NCBI GenBank assembly: GCA_963663865.1
Contig: OY760686.1
Span: 2,336,001 to 2,400,000 of the forward strand
Reading direction: 5' to 3'
DNA: 64,000 bases
DNA from: Spirochaetota bacterium
Lineage (GTDB): Bacteria > Spirochaetota > UBA4802 > UBA5550
Program-made: the position numbers and the translations under genes
The notes under the pieces: model-generated
The model's database searches: none
What the model was told of the DNA's origin: nothing
What the model saw: only the letters and a program-made list of their open reading frames with translations
Shown here: positions 1-64,000 of the stretch, piece by piece
Numbering within the stretch: position 1 is the stretch's first letter
Layout: every line of letters begins with the position of its first letter

Positions 1-739
1 AACGGCACGGATTCATCAGGTACATGTAGACCGGAACCGCCTTTGAGAGCTTCTCAAGAAGCGCAACGTAAAACTCGGGCAGCACTGATATTCCGAAAAC
101 GCTGATGCGCTCAGGCAGCTCCTTTCCGGAATAGTCGGCAGCCAGAAGTTTTTCGATAAGCACCGCGCGGCTGGGAAACTCCGGATGCATGGAGATAACC
201 TCACGCCATAGCCTGCCCTGCCATAGCTCCAATTCACGGCTTTTATCATAGTTCGAGGATGAGCTGTCAGAGTAAAAGAAATCACCGCTTTCCCACGCGG
301 CGGTAAGTGCAGGCCTGTAGACAGCGTACTGATCGAACACGTCCGATATCTTTGCGGATAGCTGGTAAAGCTTAAGCTGCGAGCCGTCAACGTAGTCCCT
401 TATCCGCTCGAAGCCGGGCTCATTCATGAGCCCGCCATCGAGCGCCTTCATGATCGACCACAAAAAGACCTTCTTGCCGAAAGGGTTTCTGTCCGTCCTC
501 TCGGCGAAGACCGCCCCGGCGGCCATCGCCGAGAGTGAAGCCGGGGTTAAAAATTGAAAGCTGGCGAAGCTCCCATTAATCCGTGCAAGCTCAATGGAAA
601 GCCACCTCTCCATTCCCGGTGTCTGAACGAGCAGTGTCTCAATTGAGAAATGTGAAAGCGGCGGATTCTTTTTGATCGTCTCCGCGCATTTTGAGGCAAG
701 TACCTCAAGCTTGTTGCTTTCATATATTTTTAAAGCCAT
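1..739 (-). CDS. recC: Exodeoxyribonuclease V gamma subunit RecC, 5' part (runs off window start)
   Basis: Hand translation from ATG at 739: MALKIYESNKLEVLA...ETLLVQTPGMERWLSIELARING...DVFDQYAVYRP, matching RecC N-terminal motifs. Absent from the ORF track because it is truncated. Confidence 0.88.
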   Translation of the reverse strand, partial: MALKIYESNKLEVLASKCAETIKKNPPLSHFSIETLLVQTPGMERWLSIELARINGSFASFQFLTPASLSAMAAGAVFAERTDRNPFGKKVFLWSIMKALDGGLMNEPGFERIRDYVDGSQLKLYQLSAKISDVFDQYAVYRPALTAAWESGDFFYSDSSSSNYDKSRELELWQGRLWREVISMHPEFPSRAVLIEKLLAADYSGKELPERISVFGISVLPEFYVALLEKLSKAVPVYMYLMNPCR

Positions 740-1058
740 TTGTACCCCTGCAGAAATGAGCTGTTTTGTCAAAAAAAGCGCTTCAAACCATGTATTTTAT
801 CCTGACCTTCTTCCATGATTCACAGAAGTGACGTAAAAGATAGAGCTTTATCCTCCACCTTGAAAGAATAAGACTTCAGGAAGGCTAAGATACGGGGCAA
901 ATGGGCATTTTCAAGCACTTATTCTTTAATATCTTATTATGAACTCAGACGACATAGCGCCCGTTTGGAGAAAAAATACCATGCAAAATATGCACTTTTT
1001 TGTTGCTTTTTCATTGCGTCTAAAATAGAATCATACTATCAAATCAAAGGAGGCTCCC

Positions 1059-1316
1059 ATGAAAAGGGCACTTGTTGTCGTTCTAATGTTTGCGGCGGCA
1101 AACGTCTACTCGGCCAATCTGGTGAACAAGGATTCAAAGAGATACGACATCTCAATCCAGACAGTCGGTACAACTCACACGTTCATAAGCGGAAGCACCA
1201 CAATGTCAAGCGGAGCGCCTGACGGTGCAACCATCAAAGTTAAGGACACGGGCTCCACAATCAAGGTCAGCGGAAGCAGCGATGTCATTATCAAAGACGG
1301 TAAACTCTCTCAGTAA
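1059..1316 (+). CDS. Small secreted hypothetical protein (85 aa)
   Basis: AGGAGG RBS; signal peptide MKRALVVVLMFAAANVYSA; beta-rich mature part. Confidence 0.75.
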   Translation: MKRALVVVLMFAAANVYSANLVNKDSKRYDISIQTVGTTHTFISGSTTMSSGAPDGATIKVKDTGSTIKVSGSSDVIIKDGKLSQ

Positions 1317-1365
1317 ATCTTTTACTGTAATTGCCGCTCTTACACTCAGCAAGGCGGCAATTACA

Positions 1366-2175
1366 TCATGTGTATGCCGCATGCCTCCCGAGCTTCAAAA
1401 TCCTCACAGCACCCCTCAGCACCAGAGCAAATATAATGACTCCAACAATCAGATCCGGCACGGGCGACTCAAAGACCATTACGAGTATCCCCGCAAATAT
1501 GACCCCCGCGTTCGCTATAACGTCATTCGATGTGCAGATGACGCTTGCCTTAATATGTACACCTCCACTTGCGGATCTGTTTAAAAGCGCCAATGACAGC
1601 GCATTCGCGGCGAGAGCCAGCCCCGAAACAAGAAGCATCGTGAATGTATCAGGGACTGTTTCAGAACCGGCCGCCCTTCGAACAACCTCGCCAAAACCGG
1701 CTACAGCCAGAACGGCCTGCATCACTCCCACAAGTCTGGCGACTCTCATCCTGGCATGATGTGACGAGGCTACCACAATAAGGCTTAACATATAGACAAA
1801 AGCATCCGCAAGCATGTCGAGTGAGTCCGCTACTAAACCCATTGAATCTGCTAATATTCCGAAAAGCATCTCGATAATAAAAAACAAAAAATTAATCGAA
1901 AATACAGTGATCAGAATTCTGCGGTCAGCGGACTCATCCTCCGGAACAAAGCTCCCGTCAGAATCTTCTGTATTTATCAACCTTGATTCAAGCTGTAAAT
2001 CGTCGATGCTCTTTTCGACCGCGTCAACGCTTCCCGTGTGATATACATACAGTTCCCTTGATTCCAGAATGAATTTCAACTTTTTAACTTCAGGTAATTC
2101 CCCGAGTCTTAACCGGAGAAGCTCAACCTCTGATGAGCAATCCATTTTTGATATATAGAAACGACTTATGAACAT
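1366..2175 (-). CDS. Cation diffusion facilitator (CDF) metal transporter with N-terminal HMA-like domain
   Basis: N-terminal KMDCSSE; SMGLVADSLDMLADA CDF signature; several TM helices; GGAGG RBS. Confidence 0.85.
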   Translation of the reverse strand: MFISRFYISKMDCSSEVELLRLRLGELPEVKKLKFILESRELYVYHTGSVDAVEKSIDDLQLESRLINTEDSDGSFVPEDESADRRILITVFSINFLFFIIEMLFGILADSMGLVADSLDMLADAFVYMLSLIVVASSHHARMRVARLVGVMQAVLAVAGFGEVVRRAAGSETVPDTFTMLLVSGLALAANALSLALLNRSASGGVHIKASVICTSNDVIANAGVIFAGILVMVFESPVPDLIVGVIIFALVLRGAVRILKLGRHAAYT

Positions 2176-2286
2176 CTGAATTATACCTCCCAGTATATAT
2201 TCAATATGTAACTATATCGTGCCCTGTGTTTGAGATAGTCTGTTTAACACAATATCCTAAAAGAATCAATTCAGAAACATTTTAAT

Positions 2287-2318
2287 TGACATTACGCGTA
2301 GTTGGCATAGCGTAATAA
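2287..2318 (+). promoter_or_regulatory. Putative -35 box with overlapping inverted repeat upstream of the trxB-like gene
   Basis: TTGACA at 2287-2292; ATTACGC-N12-GCGTAAT at 2291-2316. Confidence 0.4.
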
Positions 2319-2340
2319 ACAACGACATGGAGGAAACGCA

Positions 2341-3234
2341 TTGGATAAAACAGAGGTACTCATTATTGGACAGGGCCCGGCTGGGCTTTCAGCGGCAATA
2401 TATACGGGAAGGGCCGGCATTAAAACAGAGATTCTGGGATGCAATCCCAAGGTGGCCGGCGATTATGACATAGATAACTACTTCGGCTTTCCTGAGACTG
2501 TTTCCGGGAAAGAGCTTCTCGATCTCGGCCTGAAACAGGCCCTCCGCTTCGGAGCTCATACAGAATGCGACCGGGTGGTTTCCATTCACTATGGTGAAAG
2601 CGGAGGCTTTACCGTAAAGACAGAGACAAAGAAAATTGAAACATGCAGCATTATTCTATCAACCGGCCTCTCTCGGAAAAAGGCGCCTATTCCGGGACTC
2701 GAAAAGTTCGAGGGTAAGGGCATTTCATACTGCGTAAGCTGCGACGGCTTCTTCTTCAAAAACAAAAAGGTAGTAGTGGCCGGTGAAGGCAATTACGCTG
2801 CCAACCAGGCGCTTGAACTCCACGAGTACACAAACGATGTCACTATCTGCACGCTCGGAAAAAAGACAGCGATATCTCAGGAGTTCATGGACAGGCTTGA
2901 CATCCATGGAATCAAGATTATTGAAGACAGTATTCTCAATCTTGAGGGGGATGATAACCTGTCCGGGATTGTTTACTCAGGCATCGGTGCGGCGCCGGCT
3001 GACGGCATCTTCATCGCCCTTGGAGAGGCGTCATCGCTTGACTTCGCGGCGAGCCTTGGACTCTTCACGAAGGACGGCTTCATAACCGTAGACCGCGACA
3101 TGAAGACAAACATACCCGGCATCTTCGCGGCAGGCGACTGCACCGGAGGCTTTCTGCAGATAAGTAAAGCCGTAGGCGAAGGCGCTGTTGCGGCCAAATC
3201 AGCGATAGATTTTATCAGAGAAACCTGCCGCTGA
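2341..3234 (+). CDS. trxB: Thioredoxin reductase family FAD/NAD(P)H oxidoreductase
   Basis: GQGPAGLSAA FAD motif, YCVSCDG redox CxxC, TNIPGIFAAGD; GGAGG RBS before TTG. Confidence 0.85.
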   Translation: MDKTEVLIIGQGPAGLSAAIYTGRAGIKTEILGCNPKVAGDYDIDNYFGFPETVSGKELLDLGLKQALRFGAHTECDRVVSIHYGESGGFTVKTETKKIETCSIILSTGLSRKKAPIPGLEKFEGKGISYCVSCDGFFFKNKKVVVAGEGNYAANQALELHEYTNDVTICTLGKKTAISQEFMDRLDIHGIKIIEDSILNLEGDDNLSGIVYSGIGAAPADGIFIALGEASSLDFAASLGLFTKDGFITVDRDMKTNIPGIFAAGDCTGGFLQISKAVGEGAVAAKSAIDFIRETCR

Positions 3235-3297
3235 GGGCTTGCCTTTTTCCCTCCCGGTTGTTATCTTCTCTAATCATGGCAGCAGGGGAGGGAAAAT

Positions 3298-3750
3298 ATG
3301 AAAGGGCAGAAGATCATCGACTACCTCAGAAGCCACAGAGTCAATTTCGAGGAGATCAATCACCCGGAAACCTACACGGCCCAGAAGACCGCGAAGCTAA
3401 TGCACATACCCGGCAGAGAGGTGGCAAAACCGGTCATGGTGAAGATTGACGGGAAGCTCGTTATGTTTGTTCTTTCTGCAAACGAACGCATAAGCGCTCA
3501 CAAGCTGAAGGAGCTATTCGGCGCTTCCGAAGTCAGCCTTGCCAGCGAAAGCGAATTTTGCGGTATCTTCAGAGACTGCGAATCAGGAGCGATGCCGCCC
3601 TTCGGCAACCTTTACGGCGTCGATGAGTATGTTTCTGAGACACTCTCGAAGGACAGCTCGATCGTTTTCAATGCCGGCACCCATTCCAAGCTTATCAGAA
3701 TGAACTTTGCCGACTTCCAGAAGCTTGTTTCGCCGAAGCTGGTTAATCTC

Positions 3751-3765
<15 letters not shown>
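3298..3765 (+). CDS. YbaK/EbsC family aminoacyl-tRNA deacylase-like protein
   Basis: VAKPVMV, GAMPPFG and FNAGTH motifs. Confidence 0.85.
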
Positions 3766-8359
<4,594 letters not shown>

Positions 8360-8476
8360 AGTTAACCCGAAAATAAAGTGAATACTCCATTAGTGTATTC
8401 TTCCCGCTCGTATTGAGGTCAAGTAATATTCCGCGTGGGAAATATCAGCTTTTTCGTAAAAGATTTTGTAATTCTG

Positions 8477-8505
8477 TTGACAGCTTTTAGTGATGTCACT
8501 ACTCT
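8477..8505 (+). promoter_or_regulatory. Sigma70-type promoter of the tRNA pair
   Basis: TTGACA-17 bp-TACTCT, 10 nt before the first tRNA. Confidence 0.7.
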
Positions 8506-8515
8506 GACCTTACAT

Positions 8516-8588
<73 letters not shown>

Positions 8589-8606
8589 ATTTGCCTCATC
8601 AGAAAT

Positions 8607-8680
8607 GGCGGAGTAGCTCAGTTGGTTAGAGCACACGGCTCATATCCGTGGCGTCGGGGGTTCGATTCCCTCCTCCGCTA
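8607..8680 (+). tRNA. tRNA-Met (CAT), elongator type
   Basis: GGCGGAG acceptor; TAGCTCAGTTGGTTAGAGC D-arm; CACGG-CTCATAT-CCGTG anticodon arm; GGTTCGATTCC T-arm; CCA not encoded. Confidence 0.92.
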
Positions 8681-8784
8681 ATTTTTTTGATACCTTCCTC
8701 TTTTTTTGTCAATTTTATCCACAAAAACACTCATTCCTTTTGAAGTTTCGCATTCTGTTAATCAATCAAAAGGAGTAGTAAGTT

Positions 8785-11091
8785 ATGAAGAGAAAATTCT
8801 CAGTATCTACTTTTCTGCTTTTAGCAGCAGTTCTGCTAAATTTAGGCTGCGGTGATGACAGCGGCCAGAGCAGTACAAAAACAAGATATGAAGCAGATCT
8901 TTCCTTAAACGCCCAAGAAGAGATAGCCCTCTTCAACGATCTGATTGACAGCTACAGAAACTGCACGGAGGAAGAGCTGTATCAGATGTACCCCGCCGCT
9001 GAATATGGGCAGAGTCCTTCGTACAGCGCCGATGATGTTCTCTACCTGACATCAAACAATGTCGGATCCGGAGTTGATGCTGAAACAGCCTTCGATATGA
9101 CTCCAGAGGTAAAATCTGCTGTTCTCAACAAAGGCTTTGCCGTGGACGGCTCTCAGCGTTTCAATAACCCGCTGTCAATCTACAGAAAGGTATTTAAAAA
9201 CGACCTCCCGGTCCTAATAACCACTGACTCCATCCTTCATGCGTGGCATAAATCCTATGACGACATGCTCAAGGAGATTGAAACCTATCTGCTGACAGAG
9301 ACTCTCGCAAACTATATCTCTGAAATCAGGTCGTCAATCCCGGAGAGCTTATCGAACAACACTGAAAAAGAGGTCTATCGTGACATAGACGTTCTCTTCT
9401 CGGTTACCTTCGCCCTTCTGGGAAAAACTGCGGAACCATACGCGGTAATGTCAGAAAATGAGGACTTTGTTAATGAATTAACAACAAAATGCCTCAAGGC
9501 TGAAGGGGCTGAAGATATTGAAATATTTGGAGAAAAAAGAAAACAGTTTGATTTCACTATGTTTAAACCAAGGGGACACTATACAGAAAGCGAAGTGCTT
9601 TCAAACTATTTCAGGGCCGTGACATGGCTCGGCCGGATGAACTTAATGGTCTTTGACTCGCCGAGGCAGTTTCGAATGGCACAGGTCCTTTCGACCATGC
9701 TTCCGGAGGAAAGCCGGAGGCTTCAGGGCATCAAAGAGATGGACAATCTTCTGGGAGCGCTTGTCGGACCCAACGACTCCATGACCCCCATGGAGATGCG
9801 TATTTTTTCAACTGATCACTCCATCGAATCAGCGCATAAGCTTGATGCTGAAGAGATTTCTTTTCTTCAGGGTTAACTCAAAAAAGAAGGCTATGGACAA
9901 CAGCTTATTATATCACAGTATCTTAATACCAACCCCTGGTCCTCTGAACCGCAGGAGTACCCTTTATCCTTCACTGTCCTCGGCCCGCGTTACACAGTTG
10001 ACTCAGAGGTCTTCTCAAACGTGGTCTATGACAGAATAATTGTCGACGGTGAAAAAATTAAGCGCGCTCTTCCGGCCGCGTTTGACGCCATGTTTGCTTT
10101 AGGGGACAATCTGGCCCTTGAGTTGCTTTCCGACGAGCTGGACAGATACAACTATTCCGGAAACCTCGCCAGCATGAGAAAGATAATTGAAACACACGAT
10201 GAAGCCTTCTGGGCAGGAAGCGTATATCACAGCGCTCTTAAAAATCTGGATAACACCAGGACTATTTCAGAAAGTGCGCCCGCTGTTTTCCAGCAGAAGC
10301 CCTGGGCAATGAAGATGCTCTCCACACGTCTCGGTTTCTGGTCACAGCTCAGGCACGACAACATGCTATATATAAAACAATCTTTTTCCGGTGGCTACGT
10401 ATGCGAATATCCGGATGGCTATGTCGAGCCGTATCCCGATTTTTACAGGGGCCTTGCTGAAATGTCGCAGAAACTGAAAACAGTTTTGGAGGGCTACCTG
10501 GCTGCTGTTGATCTTTCACATTCAGCTTCTTCATACGATTCTCCTGAAAGAGTTAAGACCCGGCTATTACAATATCTCTCCAATGTGTCTTCAGCATGCA
10601 ACACCCTTGAATCCATTTCACAGAAAGAACTCAAGGGAGAAACACTTGATTCAGACGAAACGGCTTTTATTAAAAACTGGTACAGGGAAGAATCGTTTAA
10701 CAACTGTGTTCCTTCTACATCGTATTCGGGTGAATACTTCAAAATGTATTACAGCACCTATACTGGAGAAGTTTGGATGAATTCTAATCAAGATCCATTT
10801 TTCTTTAACTTCGAACCTGAAATAGCTGACGTACACACTTGTCCTGAAAGCCCTTCCTTCCCTTTTAAGGTCCTTAGTGTAGCAACCGGAGGGGCTCTCC
10901 CCATATTCGCAGCTGTTGAAAACCCTCTGGGCGATGTTGTCCTGTACACCGGGGCTGTCTACGATTACTACGAGTTTTCTGACGGCAAGCGCTACAGCGA
11001 CGAGGAATGGGAAAGCCTTTTTGAATCGGGAACAGTCCCGGACAAGCCTTCGTGGATGAATGACTCAGAGGGAGGTTACATCACCTACTGA
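8785..11091 (+). pseudogene. DUF3160-like lipoprotein interrupted by one in-frame TAA at 9874-9876
   Basis: ORFs 8785-9876 and 10021-11091 are in the same frame. The intervening codons read LKKEGYGQQLIISQYLNTNPW... and align with the intact paralogue. Lipobox LGC; motifs ITTDSILH, FKPRGHYT, WSQLRHD, GYVEPYP, IADVHT. Confidence 0.85.
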
Positions 11092-11143
11092 GTTTAACGA
11101 TATATCTTCCGGCATTGCCGTCCCGAAAGGGGCGGCATTTTTT
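10885..11143 (+). repeat. 259-bp exact direct repeat, copy 1 (3' end of DUF3160 gene plus terminator)
   Basis: Identical to 13403-13661 by manual comparison. Confidence 0.95.
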
Positions 11144-11145
11144 TT
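11116..11145 (+). terminator. Intrinsic terminator
   Basis: TGCCGTCCC-GAAA-GGGGCGGCA followed by T8. Confidence 0.9.
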
Positions 11146-11242
11146 CAAAACATCAAATTTCTTTGTCATTTTCACCCACGAAACAACACATAGTTGTAAA
11201 GAAGTACACTTTCCATACCTATAAATCAGAGAGGAGAAACAG

Positions 11243-13609
11243 ATGAAAACTGTAAAATTTTCTTTCCTTTTGGTTTTATTTCCAATACTATTTCTAAACG
11301 GCTGCAACAACTCTGACAAAACGGTTACCAATCCGGATCCTATGGTAAATGATACCGCGGGACAGAATGATGAAGCAGCATATAAAGATGACGAATCTGC
11401 CTATTCTGCCATGAACTCATCCTTCACTGTTACCAAAGATCAGCTCTCCGAAAACGCACAGAATGAAATCACAGGGTTTAGTGATTTTATTGACTCCTAC
11501 AGAAACCTCACAAAATCAGAGATTGACGAGATGTACCCTGTTCCAGGCTATTCCGAAGCACCGTCATACAACGAGGACGATATTTTATACTTAACATCCA
11601 ACAGTACAGCCAGCGGTGTTGACGCTGAAACAGCATTCGATATGACACCTGAAGTGAAATCAGCAATTCTGAGCAGGGGGTTTGCAGTAGATGGGGGGCA
11701 AATACATAACAACCCGCTTTCCATTTACAAGAAGGTATTCCAGAATGACCTGCCGGTTCTTGTGACCACAGATGCGGTCCTTCATGCATGGCACAAATCA
11801 TACGCCGATATGCTCGAAGATATTGACAATGGTCTTTCATACAAACTTGAAGATGGATTGAATGAATTACGTTCAGCAATACCGGATGAATTTTCCAGCG
11901 ATGAAGAATACCTTGCCTATCTCGACATTGACCTTCTTATTTCTACTGCATCAGCACTTCTTAATCCGAGCTCTGGCACCTATGCAGTTTTAAGTGAAAA
12001 TATTAATAAAATTGATTCCTTTATCAGCAAATGTACAAACGCAGAAGATACTGACGATGTTTATGCTTTCGGCCAGATTCGTAAAAATTTTGATTTCACA
12101 AACTTTAAACCAAGAGGATATTACACAAACTCAGAAAGGCTCTCAAACTACTTCAGGGCATTCACCTGGCTAAGCTCCATGGACATCAGGGTTTACGACT
12201 CTGTCAGGCAGTTCAGGATGGCACAGACACTTTCCAAAATGCTTTCTGCAAATGAAACAGCATATTCTAACATTCATGCAATTAACACTGTGTTGAACAG
12301 CCTTGTCGGCCCTGTAGATGCAATGACTCCATTTGAAATGATCACATTCTCCGAAGAGCACTCAATATCATCATCTATCGATATGTCAGATGATGATATA
12401 CTGGCACTTCAGAAAACACTTCTTACTGAAGGCTACGGCCAGCAGCAGATTATCTCTCAATACCTTGAGACAAATCCATTCAGTGACAAAACTGAAGAGT
12501 ACCCCATGAGCTTTGTTTTTCTTGGAAAGAGATACACTGTAGACTCCGAAGTCTTTTCAAATGTTGTCTATGACAGAATAATATATAACGATAAAAAGGT
12601 TGCCAGGATGCTGCCGTCTTCGTTTGACGCTATGTTCGCCCTTGGTGATAATCTTTCACTTGAGCTTCTCTCAGAAGAACTTGATACCTTTAACTATGCA
12701 GGCAACCTTGCAGCGATGAGAAAAATCATTGAGACAAAGGATGATGACTTCTGGTCAGAAAGCCAATATCACGCAACATTAAAAAATCTGGAAAAATTAA
12801 GATCAACCTCCGAAAGTGCCCCTCAGGTTTTCAGACAGAAGACATGGGCTAAGAAAATGCTGGCCGCACAGCTCGGATACTGGTCTCAACTTCGACATGA
12901 TAACATACTATATGTCAAACAATCCTCTTCAGGTGGGTATTTATGCGAGTACCCTGACGGTTATGTTGAACCATATCCTGAATTTTACACAGGAATGGCC
13001 AATTTGTGCAGTCTATTAAAAGATATTTTTGATGAGAATGAAATATCGGATCTCAATACTTCTTTCCTGGATAATTTCAGTTCATTATGCCTGACCCTTG
13101 CCTCAATATCTGAAAAAGAATTAGCCGGAGAAACATTATCGGAAACTGAAACATCATTTCTGCAAAGCTGGTTCAAAGAGGAACCTATTTCAAATTGTGT
13201 TCCCACAACCCGCTACACTGGGAAATATTTCCAAATGTATTATTCAATTCAGAAATACATGTATAGCTACAGTGCAGGAAATGATTATTATTATGATTAC
13301 ATGGGAGAAAACCCGCCATTTTTCGACCTCGAACCGGAAATAGCAGACGTTCATACATGTCCTGAAAGCAATCTGAGTCCTCTGGAAATACTCAGCGTTG
13401 CTACCGGAGGGGCTCTCCCCATATTCGCAGCTGTTGAAAACCCTCTGGGCGATGTTGTCCTGTACACCGGGGCTGTCTACGATTACTACGAGTTTTCTGA
13501 CGGCAAGCGCTACAGCGACGAGGAATGGGAAAGCCTTTTTGAATCGGGAACAGTCCCGGACAAGCCTTCGTGGATGAATGACTCAGAGGGAGGTTACATC
13601 ACCTACTGA
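11243..13609 (+). CDS. DUF3160-like lipoprotein (intact paralogue, 788 aa)
   Basis: Lipobox LNGC; VTTDAVLH, FKPRGYYT, WSQLRHD, GYVEPYP, IADVHT motifs; GAGGAG RBS. Confidence 0.85.
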   Translation: MKTVKFSFLLVLFPILFLNGCNNSDKTVTNPDPMVNDTAGQNDEAAYKDDESAYSAMNSSFTVTKDQLSENAQNEITGFSDFIDSYRNLTKSEIDEMYPVPGYSEAPSYNEDDILYLTSNSTASGVDAETAFDMTPEVKSAILSRGFAVDGGQIHNNPLSIYKKVFQNDLPVLVTTDAVLHAWHKSYADMLEDIDNGLSYKLEDGLNELRSAIPDEFSSDEEYLAYLDIDLLISTASALLNPSSGTYAVLSENINKIDSFISKCTNAEDTDDVYAFGQIRKNFDFTNFKPRGYYTNSERLSNYFRAFTWLSSMDIRVYDSVRQFRMAQTLSKMLSANETAYSNIHAINTVLNSLVGPVDAMTPFEMITFSEEHSISSSIDMSDDDILALQKTLLTEGYGQQQIISQYLETNPFSDKTEEYPMSFVFLGKRYTVDSEVFSNVVYDRIIYNDKKVARMLPSSFDAMFALGDNLSLELLSEELDTFNYAGNLAAMRKIIETKDDDFWSESQYHATLKNLEKLRSTSESAPQVFRQKTWAKKMLAAQLGYWSQLRHDNILYVKQSSSGGYLCEYPDGYVEPYPEFYTGMANLCSLLKDIFDENEISDLNTSFLDNFSSLCLTLASISEKELAGETLSETETSFLQSWFKEEPISNCVPTTRYTGKYFQMYYSIQKYMYSYSAGNDYYYDYMGENPPFFDLEPEIADVHTCPESNLSPLEILSVATGGALPIFAAVENPLGDVVLYTGAVYDYYEFSDGKRYSDEEWESLFESGTVPDKPSWMNDSEGGYITY

Positions 13610-13661
13610 GTTTAACGATATATCTTCCGGCATTGCCGTCCCGAAAGGGGCGGCATTTTTT
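13403..13661 (+). repeat. 259-bp exact direct repeat, copy 2
   Basis: Identical to 10885-11143. Confidence 0.95.
13634..13661 (+). terminator. Intrinsic terminator, abutting the stop of the convergent gene
   Basis: Same hairpin as at 11116, followed by T6. Confidence 0.85.
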
Positions 13662-14097
13662 ATTCGTAGTATTTCTCGCGGTCAGAGTAGACGGTGAATT
13701 CCAGTTCCGCTATGATTTTCCCATCACGCTTTATGTCAAGAAGGGCAAGCCTGTAGTCTCCCTCAAGCAGGTCGGAAATAACACCGTGCAGTGCCTTCTT
13801 TTCAACTCCGACATTGTCATTTCTAAACAGTACATCTATCCAGCCGACTTCCTGTTTCTGGATCAGAATGCCTATTTCACGCTCTCTCTGGGGCTTCCTG
13901 AATACGTATGTCCAATTGACTGATTCAGACTCATCTACATAGAGCCTGCCTTTAATGCGCCTGAACGAGTCATCCTGCAGGCGTTTTACCGCGAAATCGC
14001 CCGAGTCGCTGCCGCAGGACGCAAGCCCCGCAAGAAGCGCAAGCGTAAACAACCAGCTGAATACGACTTTAAGATTACAGCGCATATTTCCTGTCAC
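13660..14097 (-). CDS. Hypothetical lipoprotein
   Basis: LAGLASC lipobox; 4-nt overlap with the upstream gene. Confidence 0.7.
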   Translation of the reverse strand: MTGNMRCNLKVVFSWLFTLALLAGLASCGSDSGDFAVKRLQDDSFRRIKGRLYVDESESVNWTYVFRKPQREREIGILIQKQEVGWIDVLFRNDNVGVEKKALHGVISDLLEGDYRLALLDIKRDGKIIAELEFTVYSDREKYYE

Positions 14098-14303
14098 TCA
14101 ACTTTATACTGATCTTTATCAAGCTCAATTGTCTTACCTTTAGCCTCTTCTCTACGGCTGCCTTCCCTGTTTCTGTCCGTCCGGCCTGTTCCTCTCCCTG
14201 GCATGTTCCTTCTGACCGCTATCACAAGTCTGAGCATAGTTATGATAAAGACGATCAGAACAAAAAGAAAGATAAACTTTAAAAGTCCGATAATAAACAT
14301 CAA
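14094..14303 (-). CDS. Small membrane-anchored hypothetical protein
   Basis: N-terminal hydrophobic helix and charged tail; coupled to pdxJ. Confidence 0.7.
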   Translation of the reverse strand: MMFIIGLLKFIFLFVLIVFIITMLRLVIAVRRNMPGRGTGRTDRNREGSRREEAKGKTIELDKDQYKVE

Positions 14304-15046
14304 ATCTCCCTCTGGTTTTGCTCGCAGCTTCTAATTATCGCGAGCATTGATTCTACAGCCTCTCTGAGTCCAGTGAAAACTGCCCTTGAGATTATGGAAT
14401 GGCCTATATTGAGGTCATTCAGGCCCTTTGCTTTCAGCAGCGGCCCAAGGTTGTCATAGTTCAGTCCATGTCCAGCGTTAAGCCCGATCCCTATGTCCGA
14501 GGCATACTCAGCGGCACGCATAAGCCGCCCCGTCTCATGGACGACTTCGTCCCTTGACATGGCATTCGAATAAGTGCCGGTATGAAGCTCCACGTAATCC
14601 GCACCGGCCTCAAGCGACAGTTCAACTATTCGAATATCAGGCTCAACAAAGAGCGACACGACAGTACCTGACTCTCGAAACTCTGTGCAAACGTCTTTAA
14701 TCCGATCAAAGCGGCTTTTCACATCAAGGCCGCCCTCAGTGGTAAGCTCCTGCCTCTTTTCAGGGACCAGTGTTATCTGGTCAGGCCTTACTTTCCTCGC
14801 CACGCTTATAATATCGTCGGAGAGGGCCATCTCAAGATTAAACACCCCTTTTACTGTCTCCTTGAGGCGAAACACATCTGCGTCCTGGATGTGGCGCCTG
14901 TCCTCTCGCAGGTGCACCGTTATTCCATGGGCTCCGGCCTGCTCGCATATCTCAGCTCCCCTGATGACATCCGGCTCAGCCCCCCCCCTGGCCTGCCTCA
15001 GTGTAGCAATATGGTCAATATTTACACATAACTTTATTAGATTCAT
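14300..15046 (-). CDS. pdxJ: Pyridoxine 5'-phosphate synthase
   Basis: VNIDHIATLRQAR, HLREDRRHI, TTEGGLD, NAGHGL motifs. Confidence 0.97.
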   Translation of the reverse strand: MNLIKLCVNIDHIATLRQARGGAEPDVIRGAEICEQAGAHGITVHLREDRRHIQDADVFRLKETVKGVFNLEMALSDDIISVARKVRPDQITLVPEKRQELTTEGGLDVKSRFDRIKDVCTEFRESGTVVSLFVEPDIRIVELSLEAGADYVELHTGTYSNAMSRDEVVHETGRLMRAAEYASDIGIGLNAGHGLNYDNLGPLLKAKGLNDLNIGHSIISRAVFTGLREAVESMLAIIRSCEQNQREI

Positions 15047-15091
15047 TGTTCCCTCCGGGGATCACCCGTCAATTCTGACTGAGATAACCGA

Positions 15092-16054
15092 TTATTTGGG
15101 CACAGCCGTTATCTTCACTCTTTCGGGCTTTGAAAAAAGCCAGTCATCCTTCCGCAACGGCTTTTTGCACAACACTGCCACATCCAGTTCCTGTTCAAGT
15201 TTTTTCGCGGGGCCTGACTGTTTAAGCGCCGAAAGATCGACAAATACCTCAAAATCGGCAACAGCTACATCCAGCTCCTGAACAGTCCTCAGTGTTACCC
15301 TGACACTTTGCGGCTTTATCCTGTATTCAAGATACCGGCCCGGATTTCTGAAAGAAACCGGTATCGAGAACTCATAATTGCCCTCATATTTATTGATTGG
15401 AACTGTGACGGTGAAGACAGAATCTGAGACATTTATGCCCTTCAGAGAATACTGTTTTAAAATTTCAAGTTCTTCTATGACAGTGCCATCTTTACCCGTA
15501 ATGTCCAGTTCGACTGTTTTCAGGACATTAAGGCCCTGCATCTCAGACTGCGGCCCCTCAACAACCGTAAACTCGGGGTTGATGGAGACCTGCCCTGCGA
15601 AGTATCCTTTTTCAGGCTCCCCGAGGATCTGCGGAAGAACACGAATTGTTCTCGTAACAAGATTTTCAAGCCTGACATATATATGGGACATACCCAGGCT
15701 GATCGTGACATTTTCAGGGACATTTGACTTAACCAGCTTAAGCGGATACCGCTTTTTTGCGCCTGGTCTGGCCCCTTTTAGATTTGCAACGGCCTGAATG
15801 TCCTTTATCTGGACATTTTTCAAACTGTCGGACTTGCCTTCAAGCCTTACGATGACAAAGCGGTGTGACTGTTCCGCGACCACCGTAGATGACGGGAGAT
15901 CCTTGATTGTTATTGGTATTCTGAATTCGACTTCAGATATCTGCCCATTAGCTATGTAGGCCCAGAGCGCTACAGCCGCAAGCAGACTGCCTGCCTTGGG
16001 CAAATGGGCTTTAACAAACTTCGATTCCTTGATTTTATTGTAGAAAGTACCCAT
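15092..16054 (-). CDS. cdaR: YbbR-like / CdaR regulator of diadenylate cyclase
   Basis: N-terminal TM, repeated YbbR-like domains, directly downstream of cdaA. Confidence 0.8.
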   Translation of the reverse strand: MGTFYNKIKESKFVKAHLPKAGSLLAAVALWAYIANGQISEVEFRIPITIKDLPSSTVVAEQSHRFVIVRLEGKSDSLKNVQIKDIQAVANLKGARPGAKKRYPLKLVKSNVPENVTISLGMSHIYVRLENLVTRTIRVLPQILGEPEKGYFAGQVSINPEFTVVEGPQSEMQGLNVLKTVELDITGKDGTVIEELEILKQYSLKGINVSDSVFTVTVPINKYEGNYEFSIPVSFRNPGRYLEYRIKPQSVRVTLRTVQELDVAVADFEVFVDLSALKQSGPAKKLEQELDVAVLCKKPLRKDDWLFSKPERVKITAVPK

Positions 16055-16855
16055 TTAACTGCTGTACTCCTCATAGGCTGTTTTTGGATTCATATAAAAT
16101 AGAATCATGTTCTTCAACTCGCTCTCTTTGACCCTGGGATACATCTTTCCGTTTACCATGAGAACAACTGAGCCCGTTTCCTCGGACACCACAAGCACAA
16201 GAGCGTCGGTCTCCTCGGCGATACCGAGAGCTGCCCTGTGCCTGGCTCCATGCTGTTTCTTCAGCTGCTTGGAATCGCTTAACGGAAGATAGCACGCCGC
16301 CGCTGAAATGAGTCCGCCCTGGACTATTATCGCTCCGTCGTGAAGAGGTGTCGGAGGATAGAATATGGTACGGATAAGCTCCTCGGAAATTGAAGCATTA
16401 ATAGCAACACCGGACTCGATGTAGCTCTTAAGGCCCGTGTTGCGTTCTATCACAACCAGCGCCCCTACGCGCGCCTGCGACATCGAAAAAAGCGCGTTCA
16501 CGAGTTCGTCAAGCTGAAAGGCTTCCTTATTGCTTTCAGGGTTGAGCCAGCTTCTCTGGCCGAACTGTGTTATAAGCCGCCTGAGTTCGGGCTGGAAAAT
16601 TATTATTACTGTTATGATAAGAGATGATGACAGGTTAGTAATGAGCCAATCGAGGGTTTCGAGCCTCAGCAGCTTTGAAAGCGCGGCAACGATCAGAATT
16701 ACAAAAAGCCCCTTCAGAAGCTGAATTGCCTTCGTCTTCCTGAGAAAAGAATAAACCCAGTATACGATGAAAGCAACGATAAAGATATCCGCTACGTTTC
16801 TGACGTAGTCCCAGAAAACACCCAGGTACTCCAATATTTTTTCGCCAGCTCCCAT
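16055..16855 (-). CDS. cdaA: Diadenylate cyclase CdaA
   Basis: Three TM helices; FQPELRR, PLHDGA, GARHRAALG, VSEETG motifs. Confidence 0.95.
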   Translation of the reverse strand: MGAGEKILEYLGVFWDYVRNVADIFIVAFIVYWVYSFLRKTKAIQLLKGLFVILIVAALSKLLRLETLDWLITNLSSSLIITVIIIFQPELRRLITQFGQRSWLNPESNKEAFQLDELVNALFSMSQARVGALVVIERNTGLKSYIESGVAINASISEELIRTIFYPPTPLHDGAIIVQGGLISAAACYLPLSDSKQLKKQHGARHRAALGIAEETDALVLVVSEETGSVVLMVNGKMYPRVKESELKNMILFYMNPKTAYEEYSS

Positions 16856-16861
16856 AATCTC

Positions 16862-17671
16862 TTAAGAAATTCCTTTCAGCTTGATTAGCGCGTCAAGGGC
16901 CAGCCTGTGCGCCCTGACATCGTGTACCCTTATGATGTCAGCGCCGCTCATCACCGCCGCTGAATTCAGCGCTATTGTCCCGGGCAGACGGTCTTCGCCT
17001 GGGCCGTAAAGTCCCGCTATCATCGACTTTCTTGAAAGACCGATCAGCAGCGGGAACCCGAGCTCCTTAAATACTTTAATATTCTTTAAAATAAGATAAT
17101 TACCGTCAAATGTTTTTCCGAAGCCTATGCCGGGATCGAGAATAATTTTCGATTCAGGTATGCCTCTTGCCGTAGCAAGCCCCGCAGCGTTCTTCAAAAA
17201 GGCCGCGACCTCACCGACAAGGTCTCCGTAATCAGTGTCGCTCTGCATAGTCTCGGGCACACCCTTTATATGCATTAGAACAGCCAGAGCTCCCCCAGCG
17301 GCAACCACATCAGGCATTTTATCGTCGAACGTAAACCCGCTTATATCATTGATTATAGTCGCGCCAAGCCTGATGACCTCGGCCGCTACCACCGACTTTG
17401 TCGTGTCGACCGATACAGGAAGCCCGGTTGAGACAGCGGCCTCGACAGCCGGACAGACCCTGTCAAGCTCCTCCTGACCGCTTACCGGTTTTGATCCGGG
17501 CCTTGTTGATTCACCGCCCACATCTATAATATCAGCTCCCTCATCTGCCATCTGAAAGGCGCGGGAAGCAGCTGCCTGCCTTGTAAAATAACGCCCGCCG
17601 TCATGAAACGAGTCGGGAGTTACATTGAGAATCCCCATAAGAGCGGGGGTCGTAAATACATGAACCGTCAT
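16862..17671 (-). CDS. folP: Dihydropteroate synthase
   Basis: MGILNVTPDSF, GGESTRPG, DPGIGFGK, SRKS, RVHDV motifs. Confidence 0.97.
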   Translation of the reverse strand: MTVHVFTTPALMGILNVTPDSFHDGGRYFTRQAAASRAFQMADEGADIIDVGGESTRPGSKPVSGQEELDRVCPAVEAAVSTGLPVSVDTTKSVVAAEVIRLGATIINDISGFTFDDKMPDVVAAGGALAVLMHIKGVPETMQSDTDYGDLVGEVAAFLKNAAGLATARGIPESKIILDPGIGFGKTFDGNYLILKNIKVFKELGFPLLIGLSRKSMIAGLYGPGEDRLPGTIALNSAAVMSGADIIRVHDVRAHRLALDALIKLKGIS

Positions 17672-17680
17672 ATCCCCCGC

Positions 17681-18700
17681 CTACAGAAGTAGTGATACTG
17701 AAACGGTATTGTTCATGCCGTAATCAATCTTGTCAAAACTAAAGGCGTATGAAACGCTAAGGCCGTAAACCGAAAAAGCGGCGCCGGTTGAAAATGTATT
17801 ATCGCTTATTCCCATGCAAAATTTAAACTCCTCCATCAATTCGTACTGAACTCCCCCGGAGATTATGTAACCATCCTGTTCAAGTCGTTTTGTCACCACA
17901 AATGAGAACATAAAGCCAGAGTCCGCCTCAATAGACGCACCAGCGGAAAGCTGAGGATACGCGAAATCATATTCTTTTTTTACTCCCTGGTACTCACCTG
18001 CCGGCCTCAAACCGCTTCCGAGGTCGGTGGCTGAGAACGCGGCTTTCAGGAAGGGCAGCACATATACCTGAACACCGGCGTCAAGACCTGCTCCCGCGTA
18101 TGAGGCGTCATCAATCTTTTCATAAAGGCCTTTTAATGATATTCCCATATCTGTTATTCCCGCGCTCCAGGCATAGGACAGATATGAGACTGCGGAAACA
18201 TACTGGGCCTCGCCGAGATAGCCCCCGGAGCTGTCATACTTATCGATTCCCGTCGAAGCCAGGGTGTAGAGTCCGGCCCCGGCAACACCTCCGAAGAGGC
18301 CGAAAGCGGCTCCTGAAAAGGCCGCCTGCCTTGATTCGCTTAGCGCTGAGGCTGAAAGACCAATATCAAGAAACGGAGCGTCGCTTTTATCCTCTGAAAA
18401 GTTCATCAGGTCGCTCTCGGAAATGCCGCTCACAGCGCCCTCCCTGGCCTTTTTCCTAATTTCCTGAGCATCCATCTTCTTTCTCGCCCTGAGCTGCATG
18501 AGGCCGGCTGGATTCCAGTATAAGGAATAGACATCGTCGGTAACGACGATCCCTGTCTTCCCCATTGCAACATTCCTGGCGCCGGCCCATCCTGAACGCG
18601 TAAAAGCGGCCCTTGAGCCCGCCCCGTCCGCGTATGCTCCTGACGCGAGCACGAGCAGAAGAAAAGAGCATATTACAAAATGTTTTACTTGCTTTCTCAT
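17681..18700 (-). CDS. PorV/PorQ-like outer-membrane beta-barrel
   Basis: Signal peptide; GAR..AMG and YWNPAGL motifs of PorV/FadL-type barrels; amphipathic strands. Confidence 0.7.
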   Translation of the reverse strand: MRKQVKHFVICSFLLLVLASGAYADGAGSRAAFTRSGWAGARNVAMGKTGIVVTDDVYSLYWNPAGLMQLRARKKMDAQEIRKKAREGAVSGISESDLMNFSEDKSDAPFLDIGLSASALSESRQAAFSGAAFGLFGGVAGAGLYTLASTGIDKYDSSGGYLGEAQYVSAVSYLSYAWSAGITDMGISLKGLYEKIDDASYAGAGLDAGVQVYVLPFLKAAFSATDLGSGLRPAGEYQGVKKEYDFAYPQLSAGASIEADSGFMFSFVVTKRLEQDGYIISGGVQYELMEEFKFCMGISDNTFSTGAAFSVYGLSVSYAFSFDKIDYGMNNTVSVSLLL

Positions 18701-18704
18701 AATA

Positions 18705-19067
18705 TCAATATCTCACAAGAACCCGTATTGTCTTTTTTCCATAGCTGTCCGTGGCACTGTCCCTTGCCGTCACTTTGATAATGTACAGGCCCGGCTTAAC
18801 CACATTGCCTCTTGTGTTACGCCCGTTCCATCTAACGTTTCCGGGTGAACTGTAACTCCTTCTCGCCACAGTATCTCCGTTAACATCGAATACATCGATG
18901 GTAAACTCATCAAACGCCGGCAGATTGAGAAACGCTACGGCCCCTTCCGATGGATTGAACGGCACTGGCGCGGCTATGACATCCTTCATGTCGTATGAAT
19001 AAAGCTCCATCCCCGGAAGAAGAAACAATGCGGACAGAATAAATACAGCTGCTTTTGAAAACTTCAA
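18705..19067 (-). CDS. Secreted FlgD-Ig / T9SS CTD-like small protein
   Basis: Signal peptide then PVPFNP...IDVFDVNGDTV...WNGRNTRGNVVKPGLYIIKV; probable TTG start at 19067 after a G-rich RBS. Confidence 0.72.
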   Translation of the reverse strand: MKFSKAAVFILSALFLLPGMELYSYDMKDVIAAPVPFNPSEGAVAFLNLPAFDEFTIDVFDVNGDTVARRSYSSPGNVRWNGRNTRGNVVKPGLYIIKVTARDSATDSYGKKTIRVLVRY

Positions 19068-19198
19068 TACGGCCCCCCTGTTAAGAGTATGCGTTAAGCA
19101 CATAAGCTTTTTCCTGAAATGTATGCATCTTGTCATATAATAATCATAGGTGTATTCTGAACACAGCGATATCTGTGGGTCAACAAATAAAAGAACGG

Positions 19199-20005
19199 CT
19201 ATTCGGAAAGATTAATATGAGCATCATCCACAGCCGCTTCAATCTCGGCTTCGGAACACGCGAGGCCCCGGTGGTTTGTATCGACAACAAAATAGAGAAG
19301 AAACTCAATGTTCCCCGCAGGGCCTTTTACGGGTGACCAGGTTATCCCTCTGCACAGAGCTCCCTGCAAAGCCAGATTATCTATTACCCTCGTGACAATG
19401 GCTGAATGCAGCTTCCTGTCCCTCACCACGCCTTTTTTCTGTTCGCTTTTCATAGCTTCAAACTGCGGTTTGATTAAAAACACTCCGGACGCTCCGGTGA
19501 ATGCCGCAGCTGCAGCAGGAAAGACCTTCGTTATGGATATGAAGGATAGATCTGCGGCGATAAATTCCGGAGCGGGGTCAAACATACCCGGCTCAAGATA
19601 TCTCGCGTTAGTCCTGTCCATTACCGTTACCCTGGGATCCTGACGGAGAGAGTAATCGAGCTGCCCGTAACCCACATCGATAGAGTACACACGCGAAGCG
19701 CCTGCCCTGAGCATGCAGTCGGTAAAACCGCCTGTGGAAGCCCCCAGGTCGGCGGCCGTAACCCCATGAAGGTTTATCGAAAAAAAGTCCAGCGCTCTTG
19801 CAAGCTTGTAACCGCCGCGGCTCACGAAGAGGCCCCCCGGCCTTTCGACACTGATGTCCTCATCTCCCGCTATTCCGTGAGAAGCTGTTCTGATGGTCTC
19901 CCCGTTTACCTTCACCCAGCCGGCGAGTATTTCACGCTTCGCCTTTTCCCTTGAAGCGGAAAGCCCCTTTTCAGACAGGTACAAGTCAAGCCGCTGTTTT
20001 TTCAT
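19199..20005 (-). CDS. tlyA: TlyA family rRNA 2'-O-methyltransferase
   Basis: S4 domain; FVSRGGYKL, DLGASTGGFTD, DLSFIS, IKPQFE motifs. Confidence 0.95.
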   Translation of the reverse strand: MKKQRLDLYLSEKGLSASREKAKREILAGWVKVNGETIRTASHGIAGDEDISVERPGGLFVSRGGYKLARALDFFSINLHGVTAADLGASTGGFTDCMLRAGASRVYSIDVGYGQLDYSLRQDPRVTVMDRTNARYLEPGMFDPAPEFIAADLSFISITKVFPAAAAAFTGASGVFLIKPQFEAMKSEQKKGVVRDRKLHSAIVTRVIDNLALQGALCRGITWSPVKGPAGNIEFLLYFVVDTNHRGLACSEAEIEAAVDDAHINLSE

Positions 20006-21903
20006 TTCACCGTTTTTTTCCTGCGAGAAGGCTTCAGGCTTTCTATCACCCTTTGAGCTATAGAAGGCCCGTCAAGCCCGCATTCCGCAAAGAGCTGCTC
20101 ATTCGTACCATGAGTAATGAACTCATCAGGAAAGGCGGCAGAGAAAAGTCTCTTTGAGGCAAGCTTTCGGGGAAGCCTGGCGAGCAGTTCTTCTCCAAAA
20201 CCTCCAGACTCATAGGCATTCTCTACGGTTATAAAGGCCTTCGTTTCTTCGATAACAGCCAGAGCGGTCTTTTCGTCGAGCGGCTTAATGCTTCTGACAT
20301 CAATAACGGCTGCATTAATACCATTTCTTTTCAAAATTGAGGCCGCTTCACGGCTGATCGCAAGCATATCGCCCACGGAAAAAACAGCAAGGTCATTACC
20401 GGCTGATATTATCTTCATTTTCCCCGGAACAAAGCGCCTGGGCCGGTATGGGGTTTTACGCGGCTTATCATCAAAGCCCCTTGGATAGCGTATAGCAAGC
20501 GGACCGGAGTCGTGAGCGGCGGCGAAGTGTATCATATCTCTCAGCTCATCCGCGTTTGACGGAGCAAGTAGCATGAAATTAGGTATCGCCTTTATTATGG
20601 ATATGTCGAAAAGTCCGTGGTGTGTTTCTCCGTCGCTGCCGACAAGCCCTGCTCTGTCTATTAGTATCCTGACTGGAAGGTTCATTATGCCGGCATCGTG
20701 TATAAGCTGGTCAGCGGCTCTCTGTAAAAACGTTGAGTATATTGACACAAAGGGCTTAAGCCCGGTCTTCGCGAGGGCGCAGGCGAAGGTTACGGCGTGC
20801 TGCTCGGCAATGCCTACGTCAAAGAGCCTGTCCGGCGCTACCCTTTCAAATTCGCCAAGCCCGGTTCCAAGCTTCATAGCAGCTGTAATAGCGACAATTT
20901 TTTTATCTGCAGCGGCAAGCTCACCAAGTGTCCTTCCCGCGATTGTTGAATACGAGTCCGGACATTTACTGTCAACGCTTTTGCCGGTAAGCCTGTCGTA
21001 TGGTCCGGTACCGTGAAAGCGGCAGGGGTCATCTTCAGCGGGGCGGTATCCGTGCCCCTTGTGCGTGATTACATGTATAATTTTTGGACCGCTGTTGATA
21101 TCCCTCACTTTAGAGAAGACCTCGCACATCTGGTCAATCCGGTGCCCGTCAACAGGCCCGAAATACCTTATTCCCAAATCCTGAAACAGATTGTTTGCGG
21201 GCATAAGGAAGCCCTTGATACTGCTGAATAGCTTATAGAAGGCTTTAAAGAGCGGCTCTCCGGCAAACGGTATCTTCCTGAGAGCCTCCATGGTGTTTTT
21301 CCTGAACCTGTTATAGGCGGGACCCGATATCAGTCTTGTTAAATATGTCGAAAGGGCCCCGACATTCTTTGAAATGGAGTGCTCATTATCATTGAGGATG
21401 ATGATTATATCATTACGAAGCCTGCCGATCTGATTCATAGCCTCAAAAGCCATTCCGCCGGTCATGGAACCGTCTCCGATAACGGCGACTACCTTATAAT
21501 CTTCGCCATTCATGTCACGCCCTATCGCCTCACCCGCCGCGAGCGACAGGCTCGTACTGCTATGGCCGACATTGTAGGCGTCAAACGGGGATTCGGATAT
21601 TTTTGGGAAGCCGCTAAGCCCGCCGTATTGCCTTATGCTGTGAAAGCTGTCCTTCCTTCCCGTAAGAATCTTGTGCGCGTAGCATTGATGCCCCACATCC
21701 CAGATAAGCCTGTCATTCGGCGTGTTGAATATATAGTGGAGCGCTATTGTAAGCTCCACAACCCCAAGTGAAGAGGCAAGATGCCCTCCACGGCCGGAGA
21801 GTGAGTCTACAATAAACGCACGGACATCCTCAGCCAGAAGAGAAAGCTCTTCAACTGAAAGACGCCTGAGGTCTTCTACGCAGTTTACTTTATCTAAAAT
21901 CAT
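20002..21903 (-). CDS. dxs: 1-deoxy-D-xylulose-5-phosphate synthase
   Basis: GGHLASSLG, WDVGHQ, GDGSMTGG, DVGIAEQHA, DGETHHG motifs. Confidence 0.97.
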   Translation of the reverse strand: MILDKVNCVEDLRRLSVEELSLLAEDVRAFIVDSLSGRGGHLASSLGVVELTIALHYIFNTPNDRLIWDVGHQCYAHKILTGRKDSFHSIRQYGGLSGFPKISESPFDAYNVGHSSTSLSLAAGEAIGRDMNGEDYKVVAVIGDGSMTGGMAFEAMNQIGRLRNDIIIILNDNEHSISKNVGALSTYLTRLISGPAYNRFRKNTMEALRKIPFAGEPLFKAFYKLFSSIKGFLMPANNLFQDLGIRYFGPVDGHRIDQMCEVFSKVRDINSGPKIIHVITHKGHGYRPAEDDPCRFHGTGPYDRLTGKSVDSKCPDSYSTIAGRTLGELAAADKKIVAITAAMKLGTGLGEFERVAPDRLFDVGIAEQHAVTFACALAKTGLKPFVSIYSTFLQRAADQLIHDAGIMNLPVRILIDRAGLVGSDGETHHGLFDISIIKAIPNFMLLAPSNADELRDMIHFAAAHDSGPLAIRYPRGFDDKPRKTPYRPRRFVPGKMKIISAGNDLAVFSVGDMLAISREAASILKRNGINAAVIDVRSIKPLDEKTALAVIEETKAFITVENAYESGGFGEELLARLPRKLASKRLFSAAFPDEFITHGTNEQLFAECGLDGPSIAQRVIESLKPSRRKKTVK

Positions 21904-21946
21904 TGGGCAGCACCGGGAGCGGTTTGATTTGCATCAGGATTACATC

Positions 21947-22285
21947 CTAATACTTTTTACGTTCCTTGTCGTGATTGAGCCTGTTCATCAGATAAACGGC
22001 CCCGTAAGCGCCTAAAAATCCGGCTATGATATTAACTCCCGCCCCTTCAGCCAGGAAGGAGAGTACCAGCTTTGTAATGTCGAGAAGAAAATAGTCCAGA
22101 ATAAATCCGCCAATCAATGCCCCGATTACGGCGACAACAAATCCGCCTATATACCCACCAAAGAGGTCTCGTCTTTTCAGATGATAATAAATAGATGCGA
22201 CAGCCCCCGCTATCATGAGATAAATAGCGATTGCTTTCAACACCAGCAGAAATCCACGTATTTCAGGCGACATATTTCCCACCAT
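21947..22285 (-). CDS. Small integral membrane protein (GlsB/YeaQ/YmgE-like)
   Basis: Three Gly-rich hydrophobic helices (VIGALIGG). Confidence 0.6.
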   Translation of the reverse strand: MVGNMSPEIRGFLLVLKAIAIYLMIAGAVASIYYHLKRRDLFGGYIGGFVVAVIGALIGGFILDYFLLDITKLVLSFLAEGAGVNIIAGFLGAYGAVYLMNRLNHDKERKKY

Positions 22286-22308
22286 CCTTTATTTATGATT
22301 GAACAGGC

Positions 22309-22911
22309 CTAAGCCCATTCTCCTTTTCCCTTTCTCAGGAGCTCAGGAGCCCCGCTGCTGAAATCAACAATAGTCGAAGGTTCTGATATCTTTTGCCCGG
22401 CGTCAACAACAAGATCAACCTCATTGGCATATACGGCTTCAAGGTGCCCCGGATCAACAACATACTCCCCGGAAAGAGTATTAACGCTCGCGGAGAGTAT
22501 CGGCCTGCCGAGAGTGCGGACAAGTTCTAAGGCAATATTATTATCGGGTATCCTGATGCCAATAGTTTTTTGGTTTGTGGTGACAATTCTCGGAACGAGC
22601 TTCGAAGCCTCAAAAATAAAGGTATAAGGACCGGGCAGGAGACGCTTCATCGTCTTGTAAGCCTCGTTGGAGACAAGTCTCGCGTATTCGCTGACTGCTG
22701 AAATATCGCTAAAAATAAAGCTTAGAGGTTTTTTCCGGTCAATTTTCTTGAGCCTGTATATTGTGTCTATGGCTTTTTTACTCAAAATGTCGCACCCGTA
22801 CGCGTATACGGTATCGGTCGGATATACTATCAATCCTCCCTTTTCCAAAACCTCAACAGCCCTTTTAATGAGCCTTGCCTGAGGATTAATCTCGTGTATT
22901 TCGAGGATCAT
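22309..22911 (-). CDS. Sua5/YrdC/YciO family threonylcarbamoyl-AMP synthase-like protein
   Basis: YPTDTVY, LPGPYTFI, IGIRIP, PSTIVD motifs; HEINPQAR N-terminus typical of YciO. Confidence 0.9.
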   Translation of the reverse strand: MILEIHEINPQARLIKRAVEVLEKGGLIVYPTDTVYAYGCDILSKKAIDTIYRLKKIDRKKPLSFIFSDISAVSEYARLVSNEAYKTMKRLLPGPYTFIFEASKLVPRIVTTNQKTIGIRIPDNNIALELVRTLGRPILSASVNTLSGEYVVDPGHLEAVYANEVDLVVDAGQKISEPSTIVDFSSGAPELLRKGKGEWA

Positions 22912-23025
22912 ATCCGTTTCTCCGATTATTATTGATTATCGTAAGAAATTCACATATACTTTATTTCTGCCACGGGCCTTAAAAGAGACACAGGTTTGTG
23001 AAAAGGCAGCTGTCGTGAATGATAC

Positions 23026-23066
23026 AAAAAAAAGGCTTTTGCGGAGGTGCTTTCCGCAAAAGCCTT
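23026..23066 (-). terminator. Terminator-like hairpin in the divergent yciO/glgX intergenic region
   Basis: AAGGCTTTTGCGGA-loop-TCCGCAAAAGCCTT with an A8 run on its left, i.e. a U-tract on the minus strand. Confidence 0.65.
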
Positions 23067-23232
23067 CAACCTGGTAGATTAATACTCTGGAGTGTTTGAT
23101 ATTAATCAATACTATTTTCGGTAAGGCACACAGCAGCATTAGAATTTTTCTAAAACTTCTTGCAGTTAAGCGTATTATCGGCAATAATACGCCCGGCTTA
23201 AGGATCATGACTTTTCATTCCCGGAGGAGCCA

Positions 23233-25338
23233 GTGACAAAACTAACGTTTCCGCCGGTAAGCAAGCCGGGCAGGCCTGTACCTCTCGGAGCACGTGTTGA
23301 GGGTAACGGCGTACAGTTCTCTCTCCTCAGCAGAAACGCTGAATCCGTATCTGTCGTGCTGTTTCTTGAAAAAACACCAAAATCGGAGTACATAACAGTC
23401 CCGCTTGATCCGGCCAGAAACCGAACTGGCGATATATGGCATATATGGATTGAAGGTGCCGCTGAAGGCCAGCAATACGGCTACAAAATAGGCGGCCGTT
23501 ATAAACCCGCGGAAGGCCACAGGTTTAATCCGGAGAGACTTATAATCGACCCATACGCCAGGGCGCTAACCGATAACTTCAGATGGGACCTGTCAAAGGT
23601 CCGGGACCTTGACGGGCCTGCCGAAATTGACGACCCGGTTTACCATGTACCGAGGGCCATAGTTATAGACGCGAGCGACCTTCCTGACGACAGACAGCTG
23701 CAGCTTTCTCCCGAAGAAACAATAATCTACGAAATGCACGTCAAGGGATTTACCAGACACCCCTCCTCCGGGGCCGAATATCCAGGCACCTACAGGGGTG
23801 TTATAGAAAAGATACCCTACCTTAAAGAACTCGGTGTAACCGCCGTCGAGCTGTTGCCGGTTCAGGAATTTGACGAGTACGACAACATCTTTCATAATCC
23901 TTTTACCGGAGAAAGGCTCAAAAACTACTGGGGCTACAACACGATAGCTTTTTTCGCGCCAAAGGCAACCTATTCATCAACAGAGGCCATGGGCCTCCAG
24001 ATTATAGAGTTCAGAGAAATGGTTAAGGCCCTTCACGATGAGGGCATTGAGGTAATTCTTGACGTGGTTTTTAATCACACCGGTGAGGGTGATGAACGCG
24101 GCCCCGTCATCTCCTTCAAGGGAATTGACAACTCAATTTACTATATGCTTGAGGAGGATAAAAGCCGGTACAAGAACTTTTCCGGCTGCGGAAATACCTT
24201 TAACTGCAATCACCCTCTCGTGCGCGAATTCATACTCGACTGCCTCAAGTACTGGGTTATCGAGATGAAAGTAGACGGCTTCAGATTCGACCTCGCTTCA
24301 ATTCTGGGCAGGGACATCAACGGAAACATTTTGAGCAATCCCCCCCTGATAGAGAGAATCGAAGATGACCCCATTCTCCGTAACACGAAGCTCATTGCCG
24401 AGGCATGGGACGCGGCAGGAGCCTATCAGGTCGGCAAGTTCCCGTCCCGATGGCAGGAATGGAACGGCATGTACCGGGACGATGTCCGCTCTTTCTGGAG
24501 AGGAGATGCCGACAGAGCCGGAAGGTTTGCCACCAGGCTCTGCGGCAGCTCTGACCTTTACGGCATGGGAGGGAGAGGTCCGTGCCGCAGCATCAACTTC
24601 ATTACCTGTCATGACGGCTTCACGCTCAACGACCTCGTCAGCTATGAAAAGAAACACAATGAGGCTAACGGCGAGGACAACAGGGACGGTGAAAACCATA
24701 ACATTTCGAGAAACTACGGCGCTGAAGGGCCGACAGATGATTCTCAGATAAATTCCATACGCCTGCGTCAGATGAAAAACTTCATAGCCACACTGTTCCT
24801 TTCGCAGGGTATCCCGATGCTTCTTATGGGTGACGAATTTATGAGGACTAAGCGCGGAAACAACAACACCTACTGCCAGGACAGTGAGTATTCCTGGCTG
24901 GACTGGTCGGGCCGTGAAAAAGCCGCGGAATTTTTTGAGTTTACACAGTTCATGATCAGATTCCGGAGAGAGCACCCCTCCCTCAGAAAAAGAGACTTCT
25001 TCACAGGCCGGATAAATCCCGGCTGCGATGCCCCCGATATAAGCTGGCACGGCCTTGAGCCCGATAAACCTGACTGGTCACCTGAAAGCAGGTTCGTCGC
25101 GCTTCTTGTCAACGGAAACTGCGCGGTATCGGACAATCCCGACAGTGACATCTACATGGTTTTCAACGCCAATGACAGGCCTGCAGACATTACTCTGCCG
25201 GCATCAATATGCGGAGGACCGTGGAAGCTGGCCTTTGACACCTCAAAACCGCTAACCCTCTCTGATAATCACCAATCATATTCTGAATACTGCATAAATG
25301 CCATGACGACCTCCGTCTTCACCGCTGTCAAAATGTGA
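23233..25338 (+). CDS. glgX: Glycogen debranching enzyme (isoamylase, GH13)
   Basis: YEMHVKGFT, NYWGY, DVVFNHT, DGFRFDLA, AEAWD, HDGFTL motifs. Confidence 0.96.
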   Translation: MTKLTFPPVSKPGRPVPLGARVEGNGVQFSLLSRNAESVSVVLFLEKTPKSEYITVPLDPARNRTGDIWHIWIEGAAEGQQYGYKIGGRYKPAEGHRFNPERLIIDPYARALTDNFRWDLSKVRDLDGPAEIDDPVYHVPRAIVIDASDLPDDRQLQLSPEETIIYEMHVKGFTRHPSSGAEYPGTYRGVIEKIPYLKELGVTAVELLPVQEFDEYDNIFHNPFTGERLKNYWGYNTIAFFAPKATYSSTEAMGLQIIEFREMVKALHDEGIEVILDVVFNHTGEGDERGPVISFKGIDNSIYYMLEEDKSRYKNFSGCGNTFNCNHPLVREFILDCLKYWVIEMKVDGFRFDLASILGRDINGNILSNPPLIERIEDDPILRNTKLIAEAWDAAGAYQVGKFPSRWQEWNGMYRDDVRSFWRGDADRAGRFATRLCGSSDLYGMGGRGPCRSINFITCHDGFTLNDLVSYEKKHNEANGEDNRDGENHNISRNYGAEGPTDDSQINSIRLRQMKNFIATLFLSQGIPMLLMGDEFMRTKRGNNNTYCQDSEYSWLDWSGREKAAEFFEFTQFMIRFRREHPSLRKRDFFTGRINPGCDAPDISWHGLEPDKPDWSPESRFVALLVNGNCAVSDNPDSDIYMVFNANDRPADITLPASICGGPWKLAFDTSKPLTLSDNHQSYSEYCINAMTTSVFTAVKM

Positions 25339-25440
25339 TTGACCCCATCATGGCAATAGTGTTGTAATGAGACCTGACTTCACAGGCGGCATTTTTTCAT
25401 TTTCCGCCCACCGCGTAAAAAAAAACAAATCGGAGGCATA

Positions 25441-26895
25441 ATGACAGCTATAATTCTGCTTGTTGTTTTCTTCGCCCTTATGATTGGAATCGGTATATGG
25501 GGAATGAAGAAAACATCGTCCCTCGGAGATTTCTTTCTCGGAGGCCGTAGCATCGGCCCATGGATATCATCTGTGGCCTACGGTACTACCTATTTCTCAG
25601 CGGTAATGTTCATCGGTTTCGCAGGGAAGCTCGGCTGGGGATTCGGCATCAACGTCCTGTGGATATCGGCCGGGAACGCATTCTTAGGCGCGCTTCTTGC
25701 CTGGATAGTCCTCGCGCGCAGAACCAGGCGCATGACACAGAACCTCGACGTCATGACTATGCCCGAGTTCCTTCACGAGCGCTTTCAGGGACGCTACATG
25801 AAGATGATCGCCGCAAGTATCATATTCATCTTCCTGCTTCCATACTCCGCCTCGGTCTTCAAGGGACTGGCACACCTCTTTGAGATAAACTTTAGTATGC
25901 CTTACGAATACGCTCTTCTAATAATGATCGGGATCACAGGCATATACCTTGTTCTGGGCGGTTACTTCGCTATAACCCTTACCGACTTCATACAGGGCTT
26001 CATCATGATAATCGGATCCATAGCGATGGTCGCGGTTCTGATTGGCAAGACCGGATCGGGCACTGAAATCTTTCAGAGGCTTTCCGAGGCGTACTCGGCC
26101 CACATGTCTGGCGGTAAAAGCCCCGGGATGCTTCTTCTTGCGTCTCTGGTTTTTATGACTTCAATGGGAGCCTGGGGAATGCCGCAGATGGTCCAGAAGT
26201 TCTACGCAATAAAAGACGAATCTGTTATCAAAAAGGCTACTATAGTAACAACTGTTTTTGCTGTAATAATAGTATTTTCAGCCTATTTCACAGGGGCGCT
26301 GTCTCATCTTTTCTACGACAGCATTCCTCTGGTCAACGGAAAGCCGGCCTTTGACAGGCTTATTCCCGATCTGCTTACAACGCACCTGCCAGAGGGCCTT
26401 ATGGCAATCATTCTTCTTCTTGTGCTGTCGGCCTCCATGTCGACACTCTCGTCTCTTGTGCTGGTATCTTCATCCTCAGTCGCGATTGACCTGTACAAGG
26501 GCCATATCAACCCCGAGATATCCAAGAAGGACTCACTGGCAATGATGCGCTTTCTGAGTGGTCTGTTTATAATCATCTCCTACTTTATTGCCCGATATGA
26601 ATTCGGCTTCATTGTCACTCTTATGTCGCTGTCATGGGGAGCCATTGCAGGAGCGTTTATGGCGCCCTACTTCTACGGCCTCTACTGGAAGGGAGCGACG
26701 CGGGCAGGAGCGGCAACTGGAATGGTTACGGGGATCACCCTGTCAGTATCTCTATTCTTCTACCTGGGAGCCGACAAATCACCGATAGCTTCCAGTATTG
26801 GAATGATCGTTCCATTCATTGTAGTCCCGGTTGTCAGCTGGTTTACAAAGAAGCCGAGCAGCGAACTTATCAGAAAGGCATTTGAGAATATTTAA
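25441..26895 (+). CDS. Sodium:solute symporter (PutP/PanF-like)
   Basis: About 13 TM helices; FFLGGRSIGPW, TDFIQG, SASMSTLSS motifs. Confidence 0.9.
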   Translation: MTAIILLVVFFALMIGIGIWGMKKTSSLGDFFLGGRSIGPWISSVAYGTTYFSAVMFIGFAGKLGWGFGINVLWISAGNAFLGALLAWIVLARRTRRMTQNLDVMTMPEFLHERFQGRYMKMIAASIIFIFLLPYSASVFKGLAHLFEINFSMPYEYALLIMIGITGIYLVLGGYFAITLTDFIQGFIMIIGSIAMVAVLIGKTGSGTEIFQRLSEAYSAHMSGGKSPGMLLLASLVFMTSMGAWGMPQMVQKFYAIKDESVIKKATIVTTVFAVIIVFSAYFTGALSHLFYDSIPLVNGKPAFDRLIPDLLTTHLPEGLMAIILLLVLSASMSTLSSLVLVSSSSVAIDLYKGHINPEISKKDSLAMMRFLSGLFIIISYFIARYEFGFIVTLMSLSWGAIAGAFMAPYFYGLYWKGATRAGAATGMVTGITLSVSLFFYLGADKSPIASSIGMIVPFIVVPVVSWFTKKPSSELIRKAFENI

Positions 26896-26910
26896 AACTT
26901 TTACATACTA

Positions 26911-26947
26911 AAAAGCAGAGGATGTCTCGCGAGCATCCTCTTCTTTT
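26911..26947. terminator. Bidirectional terminator between convergent genes
   Basis: GAGGATG...CATCCTC stem flanked by A-rich and T-rich tracts. Confidence 0.7.
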
Positions 26948-26975
26948 GTTTCTGTTATTGTATATCGCTCCAGGC

Positions 26976-29006
26976 TTATTTAAAAATCTTCATAAGCCAA
27001 ATATCACTACAGCTGGTAACTCCTGCAATATTAACCCCTGTCCCTCCGGCATAGAGGTTGTTCTCACTGTCGACAGCTAACGTGGTTATCAGATCATTAC
27101 CCTGTGATCCGTCTAAAATTATATTCCAGTTTTCAGTATCTTCAACACCACTGCTCGAATATTTTTTAATCCACCAGTCTTCAGTGTCAGAATCACCCAC
27201 AACAGCACCGGCCACATAGACATTGTTTTCACTGTCAATGACGATGGTATTGTCAATTTCATCACTTCTGTTGCAGTATATCTTCTTGTCCCAGTTTTCG
27301 GTGTCTTCGTTTCCGTCACTCGAGAACTTTTTGATCCACCAGTCAGACCAGTTATATATATTGGCCAGATTGATTCCAACCCCTACCGCATAAACGTTAT
27401 CATTACCGTCTATTGCCAGAGCATTCAGATGATCAATACTTCCATTGCCGTCAAAGACCTTGTTCCAGTTTTCAGTATCTTCGCTGCCTCTGCTGTCAAA
27501 CTTCTTGATCCACCAGTCATAGCTGGTTGATTCGCCTGCCAGATTCGTCCCGACCCCTCCGATATAGACATTGTCACTGCTATCAATGACAACTGAAAAT
27601 ACCAGATCATCGGAGCCGTTACCGTCAAAAACCTTGTTCCAGTTTTCAGTATCTTCATTGCCATTGCTGTCAAACTTCTTGATCCACCAGTCACAGCTGG
27701 TTGACTCGGCCTGATTATATCGGTAACCTGCTGCGTAGACATTGTTATTGCTGTCTATAGCTATTGAAGTGACGCCTTCGAGGCCGCGATTGTGATCAAA
27801 AGCCTTGTTCCAGTTTTCAGTATCTTCATTGCCAGCGCTGTCATACTTCTTTATAAACCAGTCATAGCTGGTATGCCCTTCATCCGTACTGTCTACAAGA
27901 TTGATACCATACCCAGCCACATAGAGATTATCATCGTTGTCCACAGCTATTGCATTTCCGGAATTAGAATAACATGCATCGCTAATTCTCTTGTTCCAAT
28001 TAACCGTATCCTCTGTACCATCACCAAGAATCTTCTTTACAAGCATATCACTATTATAAGCAGAATAATTCAGATCCATTTCCGACCATGCACAAGCCAT
28101 ATAGACATTGTCACTGCTGTCCAGGACGATTGAATTTATACGGTCTGTGTACCCATTGTTAAACACCCAGTTCTGACAAACTATACTAACAGGGCTGTAT
28201 TCGCTAGTGTTAGAACCGTTTACAGCCTGTATCCATATATAGTAATTTCTGTCATGTCTGATATCTGTTATGGTCGTTGATGTCCCGGTAATTCCTTCAA
28301 TATATTTCTCGTAGACAGATGAATCATCAGAAGTGTTGCATAATACGTTATAACTTTCCGCTCCCTCGACCGCTGACCAGCTCACCTCAATTGTATTATT
28401 GATGACCTTTACATCTGGTTTAACCGGATTTCCTGCCGCAATCACAGTCAATATGAAGGTCTTTGTTGCTGAACTGCTATTCATTGTAATGGTTGCTGTT
28501 AATACCAGTAAACTATTCCTTGTAAAGGGCCTGCACACACTGCCGTTATCAGTTATTATCCCCGGATTACTGCTTTCCCATGTAATTGTTGAACCGTTTG
28601 CCCCTGATTCAGGCAATACCAGATCACCTGTTATACTTTCTGAAGAATCCGACCCGTAAAAGGTTATAGCCAGGCTGTCGGCATCATCAGCTACTGTCTT
28701 CGCATCCTCGTCAACTAGTTCAAATGATGACGACCACAGCACATCAATTAATCCGTCACCATCAGTATCTATTCCGTCAGCAATACCGTCTCCGCTGCAA
28801 TCAATTCCTGCCGCATCTGAAAATCCGTCACCATCGGTATCAACATCACCTACAATTACGCCGCTCTGACCGATTATTGAAGGTTCTTCTTTTTGAGGGT
28901 TCACAACATTACTGTCATCAGATTCATCCGTTTCGTAACAGGCTGAAAGCATCGCGAATGCGGCAATCATAATCACATAAACACAATCCTTAATGGACTT
29001 TCTCAT
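26976..29006 (-). CDS. Multidomain surface lipoprotein (DxDxDG motifs, bacterial Ig-like, FN3-like, SBBP-type beta-propeller)
   Basis: Lipobox LSAC; DTDGDG motifs; LPESGANGSTITWESS Ig-like segment; VSWSAVEGAESY FN3-like segment; repeated AIDSxxNVY...DWWIKKFDSxGxEDTENWNK. Confidence 0.8.
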   Translation of the reverse strand: MRKSIKDCVYVIMIAAFAMLSACYETDESDDSNVVNPQKEEPSIIGQSGVIVGDVDTDGDGFSDAAGIDCSGDGIADGIDTDGDGLIDVLWSSSFELVDEDAKTVADDADSLAITFYGSDSSESITGDLVLPESGANGSTITWESSNPGIITDNGSVCRPFTRNSLLVLTATITMNSSSATKTFILTVIAAGNPVKPDVKVINNTIEVSWSAVEGAESYNVLCNTSDDSSVYEKYIEGITGTSTTITDIRHDRNYYIWIQAVNGSNTSEYSPVSIVCQNWVFNNGYTDRINSIVLDSSDNVYMACAWSEMDLNYSAYNSDMLVKKILGDGTEDTVNWNKRISDACYSNSGNAIAVDNDDNLYVAGYGINLVDSTDEGHTSYDWFIKKYDSAGNEDTENWNKAFDHNRGLEGVTSIAIDSNNNVYAAGYRYNQAESTSCDWWIKKFDSNGNEDTENWNKVFDGNGSDDLVFSVVIDSSDNVYIGGVGTNLAGESTSYDWWIKKFDSRGSEDTENWNKVFDGNGSIDHLNALAIDGNDNVYAVGVGINLANIYNWSDWWIKKFSSDGNEDTENWDKKIYCNRSDEIDNTIVIDSENNVYVAGAVVGDSDTEDWWIKKYSSSGVEDTENWNIILDGSQGNDLITTLAVDSENNLYAGGTGVNIAGVTSCSDIWLMKIFK
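27100..28030 (-). repeat. Intragenic repeats of about 55-58 aa (DW(W/F)IKK..S.G.EDTENW)
   Basis: About six protein repeats; recurrent DNA CCAGTTTTCAGTATCTTC near 27126, 27466, 27640 and 27809. Confidence 0.85.
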
Positions 29007-29221
29007 GAATTCTCCTCATTTCAAATTTGTAATATTATGCAATTATATAATATAATATATTTCATACTGTCAACACTTTTATACAACTTCTACCGAATTG
29101 CTTTGTCTCGATAAAATCAGGGTAAAACACAGGGAGAGCGATACTGTTTAGCACTACAACACTTCAATGCTCTTGTTGATAAAAATGGGGCTGTCCTGAA
29201 ACAAGGGTAGCCCTTTTTCGG

Positions 29222-29264
29222 TGCACAAAAAAAGCCGGGTCAAAACCCGGCTTTTCTCATTACA
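29222..29264 (-). terminator. 43-bp boundary repeat R1 (terminator hairpin of LRR gene copy 1)
   Basis: TGCAC-A7-GCCGGGTC-AAAA-CCCGGCTTTTCTCATTACA. Confidence 0.85.
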
Positions 29265-29275
29265 AATTTACTTTT

Positions 29276-30298
29276 TTACCACAAACAGTCGCCATACTCA
29301 ACCGTAACACCTCTGGCTTCCAGTTCGGGAATATACGTGTTGATGGTTGCATCACTGGATGGAGTCTGCATCAGATATACAGTATCTCCCTCGCCAATAC
29401 CTGTATTCTGAAGCAGCGGTGAGATGTCTGCGACAGGATTGCTTGAAAGACCAATTACCTGTAACTCAACAAGCCCAATCAAAAAAGACAAATCGTCAAT
29501 ATAGTTACCCTTATATGAATCTCCGCAAGAAGGTGTATATGATCCATCATAATAATAAAGCGGGACCCCGGCATTAAACTCTTGAAGAGCCGTTAAGCTG
29601 GAAACGAATTCGAAATACCCGGTTGCCAGATAATTCATACCAATGTCAAGACCCTTCAACTTCTTGAGTCCTGAGAGAGGTTGAAACTGTTCAGGTGTAA
29701 GGTTAAAAGGACGTTCGGGCAAATCATCCAAATCGTCAAAAATTATAGTTATGGAGGTTGATGTACTGCCAAGCCCGTTCCTGCTTACATCAAGATACTC
29801 AAGATCGGCCAGATTTGCCAGAAGACCTATTTTACCCCATTCATCACCACCCAGATACAACGAATTATTTATCGAAAGACGCTTTAGCTGAGTCATTGAT
29901 GATATTAGTTCAAGCGAATTAAGTCTTGTTCTCTCTATTTTAAGCTCTGAAACATTGGACAATTCACCCAGAACAGAAAAATCGGTTACATTCAGGCAGT
30001 TAATTATACTCAAAGAATTAAGTTCTGAAAACTTTCTCAAATCAGAGAGATCGCTTACCTCTGAATCTTCAAGAACAAATCCCCTTATACCTGTGATATC
30101 TGATTCGTAGATATCGCCTGTACTCCTGCCGATAAGTTCTCTTACAGCATCTTCAATACAGCTGTCTGCAAAAAATACTGCACTCTGCTCCTGAACCTCT
30201 GGAGTGACCGTCGACTCTTCAGGCGTTGAACTGTCGTCGCATCCCGGGAAAATCACCATTAAACTAACAAAAGCAAGAAAAGATATTGAGTTTTTCAT
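29276..30298 (-). CDS. Leucine-rich-repeat (internalin-like) lipoprotein, copy 1
   Basis: ATG 30298 after AGGAGG; FPGC lipobox; FADSCIEDAVRELIG cap; LxxLxxLxxLxL repeats. Confidence 0.88.
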   Translation of the reverse strand: MKNSISFLAFVSLMVIFPGCDDSSTPEESTVTPEVQEQSAVFFADSCIEDAVRELIGRSTGDIYESDITGIRGFVLEDSEVSDLSDLRKFSELNSLSIINCLNVTDFSVLGELSNVSELKIERTRLNSLELISSMTQLKRLSINNSLYLGGDEWGKIGLLANLADLEYLDVSRNGLGSTSTSITIIFDDLDDLPERPFNLTPEQFQPLSGLKKLKGLDIGMNYLATGYFEFVSSLTALQEFNAGVPLYYYDGSYTPSCGDSYKGNYIDDLSFLIGLVELQVIGLSSNPVADISPLLQNTGIGEGDTVYLMQTPSSDATINTYIPELEARGVTVEYGDCLW

Positions 30299-30318
30299 TT
30301 TAGCCCTCCTGAGAATAA

Positions 30319-32034
30319 TCAATGCCCATATCCTGTTGTATTAAAACCAAGGCTGTTCCATATTTCAACGGCTGTCTGCCCATACCAGAGATATATATTA
30401 TCGCCCGGGAATAACTCATTCGCAAGCTCATATGTTCCCAAAACCCAGAGCTGAGCCGCCTCAGGGTATGTGATGGTTGAAGTCATATAGTTTCTCATTA
30501 GTCCGATTGCAAGAGTGCTGGTAAAATCAAGTCCAAGGCTTTGAGTCAACAGATAGAATGCATGGCTTTGAACACAGGAGTTTCTATGAACAAACACTTT
30601 ATTATTATTTCCATAATACCAATTAGTCCCGCAATATACAGATGGAGCTCCAAGCGAATTTGGATTTCTAAAGTCACGAATAGCTACCCTATCAAGAATA
30701 AAATCCTCCCCGCCGTACCAATCAGCAGTTCCTGCCTGTTTATCAGGGTATAATTCTGTCCCGTCTTGCTGGAAATAAAATTCAACTATTGTCCCATAAA
30801 TATCACAAAATGACTCATTTAGGGCACCTGATTCACCCGTTTAGAGAAGACCGCTTGAATATTTGATCATCGCATGGGAAAATTCGTGAGCAATAACATC
30901 CAGAACCGTCAAAGCAGTACAACCCTCCCCATTACCATCACCAATAATAAAAATATCTCTGTTCCCATAAAAACGGGCTTTATCATCCTCGAAATAATAT
31001 TCATCAACTTGAACCGTACCGTCGTAAATGTAAAATTTAGAAACTCCGTCCAGTGGTCCTGAAAAAGGAACATCAGCTACTGAAGTTGTATAATATATAA
31101 CTCTATCAATGTTATATGCTGCTGAAATTGCTGCCGGGTAGTAATTGCCAAAGGAGGTTGATGAATTAGAAAAAATATATGTCCCGCTTTCTAAAGATGA
31201 AGTTAAACAATGAATTTCCCAAAATCTTGTTGGACTTAACAAATAATACAGTCCATCATAAAAGCTATATGCTCCTGTAAAAGAAACGGTGCCTCCGCCC
31301 TCTCCGCTTAATCTTGTACCGCTGAGAGTAACAGGATAACCGCTTGAATAGATATTACTGATTTTCCCGATTATATCACCTGAATTAGCATCAATATAAT
31401 AATCAAAAGACTGGTATCCTTTTCCAATCTCATTATAGCTTGCAGTAATACGGTACGCCCTTTTCTCAGCGTAAATAACGTCTTCATATTCATCCTTCAA
31501 GTTGACTGGACTATTAGCGTCCAATAGTTCAATCAAAATAGCTTTAGCATTCTCTACAGATAATTTACACTCGAATGACTGCTCATCAGGCTCAAAGTTT
31601 TTCCCGTTTATCATAAACACATTGCCATCTCTGTCGATGTGTTCAATTAACTCAGCTCCGACTATCCTGCAGCCCTTAAAGTATTGCTGAAAACGATTGT
31701 GGGTTTTTCCAAACTTGTCTGTTTCAGAACGAACTTTTATAAGTTCGACGTCAGAAGAAATGCTGCATTTTTTAAGCATGTTGATACTTAGCTTCGCAGC
31801 AGGTGAAGCATTTCGAGTGAGAGAGGATGTTTCGTTATTATACTTAAAACCAGTTGTCTTAATAACAGTCTTTAACCCTGAATTCACATCAATGATGGCA
31901 TAATTTTCTTCAGTTTGAGAACCACAGCCGTAAAGAAAAACGAGTAGAATAAATAATAAACCTATTAAAGTTGCCCGACTTCGCCATGAAGTAGCATTAA
32001 CTCCGAATATAAAAAAAGTCTTCATAAACTTCAA
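30319..32034 (-). pseudogene. Thermolysin-like M4 metalloprotease lipoprotein with one in-frame TAA (30841-30843), copy 1
   Basis: LYGC lipobox; FTP/PepSY-like propeptide; DVIAHEFSH. After the TAA the frame continues TGESGALNESFCD...DWYGGED...RDFRNP...VHRNS..SHAFYLL to 30319 with no further stop. Confidence 0.9.
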
Positions 32035-32450
32035 ATTCCCCCCAAAAAATATACTTCATAATCCTGACGATCGATCAAATGTCACAAAATCAGATTGAGA
32101 GTGATAAAGCTTGTAAATACCAATACCTATGGCCGATTAATAAACCTTAGCTGAAATCTCTCACGGCTAATCGTATCAAGATTGCGTATATAGTTGACAG
32201 TCCTAAGGTTGCAAGTAAAACATAAAAGGAGTGAGCGGTCGCCCCAGCCTATCCGCTGGTGCTTTTTTATGGGAGTGTTTCTCGTTTTTCAAGAATAAAG
32301 TTTTGAATATATCGGATGCATTATTTTAGAAATTGATTATTGCAGAGTATAAAATTCTTTTATATCTTCTTAAATGATCAGCTGCTTTTAGTTGCTTGAA
32401 TTTACGTATGGCATGCACCGGCAAATATTGCTTTATAAAGATAATATTGC

Positions 32451-32493
32451 TGCACAAAAAAGCCGGGTCAAAAACCCGGCTTTTCTCATTACA
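32451..32493 (-). terminator. 43-bp boundary repeat R2
   Basis: TGCAC-A6-GCCGGGTC-AAAAA-CCCGGCTTTTCTCATTACA. Confidence 0.85.
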
Positions 32494-32504
32494 ATTTTAC
32501 TTGT

Positions 32505-33527
32505 TTACCACAAACAGTCGCCATACTCAACCGTAACACCTCTGGCTTCCAGTTCGGGAATATACGTGTTGATGGTTGCATCACTGGATGGAGTCTGCAT
32601 CAGATATACAGTATCTCCCTCGCCAATACCTGTATTCTGAAGCAGCGGTGAGATGTCTGCGACAGGATTGCTTGACAAATCAATCTTTTGCAGTTCTGAA
32701 AGAGTACTCAAGAAAGAAACATCATCAATGTAATTACCCTTATATGAATCTCCACATGGAGCGGTATATGATTCATACCAATAATATTCCGGAATGCACG
32801 CATTAAAGTTTTGAAGGGCTGTTAAACCAGAAACGAATTCGAAATACCCGGTTGCCAGATAATTCATACCAATGTCAAGACCCTTCAACTTCTTGAGTCC
32901 TGAGAGAGGTTGAAACTGTTCAGGTGTAAGGTTAAAAGGACGTTCGGGCAAATCATCCAAATCGTCAAAAATTATAGTTATGGAGGTTGATGTACTGCCA
33001 AGCCCGTTCCTGCTTACATCAAGATACTCAAGATCGGCCAGATTTGCCAGAAGACCTATTTTACCCCATTCATCACCACCCAGATACAACGAATTATTTA
33101 TTGAAAGACGCTTTAGCTGAGTCATTGATGATATTAGTTCAAGCGAATTAAGTCTTGTTCTCTCTATTTTAAGCTCTGAAACATTGGACAATTCACCCAG
33201 AACAGAAAAATCGGTTACATTCAGGCAGTTAATTATACTCAAAGAATTAAGTTCTGAAAACTTTCTCAAATCAGAGAGATCGCTTACCTCTGAATCTTCA
33301 AGAACAAATCCCCTTATACCTGTGATATCTGATTCGTAGATATCGCCTGTACTCCTGCCGATAAGTTCTCTTACAGCATCTTCAATACAGCTGTCTGCAA
33401 AAAATACTGCACTCTGCTCCTGAACCTCTGGAGTGACCGTCGACTCTTCAGGCGTTGAACTGTCGTCGCATCCCGGGAAAATCACCATTAAACTAACAAA
33501 AGCAAGAAAAGATATTGAGTTTTTCAT
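32505..33527 (-). CDS. Leucine-rich-repeat lipoprotein, copy 2 (variant loop)
   Basis: Protein identical to copy 1 except the segment encoded by 32676-32829. Confidence 0.88.
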   Translation of the reverse strand: MKNSISFLAFVSLMVIFPGCDDSSTPEESTVTPEVQEQSAVFFADSCIEDAVRELIGRSTGDIYESDITGIRGFVLEDSEVSDLSDLRKFSELNSLSIINCLNVTDFSVLGELSNVSELKIERTRLNSLELISSMTQLKRLSINNSLYLGGDEWGKIGLLANLADLEYLDVSRNGLGSTSTSITIIFDDLDDLPERPFNLTPEQFQPLSGLKKLKGLDIGMNYLATGYFEFVSGLTALQNFNACIPEYYWYESYTAPCGDSYKGNYIDDVSFLSTLSELQKIDLSSNPVADISPLLQNTGIGEGDTVYLMQTPSSDATINTYIPELEARGVTVEYGDCLW

Positions 33528-33547
33528 TTTAGCCCTCCTGAGAATAA

Positions 33548-35263
33548 TCAATGCCCATATCCTGTTGTATTAAAACCAAGGCTGTTCCATATTTCAACGG
33601 CTGTCTGCCCATACCAGAGATATATATTATCGCCCGGGAATAACTCATTCGCAAGCTCATATGTTCCCAAAACCCAGAGCTGAGCCGCCTCAGGGTATGT
33701 GATGGTTGAAGTCATATAGTTTCTCATTAGTCCGATTGCAAGAGTGCTGGTAAAATCAAGTCCAAGGCTTTGAGTCAACAGATAGAATGCATGGCTTTGA
33801 ACACAGGAGTTTCTATGAACAAACACTTTATTATTATTTCCATAATACCAATTAGTCCCGCAATATACAGATGGAGCTCCAAGCGAATTTGGATTTCTAA
33901 AGTCACGAATAGCTACCCTATCAAGAATAAAATCCTCCCCGCCGTACCAATCAGCAGTTCCTGCCTGTTTATCAGGGTATAATTCTGTCCCGTCTTGCTG
34001 GAAATAAAATTCAACTATTGTCCCATAAATATCACAAAATGACTCATTTAGGGCACCTGATTCACCCGTTTAGAGAAGACCGCTTGAATATTTGATCATC
34101 GCATGGGAAAATTCGTGAGCAATAACATCCAGAACCGTCAAAGCAGTACAACCCTCCCCATTACCATCACCAATAATAAAAATATCTCTGTTCCCATAAA
34201 AACGGGCTTTATCATCCTCGAAATAATATTCATCAACTTGAACCGTACCGTCGTAAATGTAAAATTTAGAAACTCCGTCCAGTGGTCCTGAAAAAGGAAC
34301 ATCAGCTACTGAAGTTGTATAATATATAACTCTATCAATGTTATATGCTGCTGAAATTGCTGCCGGGTAGTAATTGCCAAAGGAGGTTGATGAATTAGAA
34401 AAAATATATGTCCCGCTTTCTAAAGATGAAGTTAAACAATGAATTTCCCAAAATCTTGTTGGACTTAACAAATAATACAGTCCATCATAAAAGCTATATG
34501 CTCCTGTAAAAGAAACGGTGCCTCCGCCCTCTCCGCTTAATCTTGTACCGCTGAGAGTAACAGGATAACCGCTTGAATAGATATTACTGATTTTCCCGAT
34601 TATATCACCTGAATTAGCATCAATATAATAATCAAAAGACTGGTATCCTTTTCCAATCTCATTATAGCTTGCAGTAATACGGTACGCCCTTTTCTCAGCG
34701 TAAATAACGTCTTCATATTCATCCTTCAAGTTGACTGGACTATTAGCGTCCAATAGTTCAATCAAAATAGCTTTAGCATTCTCTACAGATAATTTACACT
34801 CGAATGACTGCTCATCAGGCTCAAAGTTTTTCCCGTTTATCATAAACACATTGCCATCTCTGTCGATGTGTTCAATTAACTCAGCTCCGACTATCCTGCA
34901 GCCCTTAAAGTATTGCTGAAAACGATTGTGGGTTTTTCCAAACTTGTCTGTTTCAGAACGAACTTTTATAAGTTCGACGTCAGAAGAAATGCTGCATTTT
35001 TTAAGCATGTTGATACTTAGCTTCGCAGCAGGTGAAGCATTTCGAGTGAGAGAGGATGTTTCGTTATTATACTTAAAACCAGTTGTCTTAATAACAGTCT
35101 TTAACCCTGAATTCACATCAATGATGGCATAATTTTCTTCAGTTTGAGAACCACAGCCGTAAAGAAAAACGAGTAGAATAAATAATAAACCTATTAAAGT
35201 TGCCCGACTTCGCCATGAAGTAGCATTAACTCCGAATATAAAAAAAGTCTTCATAAACTTCAA
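33548..35263 (-). pseudogene. M4 metalloprotease lipoprotein with one in-frame TAA (34070-34072), copy 2
   Basis: Same sequence as copy 1, including the stop. Confidence 0.9.
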
Positions 35264-35679
35264 ATTCCCCCCAAAAAATATACTTCATAATCCTGACGAT
35301 CGATCAAATGTCACAAAATCAGATTGAGAGTGATAAAGCTTGTAAATACCAATACCTATGGCCGATTAATAAACCTTAGCTGAAATCTCTCACGGCTAAT
35401 CGTATCAAGATTGCGTATATAGTTGACAGTCCTAAGGTTGCAAGTAAAACATAAAAGGAGTGAGCGGTCGCCCCAGCCTATCCGCTGGTGCTTTTTTATG
35501 GGAGTGTTTCTCGTTTTTCAAGAATAAAGTTTTGAATATATCGGATGCATTATTTTAGAAATTGATTATTGCAGAGTATAAAATTCTTTTATATCTTCTT
35601 AAATGATCAGCTGCTTTTAGTTGCTTGAATTTACGTATGGCATGCACCGGCAAATATTGCTTTATAAAGATAATATTGC

Positions 35680-35722
35680 TGCACAAAAAAGCCGGGTCAA
35701 AAACCCGGCTTTTCTCATTACA
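35680..35722 (-). repeat. 43-bp boundary repeat R3
   Basis: Identical to R2 but followed by unrelated sequence. Confidence 0.9.
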
Positions 35723-35723
35723 G

Positions 35724-35749
35724 AAGAGGCGGGTAAAAACCCGCCTCTT
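35724..35749 (-). terminator. Hairpin downstream of the DUF1858 gene
   Basis: AAGAGGCGGGT-AAAA-ACCCGCCTCTT. Confidence 0.7.
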
Positions 35750-35772
35750 TAAGCATTCATTATTGATTACGA

Positions 35773-35979
35773 TTAGTGCTCGCCGTTGAGCTCTGCTATC
35801 ATCTTGTTCAGTGTGGCCTCATCAAGCCCGTGAGCCATTACTCCCTGCTCAATTGTTTCAACAGTGCTGATGTGGCAGCCGATGCAGTGAAGACCATATC
35901 GAGCAAGTATGGCTCCAGCCTCCGGATTGTTCTTGATAAGTTCACCGAAAGTCATATCCTTATGTACCCTGACTGGCAT
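35773..35979 (-). CDS. DUF1858 / hybrid-cluster-associated redox disulfide domain protein
   Basis: KDMTFGELI...YGLHCIGC...ETIEQGVMAHG. Confidence 0.88.
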   Translation of the reverse strand: MPVRVHKDMTFGELIKNNPEAGAILARYGLHCIGCHISTVETIEQGVMAHGLDEATLNKMIAELNGEH

Positions 35980-36049
35980 AAGCGTCCCCCTCTATTATGG
36001 ATGCCTAAGAAAACTATGCTTTGTTCCGTTCTTCAATGTAATGTTTCGG

Positions 36050-37000
36050 AATCCCGGCAGGCCGCCGGAAATTGAGCTTCTTTCTTCGGCTGTAAATATT
36101 TCTGAACATTAGATCACAGTGTCTGTATTTGTCTATTATTTTTCTTTGTTGCATTGTTGTTGTGCATGTGGACTGCTATTCTTTTTACGCTGGGAGCGCG
36201 GCACTGGGTTTAATCGGGACGGTCTCGACCGTCCCCTACCACTGTTTTCTGTGCAGAGCGAACGGGCATTTTTGCCAGGGAGCCTGCCGTCTATTTCACA
36301 CTGAGAGTGTGAGACCTTTTTCGTTACTTTCTTTTTTCGATCCAAAAAAGAAAGTAACCAAAGAAAAAGGGATATCCTGCGCGGAGGGCGATGGGACATC
36401 CATGTCCAAAGAATTAGTCACTCAGAAATATTATATTGAGAGATTGCTTTTTTTAGTCAGGCTCCTTCGGAGCCGGAAAGCGCAGCGTCCTGCTGCGCTT
36501 GAGTAAGTAATCCTATGATTACACAAAGTAACTGATTCTTTAATTCCGCCATTATGTTTGCCGACGGCTATTTCGACCTCCTGTCGGCCGTCGGCACTGT
36601 GACATCGTGTCAGGCGCGCAGACTCATCACAGTCGGCCGCGGAAAAAGGCGCTGCGTTTGTTTGAGTCTGCGAGGCAGACGAGTTACGCAGCGACCCGCG
36701 GATGACAAGATGAGGAGGGAAGCCGAAGGCCGGAACATTGGCGGCAGATTTCTTTTGACCACTTTTCTTTATAAAAGAAAAGTGGTGAGAAAATTGACGA
36801 CAAGCCCCGCGTGTAAATGTGAGTACGCTCCGTACAAAGGAAAGCATTGATGTTGCGAAAAGAAACGCTTCGCAGAGGAGTCTTTTGACTCCTTTTCTTA
36901 TAAAAGAAAAGGAGTGAGAAAGGTGACCTCGCGCCTCGCGCGTGAAATGAGGTGCGCTCCGCACAAGCAGAGGTATCCAGGCAATGGGCATAAAAATGAT
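36050..37000. repeat. Non-coding cluster of REP/MITE-like palindromes
   Basis: GTAG-type REP on the minus strand at 36216-36239; A/T-tract hairpins at 36323-36358, 36758-36786 and 36888-36915; imperfect direct repeat of about 85 bp starting at 36751 and 36881. Confidence 0.7.
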
Positions 37001-37109
37001 AACGTATGCTTCCATTCCATTAAAATTTTTATTATTTTATGTCATGTCGTATGATATGATTACCGATACTTACTCATAGGGATTACTATTTTTTAAAAAA
37101 GCAGGCATA

Positions 37110-39134
37110 ATGTTAACTTTACTGACCGTATTGAGCCTGGGAATCGCCGGTGTTGTGGCCTGGGCGCTAACCGGCAACGATAAAAACAAAGAATCTGCTC
37201 CTCAGCAGCCTGCTGAAGCCGAGCCGGAAAAGCTGTACCGTAAAAGAGCCACCGACAGGGAGATTGAGGAATCTTTTCCGGACGAACAGCCTGCTCACAG
37301 GAGAAAGAGCGACCAGCACGCGTCCCCTTTCATCCGCCCGGATGGCAGCTTCCGTCTTCCCTACTACGCCGACGATATTATTCCTTCAACTTCACAGCTG
37401 AGGGTTTACAGGCGGACACTTTTAAACTGCGAGGTTTACGCTGAAAAGGGCGATTTTACGACAGCCATCTCACTCTACGAGGGAGTGAAGGCGCGTACCA
37501 GAAACAGCGATATCCGCCGAAAAATTGACGCCGATATAGAGTATCTAAAAAACTTCAGAATCGAAAAAGAAGAAGAGATTCGGAAACAGAAGAGCCATGG
37601 ACACCTGCCCTTCTCCGATGACAGAAAGGAGATAAAGTTCACCCTTGACATTCCCCCGACGATCAACATAGGTGTTCCTGAAGATTCAGCCGCGAAATCG
37701 GAGAAGCTTGCGGCTGAAATAGCCGAAAGGATACGCAAGGAGATTTCTGAATCACAAAAACAGGAGATTGACTCCCTGAAAACCGTCATCTCTGGTCTGC
37801 GGGAAGAAAACGCAAGGAAGATTGACGAGCTGAGAGATCAGCTCAGCGGCATGCCTGAATCATCATCCGATGAAGACAAAGCCATTGAGGAGTTTGAACA
37901 GCTCAGAACTCAGCTCTCTGAACTTTCTGAACGCCTTGAACAGAGCCTTCCCGCCGAAAAATTTGACGAAGAAGAGATTATGGTGCCCTCTCTCACAGAA
38001 GTCAAAGACAGCAGACCAGCGTTAAAGCTGGACGAGTCTGAAGATAACTTCCTGGATGACGATAATGAATCTGCCCTCTTTCCAGAGGATATCAGTGACG
38101 AATCAGATGATGCATACCGCTCCGAGGATTATTCCGCTGAAGAAGGGTCGCCCTCAGAACATGAGACAGAGACTTCAGACACCGGCCTGCTTGAAGAAGC
38201 CTCTTCAATAGAAGAGGAGTTCATTCTTTCGCCAGAGGAAAAAGAAGAGGCTGCCGGAACAGCTCCTGAATCAGCGCCCGAATCAGTATTAACCGAAGAC
38301 ACAGAAAATGAAGCATCCGGAATAGATGAGACGCTTGAGTATAATGAGCCTGAAGAAGACATAGCCCCTCTTAAGGCCGATATCCCCCCCTCAGATAACA
38401 GCGGCGAACCAGAAAAACCCGAACTTATAAAGGACCTGGTTCACCCCGAAGAAAATGACACTTTAACTGATGAAGAAATCTTTGAAAAGATTATTGAGGA
38501 TGATGCTTCAGAAAGCAGCACAGCCGATTTGCCTGAAAGCGGAAAAGAAGAATACAACGATACCGCACCCGACGGCCCCCCTCCCGGCACAGAGAGTTCT
38601 GAAGAAGACGACGAATTTGAACTCCTGAAAAACATCATAAAACCGGAAGAGAATGACACCCTCAGCGACGAAGAGATATTTGAAAAGATTATCCATGATG
38701 AGCCCGCGGGCGAAACAGAGAACAACTTTGAAATTCTTGGCGACCGCCGAAACGATGAGAGCGAGTTCGACGTATTCGACAAAGAGGCTGAACGCAAAAG
38801 GCGCGAGGAGGAATCGTTCTACAAAAATCTTCTGACCGCAGAGAAGCGGTACAAGCGAGAGCTGCCTATTCTCAAAGTCAGCTATGACTTTAAAAAACTT
38901 CCCAGGGAGATGAGCCTCTCGCGCGAGAAGAACCTGATAGAGTACTCATTCTACAAGTACCGCCCAATGCTTGAGAAGGCGCAGGAGTACATTGACAAGA
39001 GACAGGTAAGAAACGCTCTAAACTATTACAAAGTTGTTATGGGGCAGAATATACCCCCTGAATTCAAGGCCATGATTAAGAGAAACATAAACGACCTCAC
39101 AGAATACCTTGAGAAGTATTTGACAGGCGACTGA
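37110..39134 (+). CDS. Membrane-anchored hypothetical protein with coiled coil, long acidic disordered region and helical C-terminal domain
   Basis: N-terminal TM; E/D-rich middle; duplicated PEENDTL(T/S)DEEIFEKII motif. Confidence 0.8.
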   Translation: MLTLLTVLSLGIAGVVAWALTGNDKNKESAPQQPAEAEPEKLYRKRATDREIEESFPDEQPAHRRKSDQHASPFIRPDGSFRLPYYADDIIPSTSQLRVYRRTLLNCEVYAEKGDFTTAISLYEGVKARTRNSDIRRKIDADIEYLKNFRIEKEEEIRKQKSHGHLPFSDDRKEIKFTLDIPPTINIGVPEDSAAKSEKLAAEIAERIRKEISESQKQEIDSLKTVISGLREENARKIDELRDQLSGMPESSSDEDKAIEEFEQLRTQLSELSERLEQSLPAEKFDEEEIMVPSLTEVKDSRPALKLDESEDNFLDDDNESALFPEDISDESDDAYRSEDYSAEEGSPSEHETETSDTGLLEEASSIEEEFILSPEEKEEAAGTAPESAPESVLTEDTENEASGIDETLEYNEPEEDIAPLKADIPPSDNSGEPEKPELIKDLVHPEENDTLTDEEIFEKIIEDDASESSTADLPESGKEEYNDTAPDGPPPGTESSEEDDEFELLKNIIKPEENDTLSDEEIFEKIIHDEPAGETENNFEILGDRRNDESEFDVFDKEAERKRREEESFYKNLLTAEKRYKRELPILKVSYDFKKLPREMSLSREKNLIEYSFYKYRPMLEKAQEYIDKRQVRNALNYYKVVMGQNIPPEFKAMIKRNINDLTEYLEKYLTGD

Positions 39135-40510
39135 TGACCCGGCGGATTGTTTCAAACCAAAAACAAGTGCGGAGAGATTCGATGCTAAAAATGAGCCTTA
39201 TGCTTCCCGTCTTTCTAACCGTTATCCCCGCTGCGATCTCGGCTTCTCCGCTCACCTATTCCGATATAAGGGCAGTAAGCGGATCGGGACCGCTCGACGC
39301 GCTGAGAAACCCCGCCCTCATGGCCGCCCTTCCTGAAGGCGACAGGGCCGGAATGAATCTATCCTTTTCACCTGCTCGAATTAACTACAGGCAGAGCTAT
39401 GAACCCTTCATTGAAGCCGAATTCCCCGACCTGACAATGTCTGTGAGAGGCTCTCAGGACGAGAAGGTTATGAACGACGGCAGCTTCTCCGGTACAGTCG
39501 GATATGCTCACACTGGCAGCCTGCTTTCAGCCGGATTCGCGCTCAAGCAGGACATCAGCTCTTCGAGTTTCAGAGACATTCTTAACATTGACCAGAGCGT
39601 TGTATATGCAGACGCCCTGAACCGTTCGCTCAGGGGAAAATCAGAATCGTACAGTATTACAGCCTCACCCGCCCTGTCGATTAAGACAGCCGCTGGTATT
39701 ACTGCCGGACTCTCTGTCATTTACACAGCCGGTTTCGATGAACTCTACAGGTCCGAACACACAAACATCGGCCAGTCCGGATCACTGCGTGAGGACTCCC
39801 TTCACAGTGTTTCTGCCCTGGCAGGGCTCAGCCTTAAGCTGGGACGGCACGAAGCAGGCCTAACCTTCAATTCAGGCGAATACAGCTTCAGCAAATCATC
39901 ATATTCAGGAAATTTCACAGACCGCACCGGCGTCTCTCAAAGTCTGGAGGTTTCAGACTCATTCAACGGCAGCTTCGTCGGCAATCCTGGAGTTACAGCC
40001 GCCTACATGATAAGCTTTTCCGGCGGGACTTCAGCGGCAATTCAGGCTTCATTTTTCAGCGGCTTCGACCGGGAAGAATCAGACCTGAGGCTCTTATCCG
40101 AAGCCTACACGGAGGTAAGACAGAAGACTGAGAACAGCCTGTCCGCCCCCGTTTCACTGGCAGCCGAATTCACTGTTTCACGCGGCCTGCTTCTCGGGTT
40201 TTGCGCTTCATTCAGCTTTACCAGAGTAAAGACAACCGGCGAGTATAATTACGCCTCAACCTGGCGCTATTCCCTGACCGATGACACAGTTCTCAAGGGA
40301 GCGGCCTCGGCCGGGCTTTCCTTTGTTCTTCAGGGAGGCTCGGAATTCACTTTGCTTATGTCAGCTGATATTATCGACACACGTTCAGAAATATCGGCCC
40401 AGGAAACAGCGGCGCTTGATTATACAAATTACAGCAGTATCACCGATACCTCGGCAAGATACATCTCAACCGGGTTTACGCTGCAGGCTGCGTACACCGC
40501 ACCCTTCTGA
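39134..40510 (+). CDS. Putative outer-membrane beta-barrel (FadL-like); start possibly 39182
   Basis: Signal peptide; NPALM motif; alternating strands; C-terminal Phe. Confidence 0.6.
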   Translation: MTRRIVSNQKQVRRDSMLKMSLMLPVFLTVIPAAISASPLTYSDIRAVSGSGPLDALRNPALMAALPEGDRAGMNLSFSPARINYRQSYEPFIEAEFPDLTMSVRGSQDEKVMNDGSFSGTVGYAHTGSLLSAGFALKQDISSSSFRDILNIDQSVVYADALNRSLRGKSESYSITASPALSIKTAAGITAGLSVIYTAGFDELYRSEHTNIGQSGSLREDSLHSVSALAGLSLKLGRHEAGLTFNSGEYSFSKSSYSGNFTDRTGVSQSLEVSDSFNGSFVGNPGVTAAYMISFSGGTSAAIQASFFSGFDREESDLRLLSEAYTEVRQKTENSLSAPVSLAAEFTVSRGLLLGFCASFSFTRVKTTGEYNYASTWRYSLTDDTVLKGAASAGLSFVLQGGSEFTLLMSADIIDTRSEISAQETAALDYTNYSSITDTSARYISTGFTLQAAYTAPF

Positions 40511-40623
40511 AGCGCGAAGATATCTAAAATCGTCTTGACTTCCTGAAGTGCTTCAACAGTATTATATTAATAATTCTTTTGCGGCTCTCACCCGCGCGTC
40601 CCTTTTCAGGAGGTTTTCTGCGA

Positions 40624-42882
40624 ATGCCCGTCGACCACATAAAAATGCTCTGCGACATAAGCGACCTCAACAGCCTCCTCAGTGAAAAGACCTTCACTGA
40701 CTGCCTTCAAAAGGCCGTAGAGATGGTGTCCAGCCATATGAAAGCGGACATCTGCTCCATTTACCTCTACGACGAAGCCTACAACGTATTAACACTCAAG
40801 GCCACAAAGGGACTGAGCACGGACTCTGTGAACAGGATCAAGCTCAAACCCGGCGAAGGGATTGCCGGAACAGCACTGGTTGAGATGCGGTCTATCGCTG
40901 AAGTAAATGCCCGCACAAATCCCAGCTTCAAATCATACCCCGATTCAGGAGAGGCCGGTTTTGACGCGTACCTGGCGGTTCCGATTCTCCGCGGGCGTTT
41001 TAAAATCGGAGTGCTTGTCGTTCAACGCGATTCCAGCAGACCCTTCGTGGAACACGACATAATGGCGCTGCAGGCAACAGCCTCGCAGCTCGCGGCCATG
41101 CTCGAGCACATTAATCTTCTCATGATAACGGACACGGCTTCATCAAAAAGGCACGGAGCGTCCAGGTCAGGGACTTCGTCTTACAGGTTCGTCAAAGCCA
41201 AGTCTGCCTCTGAAGGCATCAAGTTTGCCCCGGCAGTCATCAAAAACGGCGTCAGAAGGCACGGTCCGGCTCTATTTAAAGGCTCGGGTTCCAGGCACAC
41301 GCTTGAAGAATTTGAAAACGCGGCCAGATCAACCGAAAGTCAGCTTGAGGATCTGCAAAAAAAGGTTGAGGAGAAGCTTTCAGACGCTGCCTCTCTCATT
41401 TTTGCTTCACACATACTCATGCTAAAAGACGAGGCTTTTCTCGGAGGAATGCGCCGCCTCATTGAAGGCGGTACGGAACCTGTTAAGGCAGTTATCGCTG
41501 TTTTTGAAAAATACAAGCGCATATTCTCACAGAGTCCCAATCACCTCATACGCGAAAAGGTACAGGACATTGAGGATCTGACCGTAAGGCTTCTCGACAA
41601 TCTGACCCAGTCCGAAACGGAAGAAACTGCCTATGAAGGCAAAATTGTCATAGCTTCCGAGCTGTTTCCCTCAGACCTGCTCAAGCTCTCCGCTGAAGGT
41701 ATAGCCGGGGCTGTCCTGGTGAGCGGAGGCGTAACCTCTCATGTGGGCATTCTCGCCCGCTCGCTCCGTCTGCCGCTCGTGATAGTTGATGAACCTGACC
41801 TCATGAACCTTCCGGGCGACACCCCGATCCTGCTTGACGCTGATATGGGCAACATCTACCTGAATCCCGGAGTGGACATTCTCGACCGATTCAGTGGAAG
41901 GTTGAAAGAAAAGACAGGAGCGGATTCTGCAATAGACATTATCCCCGGTTCCTGCTTTACCGCTGACGGCACAAGGGTTTACATAAGGCTGAATATCAAC
42001 CTCCTGTCAGACCTCAGTCAGCTGAATATTGATGATTTTGACGGCGTCGGGCTCTACCGGACCGAGTTCCCGTTTATGATTCGCAACGGCTTCCCCTCTG
42101 AGGAGGAGCAGTTCTTCATCTACAAAAAGCTCATCGACGGACTTGATGGAAGACCGGCTACAATCCGCACGCTGGACATAGGCGGAGACAAGGTACTCTC
42201 CTACTACGATCTCCAGAAAGAGGATAATCCCTTCCTTGGCATGAGATCAGTAAGATTTTCTCTTGCACATATCGACATATTCAAGCAGCAGATCAGGGCA
42301 ATTCTAAGAGCAGGCCACGGCTCCGACCTGAGGATAATGTTCCCGATGATTTCATCGCTCGACGAATACCTCAGAGCGCGCAACGTAGTTGAAAGCTGCA
42401 TGGATGAGCTTTCCGCGAACTCATACCAGTTCAACACCTCTCCCAAAATAGGCATGATGATTGAGATTCCTTCACTCATCGGGATTATCGACGAAATGGC
42501 TGCTGAAACAGACTTCATGTCGATAGGCACAAACGACCTGATTCAGTACACAATAGCCGTAGACAGAACCAACGAAAAGGTCTCGGATATGTATCTCCCG
42601 CATCATCCTTCAATACTTCGTTCCATAGCCCGCATATCCGAGGCATGCAGCAGAGCCGGAATAGAGGTGTCTGTATGCGGAGATATGGCAAACCGTGAGA
42701 AATACATTCCCTTTCTCCTTGGCGTGGGGATAAGCTCGCTCAGCATGGATGCTGTCTATATTCCGAGAATAAAAAAAGAAGTAGGCACGCTTTCCATGAA
42801 AGAATGCGCCAGAATTGCCGAAAGACTCCTGTCGACCGGCAGAATATCTGAAATTGAGAGCATCTTAAACGGAACGGTTTAA
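40624..42882 (+). CDS. ptsP: PEP-protein phosphotransferase EI-Ntr with N-terminal GAF
   Basis: GAF domain; GGVTSHVGILARS phospho-His motif; GVGLYRTEF, SIGTNDLIQY; AGGAGG RBS. Confidence 0.93.
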   Translation: MPVDHIKMLCDISDLNSLLSEKTFTDCLQKAVEMVSSHMKADICSIYLYDEAYNVLTLKATKGLSTDSVNRIKLKPGEGIAGTALVEMRSIAEVNARTNPSFKSYPDSGEAGFDAYLAVPILRGRFKIGVLVVQRDSSRPFVEHDIMALQATASQLAAMLEHINLLMITDTASSKRHGASRSGTSSYRFVKAKSASEGIKFAPAVIKNGVRRHGPALFKGSGSRHTLEEFENAARSTESQLEDLQKKVEEKLSDAASLIFASHILMLKDEAFLGGMRRLIEGGTEPVKAVIAVFEKYKRIFSQSPNHLIREKVQDIEDLTVRLLDNLTQSETEETAYEGKIVIASELFPSDLLKLSAEGIAGAVLVSGGVTSHVGILARSLRLPLVIVDEPDLMNLPGDTPILLDADMGNIYLNPGVDILDRFSGRLKEKTGADSAIDIIPGSCFTADGTRVYIRLNINLLSDLSQLNIDDFDGVGLYRTEFPFMIRNGFPSEEEQFFIYKKLIDGLDGRPATIRTLDIGGDKVLSYYDLQKEDNPFLGMRSVRFSLAHIDIFKQQIRAILRAGHGSDLRIMFPMISSLDEYLRARNVVESCMDELSANSYQFNTSPKIGMMIEIPSLIGIIDEMAAETDFMSIGTNDLIQYTIAVDRTNEKVSDMYLPHHPSILRSIARISEACSRAGIEVSVCGDMANREKYIPFLLGVGISSLSMDAVYIPRIKKEVGTLSMKECARIAERLLSTGRISEIESILNGTV

Positions 42883-42909
42883 CCGCGCCATTCGCCCCCC
42901 CTTTTTACC

Positions 42910-42938
42910 TTGACCACTGTGTAACTATATGCCATAAT
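42910..42938 (+). promoter_or_regulatory. Sigma70-type promoter of the GH15-otsAB operon
   Basis: TTGACC-17 bp-CATAAT; an imperfect inverted repeat spans the -10 box. Confidence 0.55.
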
Positions 42939-43025
42939 CAGGCACATAGTTGTTACGTACATGCGTTTTGATATCCACAGGTATCAGGAAGAAACAGCTT
43001 AAAGACAACGTCACGAGGTTTGAAC

Positions 43026-44804
43026 ATGAGAAAAGACCCCAAGTACTCTATGGGGATAGTAGGGAACTGCTCTTACATCGCCTATATTGACACAAATGCA
43101 GGCGTTAGATGGATGTGTATGCCCCGTTTTGATTCCAGTTTTGTATTCGGTTCACTTTTGGACAAGGAAAAGGGTGGAGAATTCAGCGTGAGGCCCGCGG
43201 GCAAGGGTTACACCTCGACACAGAGATATATGCCCAACACGAATATTCTGATAACCGAGTTTAAAACAAACGACGGACGTTTCAGGGTAATTGACTGTGC
43301 TCCGCGTTTCAGACAAAACGACCGCTACTTCAAACCCCTCATGCTCTTCAGAAAGATAGAGCTCCTTGAGGGCTCACCAGTCATCACTGTAAAATGCAGA
43401 CCCGTCGGAGAATACGGCTACACTGAGTCCGAAGCCGTCATGGGAAGCAACCATATACGCTACCTTAACCTTGCCGACATGGTACGACTTACCGCTAATG
43501 TCCCGCTGAACTACATAATTGAGGAAAAGCCCTTTGTCCTCAACGAAGACTCCTATCTCGCCTTCACCTATGGGCTCCCGCTTGAAGCCCCGCTTGCAGA
43601 AACCGCCGATATCTTTATTAAAAAAACCGCTGAATACTGGCGTTCATGGATAAAGTCGACCTCTATACCGGGTATCTTCCAGGAAGAGGTCATCAGATCG
43701 GCCCTCGTTCTGAAGCTTCACCAGTATGAAGACACTGGAGCAGTAATAGCAGCGGGAACGACGAGCCTTCCTGAACACGAAGGATCGGGCAGGAACTGGG
43801 ATTACCGCTATTGCTGGATGCGCGATACCTATTACACCCTGAACGCTTTCAACAACATCGGACACTTTGAAGAGCTTGAACGCTATTTTGAGTTCATCAG
43901 AAACGTCATGATGAACGAAAACGAGTACATCAGCCCGCTCTACACCGTCCTGGGAGAGAGGGTTCCTTCGGAAAAATACCTCAACCTCTATGGTTTTCAC
44001 GGCAACACGCCCGTCAGGATTGGAAACAACGCCAATGGCCAGATACAGAATGACGTATACGGACAGATTCTCGTGAGCCTGCTTCCGCTGTTTGTGGACA
44101 GAAGACTGAGCCTTCCAAGGGGAGCATCGCCCGAACCGGTCGTTTCCTGGCTTCTCGCCCGCATCGAAAAGACCATGGACTCATACGATTCCGGCCTATG
44201 GGAATTCGGCGTAACAAAGCAGCAGCACCTCTACACCTATCTATTTCACTGGGCAGGCTGCATGGCTGGAATAAGGATAGGCAACATGCTTACAGACTCA
44301 ACCATAAGCGAGAAATCAGCAGCCCTTGCTCAGAAGGCGCGCGATTACATTGAAAAATGCTACGACGAAAAAAGAGGCGTTTACACCCAGGCGGTCGGAA
44401 GCGCTCATCTCGACGCCAGCTCCCTTCAGCTTGTTACCATGAACTATCTCGACCCGTCTTCAGACAGAGCTATCGCTCACATCAATGCCCACGAGGAGGA
44501 GCTGTTCTCTGAAAGGGGGCTTTACTTCAGATATAAAAGCGACGACATCGGAAAGCAGGAGACATCATTTATAATATGCGGCTTCTGGTTCGCGGAAGCT
44601 CTCGCGGCTGCCGGAAAGCTCGAAAAATCGCACGGTGTAATCAGCGAGCTTCTAAGCTGCAGCAATCACCTGGGGCTTTTCAGCGAAGACGGGGACTCGA
44701 GCTGCGGGCAGTGGGGAAACTTTCCGCAGACATACAGTCACGTCGGGCTTGTAAATGCCGTTTACAGACTGGCGAAGAAACTCGATATGCCGATTTTCTT
44801 CTGA
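43026..44804 (+). CDS. Glycoside hydrolase family 15 (trehalase/glucoamylase-like)
   Basis: CMPRFDS, TTSLPE, RNWDYRYCWMRD, GNFPQTYSH motifs. Confidence 0.92.
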   Translation: MRKDPKYSMGIVGNCSYIAYIDTNAGVRWMCMPRFDSSFVFGSLLDKEKGGEFSVRPAGKGYTSTQRYMPNTNILITEFKTNDGRFRVIDCAPRFRQNDRYFKPLMLFRKIELLEGSPVITVKCRPVGEYGYTESEAVMGSNHIRYLNLADMVRLTANVPLNYIIEEKPFVLNEDSYLAFTYGLPLEAPLAETADIFIKKTAEYWRSWIKSTSIPGIFQEEVIRSALVLKLHQYEDTGAVIAAGTTSLPEHEGSGRNWDYRYCWMRDTYYTLNAFNNIGHFEELERYFEFIRNVMMNENEYISPLYTVLGERVPSEKYLNLYGFHGNTPVRIGNNANGQIQNDVYGQILVSLLPLFVDRRLSLPRGASPEPVVSWLLARIEKTMDSYDSGLWEFGVTKQQHLYTYLFHWAGCMAGIRIGNMLTDSTISEKSAALAQKARDYIEKCYDEKRGVYTQAVGSAHLDASSLQLVTMNYLDPSSDRAIAHINAHEEELFSERGLYFRYKSDDIGKQETSFIICGFWFAEALAAAGKLEKSHGVISELLSCSNHLGLFSEDGDSSCGQWGNFPQTYSHVGLVNAVYRLAKKLDMPIFF

Positions 44805-44832
44805 CAGTTCATGCTTTGAAAGGAGATGAGAT

Positions 44833-47043
44833 ATGCCAAAATCCAGGCAATTCAAATACAACCGGCTCATAATCGCGGCCTACAGGCTTCCATTTAAGCT
44901 CGTCAAGAGAAAGGATTCATTCAAGGCGGTGCAGAACGCCGGAGGCCTGGTTTCCGCAATCTTCGCTCTCTCGAAAAAAATGAGCGCCTCAAACAGCATG
45001 TCATCCAAGATAATCTGGATAGGCGAAGGCGATCCCAGGCTCGCTGATGATACCAGCACAGAGTTCCAGCTTCTGCCGGTCAATATCCCCGATAAAATGA
45101 ATGAAAAGTTCTACAGCGGATTCTGCAATAAAACGATATGGCCTCTCTTCCACTACTTCACCTCAATTTCGCGTTTTGACTCGTCGTTCTACGAGGAGTA
45201 CCGCAACGCGAACGCTATTTACTACGAAGAGCTGAAAAAAATCATTCAGCCCGGCGACTTTATCTGGGTCCACGATTACCATCTTTTCTTTCTGCCCGAA
45301 ATGATCAGAAAGGATTTTCCTGAACAGGACATCGGCTTTTTTCTTCACATCCCATTCCCATCCTTTGAGGTTTTCAGGATAATGCCGAGAGAATGGAGGC
45401 GCGGTATAATCAATGGTATGCTCGGCTCTGATTTGATCGGCTTTCACACGAACGATTACGCTCAGCATTTTCTCAAATCTGTAAGGCGGACACTGGGTTA
45501 CGACATAAGAGATAACTACATCCGTTACGAGGACAGGCTTATACGGGCTGATGCGTTTCCTATAGGCATTGATTACCAGAAATTCCACAGCGCGACCGCC
45601 GCAAAAGCCGTCGGCAGAGAGAAAGAAAAACTGTTGAAACAGCTTTCGGGGAAAAAACTTATTTTCTCTGTTGACCGCCTCGATTACACGAAGGGACTGC
45701 TCACCAGACTCCTTGCTTATGAGCGCTTTCTCGAAAAACACAGTGAATGGCACGAAAAAACTGTTTTCAATATGGTTGTCGTTCCCTCCAGAGATAACAT
45801 TGACAGATACAAAAAAATCAAGAGAGAGATTGATGAAAATGTCGGGCGCATAAACGGCCGTTTCAGCACCATCTCGTGGAGACCGATCATCTATCAGTAC
45901 AAGTCGCTGAGCTTCAATGAGCTTGTTGCACTTTACAATCTCAGCGATGTCGGGCTGATTACACCTATCCGTGACGGAATGAATCTTGTCGCGAAGGAGT
46001 ATATCGCCTGCCAGACAGACGATCCCGGAATGCTCATACTCTCGGAGATGGCCGGCGCAGCTGCCGAGTTGACCGAGTCAATGATAATCTCGCCATACGA
46101 CATTGAGGAAACAGCCGACACTGTCCATGAGGCCCTCAAGCTCAGCGGAAACGACAAAAGCTCCAGAATATCCATCATGCAGAACCGTATCAGCCGCTAC
46201 AACGTATTCACATGGGCGATGCACTTTTTCAACCAGGCAGGCGAAGTAAGAATGGCGCAGAAGAAACTCAGTGTAACATATCTAAACAAAGAAAAAATAT
46301 CTGAGATGAGAAAAATGTACTCATCCTCATCAAAGCGAATATTCTTTATTGACTATGACGGAACATTAGTCCCCCTCGAGAAATATCCCGAAAGGGCGGC
46401 AATAAACGCCTCCGCCGTAAAGACCGTCGAGTTCCTTTCCTCTGACCCTCTCAACAGGGTAATAGTCATCAGCGGCCGGGAAGCAGCCTTTCTGGAAAAA
46501 CAGTTTAAGAACATGAATGTAACCCTCGTCGCGGAACACGGCTATCTGACACGGGAACCCGGACAGGAGTGGACGGCTCAGAAAAGGGACATCAACCTCG
46601 GATGGAAGGACAAGATAATGCCCCTTTTGAATGAATATGTAGACAGGCTTAACGGCACTTTCATTGAAGAAAAGAAAGCCTCTTTAGCCTATCACTACAG
46701 GAACGCCGATCCTGACTACGCTTCAATACGGATAAACGATCTCAAATTTGATCTGGCGGATATCCTCAAGGATGAACCAAAGCTTCAGCTTATTGAAGGC
46801 CATAAAGTCGTCGAGATCAAGAGCGTTCTCTACGACAAGGGAACTGCGGCAGCGTCCTTTCTCAAGCGGGGCGAATACGATTTCATCTTTGCGGCAGGCG
46901 ATGACAGAACCGATGAGGACATGTTCGCGGTAATGCCTGAAAACGCTGTTACGCTGAAAATCGGGGCTGATCCTTCAAACGCCAGGTTTAATCTGAAGAA
47001 TCAGGCTGAGGTTTACGGCTTTTTTAGTATGCTCGCGGAGTAA
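44833..47043 (+). CDS. otsAB: Bifunctional trehalose-6-phosphate synthase/phosphatase (OtsA-OtsB fusion)
   Basis: WVHDYHL, FLHIPFP, VDRLDYTKG, DGMNLVAKEY; HAD motifs DYDGTL and GDDRTDEDMF. Confidence 0.95.
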   Translation: MPKSRQFKYNRLIIAAYRLPFKLVKRKDSFKAVQNAGGLVSAIFALSKKMSASNSMSSKIIWIGEGDPRLADDTSTEFQLLPVNIPDKMNEKFYSGFCNKTIWPLFHYFTSISRFDSSFYEEYRNANAIYYEELKKIIQPGDFIWVHDYHLFFLPEMIRKDFPEQDIGFFLHIPFPSFEVFRIMPREWRRGIINGMLGSDLIGFHTNDYAQHFLKSVRRTLGYDIRDNYIRYEDRLIRADAFPIGIDYQKFHSATAAKAVGREKEKLLKQLSGKKLIFSVDRLDYTKGLLTRLLAYERFLEKHSEWHEKTVFNMVVVPSRDNIDRYKKIKREIDENVGRINGRFSTISWRPIIYQYKSLSFNELVALYNLSDVGLITPIRDGMNLVAKEYIACQTDDPGMLILSEMAGAAAELTESMIISPYDIEETADTVHEALKLSGNDKSSRISIMQNRISRYNVFTWAMHFFNQAGEVRMAQKKLSVTYLNKEKISEMRKMYSSSSKRIFFIDYDGTLVPLEKYPERAAINASAVKTVEFLSSDPLNRVIVISGREAAFLEKQFKNMNVTLVAEHGYLTREPGQEWTAQKRDINLGWKDKIMPLLNEYVDRLNGTFIEEKKASLAYHYRNADPDYASIRINDLKFDLADILKDEPKLQLIEGHKVVEIKSVLYDKGTAAASFLKRGEYDFIFAAGDDRTDEDMFAVMPENAVTLKIGADPSNARFNLKNQAEVYGFFSMLAE

Positions 47044-47066
47044 ACCCCCTTCAGGCTGTACTAAAC

Positions 47067-47093
47067 ACGTCTCCGCGCGACCCGCGGAGACGT
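47067..47093. terminator. Strong hairpin after otsAB
   Basis: ACGTCTCCGCG-loop-CGCGGAGACGT; no clear U-tract. Confidence 0.55.
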
Positions 47094-47276
47094 AATCTGC
47101 GTGCGAGTGTCAATCTTCATCTGTTTTTTCCTTGCCTAATATACAGCTGAATCAATATTTATCCTGACAACCTGGTCAACTACCGGGCACAGCAGGGAGC
47201 AGCGCGTCTTTTAACTGTTTTTCCGGATACGCTAGGTCAGAATACTATAAAACAATTGTTCCCGGTCACGGTTTAA

Positions 47277-48512
47277 ATGAAAACATCAAAAACACCTGAA
47301 ATCCTCTCGCCGGCAGGAAGCCTTGAGAAACTAAAGTTCGCGGTCCACTACGGCGCTGACTCAGTCTACCTGGGAGGAGAGGCCTTTAACCTGCGTTCAA
47401 GGGCCGGAAACTTCACCGAGGCCGAACTGGAAGAGGCCTCCGAGTTCTGCAGACAGCGGGGAGTAAAAACCGTGTTTCTCATGAACGCCTTCCTGCATGA
47501 AGATGACCTCGATATGGTCAGAACCTATATCAGCTCTGTGAAAAAATTCCGCTTTGACGCTGTAATGGTATCTGATCCCGGAATGCTTTACATGCTCCGT
47601 GACGAAGGCATCGAAAGCGAGATTCACCTGTCCACCCAGATGAACACTCTCAACCACCTCGCTGTAAGGTTCTGGCAGGAAGCCGGTTTCTCAAGGATAG
47701 TCCTGGCCAGGGAAACCACGCTTGATGAAATAAAAAAAATCAGGGAGCACACTGACATCGAACTTGAGGCATTCATCCACGGGGCGCTGTGCGTCGCCTA
47801 CTCCGGGAGATGTTTGCTCAGCCGCTACATGACCGGCAGAGACGCCAATCAGGGAGACTGTGTTCAGCCCTGCCGCTGGAACTACGCGCTCGTAGAGGTA
47901 AAACGCCCGGGAAACTATCTTGACATTCGTGAGCACGCGAGAGGAACCGAGATTCTTTCGTCAAAGGACCTCTGCCTCATTGAGCACCTCGATGAATACA
48001 CCTCCGCTGGAGTAGATGTATTCAAGATTGAGGGCCGCATTAAATCCATCTATCACGCGGCTAACACAACAAGAATATACCGCGACGCGAGGGACAGCAT
48101 TGGAACCGACCGGTTCAAGGCGGACATGCCGTTCCGCCTTTCAGAGCTTGACCTTGTCAGCCACCGGCCCTATACCGACAACCTTTTCAATGAGTTCAAC
48201 GGCATGGAGTTTACAGGGATTCCCTATGTGAACAAAACACTTTTCATGGGCTGTAAAACCGGTACCGGATTAGATAAACGTGAGGCTGAAATCAAGGTCT
48301 TCAATCCCATAAGGCCCGGCGATACGATGGACGCCATTTTCCCGATTCACAGCGGGGTCGTAAGGGACAGGGCTTTCTCTGTGCTTAAAATTACTGACAG
48401 TGAAGGCGAAGATGTTTCCATAGCCATTCCCGGTAAAACATACAATATCAAATTCGACGCTGACATGGACGATCATGCCATTTTGCGTCAAAGAACAGAT
48501 TCTGACAGATAA
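47277..48512 (+). CDS. U32 family protein (TrhP/YegQ-like tRNA hydroxylation)
   Basis: PEILSPAG, HLSTQ, HGALCVAYSGRCLLS, CVQPCRW, KIEGR motifs. Confidence 0.9.
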   Translation: MKTSKTPEILSPAGSLEKLKFAVHYGADSVYLGGEAFNLRSRAGNFTEAELEEASEFCRQRGVKTVFLMNAFLHEDDLDMVRTYISSVKKFRFDAVMVSDPGMLYMLRDEGIESEIHLSTQMNTLNHLAVRFWQEAGFSRIVLARETTLDEIKKIREHTDIELEAFIHGALCVAYSGRCLLSRYMTGRDANQGDCVQPCRWNYALVEVKRPGNYLDIREHARGTEILSSKDLCLIEHLDEYTSAGVDVFKIEGRIKSIYHAANTTRIYRDARDSIGTDRFKADMPFRLSELDLVSHRPYTDNLFNEFNGMEFTGIPYVNKTLFMGCKTGTGLDKREAEIKVFNPIRPGDTMDAIFPIHSGVVRDRAFSVLKITDSEGEDVSIAIPGKTYNIKFDADMDDHAILRQRTDSDR

Positions 48513-48521
48513 GGAGATACC

Positions 48522-49769
48522 ATGATTCATAAAGCGCCCGGCGTTGAGGATATATTCCCGGATAAAATCGACAGATGGAACCTTGTTCAGAACACAGCCC
48601 GCGAAGTCTTCAAAAGATACAACTACAGGGAGATAATATTCCCGATAATGGAATATACCGAGGTATTTTCACGAGGCCTCGGCGACGAAACGGATATTGT
48701 TTCCAAGGAGATGTTTACGTTTGAGGACAGGGGCGGCAGAAGCCTCACACTACGGCCTGAAGGCACTGCTTCGGTCGTCAGGGCCTATGTTGAAAACGGG
48801 GAATTCAACCGGCTTGCGATTAACAAGTTTTTCTACTCCGGCTCAATGTTTCGCGCAGAAAGGCCTCAGCGGGGACGCCTTAGACAGTTCAACCAGATAG
48901 GTGCTGAACTCTTCGGAGGGTCAGATCCCTACTATGACTACGAGATTATTGCAATGATCCGCGACATTGCCGACAGCATTGGAATAAAGGACTATACCGT
49001 TCTAATCAACTCAATTGGCTGTCCAGAATGCCGTTCCGGGTATATTTCCAGGCTCAGAGAGTACTACACCGGCAAAGTGGATGAGCTTTGCGCGGACTGC
49101 CGCAAGAGGCTCTCCGGAAACACTTTACGGCTTCTTGACTGCAAGCAGGAAAAATGTGGCATATTGAAATCCGAAGCGCCCCTCATAACAGACTTTCTTG
49201 ACGATGAGTGCAGAGAGCATCATGAGAAGCTTAAATCCTACCTCGACAATGCGGGTATTGCATATCGGGAAGATCCTTATCTTGTCAGGGGGCTTGACTA
49301 CTACAACAGGACAACCTTCGAGTTTGTCTCTGCCGCTCTGGGCGGACAGAACGCATTCGCGGCAGGCGGCCGCTACGACAGCCTCGTTGAACAGTTTGAA
49401 GGCAGTCCGACTCCGTCGGTCGGTTTCGCTGCTGGTGTTGAGCGCATGCTCCTGCTGATTGAAGATAGAGAAGTTGAAAAATCAGGAATTGCCGCCTTCA
49501 TTGTACATACCGGAGGACCCGCGCTTGAGGCCGCCACTGATCTCGCCGCAAAGCTTCGAAGTGCAGGAATTTCAACCGATCTGGACCCGGCATCGAAGGG
49601 ATTCAAAGCGCAGTTCAAGCGTGCCGACCGTGAAAACGCCAGATTTGCTGTTGTAATCGGAGAAGATGAACTTACGGCTAAGAAATACACCGTCAAAGAC
49701 CTCCATTCGGGGGAACAGAAAAATCTCACACAGGAAGAACTTTTTTCGTTTCTGGGGGAATCTCAGTGA
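48522..49769 (+). CDS. hisS: Histidine-tRNA ligase
   Basis: LRPEGTA, FRAERPQRGRLRQFNQ, VRGLDYY, GGRYD motifs. Confidence 0.97.
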   Translation: MIHKAPGVEDIFPDKIDRWNLVQNTAREVFKRYNYREIIFPIMEYTEVFSRGLGDETDIVSKEMFTFEDRGGRSLTLRPEGTASVVRAYVENGEFNRLAINKFFYSGSMFRAERPQRGRLRQFNQIGAELFGGSDPYYDYEIIAMIRDIADSIGIKDYTVLINSIGCPECRSGYISRLREYYTGKVDELCADCRKRLSGNTLRLLDCKQEKCGILKSEAPLITDFLDDECREHHEKLKSYLDNAGIAYREDPYLVRGLDYYNRTTFEFVSAALGGQNAFAAGGRYDSLVEQFEGSPTPSVGFAAGVERMLLLIEDREVEKSGIAAFIVHTGGPALEAATDLAAKLRSAGISTDLDPASKGFKAQFKRADRENARFAVVIGEDELTAKKYTVKDLHSGEQKNLTQEELFSFLGESQ

Positions 49770-49776
49770 GATTTTC

Positions 49777-49802
49777 ATATCCCGCTCATGCGAGCGGGAT
49801 AT
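49777..49802. terminator. Hairpin between hisS and the convergent island gene
   Basis: ATATCCCGCTC-ATGC-GAGCGGGATAT. Confidence 0.7.
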
Positions 49803-49823
49803 TCTGACATCAAATTCAAATTA

Positions 49824-50891
49824 TCACTGATACACCAGAGCATCAACTGAGATTTGATAGCATGCTTCGCCATCACAATCGACATCTGGAACAGTCCATT
49901 CACCGTTTTTGTAATAGCCGCCAATAGTATAAGTGTGACCTTCATCGCCTGATTCATAGTCGTAAGACAAATCAGCAGATATGTATACATCGGTATCTGT
50001 AACAACCAGGGATGTTAGATCAGCATGTCCTGTATAGGTATTTTCCAATGTTATATTTTCGTCCGGGTAATCATAAGGAGTCCATACCGAGTCATGCCAC
50101 AAGCCGGGTGTTAAAAAATCTGCAGATGCAGCGATATATATTCCATTGTTATTTACAACTATTCTATGGCACACCCCTGACCCTGTTTGCAAAGTGTCAA
50201 TTGGTATCCATTCACCATTCTTCCAATAGCCGCCTGAATTGCCGACTTGAGAATTGTAAATACTACCGCATGCATAAATATCGCTGTTATACTTGCATAT
50301 TCCTGTCACACTTCCAGTATATTCAAGGCTGTCGTCGGGGAGAGCGAGAGAAATATATTCACCATTATGGTAGTATGCCGGTTTATTGTTATATCTGCCT
50401 CCGATATAAATATCGCTGGCATCTCCGCAGAATGACCTGACGCTAAAGTTAGTATCAAGTTGTGTTACAGAATCATTCAAAAAGAAATAATTGGGGGAAA
50501 TAATGCCGTAAATATTGTTGTTGCTTGCTGCTATGCCTGTGACACTGCGATGGATATCTTCGTCAAGATATTTCCATTCCCCATTAGTCCAGTATCCGGG
50601 AGTTATAGACTCATCCGAAGAATTGGCCGCTCCTCCTATATACAGATTCGCTCCATCGATTGCAGCACAGTAAACATAAGGACTTGAAGGAGCGGTTGGG
50701 CTTGAATCAGAGAGAGAAAAGAATTCTCCATCATGATACCATCCAGCAGGATCTTCAGAACTGGACTTGTTTAGTATTATATATAGTCCTGAAAGTGGGT
50801 CTTCTGAAGTTTGATTGTTGTTATCGTTATCATCACAGAATATATTTGGAAGCAGTAATGTGATTAGTAGTAATTTTGTAATTGATTTCAT
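49824..50891 (-). CDS. Lipoprotein with six G(Y/W)(W/Y)xNG repeats (beta-propeller-like)
   Basis: ATG 50891 after GGAG; spirochaete-like lipobox NIFC; repeats GWYHDG, GYWTNG, AYYHNG, GYWKNG, GLWHDS, GYYKNG. Confidence 0.8.
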   Translation of the reverse strand: MKSITKLLLITLLLPNIFCDDNDNNNQTSEDPLSGLYIILNKSSSEDPAGWYHDGEFFSLSDSSPTAPSSPYVYCAAIDGANLYIGGAANSSDESITPGYWTNGEWKYLDEDIHRSVTGIAASNNNIYGIISPNYFFLNDSVTQLDTNFSVRSFCGDASDIYIGGRYNNKPAYYHNGEYISLALPDDSLEYTGSVTGICKYNSDIYACGSIYNSQVGNSGGYWKNGEWIPIDTLQTGSGVCHRIVVNNNGIYIAASADFLTPGLWHDSVWTPYDYPDENITLENTYTGHADLTSLVVTDTDVYISADLSYDYESGDEGHTYTIGGYYKNGEWTVPDVDCDGEACYQISVDALVYQ

Positions 50892-50917
50892 AAGTATTCT
50901 CCAATAAATTCCATTTT

Positions 50918-52897
50918 TCAGTAGAATGTTACATACAGGTTGTAATCTCTGCAAACAACCCAAGGATAAACACCTACAGCATTCCATGCGTCACAAATAG
51001 CGAATCCAGTATTTACAAAAGTAGAAGTGTCCATTCCATTTCCATAATTGTATTCATCGCAAAGAGCCCAGAGCCATGCATTAGCTGAGTCGAGAAATGT
51101 CGCATCAGAAGATAAATAGTTGATTAAAGCGCTCATGGCTATTTTACCAGCTGCCTGAATACCTATACCGTTAACTGAGTAAGTAATTCCTGCTTCATTA
51201 GTCCCTGAGCCACCTTCGCTTAGCAGATAAAATGCATAGCTTTGGACCATTGACCTTGCATAATCTCCTGCTCCATAATTGTTAGTGAGGTTCCAGTTCT
51301 CTCCATTATAATAATCTAAACCGTAAATTCACGTTGCGATTTCAGACCCCTCTGGATTTCTCAAATCTCTTGAAGCTATTATTGAAATCCATGAGTCTTC
51401 ACCCAAATACCAGTCAAAATGTCCGGGAATAACATCAGGATATACTGAAGTTCCGTCTGGTTGATAATAGTTTTCAACTATAACGGAAAATATATCAGAG
51501 TAAGACTCATTTAGAGCCATTGACTCTGCATTGTAAACGTAAGTCAAGTTTGATGAAAAGTTTGTAATGGCATGACAAAATTCGTGAGCTACTACATCAA
51601 GAGTAGCTGTAGCTGCTCGGTCGGCAGTTGGCCTGTAAAAATAGAATGCACAAAATGGATACGGTTGAGTTCTTTCATAAAATCCACCAAAATTTGTATC
51701 GATATATTGTGTGTTAAGTTCTGAATCAATATATAATACTGCAGGACATGACACTTCTATTCCCAATTCTGAATCATAGTTGTTATTATTAAAACTATTT
51801 CTTCCTAAGACATCATGTGTGTATTGCATGACCCTGGTGATATTGTACGCTGCCGATACAGCTGAAGAGGAAATATTCGAATCCTCAAGTTCAGACTCTG
51901 TAAATGAAACAATATAACCTACAGATTTATAATCATTATAATTTGTGTAATTAGCATTTTCTGGAAATAAATCACATATTTTAATAATAAATCTTTTATA
52001 TGTATTAGAGCTGTTGGTTTGTAGATTTTGAAATATATACGACTCGGTTCCTTCAATAATATCATAGCAGTAACCACCTGAGCCCGTTATACCGTCATAA
52101 CCGAGTAGTGCGGGGAAACTGACTGTACTACTACTGTTTCTTTCACCTTCAAGAAGATAACCACTGGCGGTTATTGGTTCCGTGAAATATGCGACAGGAT
52201 CATCTTTCATTTCCGTTGCAATATATTTATTATCAACTTCAGAACCGTTTTGTGCATCTACATATAACAAACATGTTTTGTTTGGTTCAATTTCGGTATT
52301 TATGTAGTAAATTTCATGACACAACAACGCATTTTTGATTACAAGCCGAACGCTGTCTTTGTCTATATATGGGAATTCACTTTCATGGGTTTCCTCTACC
52401 AGAGAAATGGCCTCTTCAGCAGTTATACCAAGTTTGATTGAAAGTCCTTCAACTTCAAGCATTTTGCCATGAATAAAATACACTTCACCTTTAGGGCTTG
52501 TATGTTCTAACAGCTCTGCTCCAATAACTTCCAAGCCTTTATAGTACTGCTTGTATCTCTTATGAGTGATACCAATTGTATCAGTGTCGGAAGTCTTTTC
52601 AAGTGCTTCTGAATCAAACTGCTCCATCAGTTGCGGGATTGTTTCCTTGTCGAGCTCAAGGGCGTCTGTCGAATTTGAAGTCAATATGGCTTTGGCTGGT
52701 AATTTTGTTATTGCTGCTGACATGTCGCCTGATCTGATAAATATCTCTGAAAGACCATTGGTGTTAATTGCAGATTTTTTGGCTGTTTCCACTCTGCTGC
52801 TACACGAAGTTGAAATTGCTGTTAATAAAAGAATAATAGAAATGAACGAAAAACGAAGAATTGGGAATCGGGAATCATAAAAACCTCCATAAGGCAT
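50918..52897 (-). pseudogene. M4 metalloprotease lipoprotein with one in-frame TGA (51329-51331)
   Basis: STSC lipobox; FTP-like propeptide; VVAHEFCH; ALNESYSD. After the TGA the frame continues IYGLDYYNGENW...SMVQSYAFYLLSEGGSG to 50918. Confidence 0.88.
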
Positions 52898-53149
52898 TAT
52901 TTTTTATATAAATAAATATATGTTTTCAAAGGTGAAGTCAAGGGAAATTTAAGCATAAATCTCACAGTTACAGCAGAAATACACTGCAAAACTTATAAAT
53001 CTGAAAGATTTTAGGTTTATTTCATAAACCTTTTTGTATACTTTCCTAATTAGTATTATATATTATCTTGACATTTTATAGCACCTCTTGACTATATGAC
53101 ATGATCATGAATATTTATATAACTATCTACTTTTCCGGAGGCTTGATAA

Positions 53150-53551
53150 ATGGCATTTATTGAATGGACAGATGAACTTAGTGTAGGAGTGGACATCTTT
53201 GACAACGATCACAGGGAGCTGGTTGCCATTGCAAACAGACTGCATGACGGCATAACAATGGGGTACCAGCAAAATGTCCTCATCCCCACCCTTTATGACT
53301 TGCTCAAATACACCCTGTACCATTTCAGCCGTGAAGAGGGCTTCATGCTTCAGTACTCGTATCCTGACTATGAAGCGCACAGAGAAGAACACGAGAGGCT
53401 TCTCAAGTCAGTCCAGGACTACTACGACCAGGCAAAATCCGGCCAGAATTCAATAACACTGAGCCTCATGGGCTTCCTCAGGGACTGGCTCATCAACCAT
53501 ATTATGGGAAGCGACAGGGATTACCGCGAGTTCTTCAATGGCAAGATTTAG
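53150..53551 (+). CDS. Bacteriohemerythrin
   Basis: WTDELSVG..DNDH, HFSREE, HREEH, WLINHIMGSD. Confidence 0.93.
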   Translation: MAFIEWTDELSVGVDIFDNDHRELVAIANRLHDGITMGYQQNVLIPTLYDLLKYTLYHFSREEGFMLQYSYPDYEAHREEHERLLKSVQDYYDQAKSGQNSITLSLMGFLRDWLINHIMGSDRDYREFFNGKI

Positions 53552-53560
53552 CACTCTTGC

Positions 53561-54934
53561 CTAAATCGAAGAATCTACCTCTTCAACCTCGTAGGGATTT
53601 ACCGCCCCTGACGCGCAAAGATATTCCATAAAAATTCTGAAAAGCACAGGGTCAATTTTCAGAACAGATGATATGTGCTCCTTTTTCATCACCTTAATGA
53701 CTTCAAATGGAGCCTTTGATTTCCCGAACGCCATGGCATCAAAGATATCGGCGATCTCAAGGATTTTAACAGGGAAGAAGGACAGCGAGTCTCCCTCGAT
53801 AAAATCATCCTTGCTGTAGCTTATAAAGTAGGATATATTGTTGTGATCCACTTTTTTGCCGCTTAATCTCGACACAATCGGACAGGTGAAATTATAACTC
53901 CCTCTGCCGCTGTAGTATTCATGGTGCAGCGCGGTCATGGCAAGCACCTCAAACGGGTACTTCTGAGTTCTGATTATCATATTGTAGCCGTTAAGAACGT
54001 GTTTCTTAACCTCCCCTGGGTCAAAGGGATCGGTGCCGTCATGATAATCGATATTGCTTATCTTGCCTATATCGAATAGGAGCGCGCCAAGAGCATAGTC
54101 TACAAGCTCTTTCTCCTTATCAATGCGCCTGATGCCGCCCTTGAAGATTCTTTCTATGCTGATTGAGGTATCAGGAAGACGCTTTCTGTAATACCGCAGA
54201 TATCTTTCCCTGAACACCGCCCTTATCTGCCTCGTAAACAATCCCCTGTCAATGTAGTCGTTGAAAAACACGCAGAACGAAATGAACATTACAAACACCC
54301 TGGATATGTGGTTCATTGTCTTCGAACCCGTATCAATTTTTTCCAGGAGCCTGTAGCTTCCGAATATGTCTTCCGGATTTTCAAGCAGGCCGATGATTAC
54401 TTTAACAATCCAATTCGTTTTAACAATTATACCGGAAATATTATCTCTGACGTTTTCTGAACCTGAACTGTCGACAAGACCGGCATTGTTGGCGTAAAAA
54501 GTCCGGCAAATTACATCTATCATCTTCACAACCAGATCGATATTAAGCTCTTTCGACCCCTTGCTCAGTCCTTCAATGCATTCATCAAGCAGCTCCTCCC
54601 TTTCGATAACTGTGAGCTTGTTAAATTTTTCGACCTGCTGCTTGATTTCGCCGTAATCCTTGAGATGCTTCAGCAAGACGCCCTCTCTGTCAAAGCTCCC
54701 TGACCGGGACATAGTTCCTTCTCTGGCTTTTTCGAGCTTCCCTTTCTCCATATAAAACCTGTAACCGGCAGTATCTTCCTCATTAATAAAGCGGGACAGA
54801 TTCTCAATCGGGATGATTACCATCTGCCCTTCGCTGTTTCTTCTCCAGACCGGGAGCTTGTCCCTGAGAATAATATCAACATCTTCCTTCAAGGCTTCAA
54901 GACTTAGCTCTTTTACTTCCTTTTTGCCGTTCAT
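53561..54934 (-). CDS. Degenerate HD-GYP-like domain protein
   Basis: HISRV, ALLFDIGK, HHEYYSGRGSY, IADIFDAM. Confidence 0.7.
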   Translation of the reverse strand: MNGKKEVKELSLEALKEDVDIILRDKLPVWRRNSEGQMVIIPIENLSRFINEEDTAGYRFYMEKGKLEKAREGTMSRSGSFDREGVLLKHLKDYGEIKQQVEKFNKLTVIEREELLDECIEGLSKGSKELNIDLVVKMIDVICRTFYANNAGLVDSSGSENVRDNISGIIVKTNWIVKVIIGLLENPEDIFGSYRLLEKIDTGSKTMNHISRVFVMFISFCVFFNDYIDRGLFTRQIRAVFRERYLRYYRKRLPDTSISIERIFKGGIRRIDKEKELVDYALGALLFDIGKISNIDYHDGTDPFDPGEVKKHVLNGYNMIIRTQKYPFEVLAMTALHHEYYSGRGSYNFTCPIVSRLSGKKVDHNNISYFISYSKDDFIEGDSLSFFPVKILEIADIFDAMAFGKSKAPFEVIKVMKKEHISSVLKIDPVLFRIFMEYLCASGAVNPYEVEEVDSSI

Positions 54935-55056
54935 ATTGTTTCCATTTCCGGGTATAGTCTACGCCTATATTTTCGGCATTGCCTCACCCATAAGTTAACT
55001 CTCAATATTTTTAAGGATATCAACCCCCTGAATTATTCAGCGAAACAGCAACTATC

Positions 55057-55085
55057 TTGACAATTTCAGGATTAATTATTATGAT
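55057..55085 (+). promoter_or_regulatory. Near-consensus sigma70 promoter
   Basis: TTGACA-17 bp-TATGAT. Confidence 0.75.
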
Positions 55086-55226
55086 TATTGTTCTCAGTCC
55101 GCCTTAAAGACGGACGATAACTGCGTTGCTGCGTAACAGGCTTTCAGCCATATCATCATGGCCACGGGTGAAACAAGTACTGTTTTGCGCCGAAGCTGCC
55201 GCGGCACAGCAAACAGGACTGAACAG

Positions 55227-57281
55227 ATGCCAGGAACCGGGGCCATTCCCTTTACATATCTCTCTCTTTCACAGCTTTTTACAGGAATAGCCCTGTTTGG
55301 ATTTGTGCGTCTTATTTACATATACCATAAAACCCGTGACCGGCTTATCCTTACTCACACACTGATAAACGCTTCATTTTTCATCTACATGCTGAGCGAC
55401 AGCATCTCGCTGATTATGCTCCTTAATGATAACTATTGCGTGCATCTCGTACTGACAAGAAAGCTGATGTTGACAGCCTTCCCGGCGGCTGCGGCAATTC
55501 TGGTCCATCAGTCCATAGCGCTGTCTCCCATGATAAAAAGAATCAATATTATCCTGTTGATTGCTGCCGGTTTCCTTTTCGCGGCATTCACGGCTATTGG
55601 TCTGATATCACCCGGCCTGATTACGGGTGCTTCCTCCGCCGCTGACAATTTAATGGAAGCGGCTCCCGCCCTCCATCAGGCAACGCCTCTTTTTCTGTTC
55701 ATGATTTCGACAGTAACTCTTTATCTGTTTTACACTGCAGGTGTATTTTCCTATGCGGCGGCCGCCGGCATTACCCATGCTGATCAAAAAAAGTTCATCT
55801 ATTCACTTTACACTCTCGTCTACTTTGCCCTGACAGGCATGTTTATTCTGCTTTTCTTCAGCAGCAGCTCTTTCTTTTTAAGCTCCTATTACCCACATAC
55901 AAGCGCCGGCATGGCAGCGTTTATTATAATCAACTCTTTCGGCTTGACAGATATCTACATGGATAACGCGCGCCAGCTTGAGAAGGTTAAAATAAATTAT
56001 GAAAAGAACCTGTACAGTGACCGCCTTACAGGGCTGAATAACCGCGGCAAATTTTTAGCTGATATGAAGAGGCTCCTTCCAGCCCTGCAGGAGAAAAATG
56101 AAACCTCAACTCTTTTCTTTCTCGACATAGATAACTTTCAGGACATAAACGAATCCTTTGGGGAACACACCGGCGATGAGCTTCTGAAGGCATTCAGCAG
56201 GCGTATCTCCGGCCGCGGAGGGCGTGGGGCCGAGTTATACAGAATAGGCGGTGATGACTTCGTCCTTCTCATCAGGCATTATATTTCAGCACAGGACGCC
56301 GTCTCTCTGGCAAACGGAATTATCGCTTCGCTCAGGAACCCATTTCTGTTCTCAGGGATGTCTTATATGGTAACCTCCAGCATCGCCATTATGCATATTC
56401 CTCGGGACGGCGACACGCCTGACAGGATATTGCAAAACGCCTACAGTGTGCTTCGGCAGGCAAAGCGTCACAAGAACACCTATCTCGAATTCAACAGCGG
56501 CACACTCCATTCCACGTCTGAAAGAATCAGGGCGGTAAATATTCTCCGGTCAAGCATTGCGGAGGACCGCTTCGCGCTGCACTATCAGGCCATCGTTGAC
56601 AGCTCCGGAAAGCCCTTCTACGCCGAAACACTGCTCAGGTGCACAAATCCCGATCCATCAATTGGCGGGCCCGGGAGCTTTATTCCTCTCCTCGAAAAGG
56701 CCGGACTAATGAAGGAAGTGGACAACATGGTCCTCAGAAAGGCATTCTACGACCTTGAGATGAGGCTGAAAAAGAGAATCGGCATAAGTATAAACCTCTC
56801 ATCAAGTCAGCTTGTCGACCCTGAATACTGTGTTTTCATAAGCGACTTCGCAGCACAGCATGGCATCAGCACAGAGCTGATTGTTCTTGAAGTCGTCGAA
56901 AATACGCTGATCGAAAACCTGACCGCCGGCAGGGATAACATCAGAACGCTGAAAGAAATGGGTTTCAGAATAGCCATAGATGATTTCGGCAAAGGCTTTT
57001 CATCGCTCTCCTATCTTTCCGAGCTCCCGGTAGACATACTTAAGCTTGATATGGATTTCACGAGATCAATTCCAGGCGACCCGAGAAACGCTCAAATCTC
57101 GGAGCATATTGTCCGCCTTGCTCACTCTCTCGGGTTGACGGTTGTAATTGAGGGCGTCGAACACCAGGAGCAGCTTGATTTCTTCAGCAGGCTGGGATGC
57201 GACCACTTCCAGGGATACCTCTTTTCGAGACCCCTGCCAATCCAGGACTTTATCGGGAAATACCTGATTGCCTCGTCATGA
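55227..57281 (+). CDS. Membrane-bound GGDEF-EAL diguanylate cyclase/phosphodiesterase
   Basis: About 7 TM helices; DRLTGLNNR, RIGGDDF, AETLLR, AIDDFGKGFSSL, QGYLFSRP; the alternative start at 55158 is less likely. Confidence 0.92.
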   Translation: MPGTGAIPFTYLSLSQLFTGIALFGFVRLIYIYHKTRDRLILTHTLINASFFIYMLSDSISLIMLLNDNYCVHLVLTRKLMLTAFPAAAAILVHQSIALSPMIKRINIILLIAAGFLFAAFTAIGLISPGLITGASSAADNLMEAAPALHQATPLFLFMISTVTLYLFYTAGVFSYAAAAGITHADQKKFIYSLYTLVYFALTGMFILLFFSSSSFFLSSYYPHTSAGMAAFIIINSFGLTDIYMDNARQLEKVKINYEKNLYSDRLTGLNNRGKFLADMKRLLPALQEKNETSTLFFLDIDNFQDINESFGEHTGDELLKAFSRRISGRGGRGAELYRIGGDDFVLLIRHYISAQDAVSLANGIIASLRNPFLFSGMSYMVTSSIAIMHIPRDGDTPDRILQNAYSVLRQAKRHKNTYLEFNSGTLHSTSERIRAVNILRSSIAEDRFALHYQAIVDSSGKPFYAETLLRCTNPDPSIGGPGSFIPLLEKAGLMKEVDNMVLRKAFYDLEMRLKKRIGISINLSSSQLVDPEYCVFISDFAAQHGISTELIVLEVVENTLIENLTAGRDNIRTLKEMGFRIAIDDFGKGFSSLSYLSELPVDILKLDMDFTRSIPGDPRNAQISEHIVRLAHSLGLTVVIEGVEHQEQLDFFSRLGCDHFQGYLFSRPLPIQDFIGKYLIASS

Positions 57282-57307
57282 TATTAGGAGAGCGGAAAGC
57301 AGATTCT

Positions 57308-58474
57308 TCAATCCACAGATATTCCGGTAACCACGCTGTCAGTTTCAACAAAAAGCTCAACCCCGGAATTCTGTGAGTCAAGCTCAGCTCTGTAAATAGC
57401 TTTATCTGAAGTCCAGTAAATCTTTCGTTCATCGGTATCAATCGCGATCTTATTAATATTGAATTCCGGTTCCGCTTCGACATGGACCTCTTTTGATGAA
57501 AAATCGTATGGAGTACGATAAATGTAAGACTTCGATGCATCCTCCATCACGTAGTAAACATAGCCTCCTTGCGGGTCAACAGCTATGTCCCTGTATGGAA
57601 CAGCATTTACACCTGTCGGCCCCGTCCCTTCAGAGAGAACTGAATGGCTGTTAACAGATCCCGACATCCCGGAATAGAGAGCTCCCTGGTTTCCGCCTCC
57701 AAGCGATAAACCGTTCGCGTAATACCAGTTAATCGAAAAATACAGGGTTCCACCGGATTTGTCCGCGCATATCGAATACGTATAGTAGTACGGAAGATTG
57801 TTAAACAGCAAGGACGGAGAGAGAACATCTCCAGATATTTGCGCTCTCTGAATGGTATTCAGCGATGCCGTATTATTGAACTCGTTCCAATAGAGAAATC
57901 CGGCCGTGCCATCAACCGCTATCGCCGTAGGGCCGCTGTTGTTACTTTCACTCGACTGGCTGTATAGCGACACCGCACCGCTTCCGTCATAAGCCGAGCG
58001 TAATATGCTGTAAAGAGCATCGTCAGCATCCGTATCGACCATCTCTATCCAGTAGATGTGCCTATTGACAGTATCAATATCCATATCTAAAACCATGTTG
58101 CCGCGTTCTGCAAGAACAGTCTGAGCTGTGAGGTCTGATTTAATCACAGAAATTCTTCCCGAGAAATCGGTCCAGTAAATAGAGGAAAGTCCATCATCGT
58201 CGTCCACCGGTGTGTCATCGTCATCAGTCGGCGTATCGTCGTCGTCAACCGGTGTGTCGTCATCGTCATCAATCGGAGTATCGTCATCGTCATCAGTCGG
58301 TGTATCATCGTCGTCTGGAACAGTGTCAGGGCCGTCAGGATTCACGCTTCCATCATCCTGCCGATCTGAGTTTAAAAGCACTTTAAAATCAGAGTTACAG
58401 CCCATAGGCTGGATAAGTAGAACCGCCATGAATACAATATATAATGCCGCATATAATAAATTGATTAACTTCAC
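57308..58474 (-). CDS. Probable lipoprotein with Asp-rich linker and YWTD/LDL-receptor-like beta-propeller
   Basis: QPMGC; IYWTD, HIYWIE, FLYWNE, KIYWTS blades. Confidence 0.78.
   Translation of the reverse strand: MKLINLLYAALYIVFMAVLLIQPMGCNSDFKVLLNSDRQDDGSVNPDGPDTVPDDDDTPTDDDDDTPIDDDDDTPVDDDDTPTDDDDTPVDDDDGLSSIYWTDFSGRISVIKSDLTAQTVLAERGNMVLDMDIDTVNRHIYWIEMVDTDADDALYSILRSAYDGSGAVSLYSQSSESNNSGPTAIAVDGTAGFLYWNEFNNTASLNTIQRAQISGDVLSPSLLFNNLPYYYTYSICADKSGGTLYFSINWYYANGLSLGGGNQGALYSGMSGSVNSHSVLSEGTGPTGVNAVPYRDIAVDPQGGYVYYVMEDASKSYIYRTPYDFSSKEVHVEAEPEFNINKIAIDTDERKIYWTSDKAIYRAELDSQNSGVELFVETDSVVTGISVD
58193..58320 (-). repeat. Six DDDD(D)TPx coding repeats
   Basis: PDDDDTPTDDDDDTPIDDDDDTPVDDDDTPTDDDDTPVDDDD, with synonymous variation between units. 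Confidence 0.9.
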
Positions 58475-58510
58475 TAAAAAATCCTCTGTTCAACCCTTCC
58501 GGGGAAAAGC

Positions 58511-59311
58511 TTATATCCTGACGCCGGCCCCGAGCGCAAGCCCGACTCCGTAGAGCGGTGCGTCAGAATCTACAGTATAATCAATTTTAACCCGAAAGGA
58601 AACAACTGAGTTATAAAGATTCAGCATCGGGCCGGCATAAGCGCCGCATGACATTTTGAATGAATTGAGCGATGTGCCCGATGTCTCAACGGAGTAAAGC
58701 CCTCCGCCGGCATACGCCGAGAAGTCCAGGGCAGCAGAATCCGTCAGGCGCAAACTCCATACAGGGCCGGCCGTAAGAGCAAAGCCCGTAAGCTTTCTGC
58801 CGTCTCTGCTGAAGTGCCTGTACGACACACCTCCCTCAAGCCCGTCCGAGAACAGAACCTTAGCCTCAGCTCTCGCAGTCAGCTGCCCTTCCAGGCCGTA
58901 AGGAAGCCTTGACCCCAGATCGCCTGTCACCTTGACCAGGGAGCAATGAGCTGATATAACATAGCCGTCTAAATCAGATACCGATTTCGCAGCCGGTTTT
59001 TTGCGGCGGAAATCAGCCGTTCCAGCCTCATAATTACGTCTAACGCTCTCGCTGCTGAAGTTTTTCCCGAGGCCCTTAAGAACCCTCAGATCTGCTTCAG
59101 GATTGTCAGTAACGCTGAGGCTTCTAATCTGTGCATACTTAATGGTGAACTCGCCATGAGCGTTTTTTAATATGAGATAATCCGGCTTTTTGTTCTTAAC
59201 TATTTTGCCGTTCAGGACCATCCCATCACGCGTGACCAGAACATCTGCCCGGCCAATGGAGATCAGCATGCACACGGCCATGAAGCCGGCAGCAATTCTT
59301 GAAATATTCAT
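58511..59311 (-). CDS. Secreted protein with small N-terminal beta domain and C-terminal outer-membrane beta-barrel
   Basis: Signal peptide; DVLVTRDGMVLNGKIVK domain; alternating strands ending LALGAGVRI. Confidence 0.7.
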   Translation of the reverse strand: MNISRIAAGFMAVCMLISIGRADVLVTRDGMVLNGKIVKNKKPDYLILKNAHGEFTIKYAQIRSLSVTDNPEADLRVLKGLGKNFSSESVRRNYEAGTADFRRKKPAAKSVSDLDGYVISAHCSLVKVTGDLGSRLPYGLEGQLTARAEAKVLFSDGLEGGVSYRHFSRDGRKLTGFALTAGPVWSLRLTDSAALDFSAYAGGGLYSVETSGTSLNSFKMSCGAYAGPMLNLYNSVVSFRVKIDYTVDSDAPLYGVGLALGAGVRI

Positions 59312-59312
59312 T

Positions 59313-60614
59313 CTATTCGTCTTTGATCTTCTGAACAAGCTCCCTCTTTATATCTATAAGCCCAATACTCGTCTCTATGGATATTGTGTCATCATCTTTT
59401 TTTACTATTCTGCCTTTGAAGGTGTTGCCGTCGCGCGTAACAACAGTGACATATCTTACAACTTCAGACCTGCGCAATTGAATCACATCACTGACAGCTT
59501 TTTCCATGTTTTCCGGTGTTTTGACACTCAGGGCCTCATCCCCCGTCTTTTCCGGCTCAGGCAGCCCGGCTTCCTTTTGCTTTTCTATCATGCTGCCAAG
59601 CACCGGGTCTTTGAGGGTTTCGTTCAGCCTTACCGAAGTCTCAAGTAGCTCCCGCGAATTTCCGGCGCTGCTTGCAATCATGAAAAGCTTTCTGTTCGCG
59701 TACCTGGCGTATGGCGACATCGGCGAGGATGTTATGACGCTGAGATACTCTTCGGCAGCCTTCTGAGGCTTTCCCATCCCACTGTAGCACCTGGCCCTGT
59801 AGTACTTGAGGCTCGCTCTGTGTAACTCCGGAACGCTGGACTCCATGCTGTCAATAATATCAAGCGCCGCTCCGTAAGCGAAAAGCTCAACAAGCTTGCG
59901 GCTCTTCCAGAGACCGTCTTTTCCCCCGCTCAGGATTCTCCTCTCTGTTTCGGAAAACCCTCTGAGGTATTTCAAGAGGATGGAGGCTGTTACAGAGCTG
60001 TTCGCCTGAGGGTATTCCGATATGACCTTTCTGTAGTTCCGCTCAGCATTCGCCGTTTTTCCGGACAGCGCGTAGCAGTAACCCTGCCTCAGCAGCACGC
60101 CCGCCCTGACAGCGCCGCTGACTTCTCTCAGCTCGAGAGCCCTGGCATACGACGCTGCTGCTTTCCCGAACATGAAGTTTCTCTCCTGGTAATACGCGAG
60201 ATCAAGCTCCCTGACATTGGCGCTGCTGACCGCGCCGAGTTCGACAGGCGGTTTCCCTAATATCATGCGGTTGAAGTTCATAAGCGCGAGGGCCGGCACC
60301 TCAAGAACGCTAACCGGAGCCTGACCTTTAGCCCGTGTGCCGCCGTCGGCTTCAGCTGTCTGAAGTGCGAGGCTGTGTTCGAGCGAATCAGCCTCATCCC
60401 GGGTCAGCCTCTCCTCGTATATCTTCCTGTGAATTTCGTATGTAGCTATCAGCGAGATGTGATCAACGCTTCTTTCGAGATCGTCAGCCCCTTGAAGAAG
60501 AGCAGACATGTTCCGAAATCTAATGGAAACTGCGGCACTGTTCAGCATCTGCAAAAAACCCGCGGCTGCAACTGCAAGAAATAATATCGTAAAATTTACA
60601 ACTGTCGTTTTCAC
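59313..60614 (-). CDS. Membrane-anchored TPR protein with C-terminal small beta domain
   Basis: N-terminal TM; TPR-like helices (GYCYALSG...YRKVISEYP; ARCYSGMG...YLSVI); C-terminal VVTRDGNTFKGRIVK. Confidence 0.75.
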   Translation of the reverse strand: MKTTVVNFTILFLAVAAAGFLQMLNSAAVSIRFRNMSALLQGADDLERSVDHISLIATYEIHRKIYEERLTRDEADSLEHSLALQTAEADGGTRAKGQAPVSVLEVPALALMNFNRMILGKPPVELGAVSSANVRELDLAYYQERNFMFGKAAASYARALELREVSGAVRAGVLLRQGYCYALSGKTANAERNYRKVISEYPQANSSVTASILLKYLRGFSETERRILSGGKDGLWKSRKLVELFAYGAALDIIDSMESSVPELHRASLKYYRARCYSGMGKPQKAAEEYLSVITSSPMSPYARYANRKLFMIASSAGNSRELLETSVRLNETLKDPVLGSMIEKQKEAGLPEPEKTGDEALSVKTPENMEKAVSDVIQLRRSEVVRYVTVVTRDGNTFKGRIVKKDDDTISIETSIGLIDIKRELVQKIKDE

Positions 60615-61966
60615 AGGCCAGAGTCCTGCACCATCATTACTGAAACAGCGGTCAACCTTCCCCCGCCGGCTTTCGTTGACTCCTTAAGTGCTGAGTCTGC
60701 TCTGTGAACTATCTCCTCAGCTGTAAGGGCGGAAGAGCCGGCATTTAGTTCAAAGCTCACGCATCCTCCGCTCAGGGTAACAGGCATCTTCCCGTCCGGT
60801 GTCACAATGGCCCTGTTCCCCAATTCAGCCCGGATATTTTCAGCGGTTTTTTCTATTTCCTCTCTGCTCCCTTTCAGAATAATGAAAAAGCCTGAAGGTC
60901 CGCGTTTTCCTGCTATTGAACCGGACGGGCACAGTGAGACTATTCTCCGTGATGTTTCAAGCAATATGATCTTGCCTGTCTGAGCTCCGTACATCTGGTT
61001 CATCGCGGCATAGCTTTCAATATCGAGCAGCAGCACCCCGGCGCCTCCGCCTTTGGAGCGGGCGGTCTGAAGTTCCTCTCTAAGCCTCTGCAGCATATAC
61101 TCGTATGAAGGCAATGATGTCAGTTCATCTACAACAGAAAGCTGTACTTGTTCGGACACCTTCTTCTTAGCGGCCTCAATCTCATCGGTGAGATTTCTCA
61201 TATTGGACTCATATGAATCGGCCATGAGGTTAAATCCCCGCGAGAGCGAGCCGAACTCGTCGTCCCTCTCTGTCAGATCAACCCTCAGTGACAGATTGCC
61301 CCCAGATATTGCCCTGGCGGCCATGCTCAGCTTTTTGACGGGGACTATAATGTACCTGTAGAGAATTCCGGCAAATAGAGCGTGAAATAAAAAAACCACA
61401 ATGATGACATAGATTGACTGCTTATAGAGCCCCCTCATGGAGTCCGCGATGCGTTCTATGTTCTGCCTGATATAGATTATGGAATCTTCTGAAAGAATAT
61501 CATTCAGAGGGACATAGAAGTGAATCAGGTTGTCAGGTTCGTCAACCCTCATGTAATACTCCCTGCCTGAAAAGGTCATTGCCGTCATGGCACGCTGAAC
61601 ATCCTCCCTGTATGAAGACGGCAGGGTGAAGTCTGAAGAGGACCGCGCAACTATCTCGCCCCTTTCTGAAAGAAAAGCGTAATCAGCGTAGTGCGGCGTA
61701 ATCGTTTCCGCGAGGTCAGAGAACGCTCTGTTTCCGTCTGAGGGTTTAAACATGCTTCCTGAACCGGCCTCTTTATTGAATTTTCTGATGGAATTTACAA
61801 GCGAATAGAGCTTTTTCTCTGCGGCAAGAACAGTGTTATTGCTTATCAGTTCAACCTGGTTTTCTGATATAATCGATATGATGAACGAAAGATTTATCAA
61901 TGACAGCATACCGTATACGAAGAAGATTTTAAAACCGGCTGATTTAAAAAAGCTTTTATCTGGCAT
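60611..61966 (-). CDS. Two-TM sensor with HAMP and degenerate GGDEF domain
   Basis: TM-periplasmic-TM; HAMP (PVKKLS...DEFGSLSRGFN); DELTSL; GGDEF position reads RGPSGF; probable ATG at 61966. Confidence 0.8.
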   Translation of the reverse strand: MPDKSFFKSAGFKIFFVYGMLSLINLSFIISIISENQVELISNNTVLAAEKKLYSLVNSIRKFNKEAGSGSMFKPSDGNRAFSDLAETITPHYADYAFLSERGEIVARSSSDFTLPSSYREDVQRAMTAMTFSGREYYMRVDEPDNLIHFYVPLNDILSEDSIIYIRQNIERIADSMRGLYKQSIYVIIVVFLFHALFAGILYRYIIVPVKKLSMAARAISGGNLSLRVDLTERDDEFGSLSRGFNLMADSYESNMRNLTDEIEAAKKKVSEQVQLSVVDELTSLPSYEYMLQRLREELQTARSKGGGAGVLLLDIESYAAMNQMYGAQTGKIILLETSRRIVSLCPSGSIAGKRGPSGFFIILKGSREEIEKTAENIRAELGNRAIVTPDGKMPVTLSGGCVSFELNAGSSALTAEEIVHRADSALKESTKAGGGRLTAVSVMMVQDSGL

Positions 61967-62303
61967 ACCATACAATCCATCTGAAAATTTTTCTGCAATG
62001 CTCAAGCTGAACACTCTGTTAAGATTATTGCAACATATTTTCTCATTGAAGCCGATATCCCCCCTTATTTCAACAGAACTGTACATAAATAATTTTTTGT
62101 TGCACAGCGCTAAGGCACTGTTATAATAGCAATTAAAGTTGCTCCGATTGCGGCCTGAAGGCCTGTTTACCTTCGCTGAGAAAATAGTTGACGCGCCGGG
62201 CATGTAAATTGAGAACAACACCAGTGGATTATTCACTTATCAGTTATAAAACCGGCCTGCAGCCGCTGACTCACTGAAAACATTATATTCAGGTGATAAA
62301 ATC

Positions 62304-64000
62304 ATGAACAACTCTTTACGGCTGACAGAATTTAAAAGAACAGTCGAAAACCGTTTCAATGTCTACAACAGCATTTTCCTCAACCTGCCCTTCAGAAAGA
62401 TACACAATACCGGGATGCTTATCCCCCTTCTTTTCCGTGCCTGCGAGGAGGGGATTGAGGCTGGTAAAAATCCTGAAGCGATTCTTGATGATTTCTTCGC
62501 CACCAACGCGAGGCTTGAAAATGACGACGACAAATTGAGCTTCATGTTCCGTATAATACAGTACGTTGAAAGGCAGGTGGTACTTTACGACAGCATCGAA
62601 GACTCTTCATTCCGGAAGATGAGGCTTCTCAGCAACGATATTACCCTGCACGACATTGTACACATTGCCGAAAACAGGGGCCAGCTCAACATACTGAAAT
62701 CGAAGCTGGAGGATTTCAGCGCGCGCCTTGTGCTTACGGCCCACCCGACACAGTTCTATCCGCCATCTGTCCTTGAGATAATATCCAGATTAAGACAGCT
62801 CATCGACGAAAACAACCTCAACGAGATCGAAATGCTGCTGCAGCAGCTTGGACTCACTTCGCTTATGAACCGTGAAAAGCCCACTCCGGTTGACGAAGCA
62901 AAGAACATCATCTACTATCTGAGAAGTGTTTACTACAGAGCCGTCGGTGACCTTTACAGTCACATCAAAAAAATTATTCCCGGCAACGGATTAGACAATC
63001 CGGACATCATTAAGCTCGGATTCTGGGCCGGCGGAGACCGTGACGGCAACCCCTTCGTCACAGCGGACATCACCCTTGAGGTTGCCGACGAGCTGCGGAT
63101 GACGCTGATGAAATGCTATTACGGCGACCTGAAGGCCCTCAGCCGGAAGCTGACCTTCCCTTTAATTGATGAACTCATCGCAGAAATCCGCCTCAAGGTA
63201 TATAATACCATGTTCAACGCCGGCGAGCTGATCACTCACGAGGAAATCCTCGCCCCGCTGCGCGAGGTACGTACACTTCTTGTTGACCGCTACAACAGCA
63301 TCTATCTCGACGACGTAGAGTCGCTCATTGACAAGGTCCGCATTTTTAGAACCCATTTTGCCGTTCTCGACATCAGGCAGGACCACAGCGTTCACAAAAA
63401 AACCATCGAATACATTCTCAAAAAAAAGGGCATTATTAATCAAGGGGCAGATGAAGTCTCTGCTGACAGGCTGCTTTCTCTGCTGCTCACTGAAAATCTC
63501 CGTGTCGATCTGAAAGACTTCGAAGACGGCATTGAGAAGGAAACCGTAAAGACTATAATGCAGTTAGGCTCTGTGCAGAAACGCAACGGCGAGGAAGGCT
63601 GCTGCCGCTACATCATAAGCAACGCAGAGGATGAGTTTGCCGTAATGTTCGTCTATGCCCTCCTGAAGTGGTACGGGCCGGACAGCGAACGCATCACCTT
63701 CGACATTATACCGCTCTATGAAACGATGAGCGGCATGAAAACCTCCGCCGATACCATGAGGAAGCTTTTCAGCATTCCGGAATACAGAAAGCACATATCC
63801 GAAAGAAAGGACAGACAGACCATAATGCTCGGGTTCTCCGACGGCACCAAGGACGGCGGATACCTGAAGGCCAACTGGTCAATATTCAAGACCAAGGAAG
63901 ACCTCACAGCCGTATGCGGGGAGCATGGCATCAAGCCCGTGTTCTTCGACGGCCGCGGAGGACCTCCCGCGCGGGGCGGCGGCAAGACCCAGCGCTTTTA
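62304..64000 (+). CDS. ppc: Phosphoenolpyruvate carboxylase, 5' part (runs off window end)
   Basis: Hand translation: [52 protein letters not shown]. Confidence 0.95.

Follow-up and report, generated by a model that had tools for sequence, protein, structure and literature searches.

Four putative surface-lipoprotein genes in the window (the whole 64,000-nucleotide stretch of DNA that was analysed) are each broken by exactly one in-frame stop codon. These stops very likely represent ordinary and very recent nonsense loss-of-function mutations, fixed in one strain, in non-essential, redundant surface-lipoprotein genes.

Three nonsense events in four predicted lipoprotein genes

Translation confirmed the four interruptions that the initial annotation had described, namely TAA at 9874, 30841 and 34070 and TGA at 51329. 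Neither a second stop nor a frameshift was found inside any family-homologous span, and the family motifs continue downstream as had been claimed, with Pfam matches on both sides of each stop. The features are listed below; lipoprotein status is putative throughout, the N-termini having been read by eye (a hydrophobic stretch followed by cysteine) rather than with a predictor.

8785..11091, + strand: DUF3160 lipoprotein gene, broken; 768 codons, single TAA at 9874-9876 (translation and Pfam PF11369)
11243..13609, + strand: intact tandem DUF3160 paralogue P0088, 788 aa
29222..35557, no strand assigned: tandem duplication of two 3229-bp units, each holding an M4 gene and an LRR gene
29276..30322, - strand: LRR lipoprotein gene A, following M4 copy A as a gene of its own (Pfam LRR_4, LRR_EndoS)
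30322..32034, - strand: M4 (thermolysin-family) lipoprotein protease copy A, broken; single TAA at 30841-30843 (translation and Pfam)
32505-33551, - strand: LRR lipoprotein gene B, downstream of M4 copy B; second copy of the LRR gene
33551..35263, - strand: M4 protease copy B, broken; single TAA at 34070-34072; identical to copy A
49824..50987, - strand: separate gene downstream of the divergent M4 gene, no Pfam family; varies between strains
50921..52897, - strand: divergent M4 lipoprotein protease, broken; single TGA at 51329-51331 (translation and Pfam)

A profile search of the genome gave a full-length match of the broken DUF3160 gene to the 632-position PF11369 profile, covering positions 6-632 (6-256 before the stop and 282-632 after it) with one TAA inside. 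The alignment is variable at the TAA, with glutamate in the nearest relative, P0105, and no stop was found inside DUF3160 matches in relatives (0 among the 9 matches listed). The gene is 62% identical overall to its paralogue P0088; identity reaches 90.6% between the last 297 nt of P0088 and the 3' end of the broken gene but is roughly 70% elsewhere.

FTP, PepSY and Peptidase_M4 match before the tandem-M4 stop and Peptidase_M4_C after it, and Pfam families also match both sides of the divergent-M4 TGA. All three M4 genes match PF01447 and PF02868 above the cut-offs, on opposite sides of the stop, and the motifs HEFSH and HEFCH are visible in their translations. The tandem-M4 stop lies on the residue aligned with the thermolysin tyrosine just after HEXXH, with the NExxSD segment and the entire C-terminal domain downstream of it. 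An uninterrupted frame holding all catalytic parts is absent from all three M4 genes, each of which has one in-frame stop. The long ORFs located after the M4 genes in a different frame (29276-30322, 32505-33551 and 49824-50987) were considered as continuations of the proteases and rejected as separate genes on the Pfam results.

M4 copies A and B share every base (100% identity) between 32328 and 29874, a span that includes the whole M4 gene, so the four broken genes represent three mutational events, in agreement with the initial annotation. The duplication units are 98.3% identical over 3108 nt (blastn), their differences being limited to 29447-29600 and the unit end, and the LRR copies differ at residues 242-291 only, by 16 amino acids (15 synonymous and 16 replacement codons). 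No repeats or homopolymers were found at the stops. The three events would be point mutations in the DUF3160 gene, one M4 gene and the divergent M4 gene, and the 3.2-kb M4 and LRR unit would have been duplicated after the break, or its copies homogenised afterwards.

The M4 stops are replicated and absent from a sister strain

Contigs assembled from runs X1 and X3, which belong to two studies, cover both 34070 and 51329 and match the window there at every letter. The stop allele stands alone at the M4 sites of these contigs, which are assembled sequence rather than raw reads and lose rare variants, leaving room for a minority sense allele; X1 or X3 may also be source data of the genome assembly. 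Two of the three events are thus replicated, and assembly error does not account for the M4 stops. Runs of the two studies contain one and the same clone, identical over 9.7-16 kb (0 differences). In run X7, a contig identical to the window (depth 3.5) accompanies a main strain of depth about 40, indicating that the two strains co-occur. G is found at 34070 (+ strand) in X7, which reads TAC (Tyr) on the coding strand, and its main strain joins 49780 to 50830, skipping 1049 bases and affecting the gene at 49824-50987.

Comparison with relatives, which had been proposed as a check, identified a sister strain that is intact at both M4 events. Its orthologues P0083 (568 aa) and P0087 (659 aa), encoded on a 1.39-Mb contig of another assembly, have the same lengths as the M4 read-throughs and align to them without gaps; P0083 has Tyr at the tandem-M4 stop position and P0087 has Gly at the divergent-M4 stop position (sense codons TAC and GGN). 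Across seven neighbouring proteins the two strains share 95.8-99.4% identity. Replacements relative to the sister protein number 17/522 before and 7/136 after the stop in the divergent M4 gene. The corresponding figures for the tandem M4 gene are 10/394 and 4/173, and beyond its TAA the strains differ by 11 synonymous and 3 replacement codons, in a stretch with 112 synonymous and 407 non-synonymous sites. Replacements no denser after the stop than before, and few of them downstream, show that the M4 breaks are recent. Judged by these alignments, both M4 breaks are strain-specific.

An intact orthologue in a close relative together with a disabling stop, the mark of a nonsense pseudogene, was found for both M4 events. 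The best sister-strain match to the broken DUF3160 protein is only 72% identical, with no close intact orthologue, and the DUF3160 pair differs strongly between strains.

The M4 family is expanded and mostly decayed

Peptidase_M4_C was found at 11 loci in this genome and in 0 of 40 relatives. Four of these loci are intact, three carry a stop, one is interrupted and three are C-terminal relics; identity of the M4 proteins to any outside protein is at most 34%. They share with thermolysin and pseudolysin/elastase the FTP/PepSY propeptide, an N-domain with HEXXH and an alpha-helical C-domain, and the intact sister protein matches the thermolysin precursor 5a3y_A with E = 1.5e-22. They differ from thermolysin-type enzymes in their N-termini, which resemble lipoprotein signals and not free secretion signals, in having three copies cut by stops, and in their absence from the 40 relatives. 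The divergent subgroup also differs in that no histidine was seen, on reading by eye, at the position of the second catalytic histidine. The affected families are fast-turnover accessory ones: M4, which is confined to this lineage among the genomes searched, expanded and mostly decayed, and the DUF3160 pair.

The genome is that of a free-living spirochaete-group organism. A genome-wide census that combined an ad hoc coding score, visual reading and 10 Pfam checks, and that could miss broken single-copy genes, gave six clean single-nonsense events, three of them inside the 64-kb window, or about 2% of the genome. Those three lie within 44 kb, a clustering above a uniform spread. The remaining events, with one stop each, affect a C10 lipoprotein protease (TAG), an RHS gene (TAG) and an IS3 transposase (GGA to TGA), and there are four to six candidate frameshift junctions in paralogue families. 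The initial annotation had proposed counting such genes by functional class: 4/6 events are in predicted lipoprotein genes (M4, M4, C10 and DUF3160), but the RHS and transposase genes are broken too. The event loci are low-GC accessory islets (GC 0.38-0.41, against 0.459 genome-wide), in which clustering of such events is expected.

Drift or selection

The mutations may have been fixed by drift or by selection, and selection is possible but unproven. Of the earlier suggestion of recent parallel selection against surface proteins, the recent parallel inactivation stands, since the M4 breaks are strain-specific and recent and the C10 protease belongs to the same functional class; as to its cause, the data are compatible with drift as well as selection. 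A refinement of the nonsense-mutation explanation, not an alternative to it, is a selected, parallel shutdown in which it was favourable to lose surface proteases and DUF3160 proteins that were costly or disadvantageous. We consider this unlikely. With three of about six events in one window and 4/6 in lipoprotein genes, the distribution suggests more pattern than pure drift would give, and the independence of the three events, a fourth broken lipoprotease (C10) elsewhere and the survival of just 4/11 M4 loci point the same way, as do the recovery of one unchanged clone in two studies and its occurrence beside the main strain in X7. The numbers are small, however, and the four intact M4 paralogues mean that proteolysis is not abolished. 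Lipid-anchored enzymes are also poor 'public goods', the RHS, transposase and frameshift lesions speak for general accessory-gene decay, and pseudogenes are expected to accumulate in accessory islets.

Such a shutdown could have occurred in a 'cheater' that makes no protease and shares its surroundings with a proficient sister strain, or in a habitat where surface proteolysis is useless. Pseudomonas lasR cheaters are described in PMC6629668 as losing secreted-protease production beside proficient relatives. The two cases are alike in that mutants lacking extracellular proteolysis coexist with proficient relatives; they are unlike in that structural genes and not a regulator are affected here, and in that the enzymes are apparently cell-anchored. 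That the events in the window and the broken C10 gene together reflect a selected parallel shutdown of cell-surface proteolysis, in a protease-poor 'cheater' or Black-Queen lineage, is somewhat more doubtful still.

The stop codons as terminators

The single stop in each otherwise clean gene had also been read as a reversible or leaky off-state, in which readthrough, RNA editing or gene-conversion repair from paralogues or silent cassettes would yield a switchable surface-protein repertoire. This is very improbable. The downstream part of the tandem M4 gene has a signature of purifying selection, but recency explains that signature equally well, and the M4 stops, being absent from the sister strain, are not conserved features; the contigs of both studies carry the same stop. 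TGA is known as somewhat leaky, and the DUF3160 TAA is followed by C, the rarest post-TAA context (76/560 at the ends of long ORFs). The M4 stops, however, have A as the next base, which gives the genome's commonest terminator contexts, TAA-A and TGA-A. Decoding is standard, with each of the three stop codons in use at the ends of ordinary genes (ORFs of at least 300 codons, n=1428: TAA 560, TGA 558, TAG 310). Two PCRF-domain release-factor genes were found (RF1 and RF2 both present). The search for suppressor tRNAs that had been proposed found neither a stop-reading tRNA nor a tRNA-Sec among the genome's 42 tRNAs.

Repair donors were sought with 300 bases either side of each stop (blastn, word size 9). 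The stop sites were matched only by themselves and the tandem twin, with one exception: a 245-base paralogue segment spanning the divergent-M4 stop at 73% identity, which is too diverged for a conversion donor. Other paralogue segments, 67-77% identical, miss the stops. The recombination footprints noted at these loci are real (the 3' end of the DUF3160 gene and the mosaic LRR patch) and lend the switch some plausibility, but none covers a stop site. With a sister strain lacking the stops, no suppressor tRNA, both release factors and no donor, the proposed silent-cassette switch is not supported.

Antigenic variation with silent cassettes is established in Borrelia vlsE and Treponema tprK. The present loci resemble these systems in belonging to the spirochaete phylum, in being surface-lipoprotein genes with tandem paralogues, and in their local gene-conversion footprints. 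Unlike them, they have no near-identical donor cassette array, the variation is a stop codon and not a segmental replacement, and no within-sample variation was seen in contigs, from which rare variants are dropped.

Translation past the stops was judged from sequence, rather than from RNA, ribosome or protein data, and on this basis translation probably ends at them. The tandem-M4 protein would then lack all that follows the HEXXH helix, its C-terminal domain included, and the products are presumed dead.

Least probable of all is that the stops are assembly or consensus errors in genes that are really intact: polishing errors can yield single-base substitutions, and the DUF3160 stop, which lies outside the stretch compared with run contigs, is known from the assembly alone (JGI metagenome contigs, queried for exact matches to 30 bases, gave 0 hits), but the independent Logan contigs of X1 and X3 equal the window at two of the three events, the M4 stop is present in both tandem copies, depth over the repeat unit is 1.6-2x that of the flank in X1 and X3 (about 1.1x in X7), which fits two real copies, and none of the broken genes has an indel, the main error type of long-read assemblies.

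Gene loss in a spirochaete-group lineage

Recent nonsense mutation places these genes among unitary nonsense pseudogenes produced by birth-and-death evolution, which they resemble in the single disabling substitution, the intact orthologue in a close strain (M4 events), the redundant paralogues, the more advanced decay of other family members (relics, one interrupted copy) and the location in low-GC accessory islets. They depart from that pattern in their tight clustering, three in 44 kb, and in their bias to lipoprotein hydrolases.

A single clean stop in each gene had suggested a switch but is how very young pseudogenes look, so the result mainly closes that lead. It also documents gene loss at the level of strains, in a spirochaete-group lineage that is uncultured or poorly sampled, with a sister strain that supplies the intact state, and presents an M4 family, restricted to this lineage in the genomes searched, that has expanded and now shows all stages of decay. 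If the loss was selected, the lineage would offer a natural example, beyond laboratory models, of losing surface or secreted proteases. A protease-poor lineage, if that is what this is, would have spread unchanged through samples of two studies, and could regain intact alleles by recombination from the sister strain that lives with it.

Four putative lipoprotein genes carry a single in-frame stop codon

The genome is a single contig of 3,156,400 bp with a GC content of 45.9%, and the window occupies positions 2336001–2400000 (G000:C1). Its DXS protein is 59–61% identical to proteins of Spirochaetota metagenome-assembled genomes; no other member of the genus was found among 41 genomes searched, no close relative among the species-representative genomes, and no relative in a related-locus search using the DUF3160 half. 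The initial annotation had reported one internal stop in each of four genes of the window, and translation confirmed every one of these positions:

8785–11091, + strand: DUF3160 gene, single TAA at 9874
32034–30322, − strand: M4 (thermolysin-family) protease gene, tandem copy A, single TAA at 30841
35263–33551, − strand: M4 protease gene, tandem copy B, single TAA at 34070
52897–50921, − strand: divergent M4 protease gene, single TGA at 51329

The claim that family motifs continue beyond the stops was borne out by Pfam, which found families on both sides of each. Profile positions 6–256 of DUF3160 precede the stop and positions 282–632 come after it, and the M4 genes have FTP, PepSY and Peptidase_M4 before the stop and Peptidase_M4_C after it. 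Open reading frames in another frame after the M4 genes are separate genes: an LRR lipoprotein gene that follows each of the two tandem M4 copies, and a gene without a known family. The proposed lipoprotein class also agrees with the N-termini, all of which have a hydrophobic stretch followed by a cysteine and were read by eye as putative lipoprotein signals. Two tRNA-Met genes at 8515–8681, directly upstream of a tandem pair of DUF3160 genes, could lie at the edge of a variable islet.

The intact sister-strain orthologue of the tandem M4 genes (P0083) matched the thermolysin precursor 5a3y_A with E = 1.5e-22. Its Tyr395, at the stop site, pairs with the tyrosine of the thermolysin '...AGLIYQNESGAINEA...' segment, just past HEXXH, which we take to be Tyr157 of mature thermolysin, a catalytic-site residue. 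The third zinc ligand is the glutamate of the NExxSD motif, the next after HEXXH. Because the tandem M4 stop precedes both NExxSD and the C-terminal domain, the predicted truncated product is left without this zinc ligand and without the whole C-terminal domain. The divergent M4 stop would remove the last 136 residues, and the DUF3160 stop falls in a variable alignment column where the nearest relative has glutamate.

Both M4 types are intact in a sister strain

The 90% identity clusters of the truncated products hold full-length members on a 1,388,793-bp contig of another assembly, that of a sister strain in which both M4 types are intact. P0083 (568 aa) and the orthologue of the divergent M4, P0087 (659 aa), aligned gap-free with the read-through translations and have tyrosine at the TAA and glycine at the TGA, respectively. 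Between the strains, M4 protein identity is 97.5% and 96.4%, inside the range of seven neighbouring proteins (95.8–99.4%; an eighth pair, from a different, 44.6-kb contig, was omitted).

Contigs assembled from four public sequencing runs (X1, X3, X6 and X7) were compared with the window over 33000–52900, a stretch that does not include the DUF3160 stop. X1, X3 and X7 each belong to a separate study. At 34070 the X7 contig reads G (+ strand), so that the coding-strand codon is TAC, and its replacement differences at codons 474, 476 and 477 match P0083, so that X7 holds the sister strain or a similar one. The main strain of X7 joins 49780 to 50830, omitting the gene of unknown family beside the divergent M4. 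X7 also has a 1195-base contig (window 49751–50945) that is identical to the window at a depth of 3.5, the main strain having about 40, so that the two strains appear to co-occur in one sample.

Replacements were judged no denser downstream than upstream of either M4 stop, with 10/394 before and 4/173 after the stop in the tandem M4 and 17/522 before and 7/136 after in the divergent M4. The 173-codon stretch past the M4 TAA contains 112 synonymous and 407 non-synonymous sites. Relative to X7, it differs synonymously at 11 codons and by replacement at 3; one further replacement, present in P0083, was too close to the contig end to be listed for X7. This low replacement count indicates purifying selection past the TAA over almost the whole period since the two strains diverged, and no secondary lesions were found. 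The M4 breaks are thus recent.

The window records three independent events

Each tandem M4 gene and its LRR neighbour belong to a 3229-bp unit, which occurs twice in tandem. Between 32328 and 29874 the units show no difference, and this stretch takes in the entire M4 gene with its upstream region. They diverge at a single base (29873), across a patch at 29447–29600 inside the LRR gene, and at the unit end. Since the two M4 copies are identical, the pair counts as one mutation, which gives three independent events in the window, as originally counted. In X7 the unit had about 1.1 times the flanking depth, indicative of a single copy in that strain.

The LRR copies (29276–30322 and 32505–33551) differ only at residues 242–291, a 50-residue patch with 16 amino acid replacements (15 synonymous and 16 replacement codons). 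The genome has no further copy or donor of the patch, which resembles a divergent allele brought in from elsewhere more than a product of targeted mutation. A diversity-generating retroelement was rejected by eye, as the 48 differences have no adenine-specific pattern and include the synonymous codons. Between the M4 array and the next gene, each of the four runs showed 3–7 times the flanking depth at window 36200–36950, together with numerous joints and loose ends, which suggests a multi-copy or widely shared element; three open reading frames there had no Pfam family match.

The single-nonsense genes seen across the genome are few and accessory

A census was begun from 358 in-frame stops with at least 100 open codons on each side, at 175 of which the frame was best in coding score on both sides. 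The 59 sites without a Shine-Dalgarno-like start within 40 codons were read by eye, omitting the second M4 copy as a duplicate. Ten doubtful cases sent to Pfam gave two single broken genes and eight that were two different genes or had no family. A second screen, in which paralogues were aligned across the stop, covered 1125 sites (54 with a spanning paralogue, 16 in the best coding frame) and recovered the four window genes and the C10 and RHS genes below, with the IS3 transposase as its one addition. Its remaining listed matches were adjacent genes resembling fused paralogues, or repeats. Sites 2136995 and 2613707 were judged from start signals only.

Broken genes outside the window (G000:C1, the contig of the genome under study)
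1694644–1696194: C10 cysteine-protease lipoprotein gene, TAG between the I69 propeptide and the catalytic domain
1697339–1699645: RHS-repeat gene, one in-frame TAG
977816: IS3-family transposase, TGA where two 98%-identical copies have GGA

C10 homologues (34–37% identity) have propeptide and catalytic domain in one protein of about 485 aa; a search among proteins of 284–905 aa for the sister-strain state of the C10 gene gave no close full-length match. The C10 and RHS genes, 3.3 kb apart, form a second small single-nonsense cluster. At 178871, a TAG lies in a pair of open reading frames (78 and 194 codons) with 78% identity over 161 aa to part of a 2121-codon reading frame; the pair could be one more disrupted copy of a large repeat protein.

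Clean single-nonsense events thus number about six genome-wide and, as far as seen, affect accessory genes only. A tblastn search with 1986 open reading frames gave eight frameshift-like junctions at about six loci, of which perhaps four are credible candidates; as candidate frameshift and insertion lesions are also present, no nonsense-only rule holds in this genome. The ancestral codon was readable in three nonsense changes (TAC to TAA, and GGA to TGA twice), all G:C-to-T:A transversions. A lineage-specific mutator of this type was set aside for lack of an excess in the corresponding direction over the compared stretch (window versus X7: A>C plus T>G, 53; C>A plus G>T, 68).

The initial annotation had proposed recent parallel selection against surface proteins. 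Its recency stands for the M4 genes on the downstream counts; selection in favour of the losses, which would be one form of pseudogenisation, is a possibility we hold only tentatively, with the bias of the broken genes towards lipoprotein hydrolases and the clustering of nonsense events in its favour.

Readthrough, switching and repair

The other proposal, a reversible off-state maintained by a switch, readthrough or editing, is very improbable. No suppressor or selenocysteine tRNA was found among 42 tRNAs, two release-factor genes are present, and the 1428 open reading frames of at least 300 codons end in TAA (560), TGA (558) and TAG (310), a normal usage; an alternative genetic code or suppression was rejected on these grounds. 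The M4 stop contexts, TAA-A and TGA-A, are the commonest terminator contexts of the genome. Sensitive blastn with 300 bases on each side of every stop matched, at the stop sites, the genes themselves and the tandem twin, with the exception of a 245-base paralogue segment of 73% identity across the divergent M4 stop. The remaining paralogue segments are 67–77% identical and none covers a stop, so that no near-identical repair donor or silent cassette was found in the genome by this search, nor was any homopolymer or short repeat present at the stops. The recombination footprints cited for a switch are real but lie away from the stop sites, in the LRR patch and at the DUF3160 3' end. There, identity between the broken gene and the neighbouring copy rises to 90.6% over the final 297 nt, from about 70% in the rest, which is a gene-conversion footprint.

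The M4 stops are present in contigs from two studies

Sequencing error at the M4 genes is unlikely, since contigs of X1 and X3 had no other letters across 34070 (a 2893-base contig each) or across the divergent M4 (pieces 36891–52900 and 43200–52900), although rare alleles would not show in contigs and either run may be the assembly's own source. At least part of a 9-kb portion of the window was present in 12 of the 13 public runs listed for it, with no RNA run among those listed. The X6 piece starts 28 bases from 34070 and was excluded as bridging evidence. Depth of the repeat unit was 16.7 versus 10.4 in X1 and 6.23 versus 3.1 in X3, an excess consistent with two real copies. For the DUF3160 stop, JGI metagenome contigs contained no exact match to a 30-base query, and this stop is read from the assembly alone.

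The broken genes belong to redundant, strain-variable families

A search of 40 relatives from the same family and order found no Peptidase_M4_C, compared with 11 loci in this genome (G000:C1 265071, 288474, 1101029, 1102668, 1505702, 1509101, 1610190, 2716523 and three in the window). The best outside M4 protein match was 34% identical, and the window loci have a GC content of 0.38–0.41 versus 0.459 for the genome. Of the 11 loci, four are intact and three have a stop. Another three retain only a C-terminal remnant of about 100 aa. The remaining locus is interrupted; its N-terminal part lies 1.3 kb off, and its first 32 residues repeat sequence found elsewhere in the genome.

DUF3160 copies in the genome are limited to the two tandem ones. 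The sister strain has two DUF3160 proteins, with 72% and 54% identity to the broken gene and 52–72% to either window copy, against about 98–99% for the flanking genes; the tandem pair (8785–13609) is strongly strain-variable. Taken as a whole, the single stops are likely to represent ordinary, very young, strain-specific pseudogenisation in redundant, fast-changing surface-protein families.

Follow-up and report, generated by a model that had tools for sequence, protein, structure and literature searches.

How can two tandem genes that are otherwise almost identical differ so strongly within one short internal patch? The question is raised by a pair of LRR lipoprotein genes in a 64,000-nucleotide stretch of a Spirochaetota genome (G000; contig OY760686.1, positions 2,336,001 to 2,400,000 of the forward strand), hereafter the window, whose coordinates are used below unless they are preceded by G000.

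Anatomy of the tandem repeat

A tandem repeat was confirmed: shifted by 3229 bp, the window matches itself between 29222 and about 32493. Both genes of a unit, one for an M4 peptidase and one for an LRR lipoprotein, lie on the minus strand. The features are as follows; P0002 and P0003 are the LRR paralogues of a related genome, discussed below.

29222..32450, repeat unit 1 (3229 bp, self-match at offset 3229): hairpin t1, LRR copy 1, M4 pseudogene copy 1 and its upstream region
32451..35679, repeat unit 2 (3229 bp): overall identity to unit 1 of 98.4%
29222..29264, minus strand, terminator-like hairpin t1: downstream of LRR copy 1, differing from t2 and t3 at 29233-29241
32451..32493, minus strand, terminator-like hairpin t2: downstream of LRR copy 2, marking the junction of units 1 and 2
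35680..35722, partial third copy, consisting of hairpin t3 (43 bp): identical to t2; the right flank begins beyond it
29276..30298, minus strand, LRR lipoprotein gene copy 1: 340 aa from the ATG at 30298 (the mechanical ORF starts at a TTG at 30322)
32505..33527, minus strand, LRR lipoprotein gene copy 2: 340 aa
29447..29600, minus strand, patch form 1: codons 241-292, close to P0002 (48 of 52 residues)
32676..32829, minus strand, patch form 2: codons 241-292, of a third type, matching P0002 at 36 and P0003 at 33 of 52 residues
30319..32034, minus strand, M4 (thermolysin-family) peptidase gene copy 1: in-frame TAA at 30841-30843
33548..35263, minus strand, M4 peptidase gene copy 2: identical sequence, same TAA at 34070-34072

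Residue numbers of the LRR proteins, including those of the patch, follow the mechanical ORFs of 348 aa (29276-30322 and 32505-33551, minus strand); the public protein collection carries the 340-aa form.

Mismatches between the copies form three groups: eight in the hairpin and 3' flank (29233, 29234, 29236, 29239-29241, 29266 and 29274), 47 within 29447-29600 and a single one at 29873. No mismatch occurs in the 2577 bp from 29874 to 32450. Thus 154 of the roughly 3180 bp from 29275 to 32450 account for 47 of 48 mismatches (binomial tail 7e-61), with mismatch-free stretches of 172 and 272 bp on either side, in full agreement with a preliminary description of this DNA, which had called the copies near-identical outside the patch. 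No difference lies outside the first 652 bp from the left end of the unit (29233-29873); at the level of the hairpins, t2 equals t3 and t1 differs. The locus is a mosaic, in which near-identical and old blocks meet at sharp borders within adjacent direct repeats.

On the minus strand, the hairpins fold at -23.6 kcal/mol (t1, z -5.3), -22.6 kcal/mol (t2, z -4.8) and -24.5 kcal/mol (t3, z -5.0). A consensus terminator scan does not list the 43-bp hairpin; t1 is called terminator-like from its strong fold and a T-run read by eye. When the unit was compared with the whole genome by blastn, it returned the two units and one 43-bp third piece, and nothing else.

Support for two real copies

Both patch forms and both flank joins occur in contigs of public sequencing runs. 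Their word depths, which reflect copy number only roughly, agree with two genuine copies: in run X2 the values are 16.7-17.2 for the shared parts, 8.5 for form 1 (214-nt contig, 29417-29630), 8.9 for form 2 (214-nt contig, 32646-32850), and 11.8 and 9.8 for the flanks. A 70-nt contig of the same run (32464-32533, depth 8.7) connects t2 with the 3' terminus of the second LRR gene; another, of 2893 nt, starts at 29601, crosses the M4 upstream region and enters the hairpin (32493), beyond which the path splits, one arm leading to that same 3' terminus and the other into the right flank. The strain behind runs X2 and X6 may be that of the assembly, so that they are not fully independent of it.

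The preliminary description had allowed for an artefact, in which two haplotypes of a single-copy locus were set out as a tandem repeat. The perfect identity of the units outside the patch would suit this idea, as would position 29873, a C in copy 1 of the assembly where the contigs of X2 and X6 show T only. Against it stand the depths of the patch forms and of the t2-to-LRR2 contig, roughly half that of the shared parts, the branching of the 2893-nt contig after the hairpin, and the genome itself, a single closed contig. We consider the artefact hardly credible.

An old patch in young surroundings

Translation of the DNA at residues 241-292 reproduces exactly the patch peptides quoted in the preliminary description. 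Of the 30 codons that differ between the two forms, 14 do so synonymously, as the many silent changes reported there had implied, and 16 replace the residue; 10 types of substitution occur. The second cysteine of copy 2 is present as described: Cys252 occurs in that copy only, and Cys266 is common to both. Nei-Gojobori estimates for the patch give a pS of 0.64 (dS about 1.47) and a pN of 0.205 (dN about 0.24), with dN/dS of about 0.16. In the remainder of the LRR gene there is one synonymous difference between the copies, and none at all in 29874-32450; the patch is therefore old and the rest young. The earlier suggestion that old paralogue or allele sequence was set beside very young sequence by recombination is upheld by this contrast.

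The LRR lipoprotein and its aromatic loop

Both LRR lipoproteins match Pfam LRR_4 (39.2 and 42 bits, cut-off 27), and copy 1 also matches LRR_EndoS (29.8 bits, cut-off 27.9). The AlphaFold2 model of copy 2 (mean pLDDT 80.3, pTM 0.80) retrieved internalin-type LRR domains with Foldseek (E 2e-12 to 1e-8, TM up to 0.57); together, these results point to a predicted solenoid fold of internalin-like type. The N-terminus holds a putative lipoprotein-type signal, MKNSISFLAFVSLMVIFPGC, ending in '...VIFPGC' with the lipobox cysteine, as read by eye. Listeria internalins (InlF 4fmz, InlA, InlB, InlH) share the LRR solenoid, by Foldseek, and Pfam LRR_4 matches over the cut-off. They differ in sequence (14-24% identity to the protein studied here) and in their LPXTG or GW anchor, which contrasts with the apparent lipoprotein signal; the protein studied here also has the insertion described next.

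A Tyr/Trp-rich loop inserted in the LRR stack, noted in the preliminary description, was recovered in alignment A2 as a 19-residue aromatic insertion between a beta-strand and the N-x-I-x-D motif of one repeat, present in all four close family members and in none of 13 more distant LRR homologues. The patch spans one whole irregular LRR, including this clade-specific insertion. Half of the 16 replacements (8) lie in the aromatic loop and three at concave-face positions, with the repeat register read by eye. Model confidence is low in the loop (10-residue block means of 71 and 53).

Both neighbouring M4 genes are broken

In each unit the intact LRR gene stands beside an interrupted M4 gene, a point that the preliminary description had missed. 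The TAA codon follows HEFSH...SSGLL, at a site where at least 90% of relatives have tyrosine, Tyr395 in the intact 568-aa P0025 of the related genome; contigs of X2 and X6 cover the site, with no alternative letter listed. The ORF ends after 397 aa when called mechanically and after 394 aa in the gene call of the collection, ahead of the invariant Glu404 and His480 (alignment A3), and Pfam FTP, Peptidase_M4 and Peptidase_M4_C are matched only when the TAA is read through. An active M4 peptidase needs HEXXH, the downstream glutamate zinc ligand and the C-terminal helical domain in a single polypeptide; here they are not joined in one, and P0025 is intact.

The preliminary description had raised the possibility that the loop contacts the M4 protease. 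This idea is weakened in the present genome, since both M4 copies carry the nonsense codon. Complex prediction with the relative's proteins, P0025 residues 226-568 (A3) and P0002 residues 36-337 (A4), scored 0.23 and 0.00 against a mark of 0.32, values that speak in neither direction on binding. In a look for fused M4-LRR proteins, no LRR family figured among the 25 most frequent Pfam families (of 48) in 31 long M4 relatives. The TAA shared by both copies, where the relative has tyrosine, implies that the unit was duplicated or homogenised after the nonsense mutation, and provides a dated marker of how recent the homogenisation is.

A less homogenised locus in a related genome

The relative has one intact M4 gene, whose product P0025 is 97% identical to the N-terminal M4 piece of G000, and two LRR paralogues, P0002 and P0003, encoded on the same 1,388,793-bp contig. 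These two are nearly identical at their ends (98% of residues in common over 9-68, 91% over 293-348) and diverged between them: 63% over residues 69-185, 15% over 186-201, 59% over 202-240 and 62% over 241-292. Over residues 9-68 the LRR copies of each genome are 88-90% identical to those of the other, against 98% for P0002 and P0003. Eight sites oppose copies 1 and 2, sharing one residue, to P0002 and P0003, sharing another, and six of them lie in residues 9-68; N-terminal sites common to paralogues within a genome and different between genomes are a signature of concerted evolution. The relative thus keeps a less homogenised state of the pair, and the stretch 29273-29395 is common to both of its LRR paralogues.

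Among the informative sites of the patch, four pair form 1 with P0002 and form 2 with P0003, and one supports grouping by genome. Form 2 is a third type and not a clear orthologue of P0003, the link resting on these four strict sites.

In run X8, two 772-nt contigs (depths 40.5 and 44.5) lie between shared ends at 82.6 and 75.2, the M4 contig stands at 43.3, and one contig joins 30324 directly to 32454. These depths and the joint indicate one M4 gene and two adjacent LRR genes, a gene order for the relative that relies on one short contig joint (27 letters on its shorter side) and on the supposition that X8 contains the relative. Among nine differences listed for X8 within the patch, seven occupy sites that distinguish forms 1 and 2, four of them with the form-2 letter; third-codon-position bias can explain this, and X8 departs from the window at 79 further places across the stretch.

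More distant genomes offered little for comparison. A pattern search of genome contigs with P0003 gave 46 pattern matches, of which none was confirmed; in 40 other genomes of the family or order the best matches were 29-34% identical, with no close locus, and in two of them (loci L002 and L003) the LRR genes have no adjoining M4 gene.

No donor cassettes or further variants were found

Cassette-based antigenic variation is known in spirochaetes: Borrelia vlsE draws on the vls silent cassettes, and Treponema pallidum tprK on donor sites. The preliminary description had likened the patch to these systems and to lamprey VLR inserts, as gene conversion diversifying a binding surface, and had proposed to look for donors. 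Neither blastn with the unit nor tblastn with the proteins revealed a third copy or a donor cassette in the closed 3,156,400-bp genome. Low-stringency tblastn of the same genome with 72-residue patch peptides returned the two copies and a distant LRR gene (G000:624408-625541, 24-26% identity), and no more. Further patch variants were absent from a collection of 5.8 billion proteins, and one exact-pattern scan of metagenome contigs, with the constant flank beside the patch (three degenerate positions), gave 0 matches. Short protein fragments searched with residues 200-340 of copy 2 yielded one 55-aa fragment of the C-terminal cap that stops short of the patch. At the patch borders of either copy there are no direct or inverted repeats, and matches of 12-20 nt elsewhere look like chance.

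Just two forms occur in the contigs of X2, and the depth of each is close to half that of the shared parts. Contigs drop rare variants; with this proviso, nothing indicates that switching is going on. The form-2 contig of run X6 includes 26 letters that were not placed on the window.

Programmed segmental variation, by silent cassettes of the vls/tprK kind or by a diversity-generating retroelement, is therefore close to refuted, and we rate it very improbable. Sharp borders, and forms of equal length, would be expected of it, and the genome does encode one reverse transcriptase (RVT_1, G000:1038521-1039162). This gene, however, lies 1.3 Mb away, neither the patch nor its flanks recur in the closed genome, no repeats flank the patch, X2 has two forms at about 1x each, and the 14 purely synonymous codons among 30, with all substitution types, do not match adenine-directed changes. 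The likeness to vlsE and tprK extends to a surface lipoprotein gene, a short internal segment differing on constant flanks and a recombinational origin, but both forms here are full expressed-type tandem genes with neither donor array nor flanking repeats. Similarly, the locus resembles diversity-generating retroelements in that a surface-protein gene varies over a short segment (about 150 bp) close to its 3' end, and departs from them in having no template repeat and many third-position changes that are silent and not adenine-specific. The cassette-fed diversification first proposed is not sustained, given also the low dN/dS of the patch. The outcome that the preliminary description had itself named as adverse, a one-off recombinant without other variants or donors, largely holds across the genome, the protein collection, the one metagenome scan and the X2 contigs.

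Origin of the patch

We now propose that the patch is probably a remnant of old paralogue sequence, left after tandem LRR genes had recombined with and converted one another, and that a very recent duplication of the unit with its TAA-bearing M4 gene followed. The proposal builds on direct observations: the anatomy of the repeat, the contrast in age, the absence of a donor and the relative's paralogue pair with homogenised N-terminal ends. The starting locus would have held tandem LRR lipoprotein paralogues downstream of an M4 peptidase gene. The LRR copies would have recombined repeatedly, by unequal crossing-over and interlocus gene conversion, and the M4 gene would have gained its nonsense codon, the order of events being our reconstruction. 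A very recent RecA-type duplication of the hairpin-LRR-M4 segment, bounded by the 43-bp hairpins, would then, with recombination between LRR copies, have made the units identical from 29601 to the unit end, except at 29873. The patch and the slightly different hairpin t1 would be remnants of older divergence between two LRR paralogues, and the 172 bp between patch and hairpin region would have been homogenised earlier. The patch would mark where homogenisation stopped, with no dedicated mechanism writing in a cassette.

Differences restricted to the left end, together with the identity of t2 and t3, fit an end-point, of a crossover or of conversion, within the LRR gene and a fresh duplication of everything rightward. 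At least two recombination events are needed to pass from M4-LRR-LRR to M4-LRR-M4-LRR with this mosaic; no single event was found to suffice. The direction of change is probably the reverse of that first proposed: recombination made all else identical, and the patch is the leftover. Most likely, the 154-base patch is an ordinary by-product of recombination between neighbouring copies, with no programmed variation system, and we infer that no selection is needed to explain it.

A different history would start from an identical fresh duplicate that later received short tracts, the patch and separately the hairpin region, from the diverged allele of another strain or from a lost third paralogue. 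Form 2 is about equally distant from both paralogues of the relative and has no donor in the genome, as such an import would predict, and the 26 unplaced letters of X6 may indicate further variants in the population. The import nevertheless requires two separate events with 172 identical bases between them, leaves unexplained why all differences sit at one end of the unit, and has no source allele in the protein collection or in the one metagenome scan; we find it unlikely. Selection could also have acted, conversion homogenising the LRR scaffold while copies with an identical aromatic-loop repeat were selected against, so that two binding specificities were kept. The coincidence of the patch with one whole irregular LRR and its insertion, the replacements in the loop and at concave-face positions, the integrity of both LRR genes beside broken M4 genes and a low loop confidence compatible with an exposed flexible loop all accord with this. 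But dN/dS in the patch is 0.16, the relative's patch region (62%) is no more diverged than the rest of its central region (59-63%), with no special hypervariable island, and only four sequences exist; selection of this kind strikes us as distinctly improbable. We count three loop types among the four genes of the two genomes. A broader version, which we hold to be quite unlikely, would make the aromatic-loop LRR a specificity module that escapes homogenisation because two loop forms are advantageous, and that recombination between strains or paralogues shuffles on a constant scaffold. Such shuffling, if true, would amount to a slow analogue of cassette variation at the level of the population, with no need of a donor array; if the loop were a ligand-specificity module, the pair would offer a small model for binding variants kept apart under concerted evolution.

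Relation to other tandem paralogues

Survival of an old block amid recombination between copies, the origin that we favour, has parallels elsewhere. Concerted evolution and mosaic divergence among tandem paralogues, driven by interlocus gene conversion and unequal crossing-over, are reported for mammalian gene pairs (PMC2720389), bacterial release-factor genes (PMC4530459) and a mycobacterial PE_PGRS pair (PMC1762029), and have been modelled for tandem HMA4 copies (10.1101/2025.10.29.685298). The present locus resembles such systems in its direct tandem repeats, in N-terminal ends that are closer between paralogues within a genome than between orthologues, in identity blocks adjoining old divergence at sharp borders, and in the lack of dedicated machinery. 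It differs in that homogenisation is extreme, with 2577 bp free of differences across a whole neighbouring pseudogene, and in that the surviving block is one single LRR.

On this account the locus would be a clear case, taken from nature, of mosaic divergence between tandem paralogues of a bacterium, with an LRR pair that stays intact while its protease neighbour decays. It also calls for caution: a sharp divergent patch in otherwise identical tandem genes resembles programmed diversification, and here duplication and gene conversion probably explain it.

Further support for this origin comes from a second tandem pair elsewhere in the window, in which the pattern is reversed: the paralogues share 64% identity as proteins, yet contain 271 nt that are 99% identical.

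Organization of the tandem units

The host genome (G000) is closed (3,156,400 bp, 45.9% G+C), with the window at C1:2336001-2400000, and the locus consists of two complete units arranged head to tail, followed by a third, partial piece:

29222-32450: tandem unit 1, 3229 bp
32451-35679: tandem unit 2, 3229 bp
35680-35722: third, partial piece of the unit, 43 bp

Each unit holds on its minus strand an M4 (thermolysin-family) peptidase gene with matches to FTP, PepSY, Peptidase_M4 and Peptidase_M4_C, a leucine-rich repeat (LRR) protein gene, and a hairpin. The LRR gene lies about 20 bases downstream of the M4 gene and is preceded by GGAGG; its 340-aa product reaches 39-42 bits with Pfam LRR_4 (cut-off 27) and has a signal that reads by eye as lipoprotein-like. 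The hairpins t1 (29222-29264), t2 (32451-32493) and t3 (35680-35722) are strong and followed by a T-run, with a fold energy of -22.6 to -24.5 kcal/mol (z around -5). In the whole genome this hairpin occurs only these three times, always at the LRR/M4 locus.

One and the same in-frame TAA interrupts the two M4 copies (30841-30843 and 34070-34072, minus strand). In a relative, the orthologue P0025 is intact (568 aa) with Tyr395 at this site, and tyrosine is present there in at least 90% of 29 aligned relatives. As the stop precedes the third zinc ligand, leaving the invariant Glu404 and His480 past it, both M4 copies are pseudogenes with one common lesion. The LRR genes downstream of them are still open.

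An old patch in young surroundings

Between the two units there are 8 mismatches in or just past the hairpin (29233-29274), 47 within the stretch 29447-29600 and one more at 29873; the stretches 29275-29446, 29601-29872 and 29874-32450 (2577 bp) are without mismatch. The 154-bp patch that the preliminary description singled out between otherwise identical copies is thus borne out, its mismatches being clustered far above chance (7e-61). The patch peptides had also been read correctly, including the second cysteine of copy 2 (Cys252).

The patch spans codons 241-292, of which 30 differ, 14 of them synonymously. With a pS of 0.64, a pN of 0.205 and a dN/dS of about 0.16, the patch sequence is old and under purifying selection, and its surroundings are extremely young. 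This contrast in age supports the earlier proposal of a recombinational origin from old paralogous sequence. The sole difference outside the patch and the hairpin region, at 29873, is a C in copy 1 and a T in copy 2; contigs of the public sequencing runs X2 and X6 have only T at this position, and the C may be an assembly error or a variant confined to the clone that was assembled.

Both copies are recovered from sequencing runs

Contigs from four runs were compared over 28900-32850; their word depth is a rough guide only, and the branching pattern agrees with the depths. In X2, the left-flank contig has a depth of 11.8 and the contig entering the right flank 9.8, next to 17.2 and 16.7 for the segments common to both units. 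Form 1 (29447-29600) and form 2 (32676-32829) of the patch appear as separate 214-nt contigs with depths of 8.5 and 8.9, and a 70-nt contig (depth 8.7) is specific to hairpin t2 and the 3' end of LRR copy 2. Finally, a 2893-nt contig starts at 29601, covers the M4 gene together with the region upstream of it and branches once it has entered the hairpin. Such a picture is expected of two real tandem copies.

Both patch forms also occur in run X6, which belongs to another study, and X11 carries a piece of form 2; X2, X6 and X11 may come from the same strain as the assembly, and so not be fully independent of it. In X6, form 1 is roughly twice as deep as form 2, whose contig (154 nt, depth 8.47; window 32646-32773) aligns over letters 27-154, leaving 26 letters that do not fit the window. 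The unfitted letters and the depth imbalance may stem from an additional variant of the patch or from the presence of a second strain in the sample.

The patch within the LRR fold

The AlphaFold2 model of copy 2, built from an alignment of 17 sequences, is an LRR solenoid (pLDDT 80.3, pTM 0.80), the nearest solved folds being Listeria internalins. In the model the patch occupies residues 233-284: it begins where the helix of one repeat ends, takes in an irregular repeat in full and reaches the beta-strand that follows. It contains a Tyr/Trp-rich insertion of 19 residues, present only in four close family members and absent from 13 more distant homologues. Model confidence is low in the insertion loop (means of 71 and 53 over blocks of 10 residues). 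Half of the replacements in the patch (8 of 16) fall in this loop, and three more are at concave-face positions according to our own reading of the repeat register. A role in ligand binding would be plausible.

A paralogue pair in a relative

Among 5.8 billion protein clusters there are four close members of the family: copy 1, copy 2, P0002 (92%) and P0003 (70%), the last two being paralogues encoded on one 1,388,793-bp contig of the relative. P0002 resembles both copies throughout (97% in residues 69-185), and in the patch region it is like form 1 (48 of 52 residues). Form 2 is a third patch type, with 36 of 52 residues in common with P0002 and 33 of 52 in common with P0003; it groups with P0003 at four informative sites, against one for a genome-wise grouping.

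P0003 and P0002 have diverged across all of the central region, being 63%, 15%, 59% and 62% identical in residues 69-185, 186-201, 202-240 and 241-292, and are 98% and 91% identical at their ends (residues 9-68 and 293-348). Six N-terminal sites are common to the two paralogues of each genome and different between genomes, a pattern of concerted evolution.

In run X8 the locus is present in diverged form, with the net three-codon deletion that P0002 also has. Two contigs of 772 nt, at about 1x, lie there between common ends at about 2x, the M4 contig is at single depth, and one contig connects 30324 directly to 32454. From these contigs, the relative would have a single M4 gene and then two LRR genes side by side. 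Loose ends in X8 at 29187, 29218 and 32484 indicate flanking sequence unlike that of the present genome on both sides of the locus; the context of the locus may be different, or its surroundings variable.

Candidate mechanisms and proposed origin

The preliminary description likened the patch to vls, tprK or VLR-type diversification. Searches of the genome by blastn with the unit and by tblastn with the proteins and the 72-residue patch peptides gave no third copy of the unit or patch, the sole other match being a distant LRR gene at 24-26% identity, and no repeats were found at the patch borders; lacking donor and bordering repeats, such a system is not supported. A short-fragment protein search yielded a single hit, 55 aa of the C-terminal cap, and a single exact-pattern scan of the metagenome collection gave no further patch variants. 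On the boldest reading, selection maintains the difference between the copies in the loop-bearing repeat, which would act as a specificity module, the loop taking half of the replacements; we think this improbable. Divergence between P0002 and P0003 in the patch region does not exceed that in the remainder of the central region, and the patch is therefore no special island of hypervariability. A retroelement origin was also considered and rejected: the substitution pattern does not match, and the sole reverse-transcriptase gene is 1.3 Mb away. The latter (G000:C1:1038521-1039162, minus strand) is the genome's single RVT_1 match, within a 485-aa open frame (E 1.4e-37).

As the most likely origin we propose instead a very recent duplication that had the 43-bp hairpins as its limits and took in the hairpin-LRR-M4 segment, plus recombination of the LRR copies with each other, with an end-point near 29600/29601. 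This would account for the common nonsense codon, the 2577 bp without difference, the identity of t2 with t3 as against t1, and the confinement of all differences to the left 652 bp of the unit. Left of the end-point, the patch and hairpin t1 would retain old differences of two resident paralogues, the exception being a 172-bp tail that would have been homogenised earlier; in the relative, a shorter stretch (29273-29395) is likewise common to both paralogues. No single event could be devised for this layout. Two RecA-type events would suffice, for example, in this presumed order, unequal crossing-over between hairpins and then deletion between adjacent LRR copies. With this locus, the well-known mosaic divergence of tandem paralogues gains a further example.

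Other repeats in the window

A second tandem pair is formed by two ORFs:

10021-11091 (+): 356-aa ORF
11243-13609 (+): 788-aa lipoprotein-like protein

The former is 64% identical to the C-terminal 348 residues of the latter. At their 3' ends, a 271-nt block (10873-11143 and 13391-13661) is 99% identical, a mirror image of the LRR patch. The block looks like a recent conversion tract, through which interlocus conversion would be visibly at work in this genome.

Further repeats lie on either side of the LRR/M4 locus. A gene at 26976-29006 (minus strand) has a lipoprotein-like product of 676 aa that matches aBig_2, fn3 and SBBP beta-propeller; its DNA includes five internal repeats, each about 93 nt long, at a spacing of 165-174 nt (27103-27879). 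Two short, diverged direct repeats are found at 36764-36966 (74 nt, 73% identity) and 38421-38701 (83 nt, 71% identity), the second of them inside a 674-aa ORF (37110-39134).
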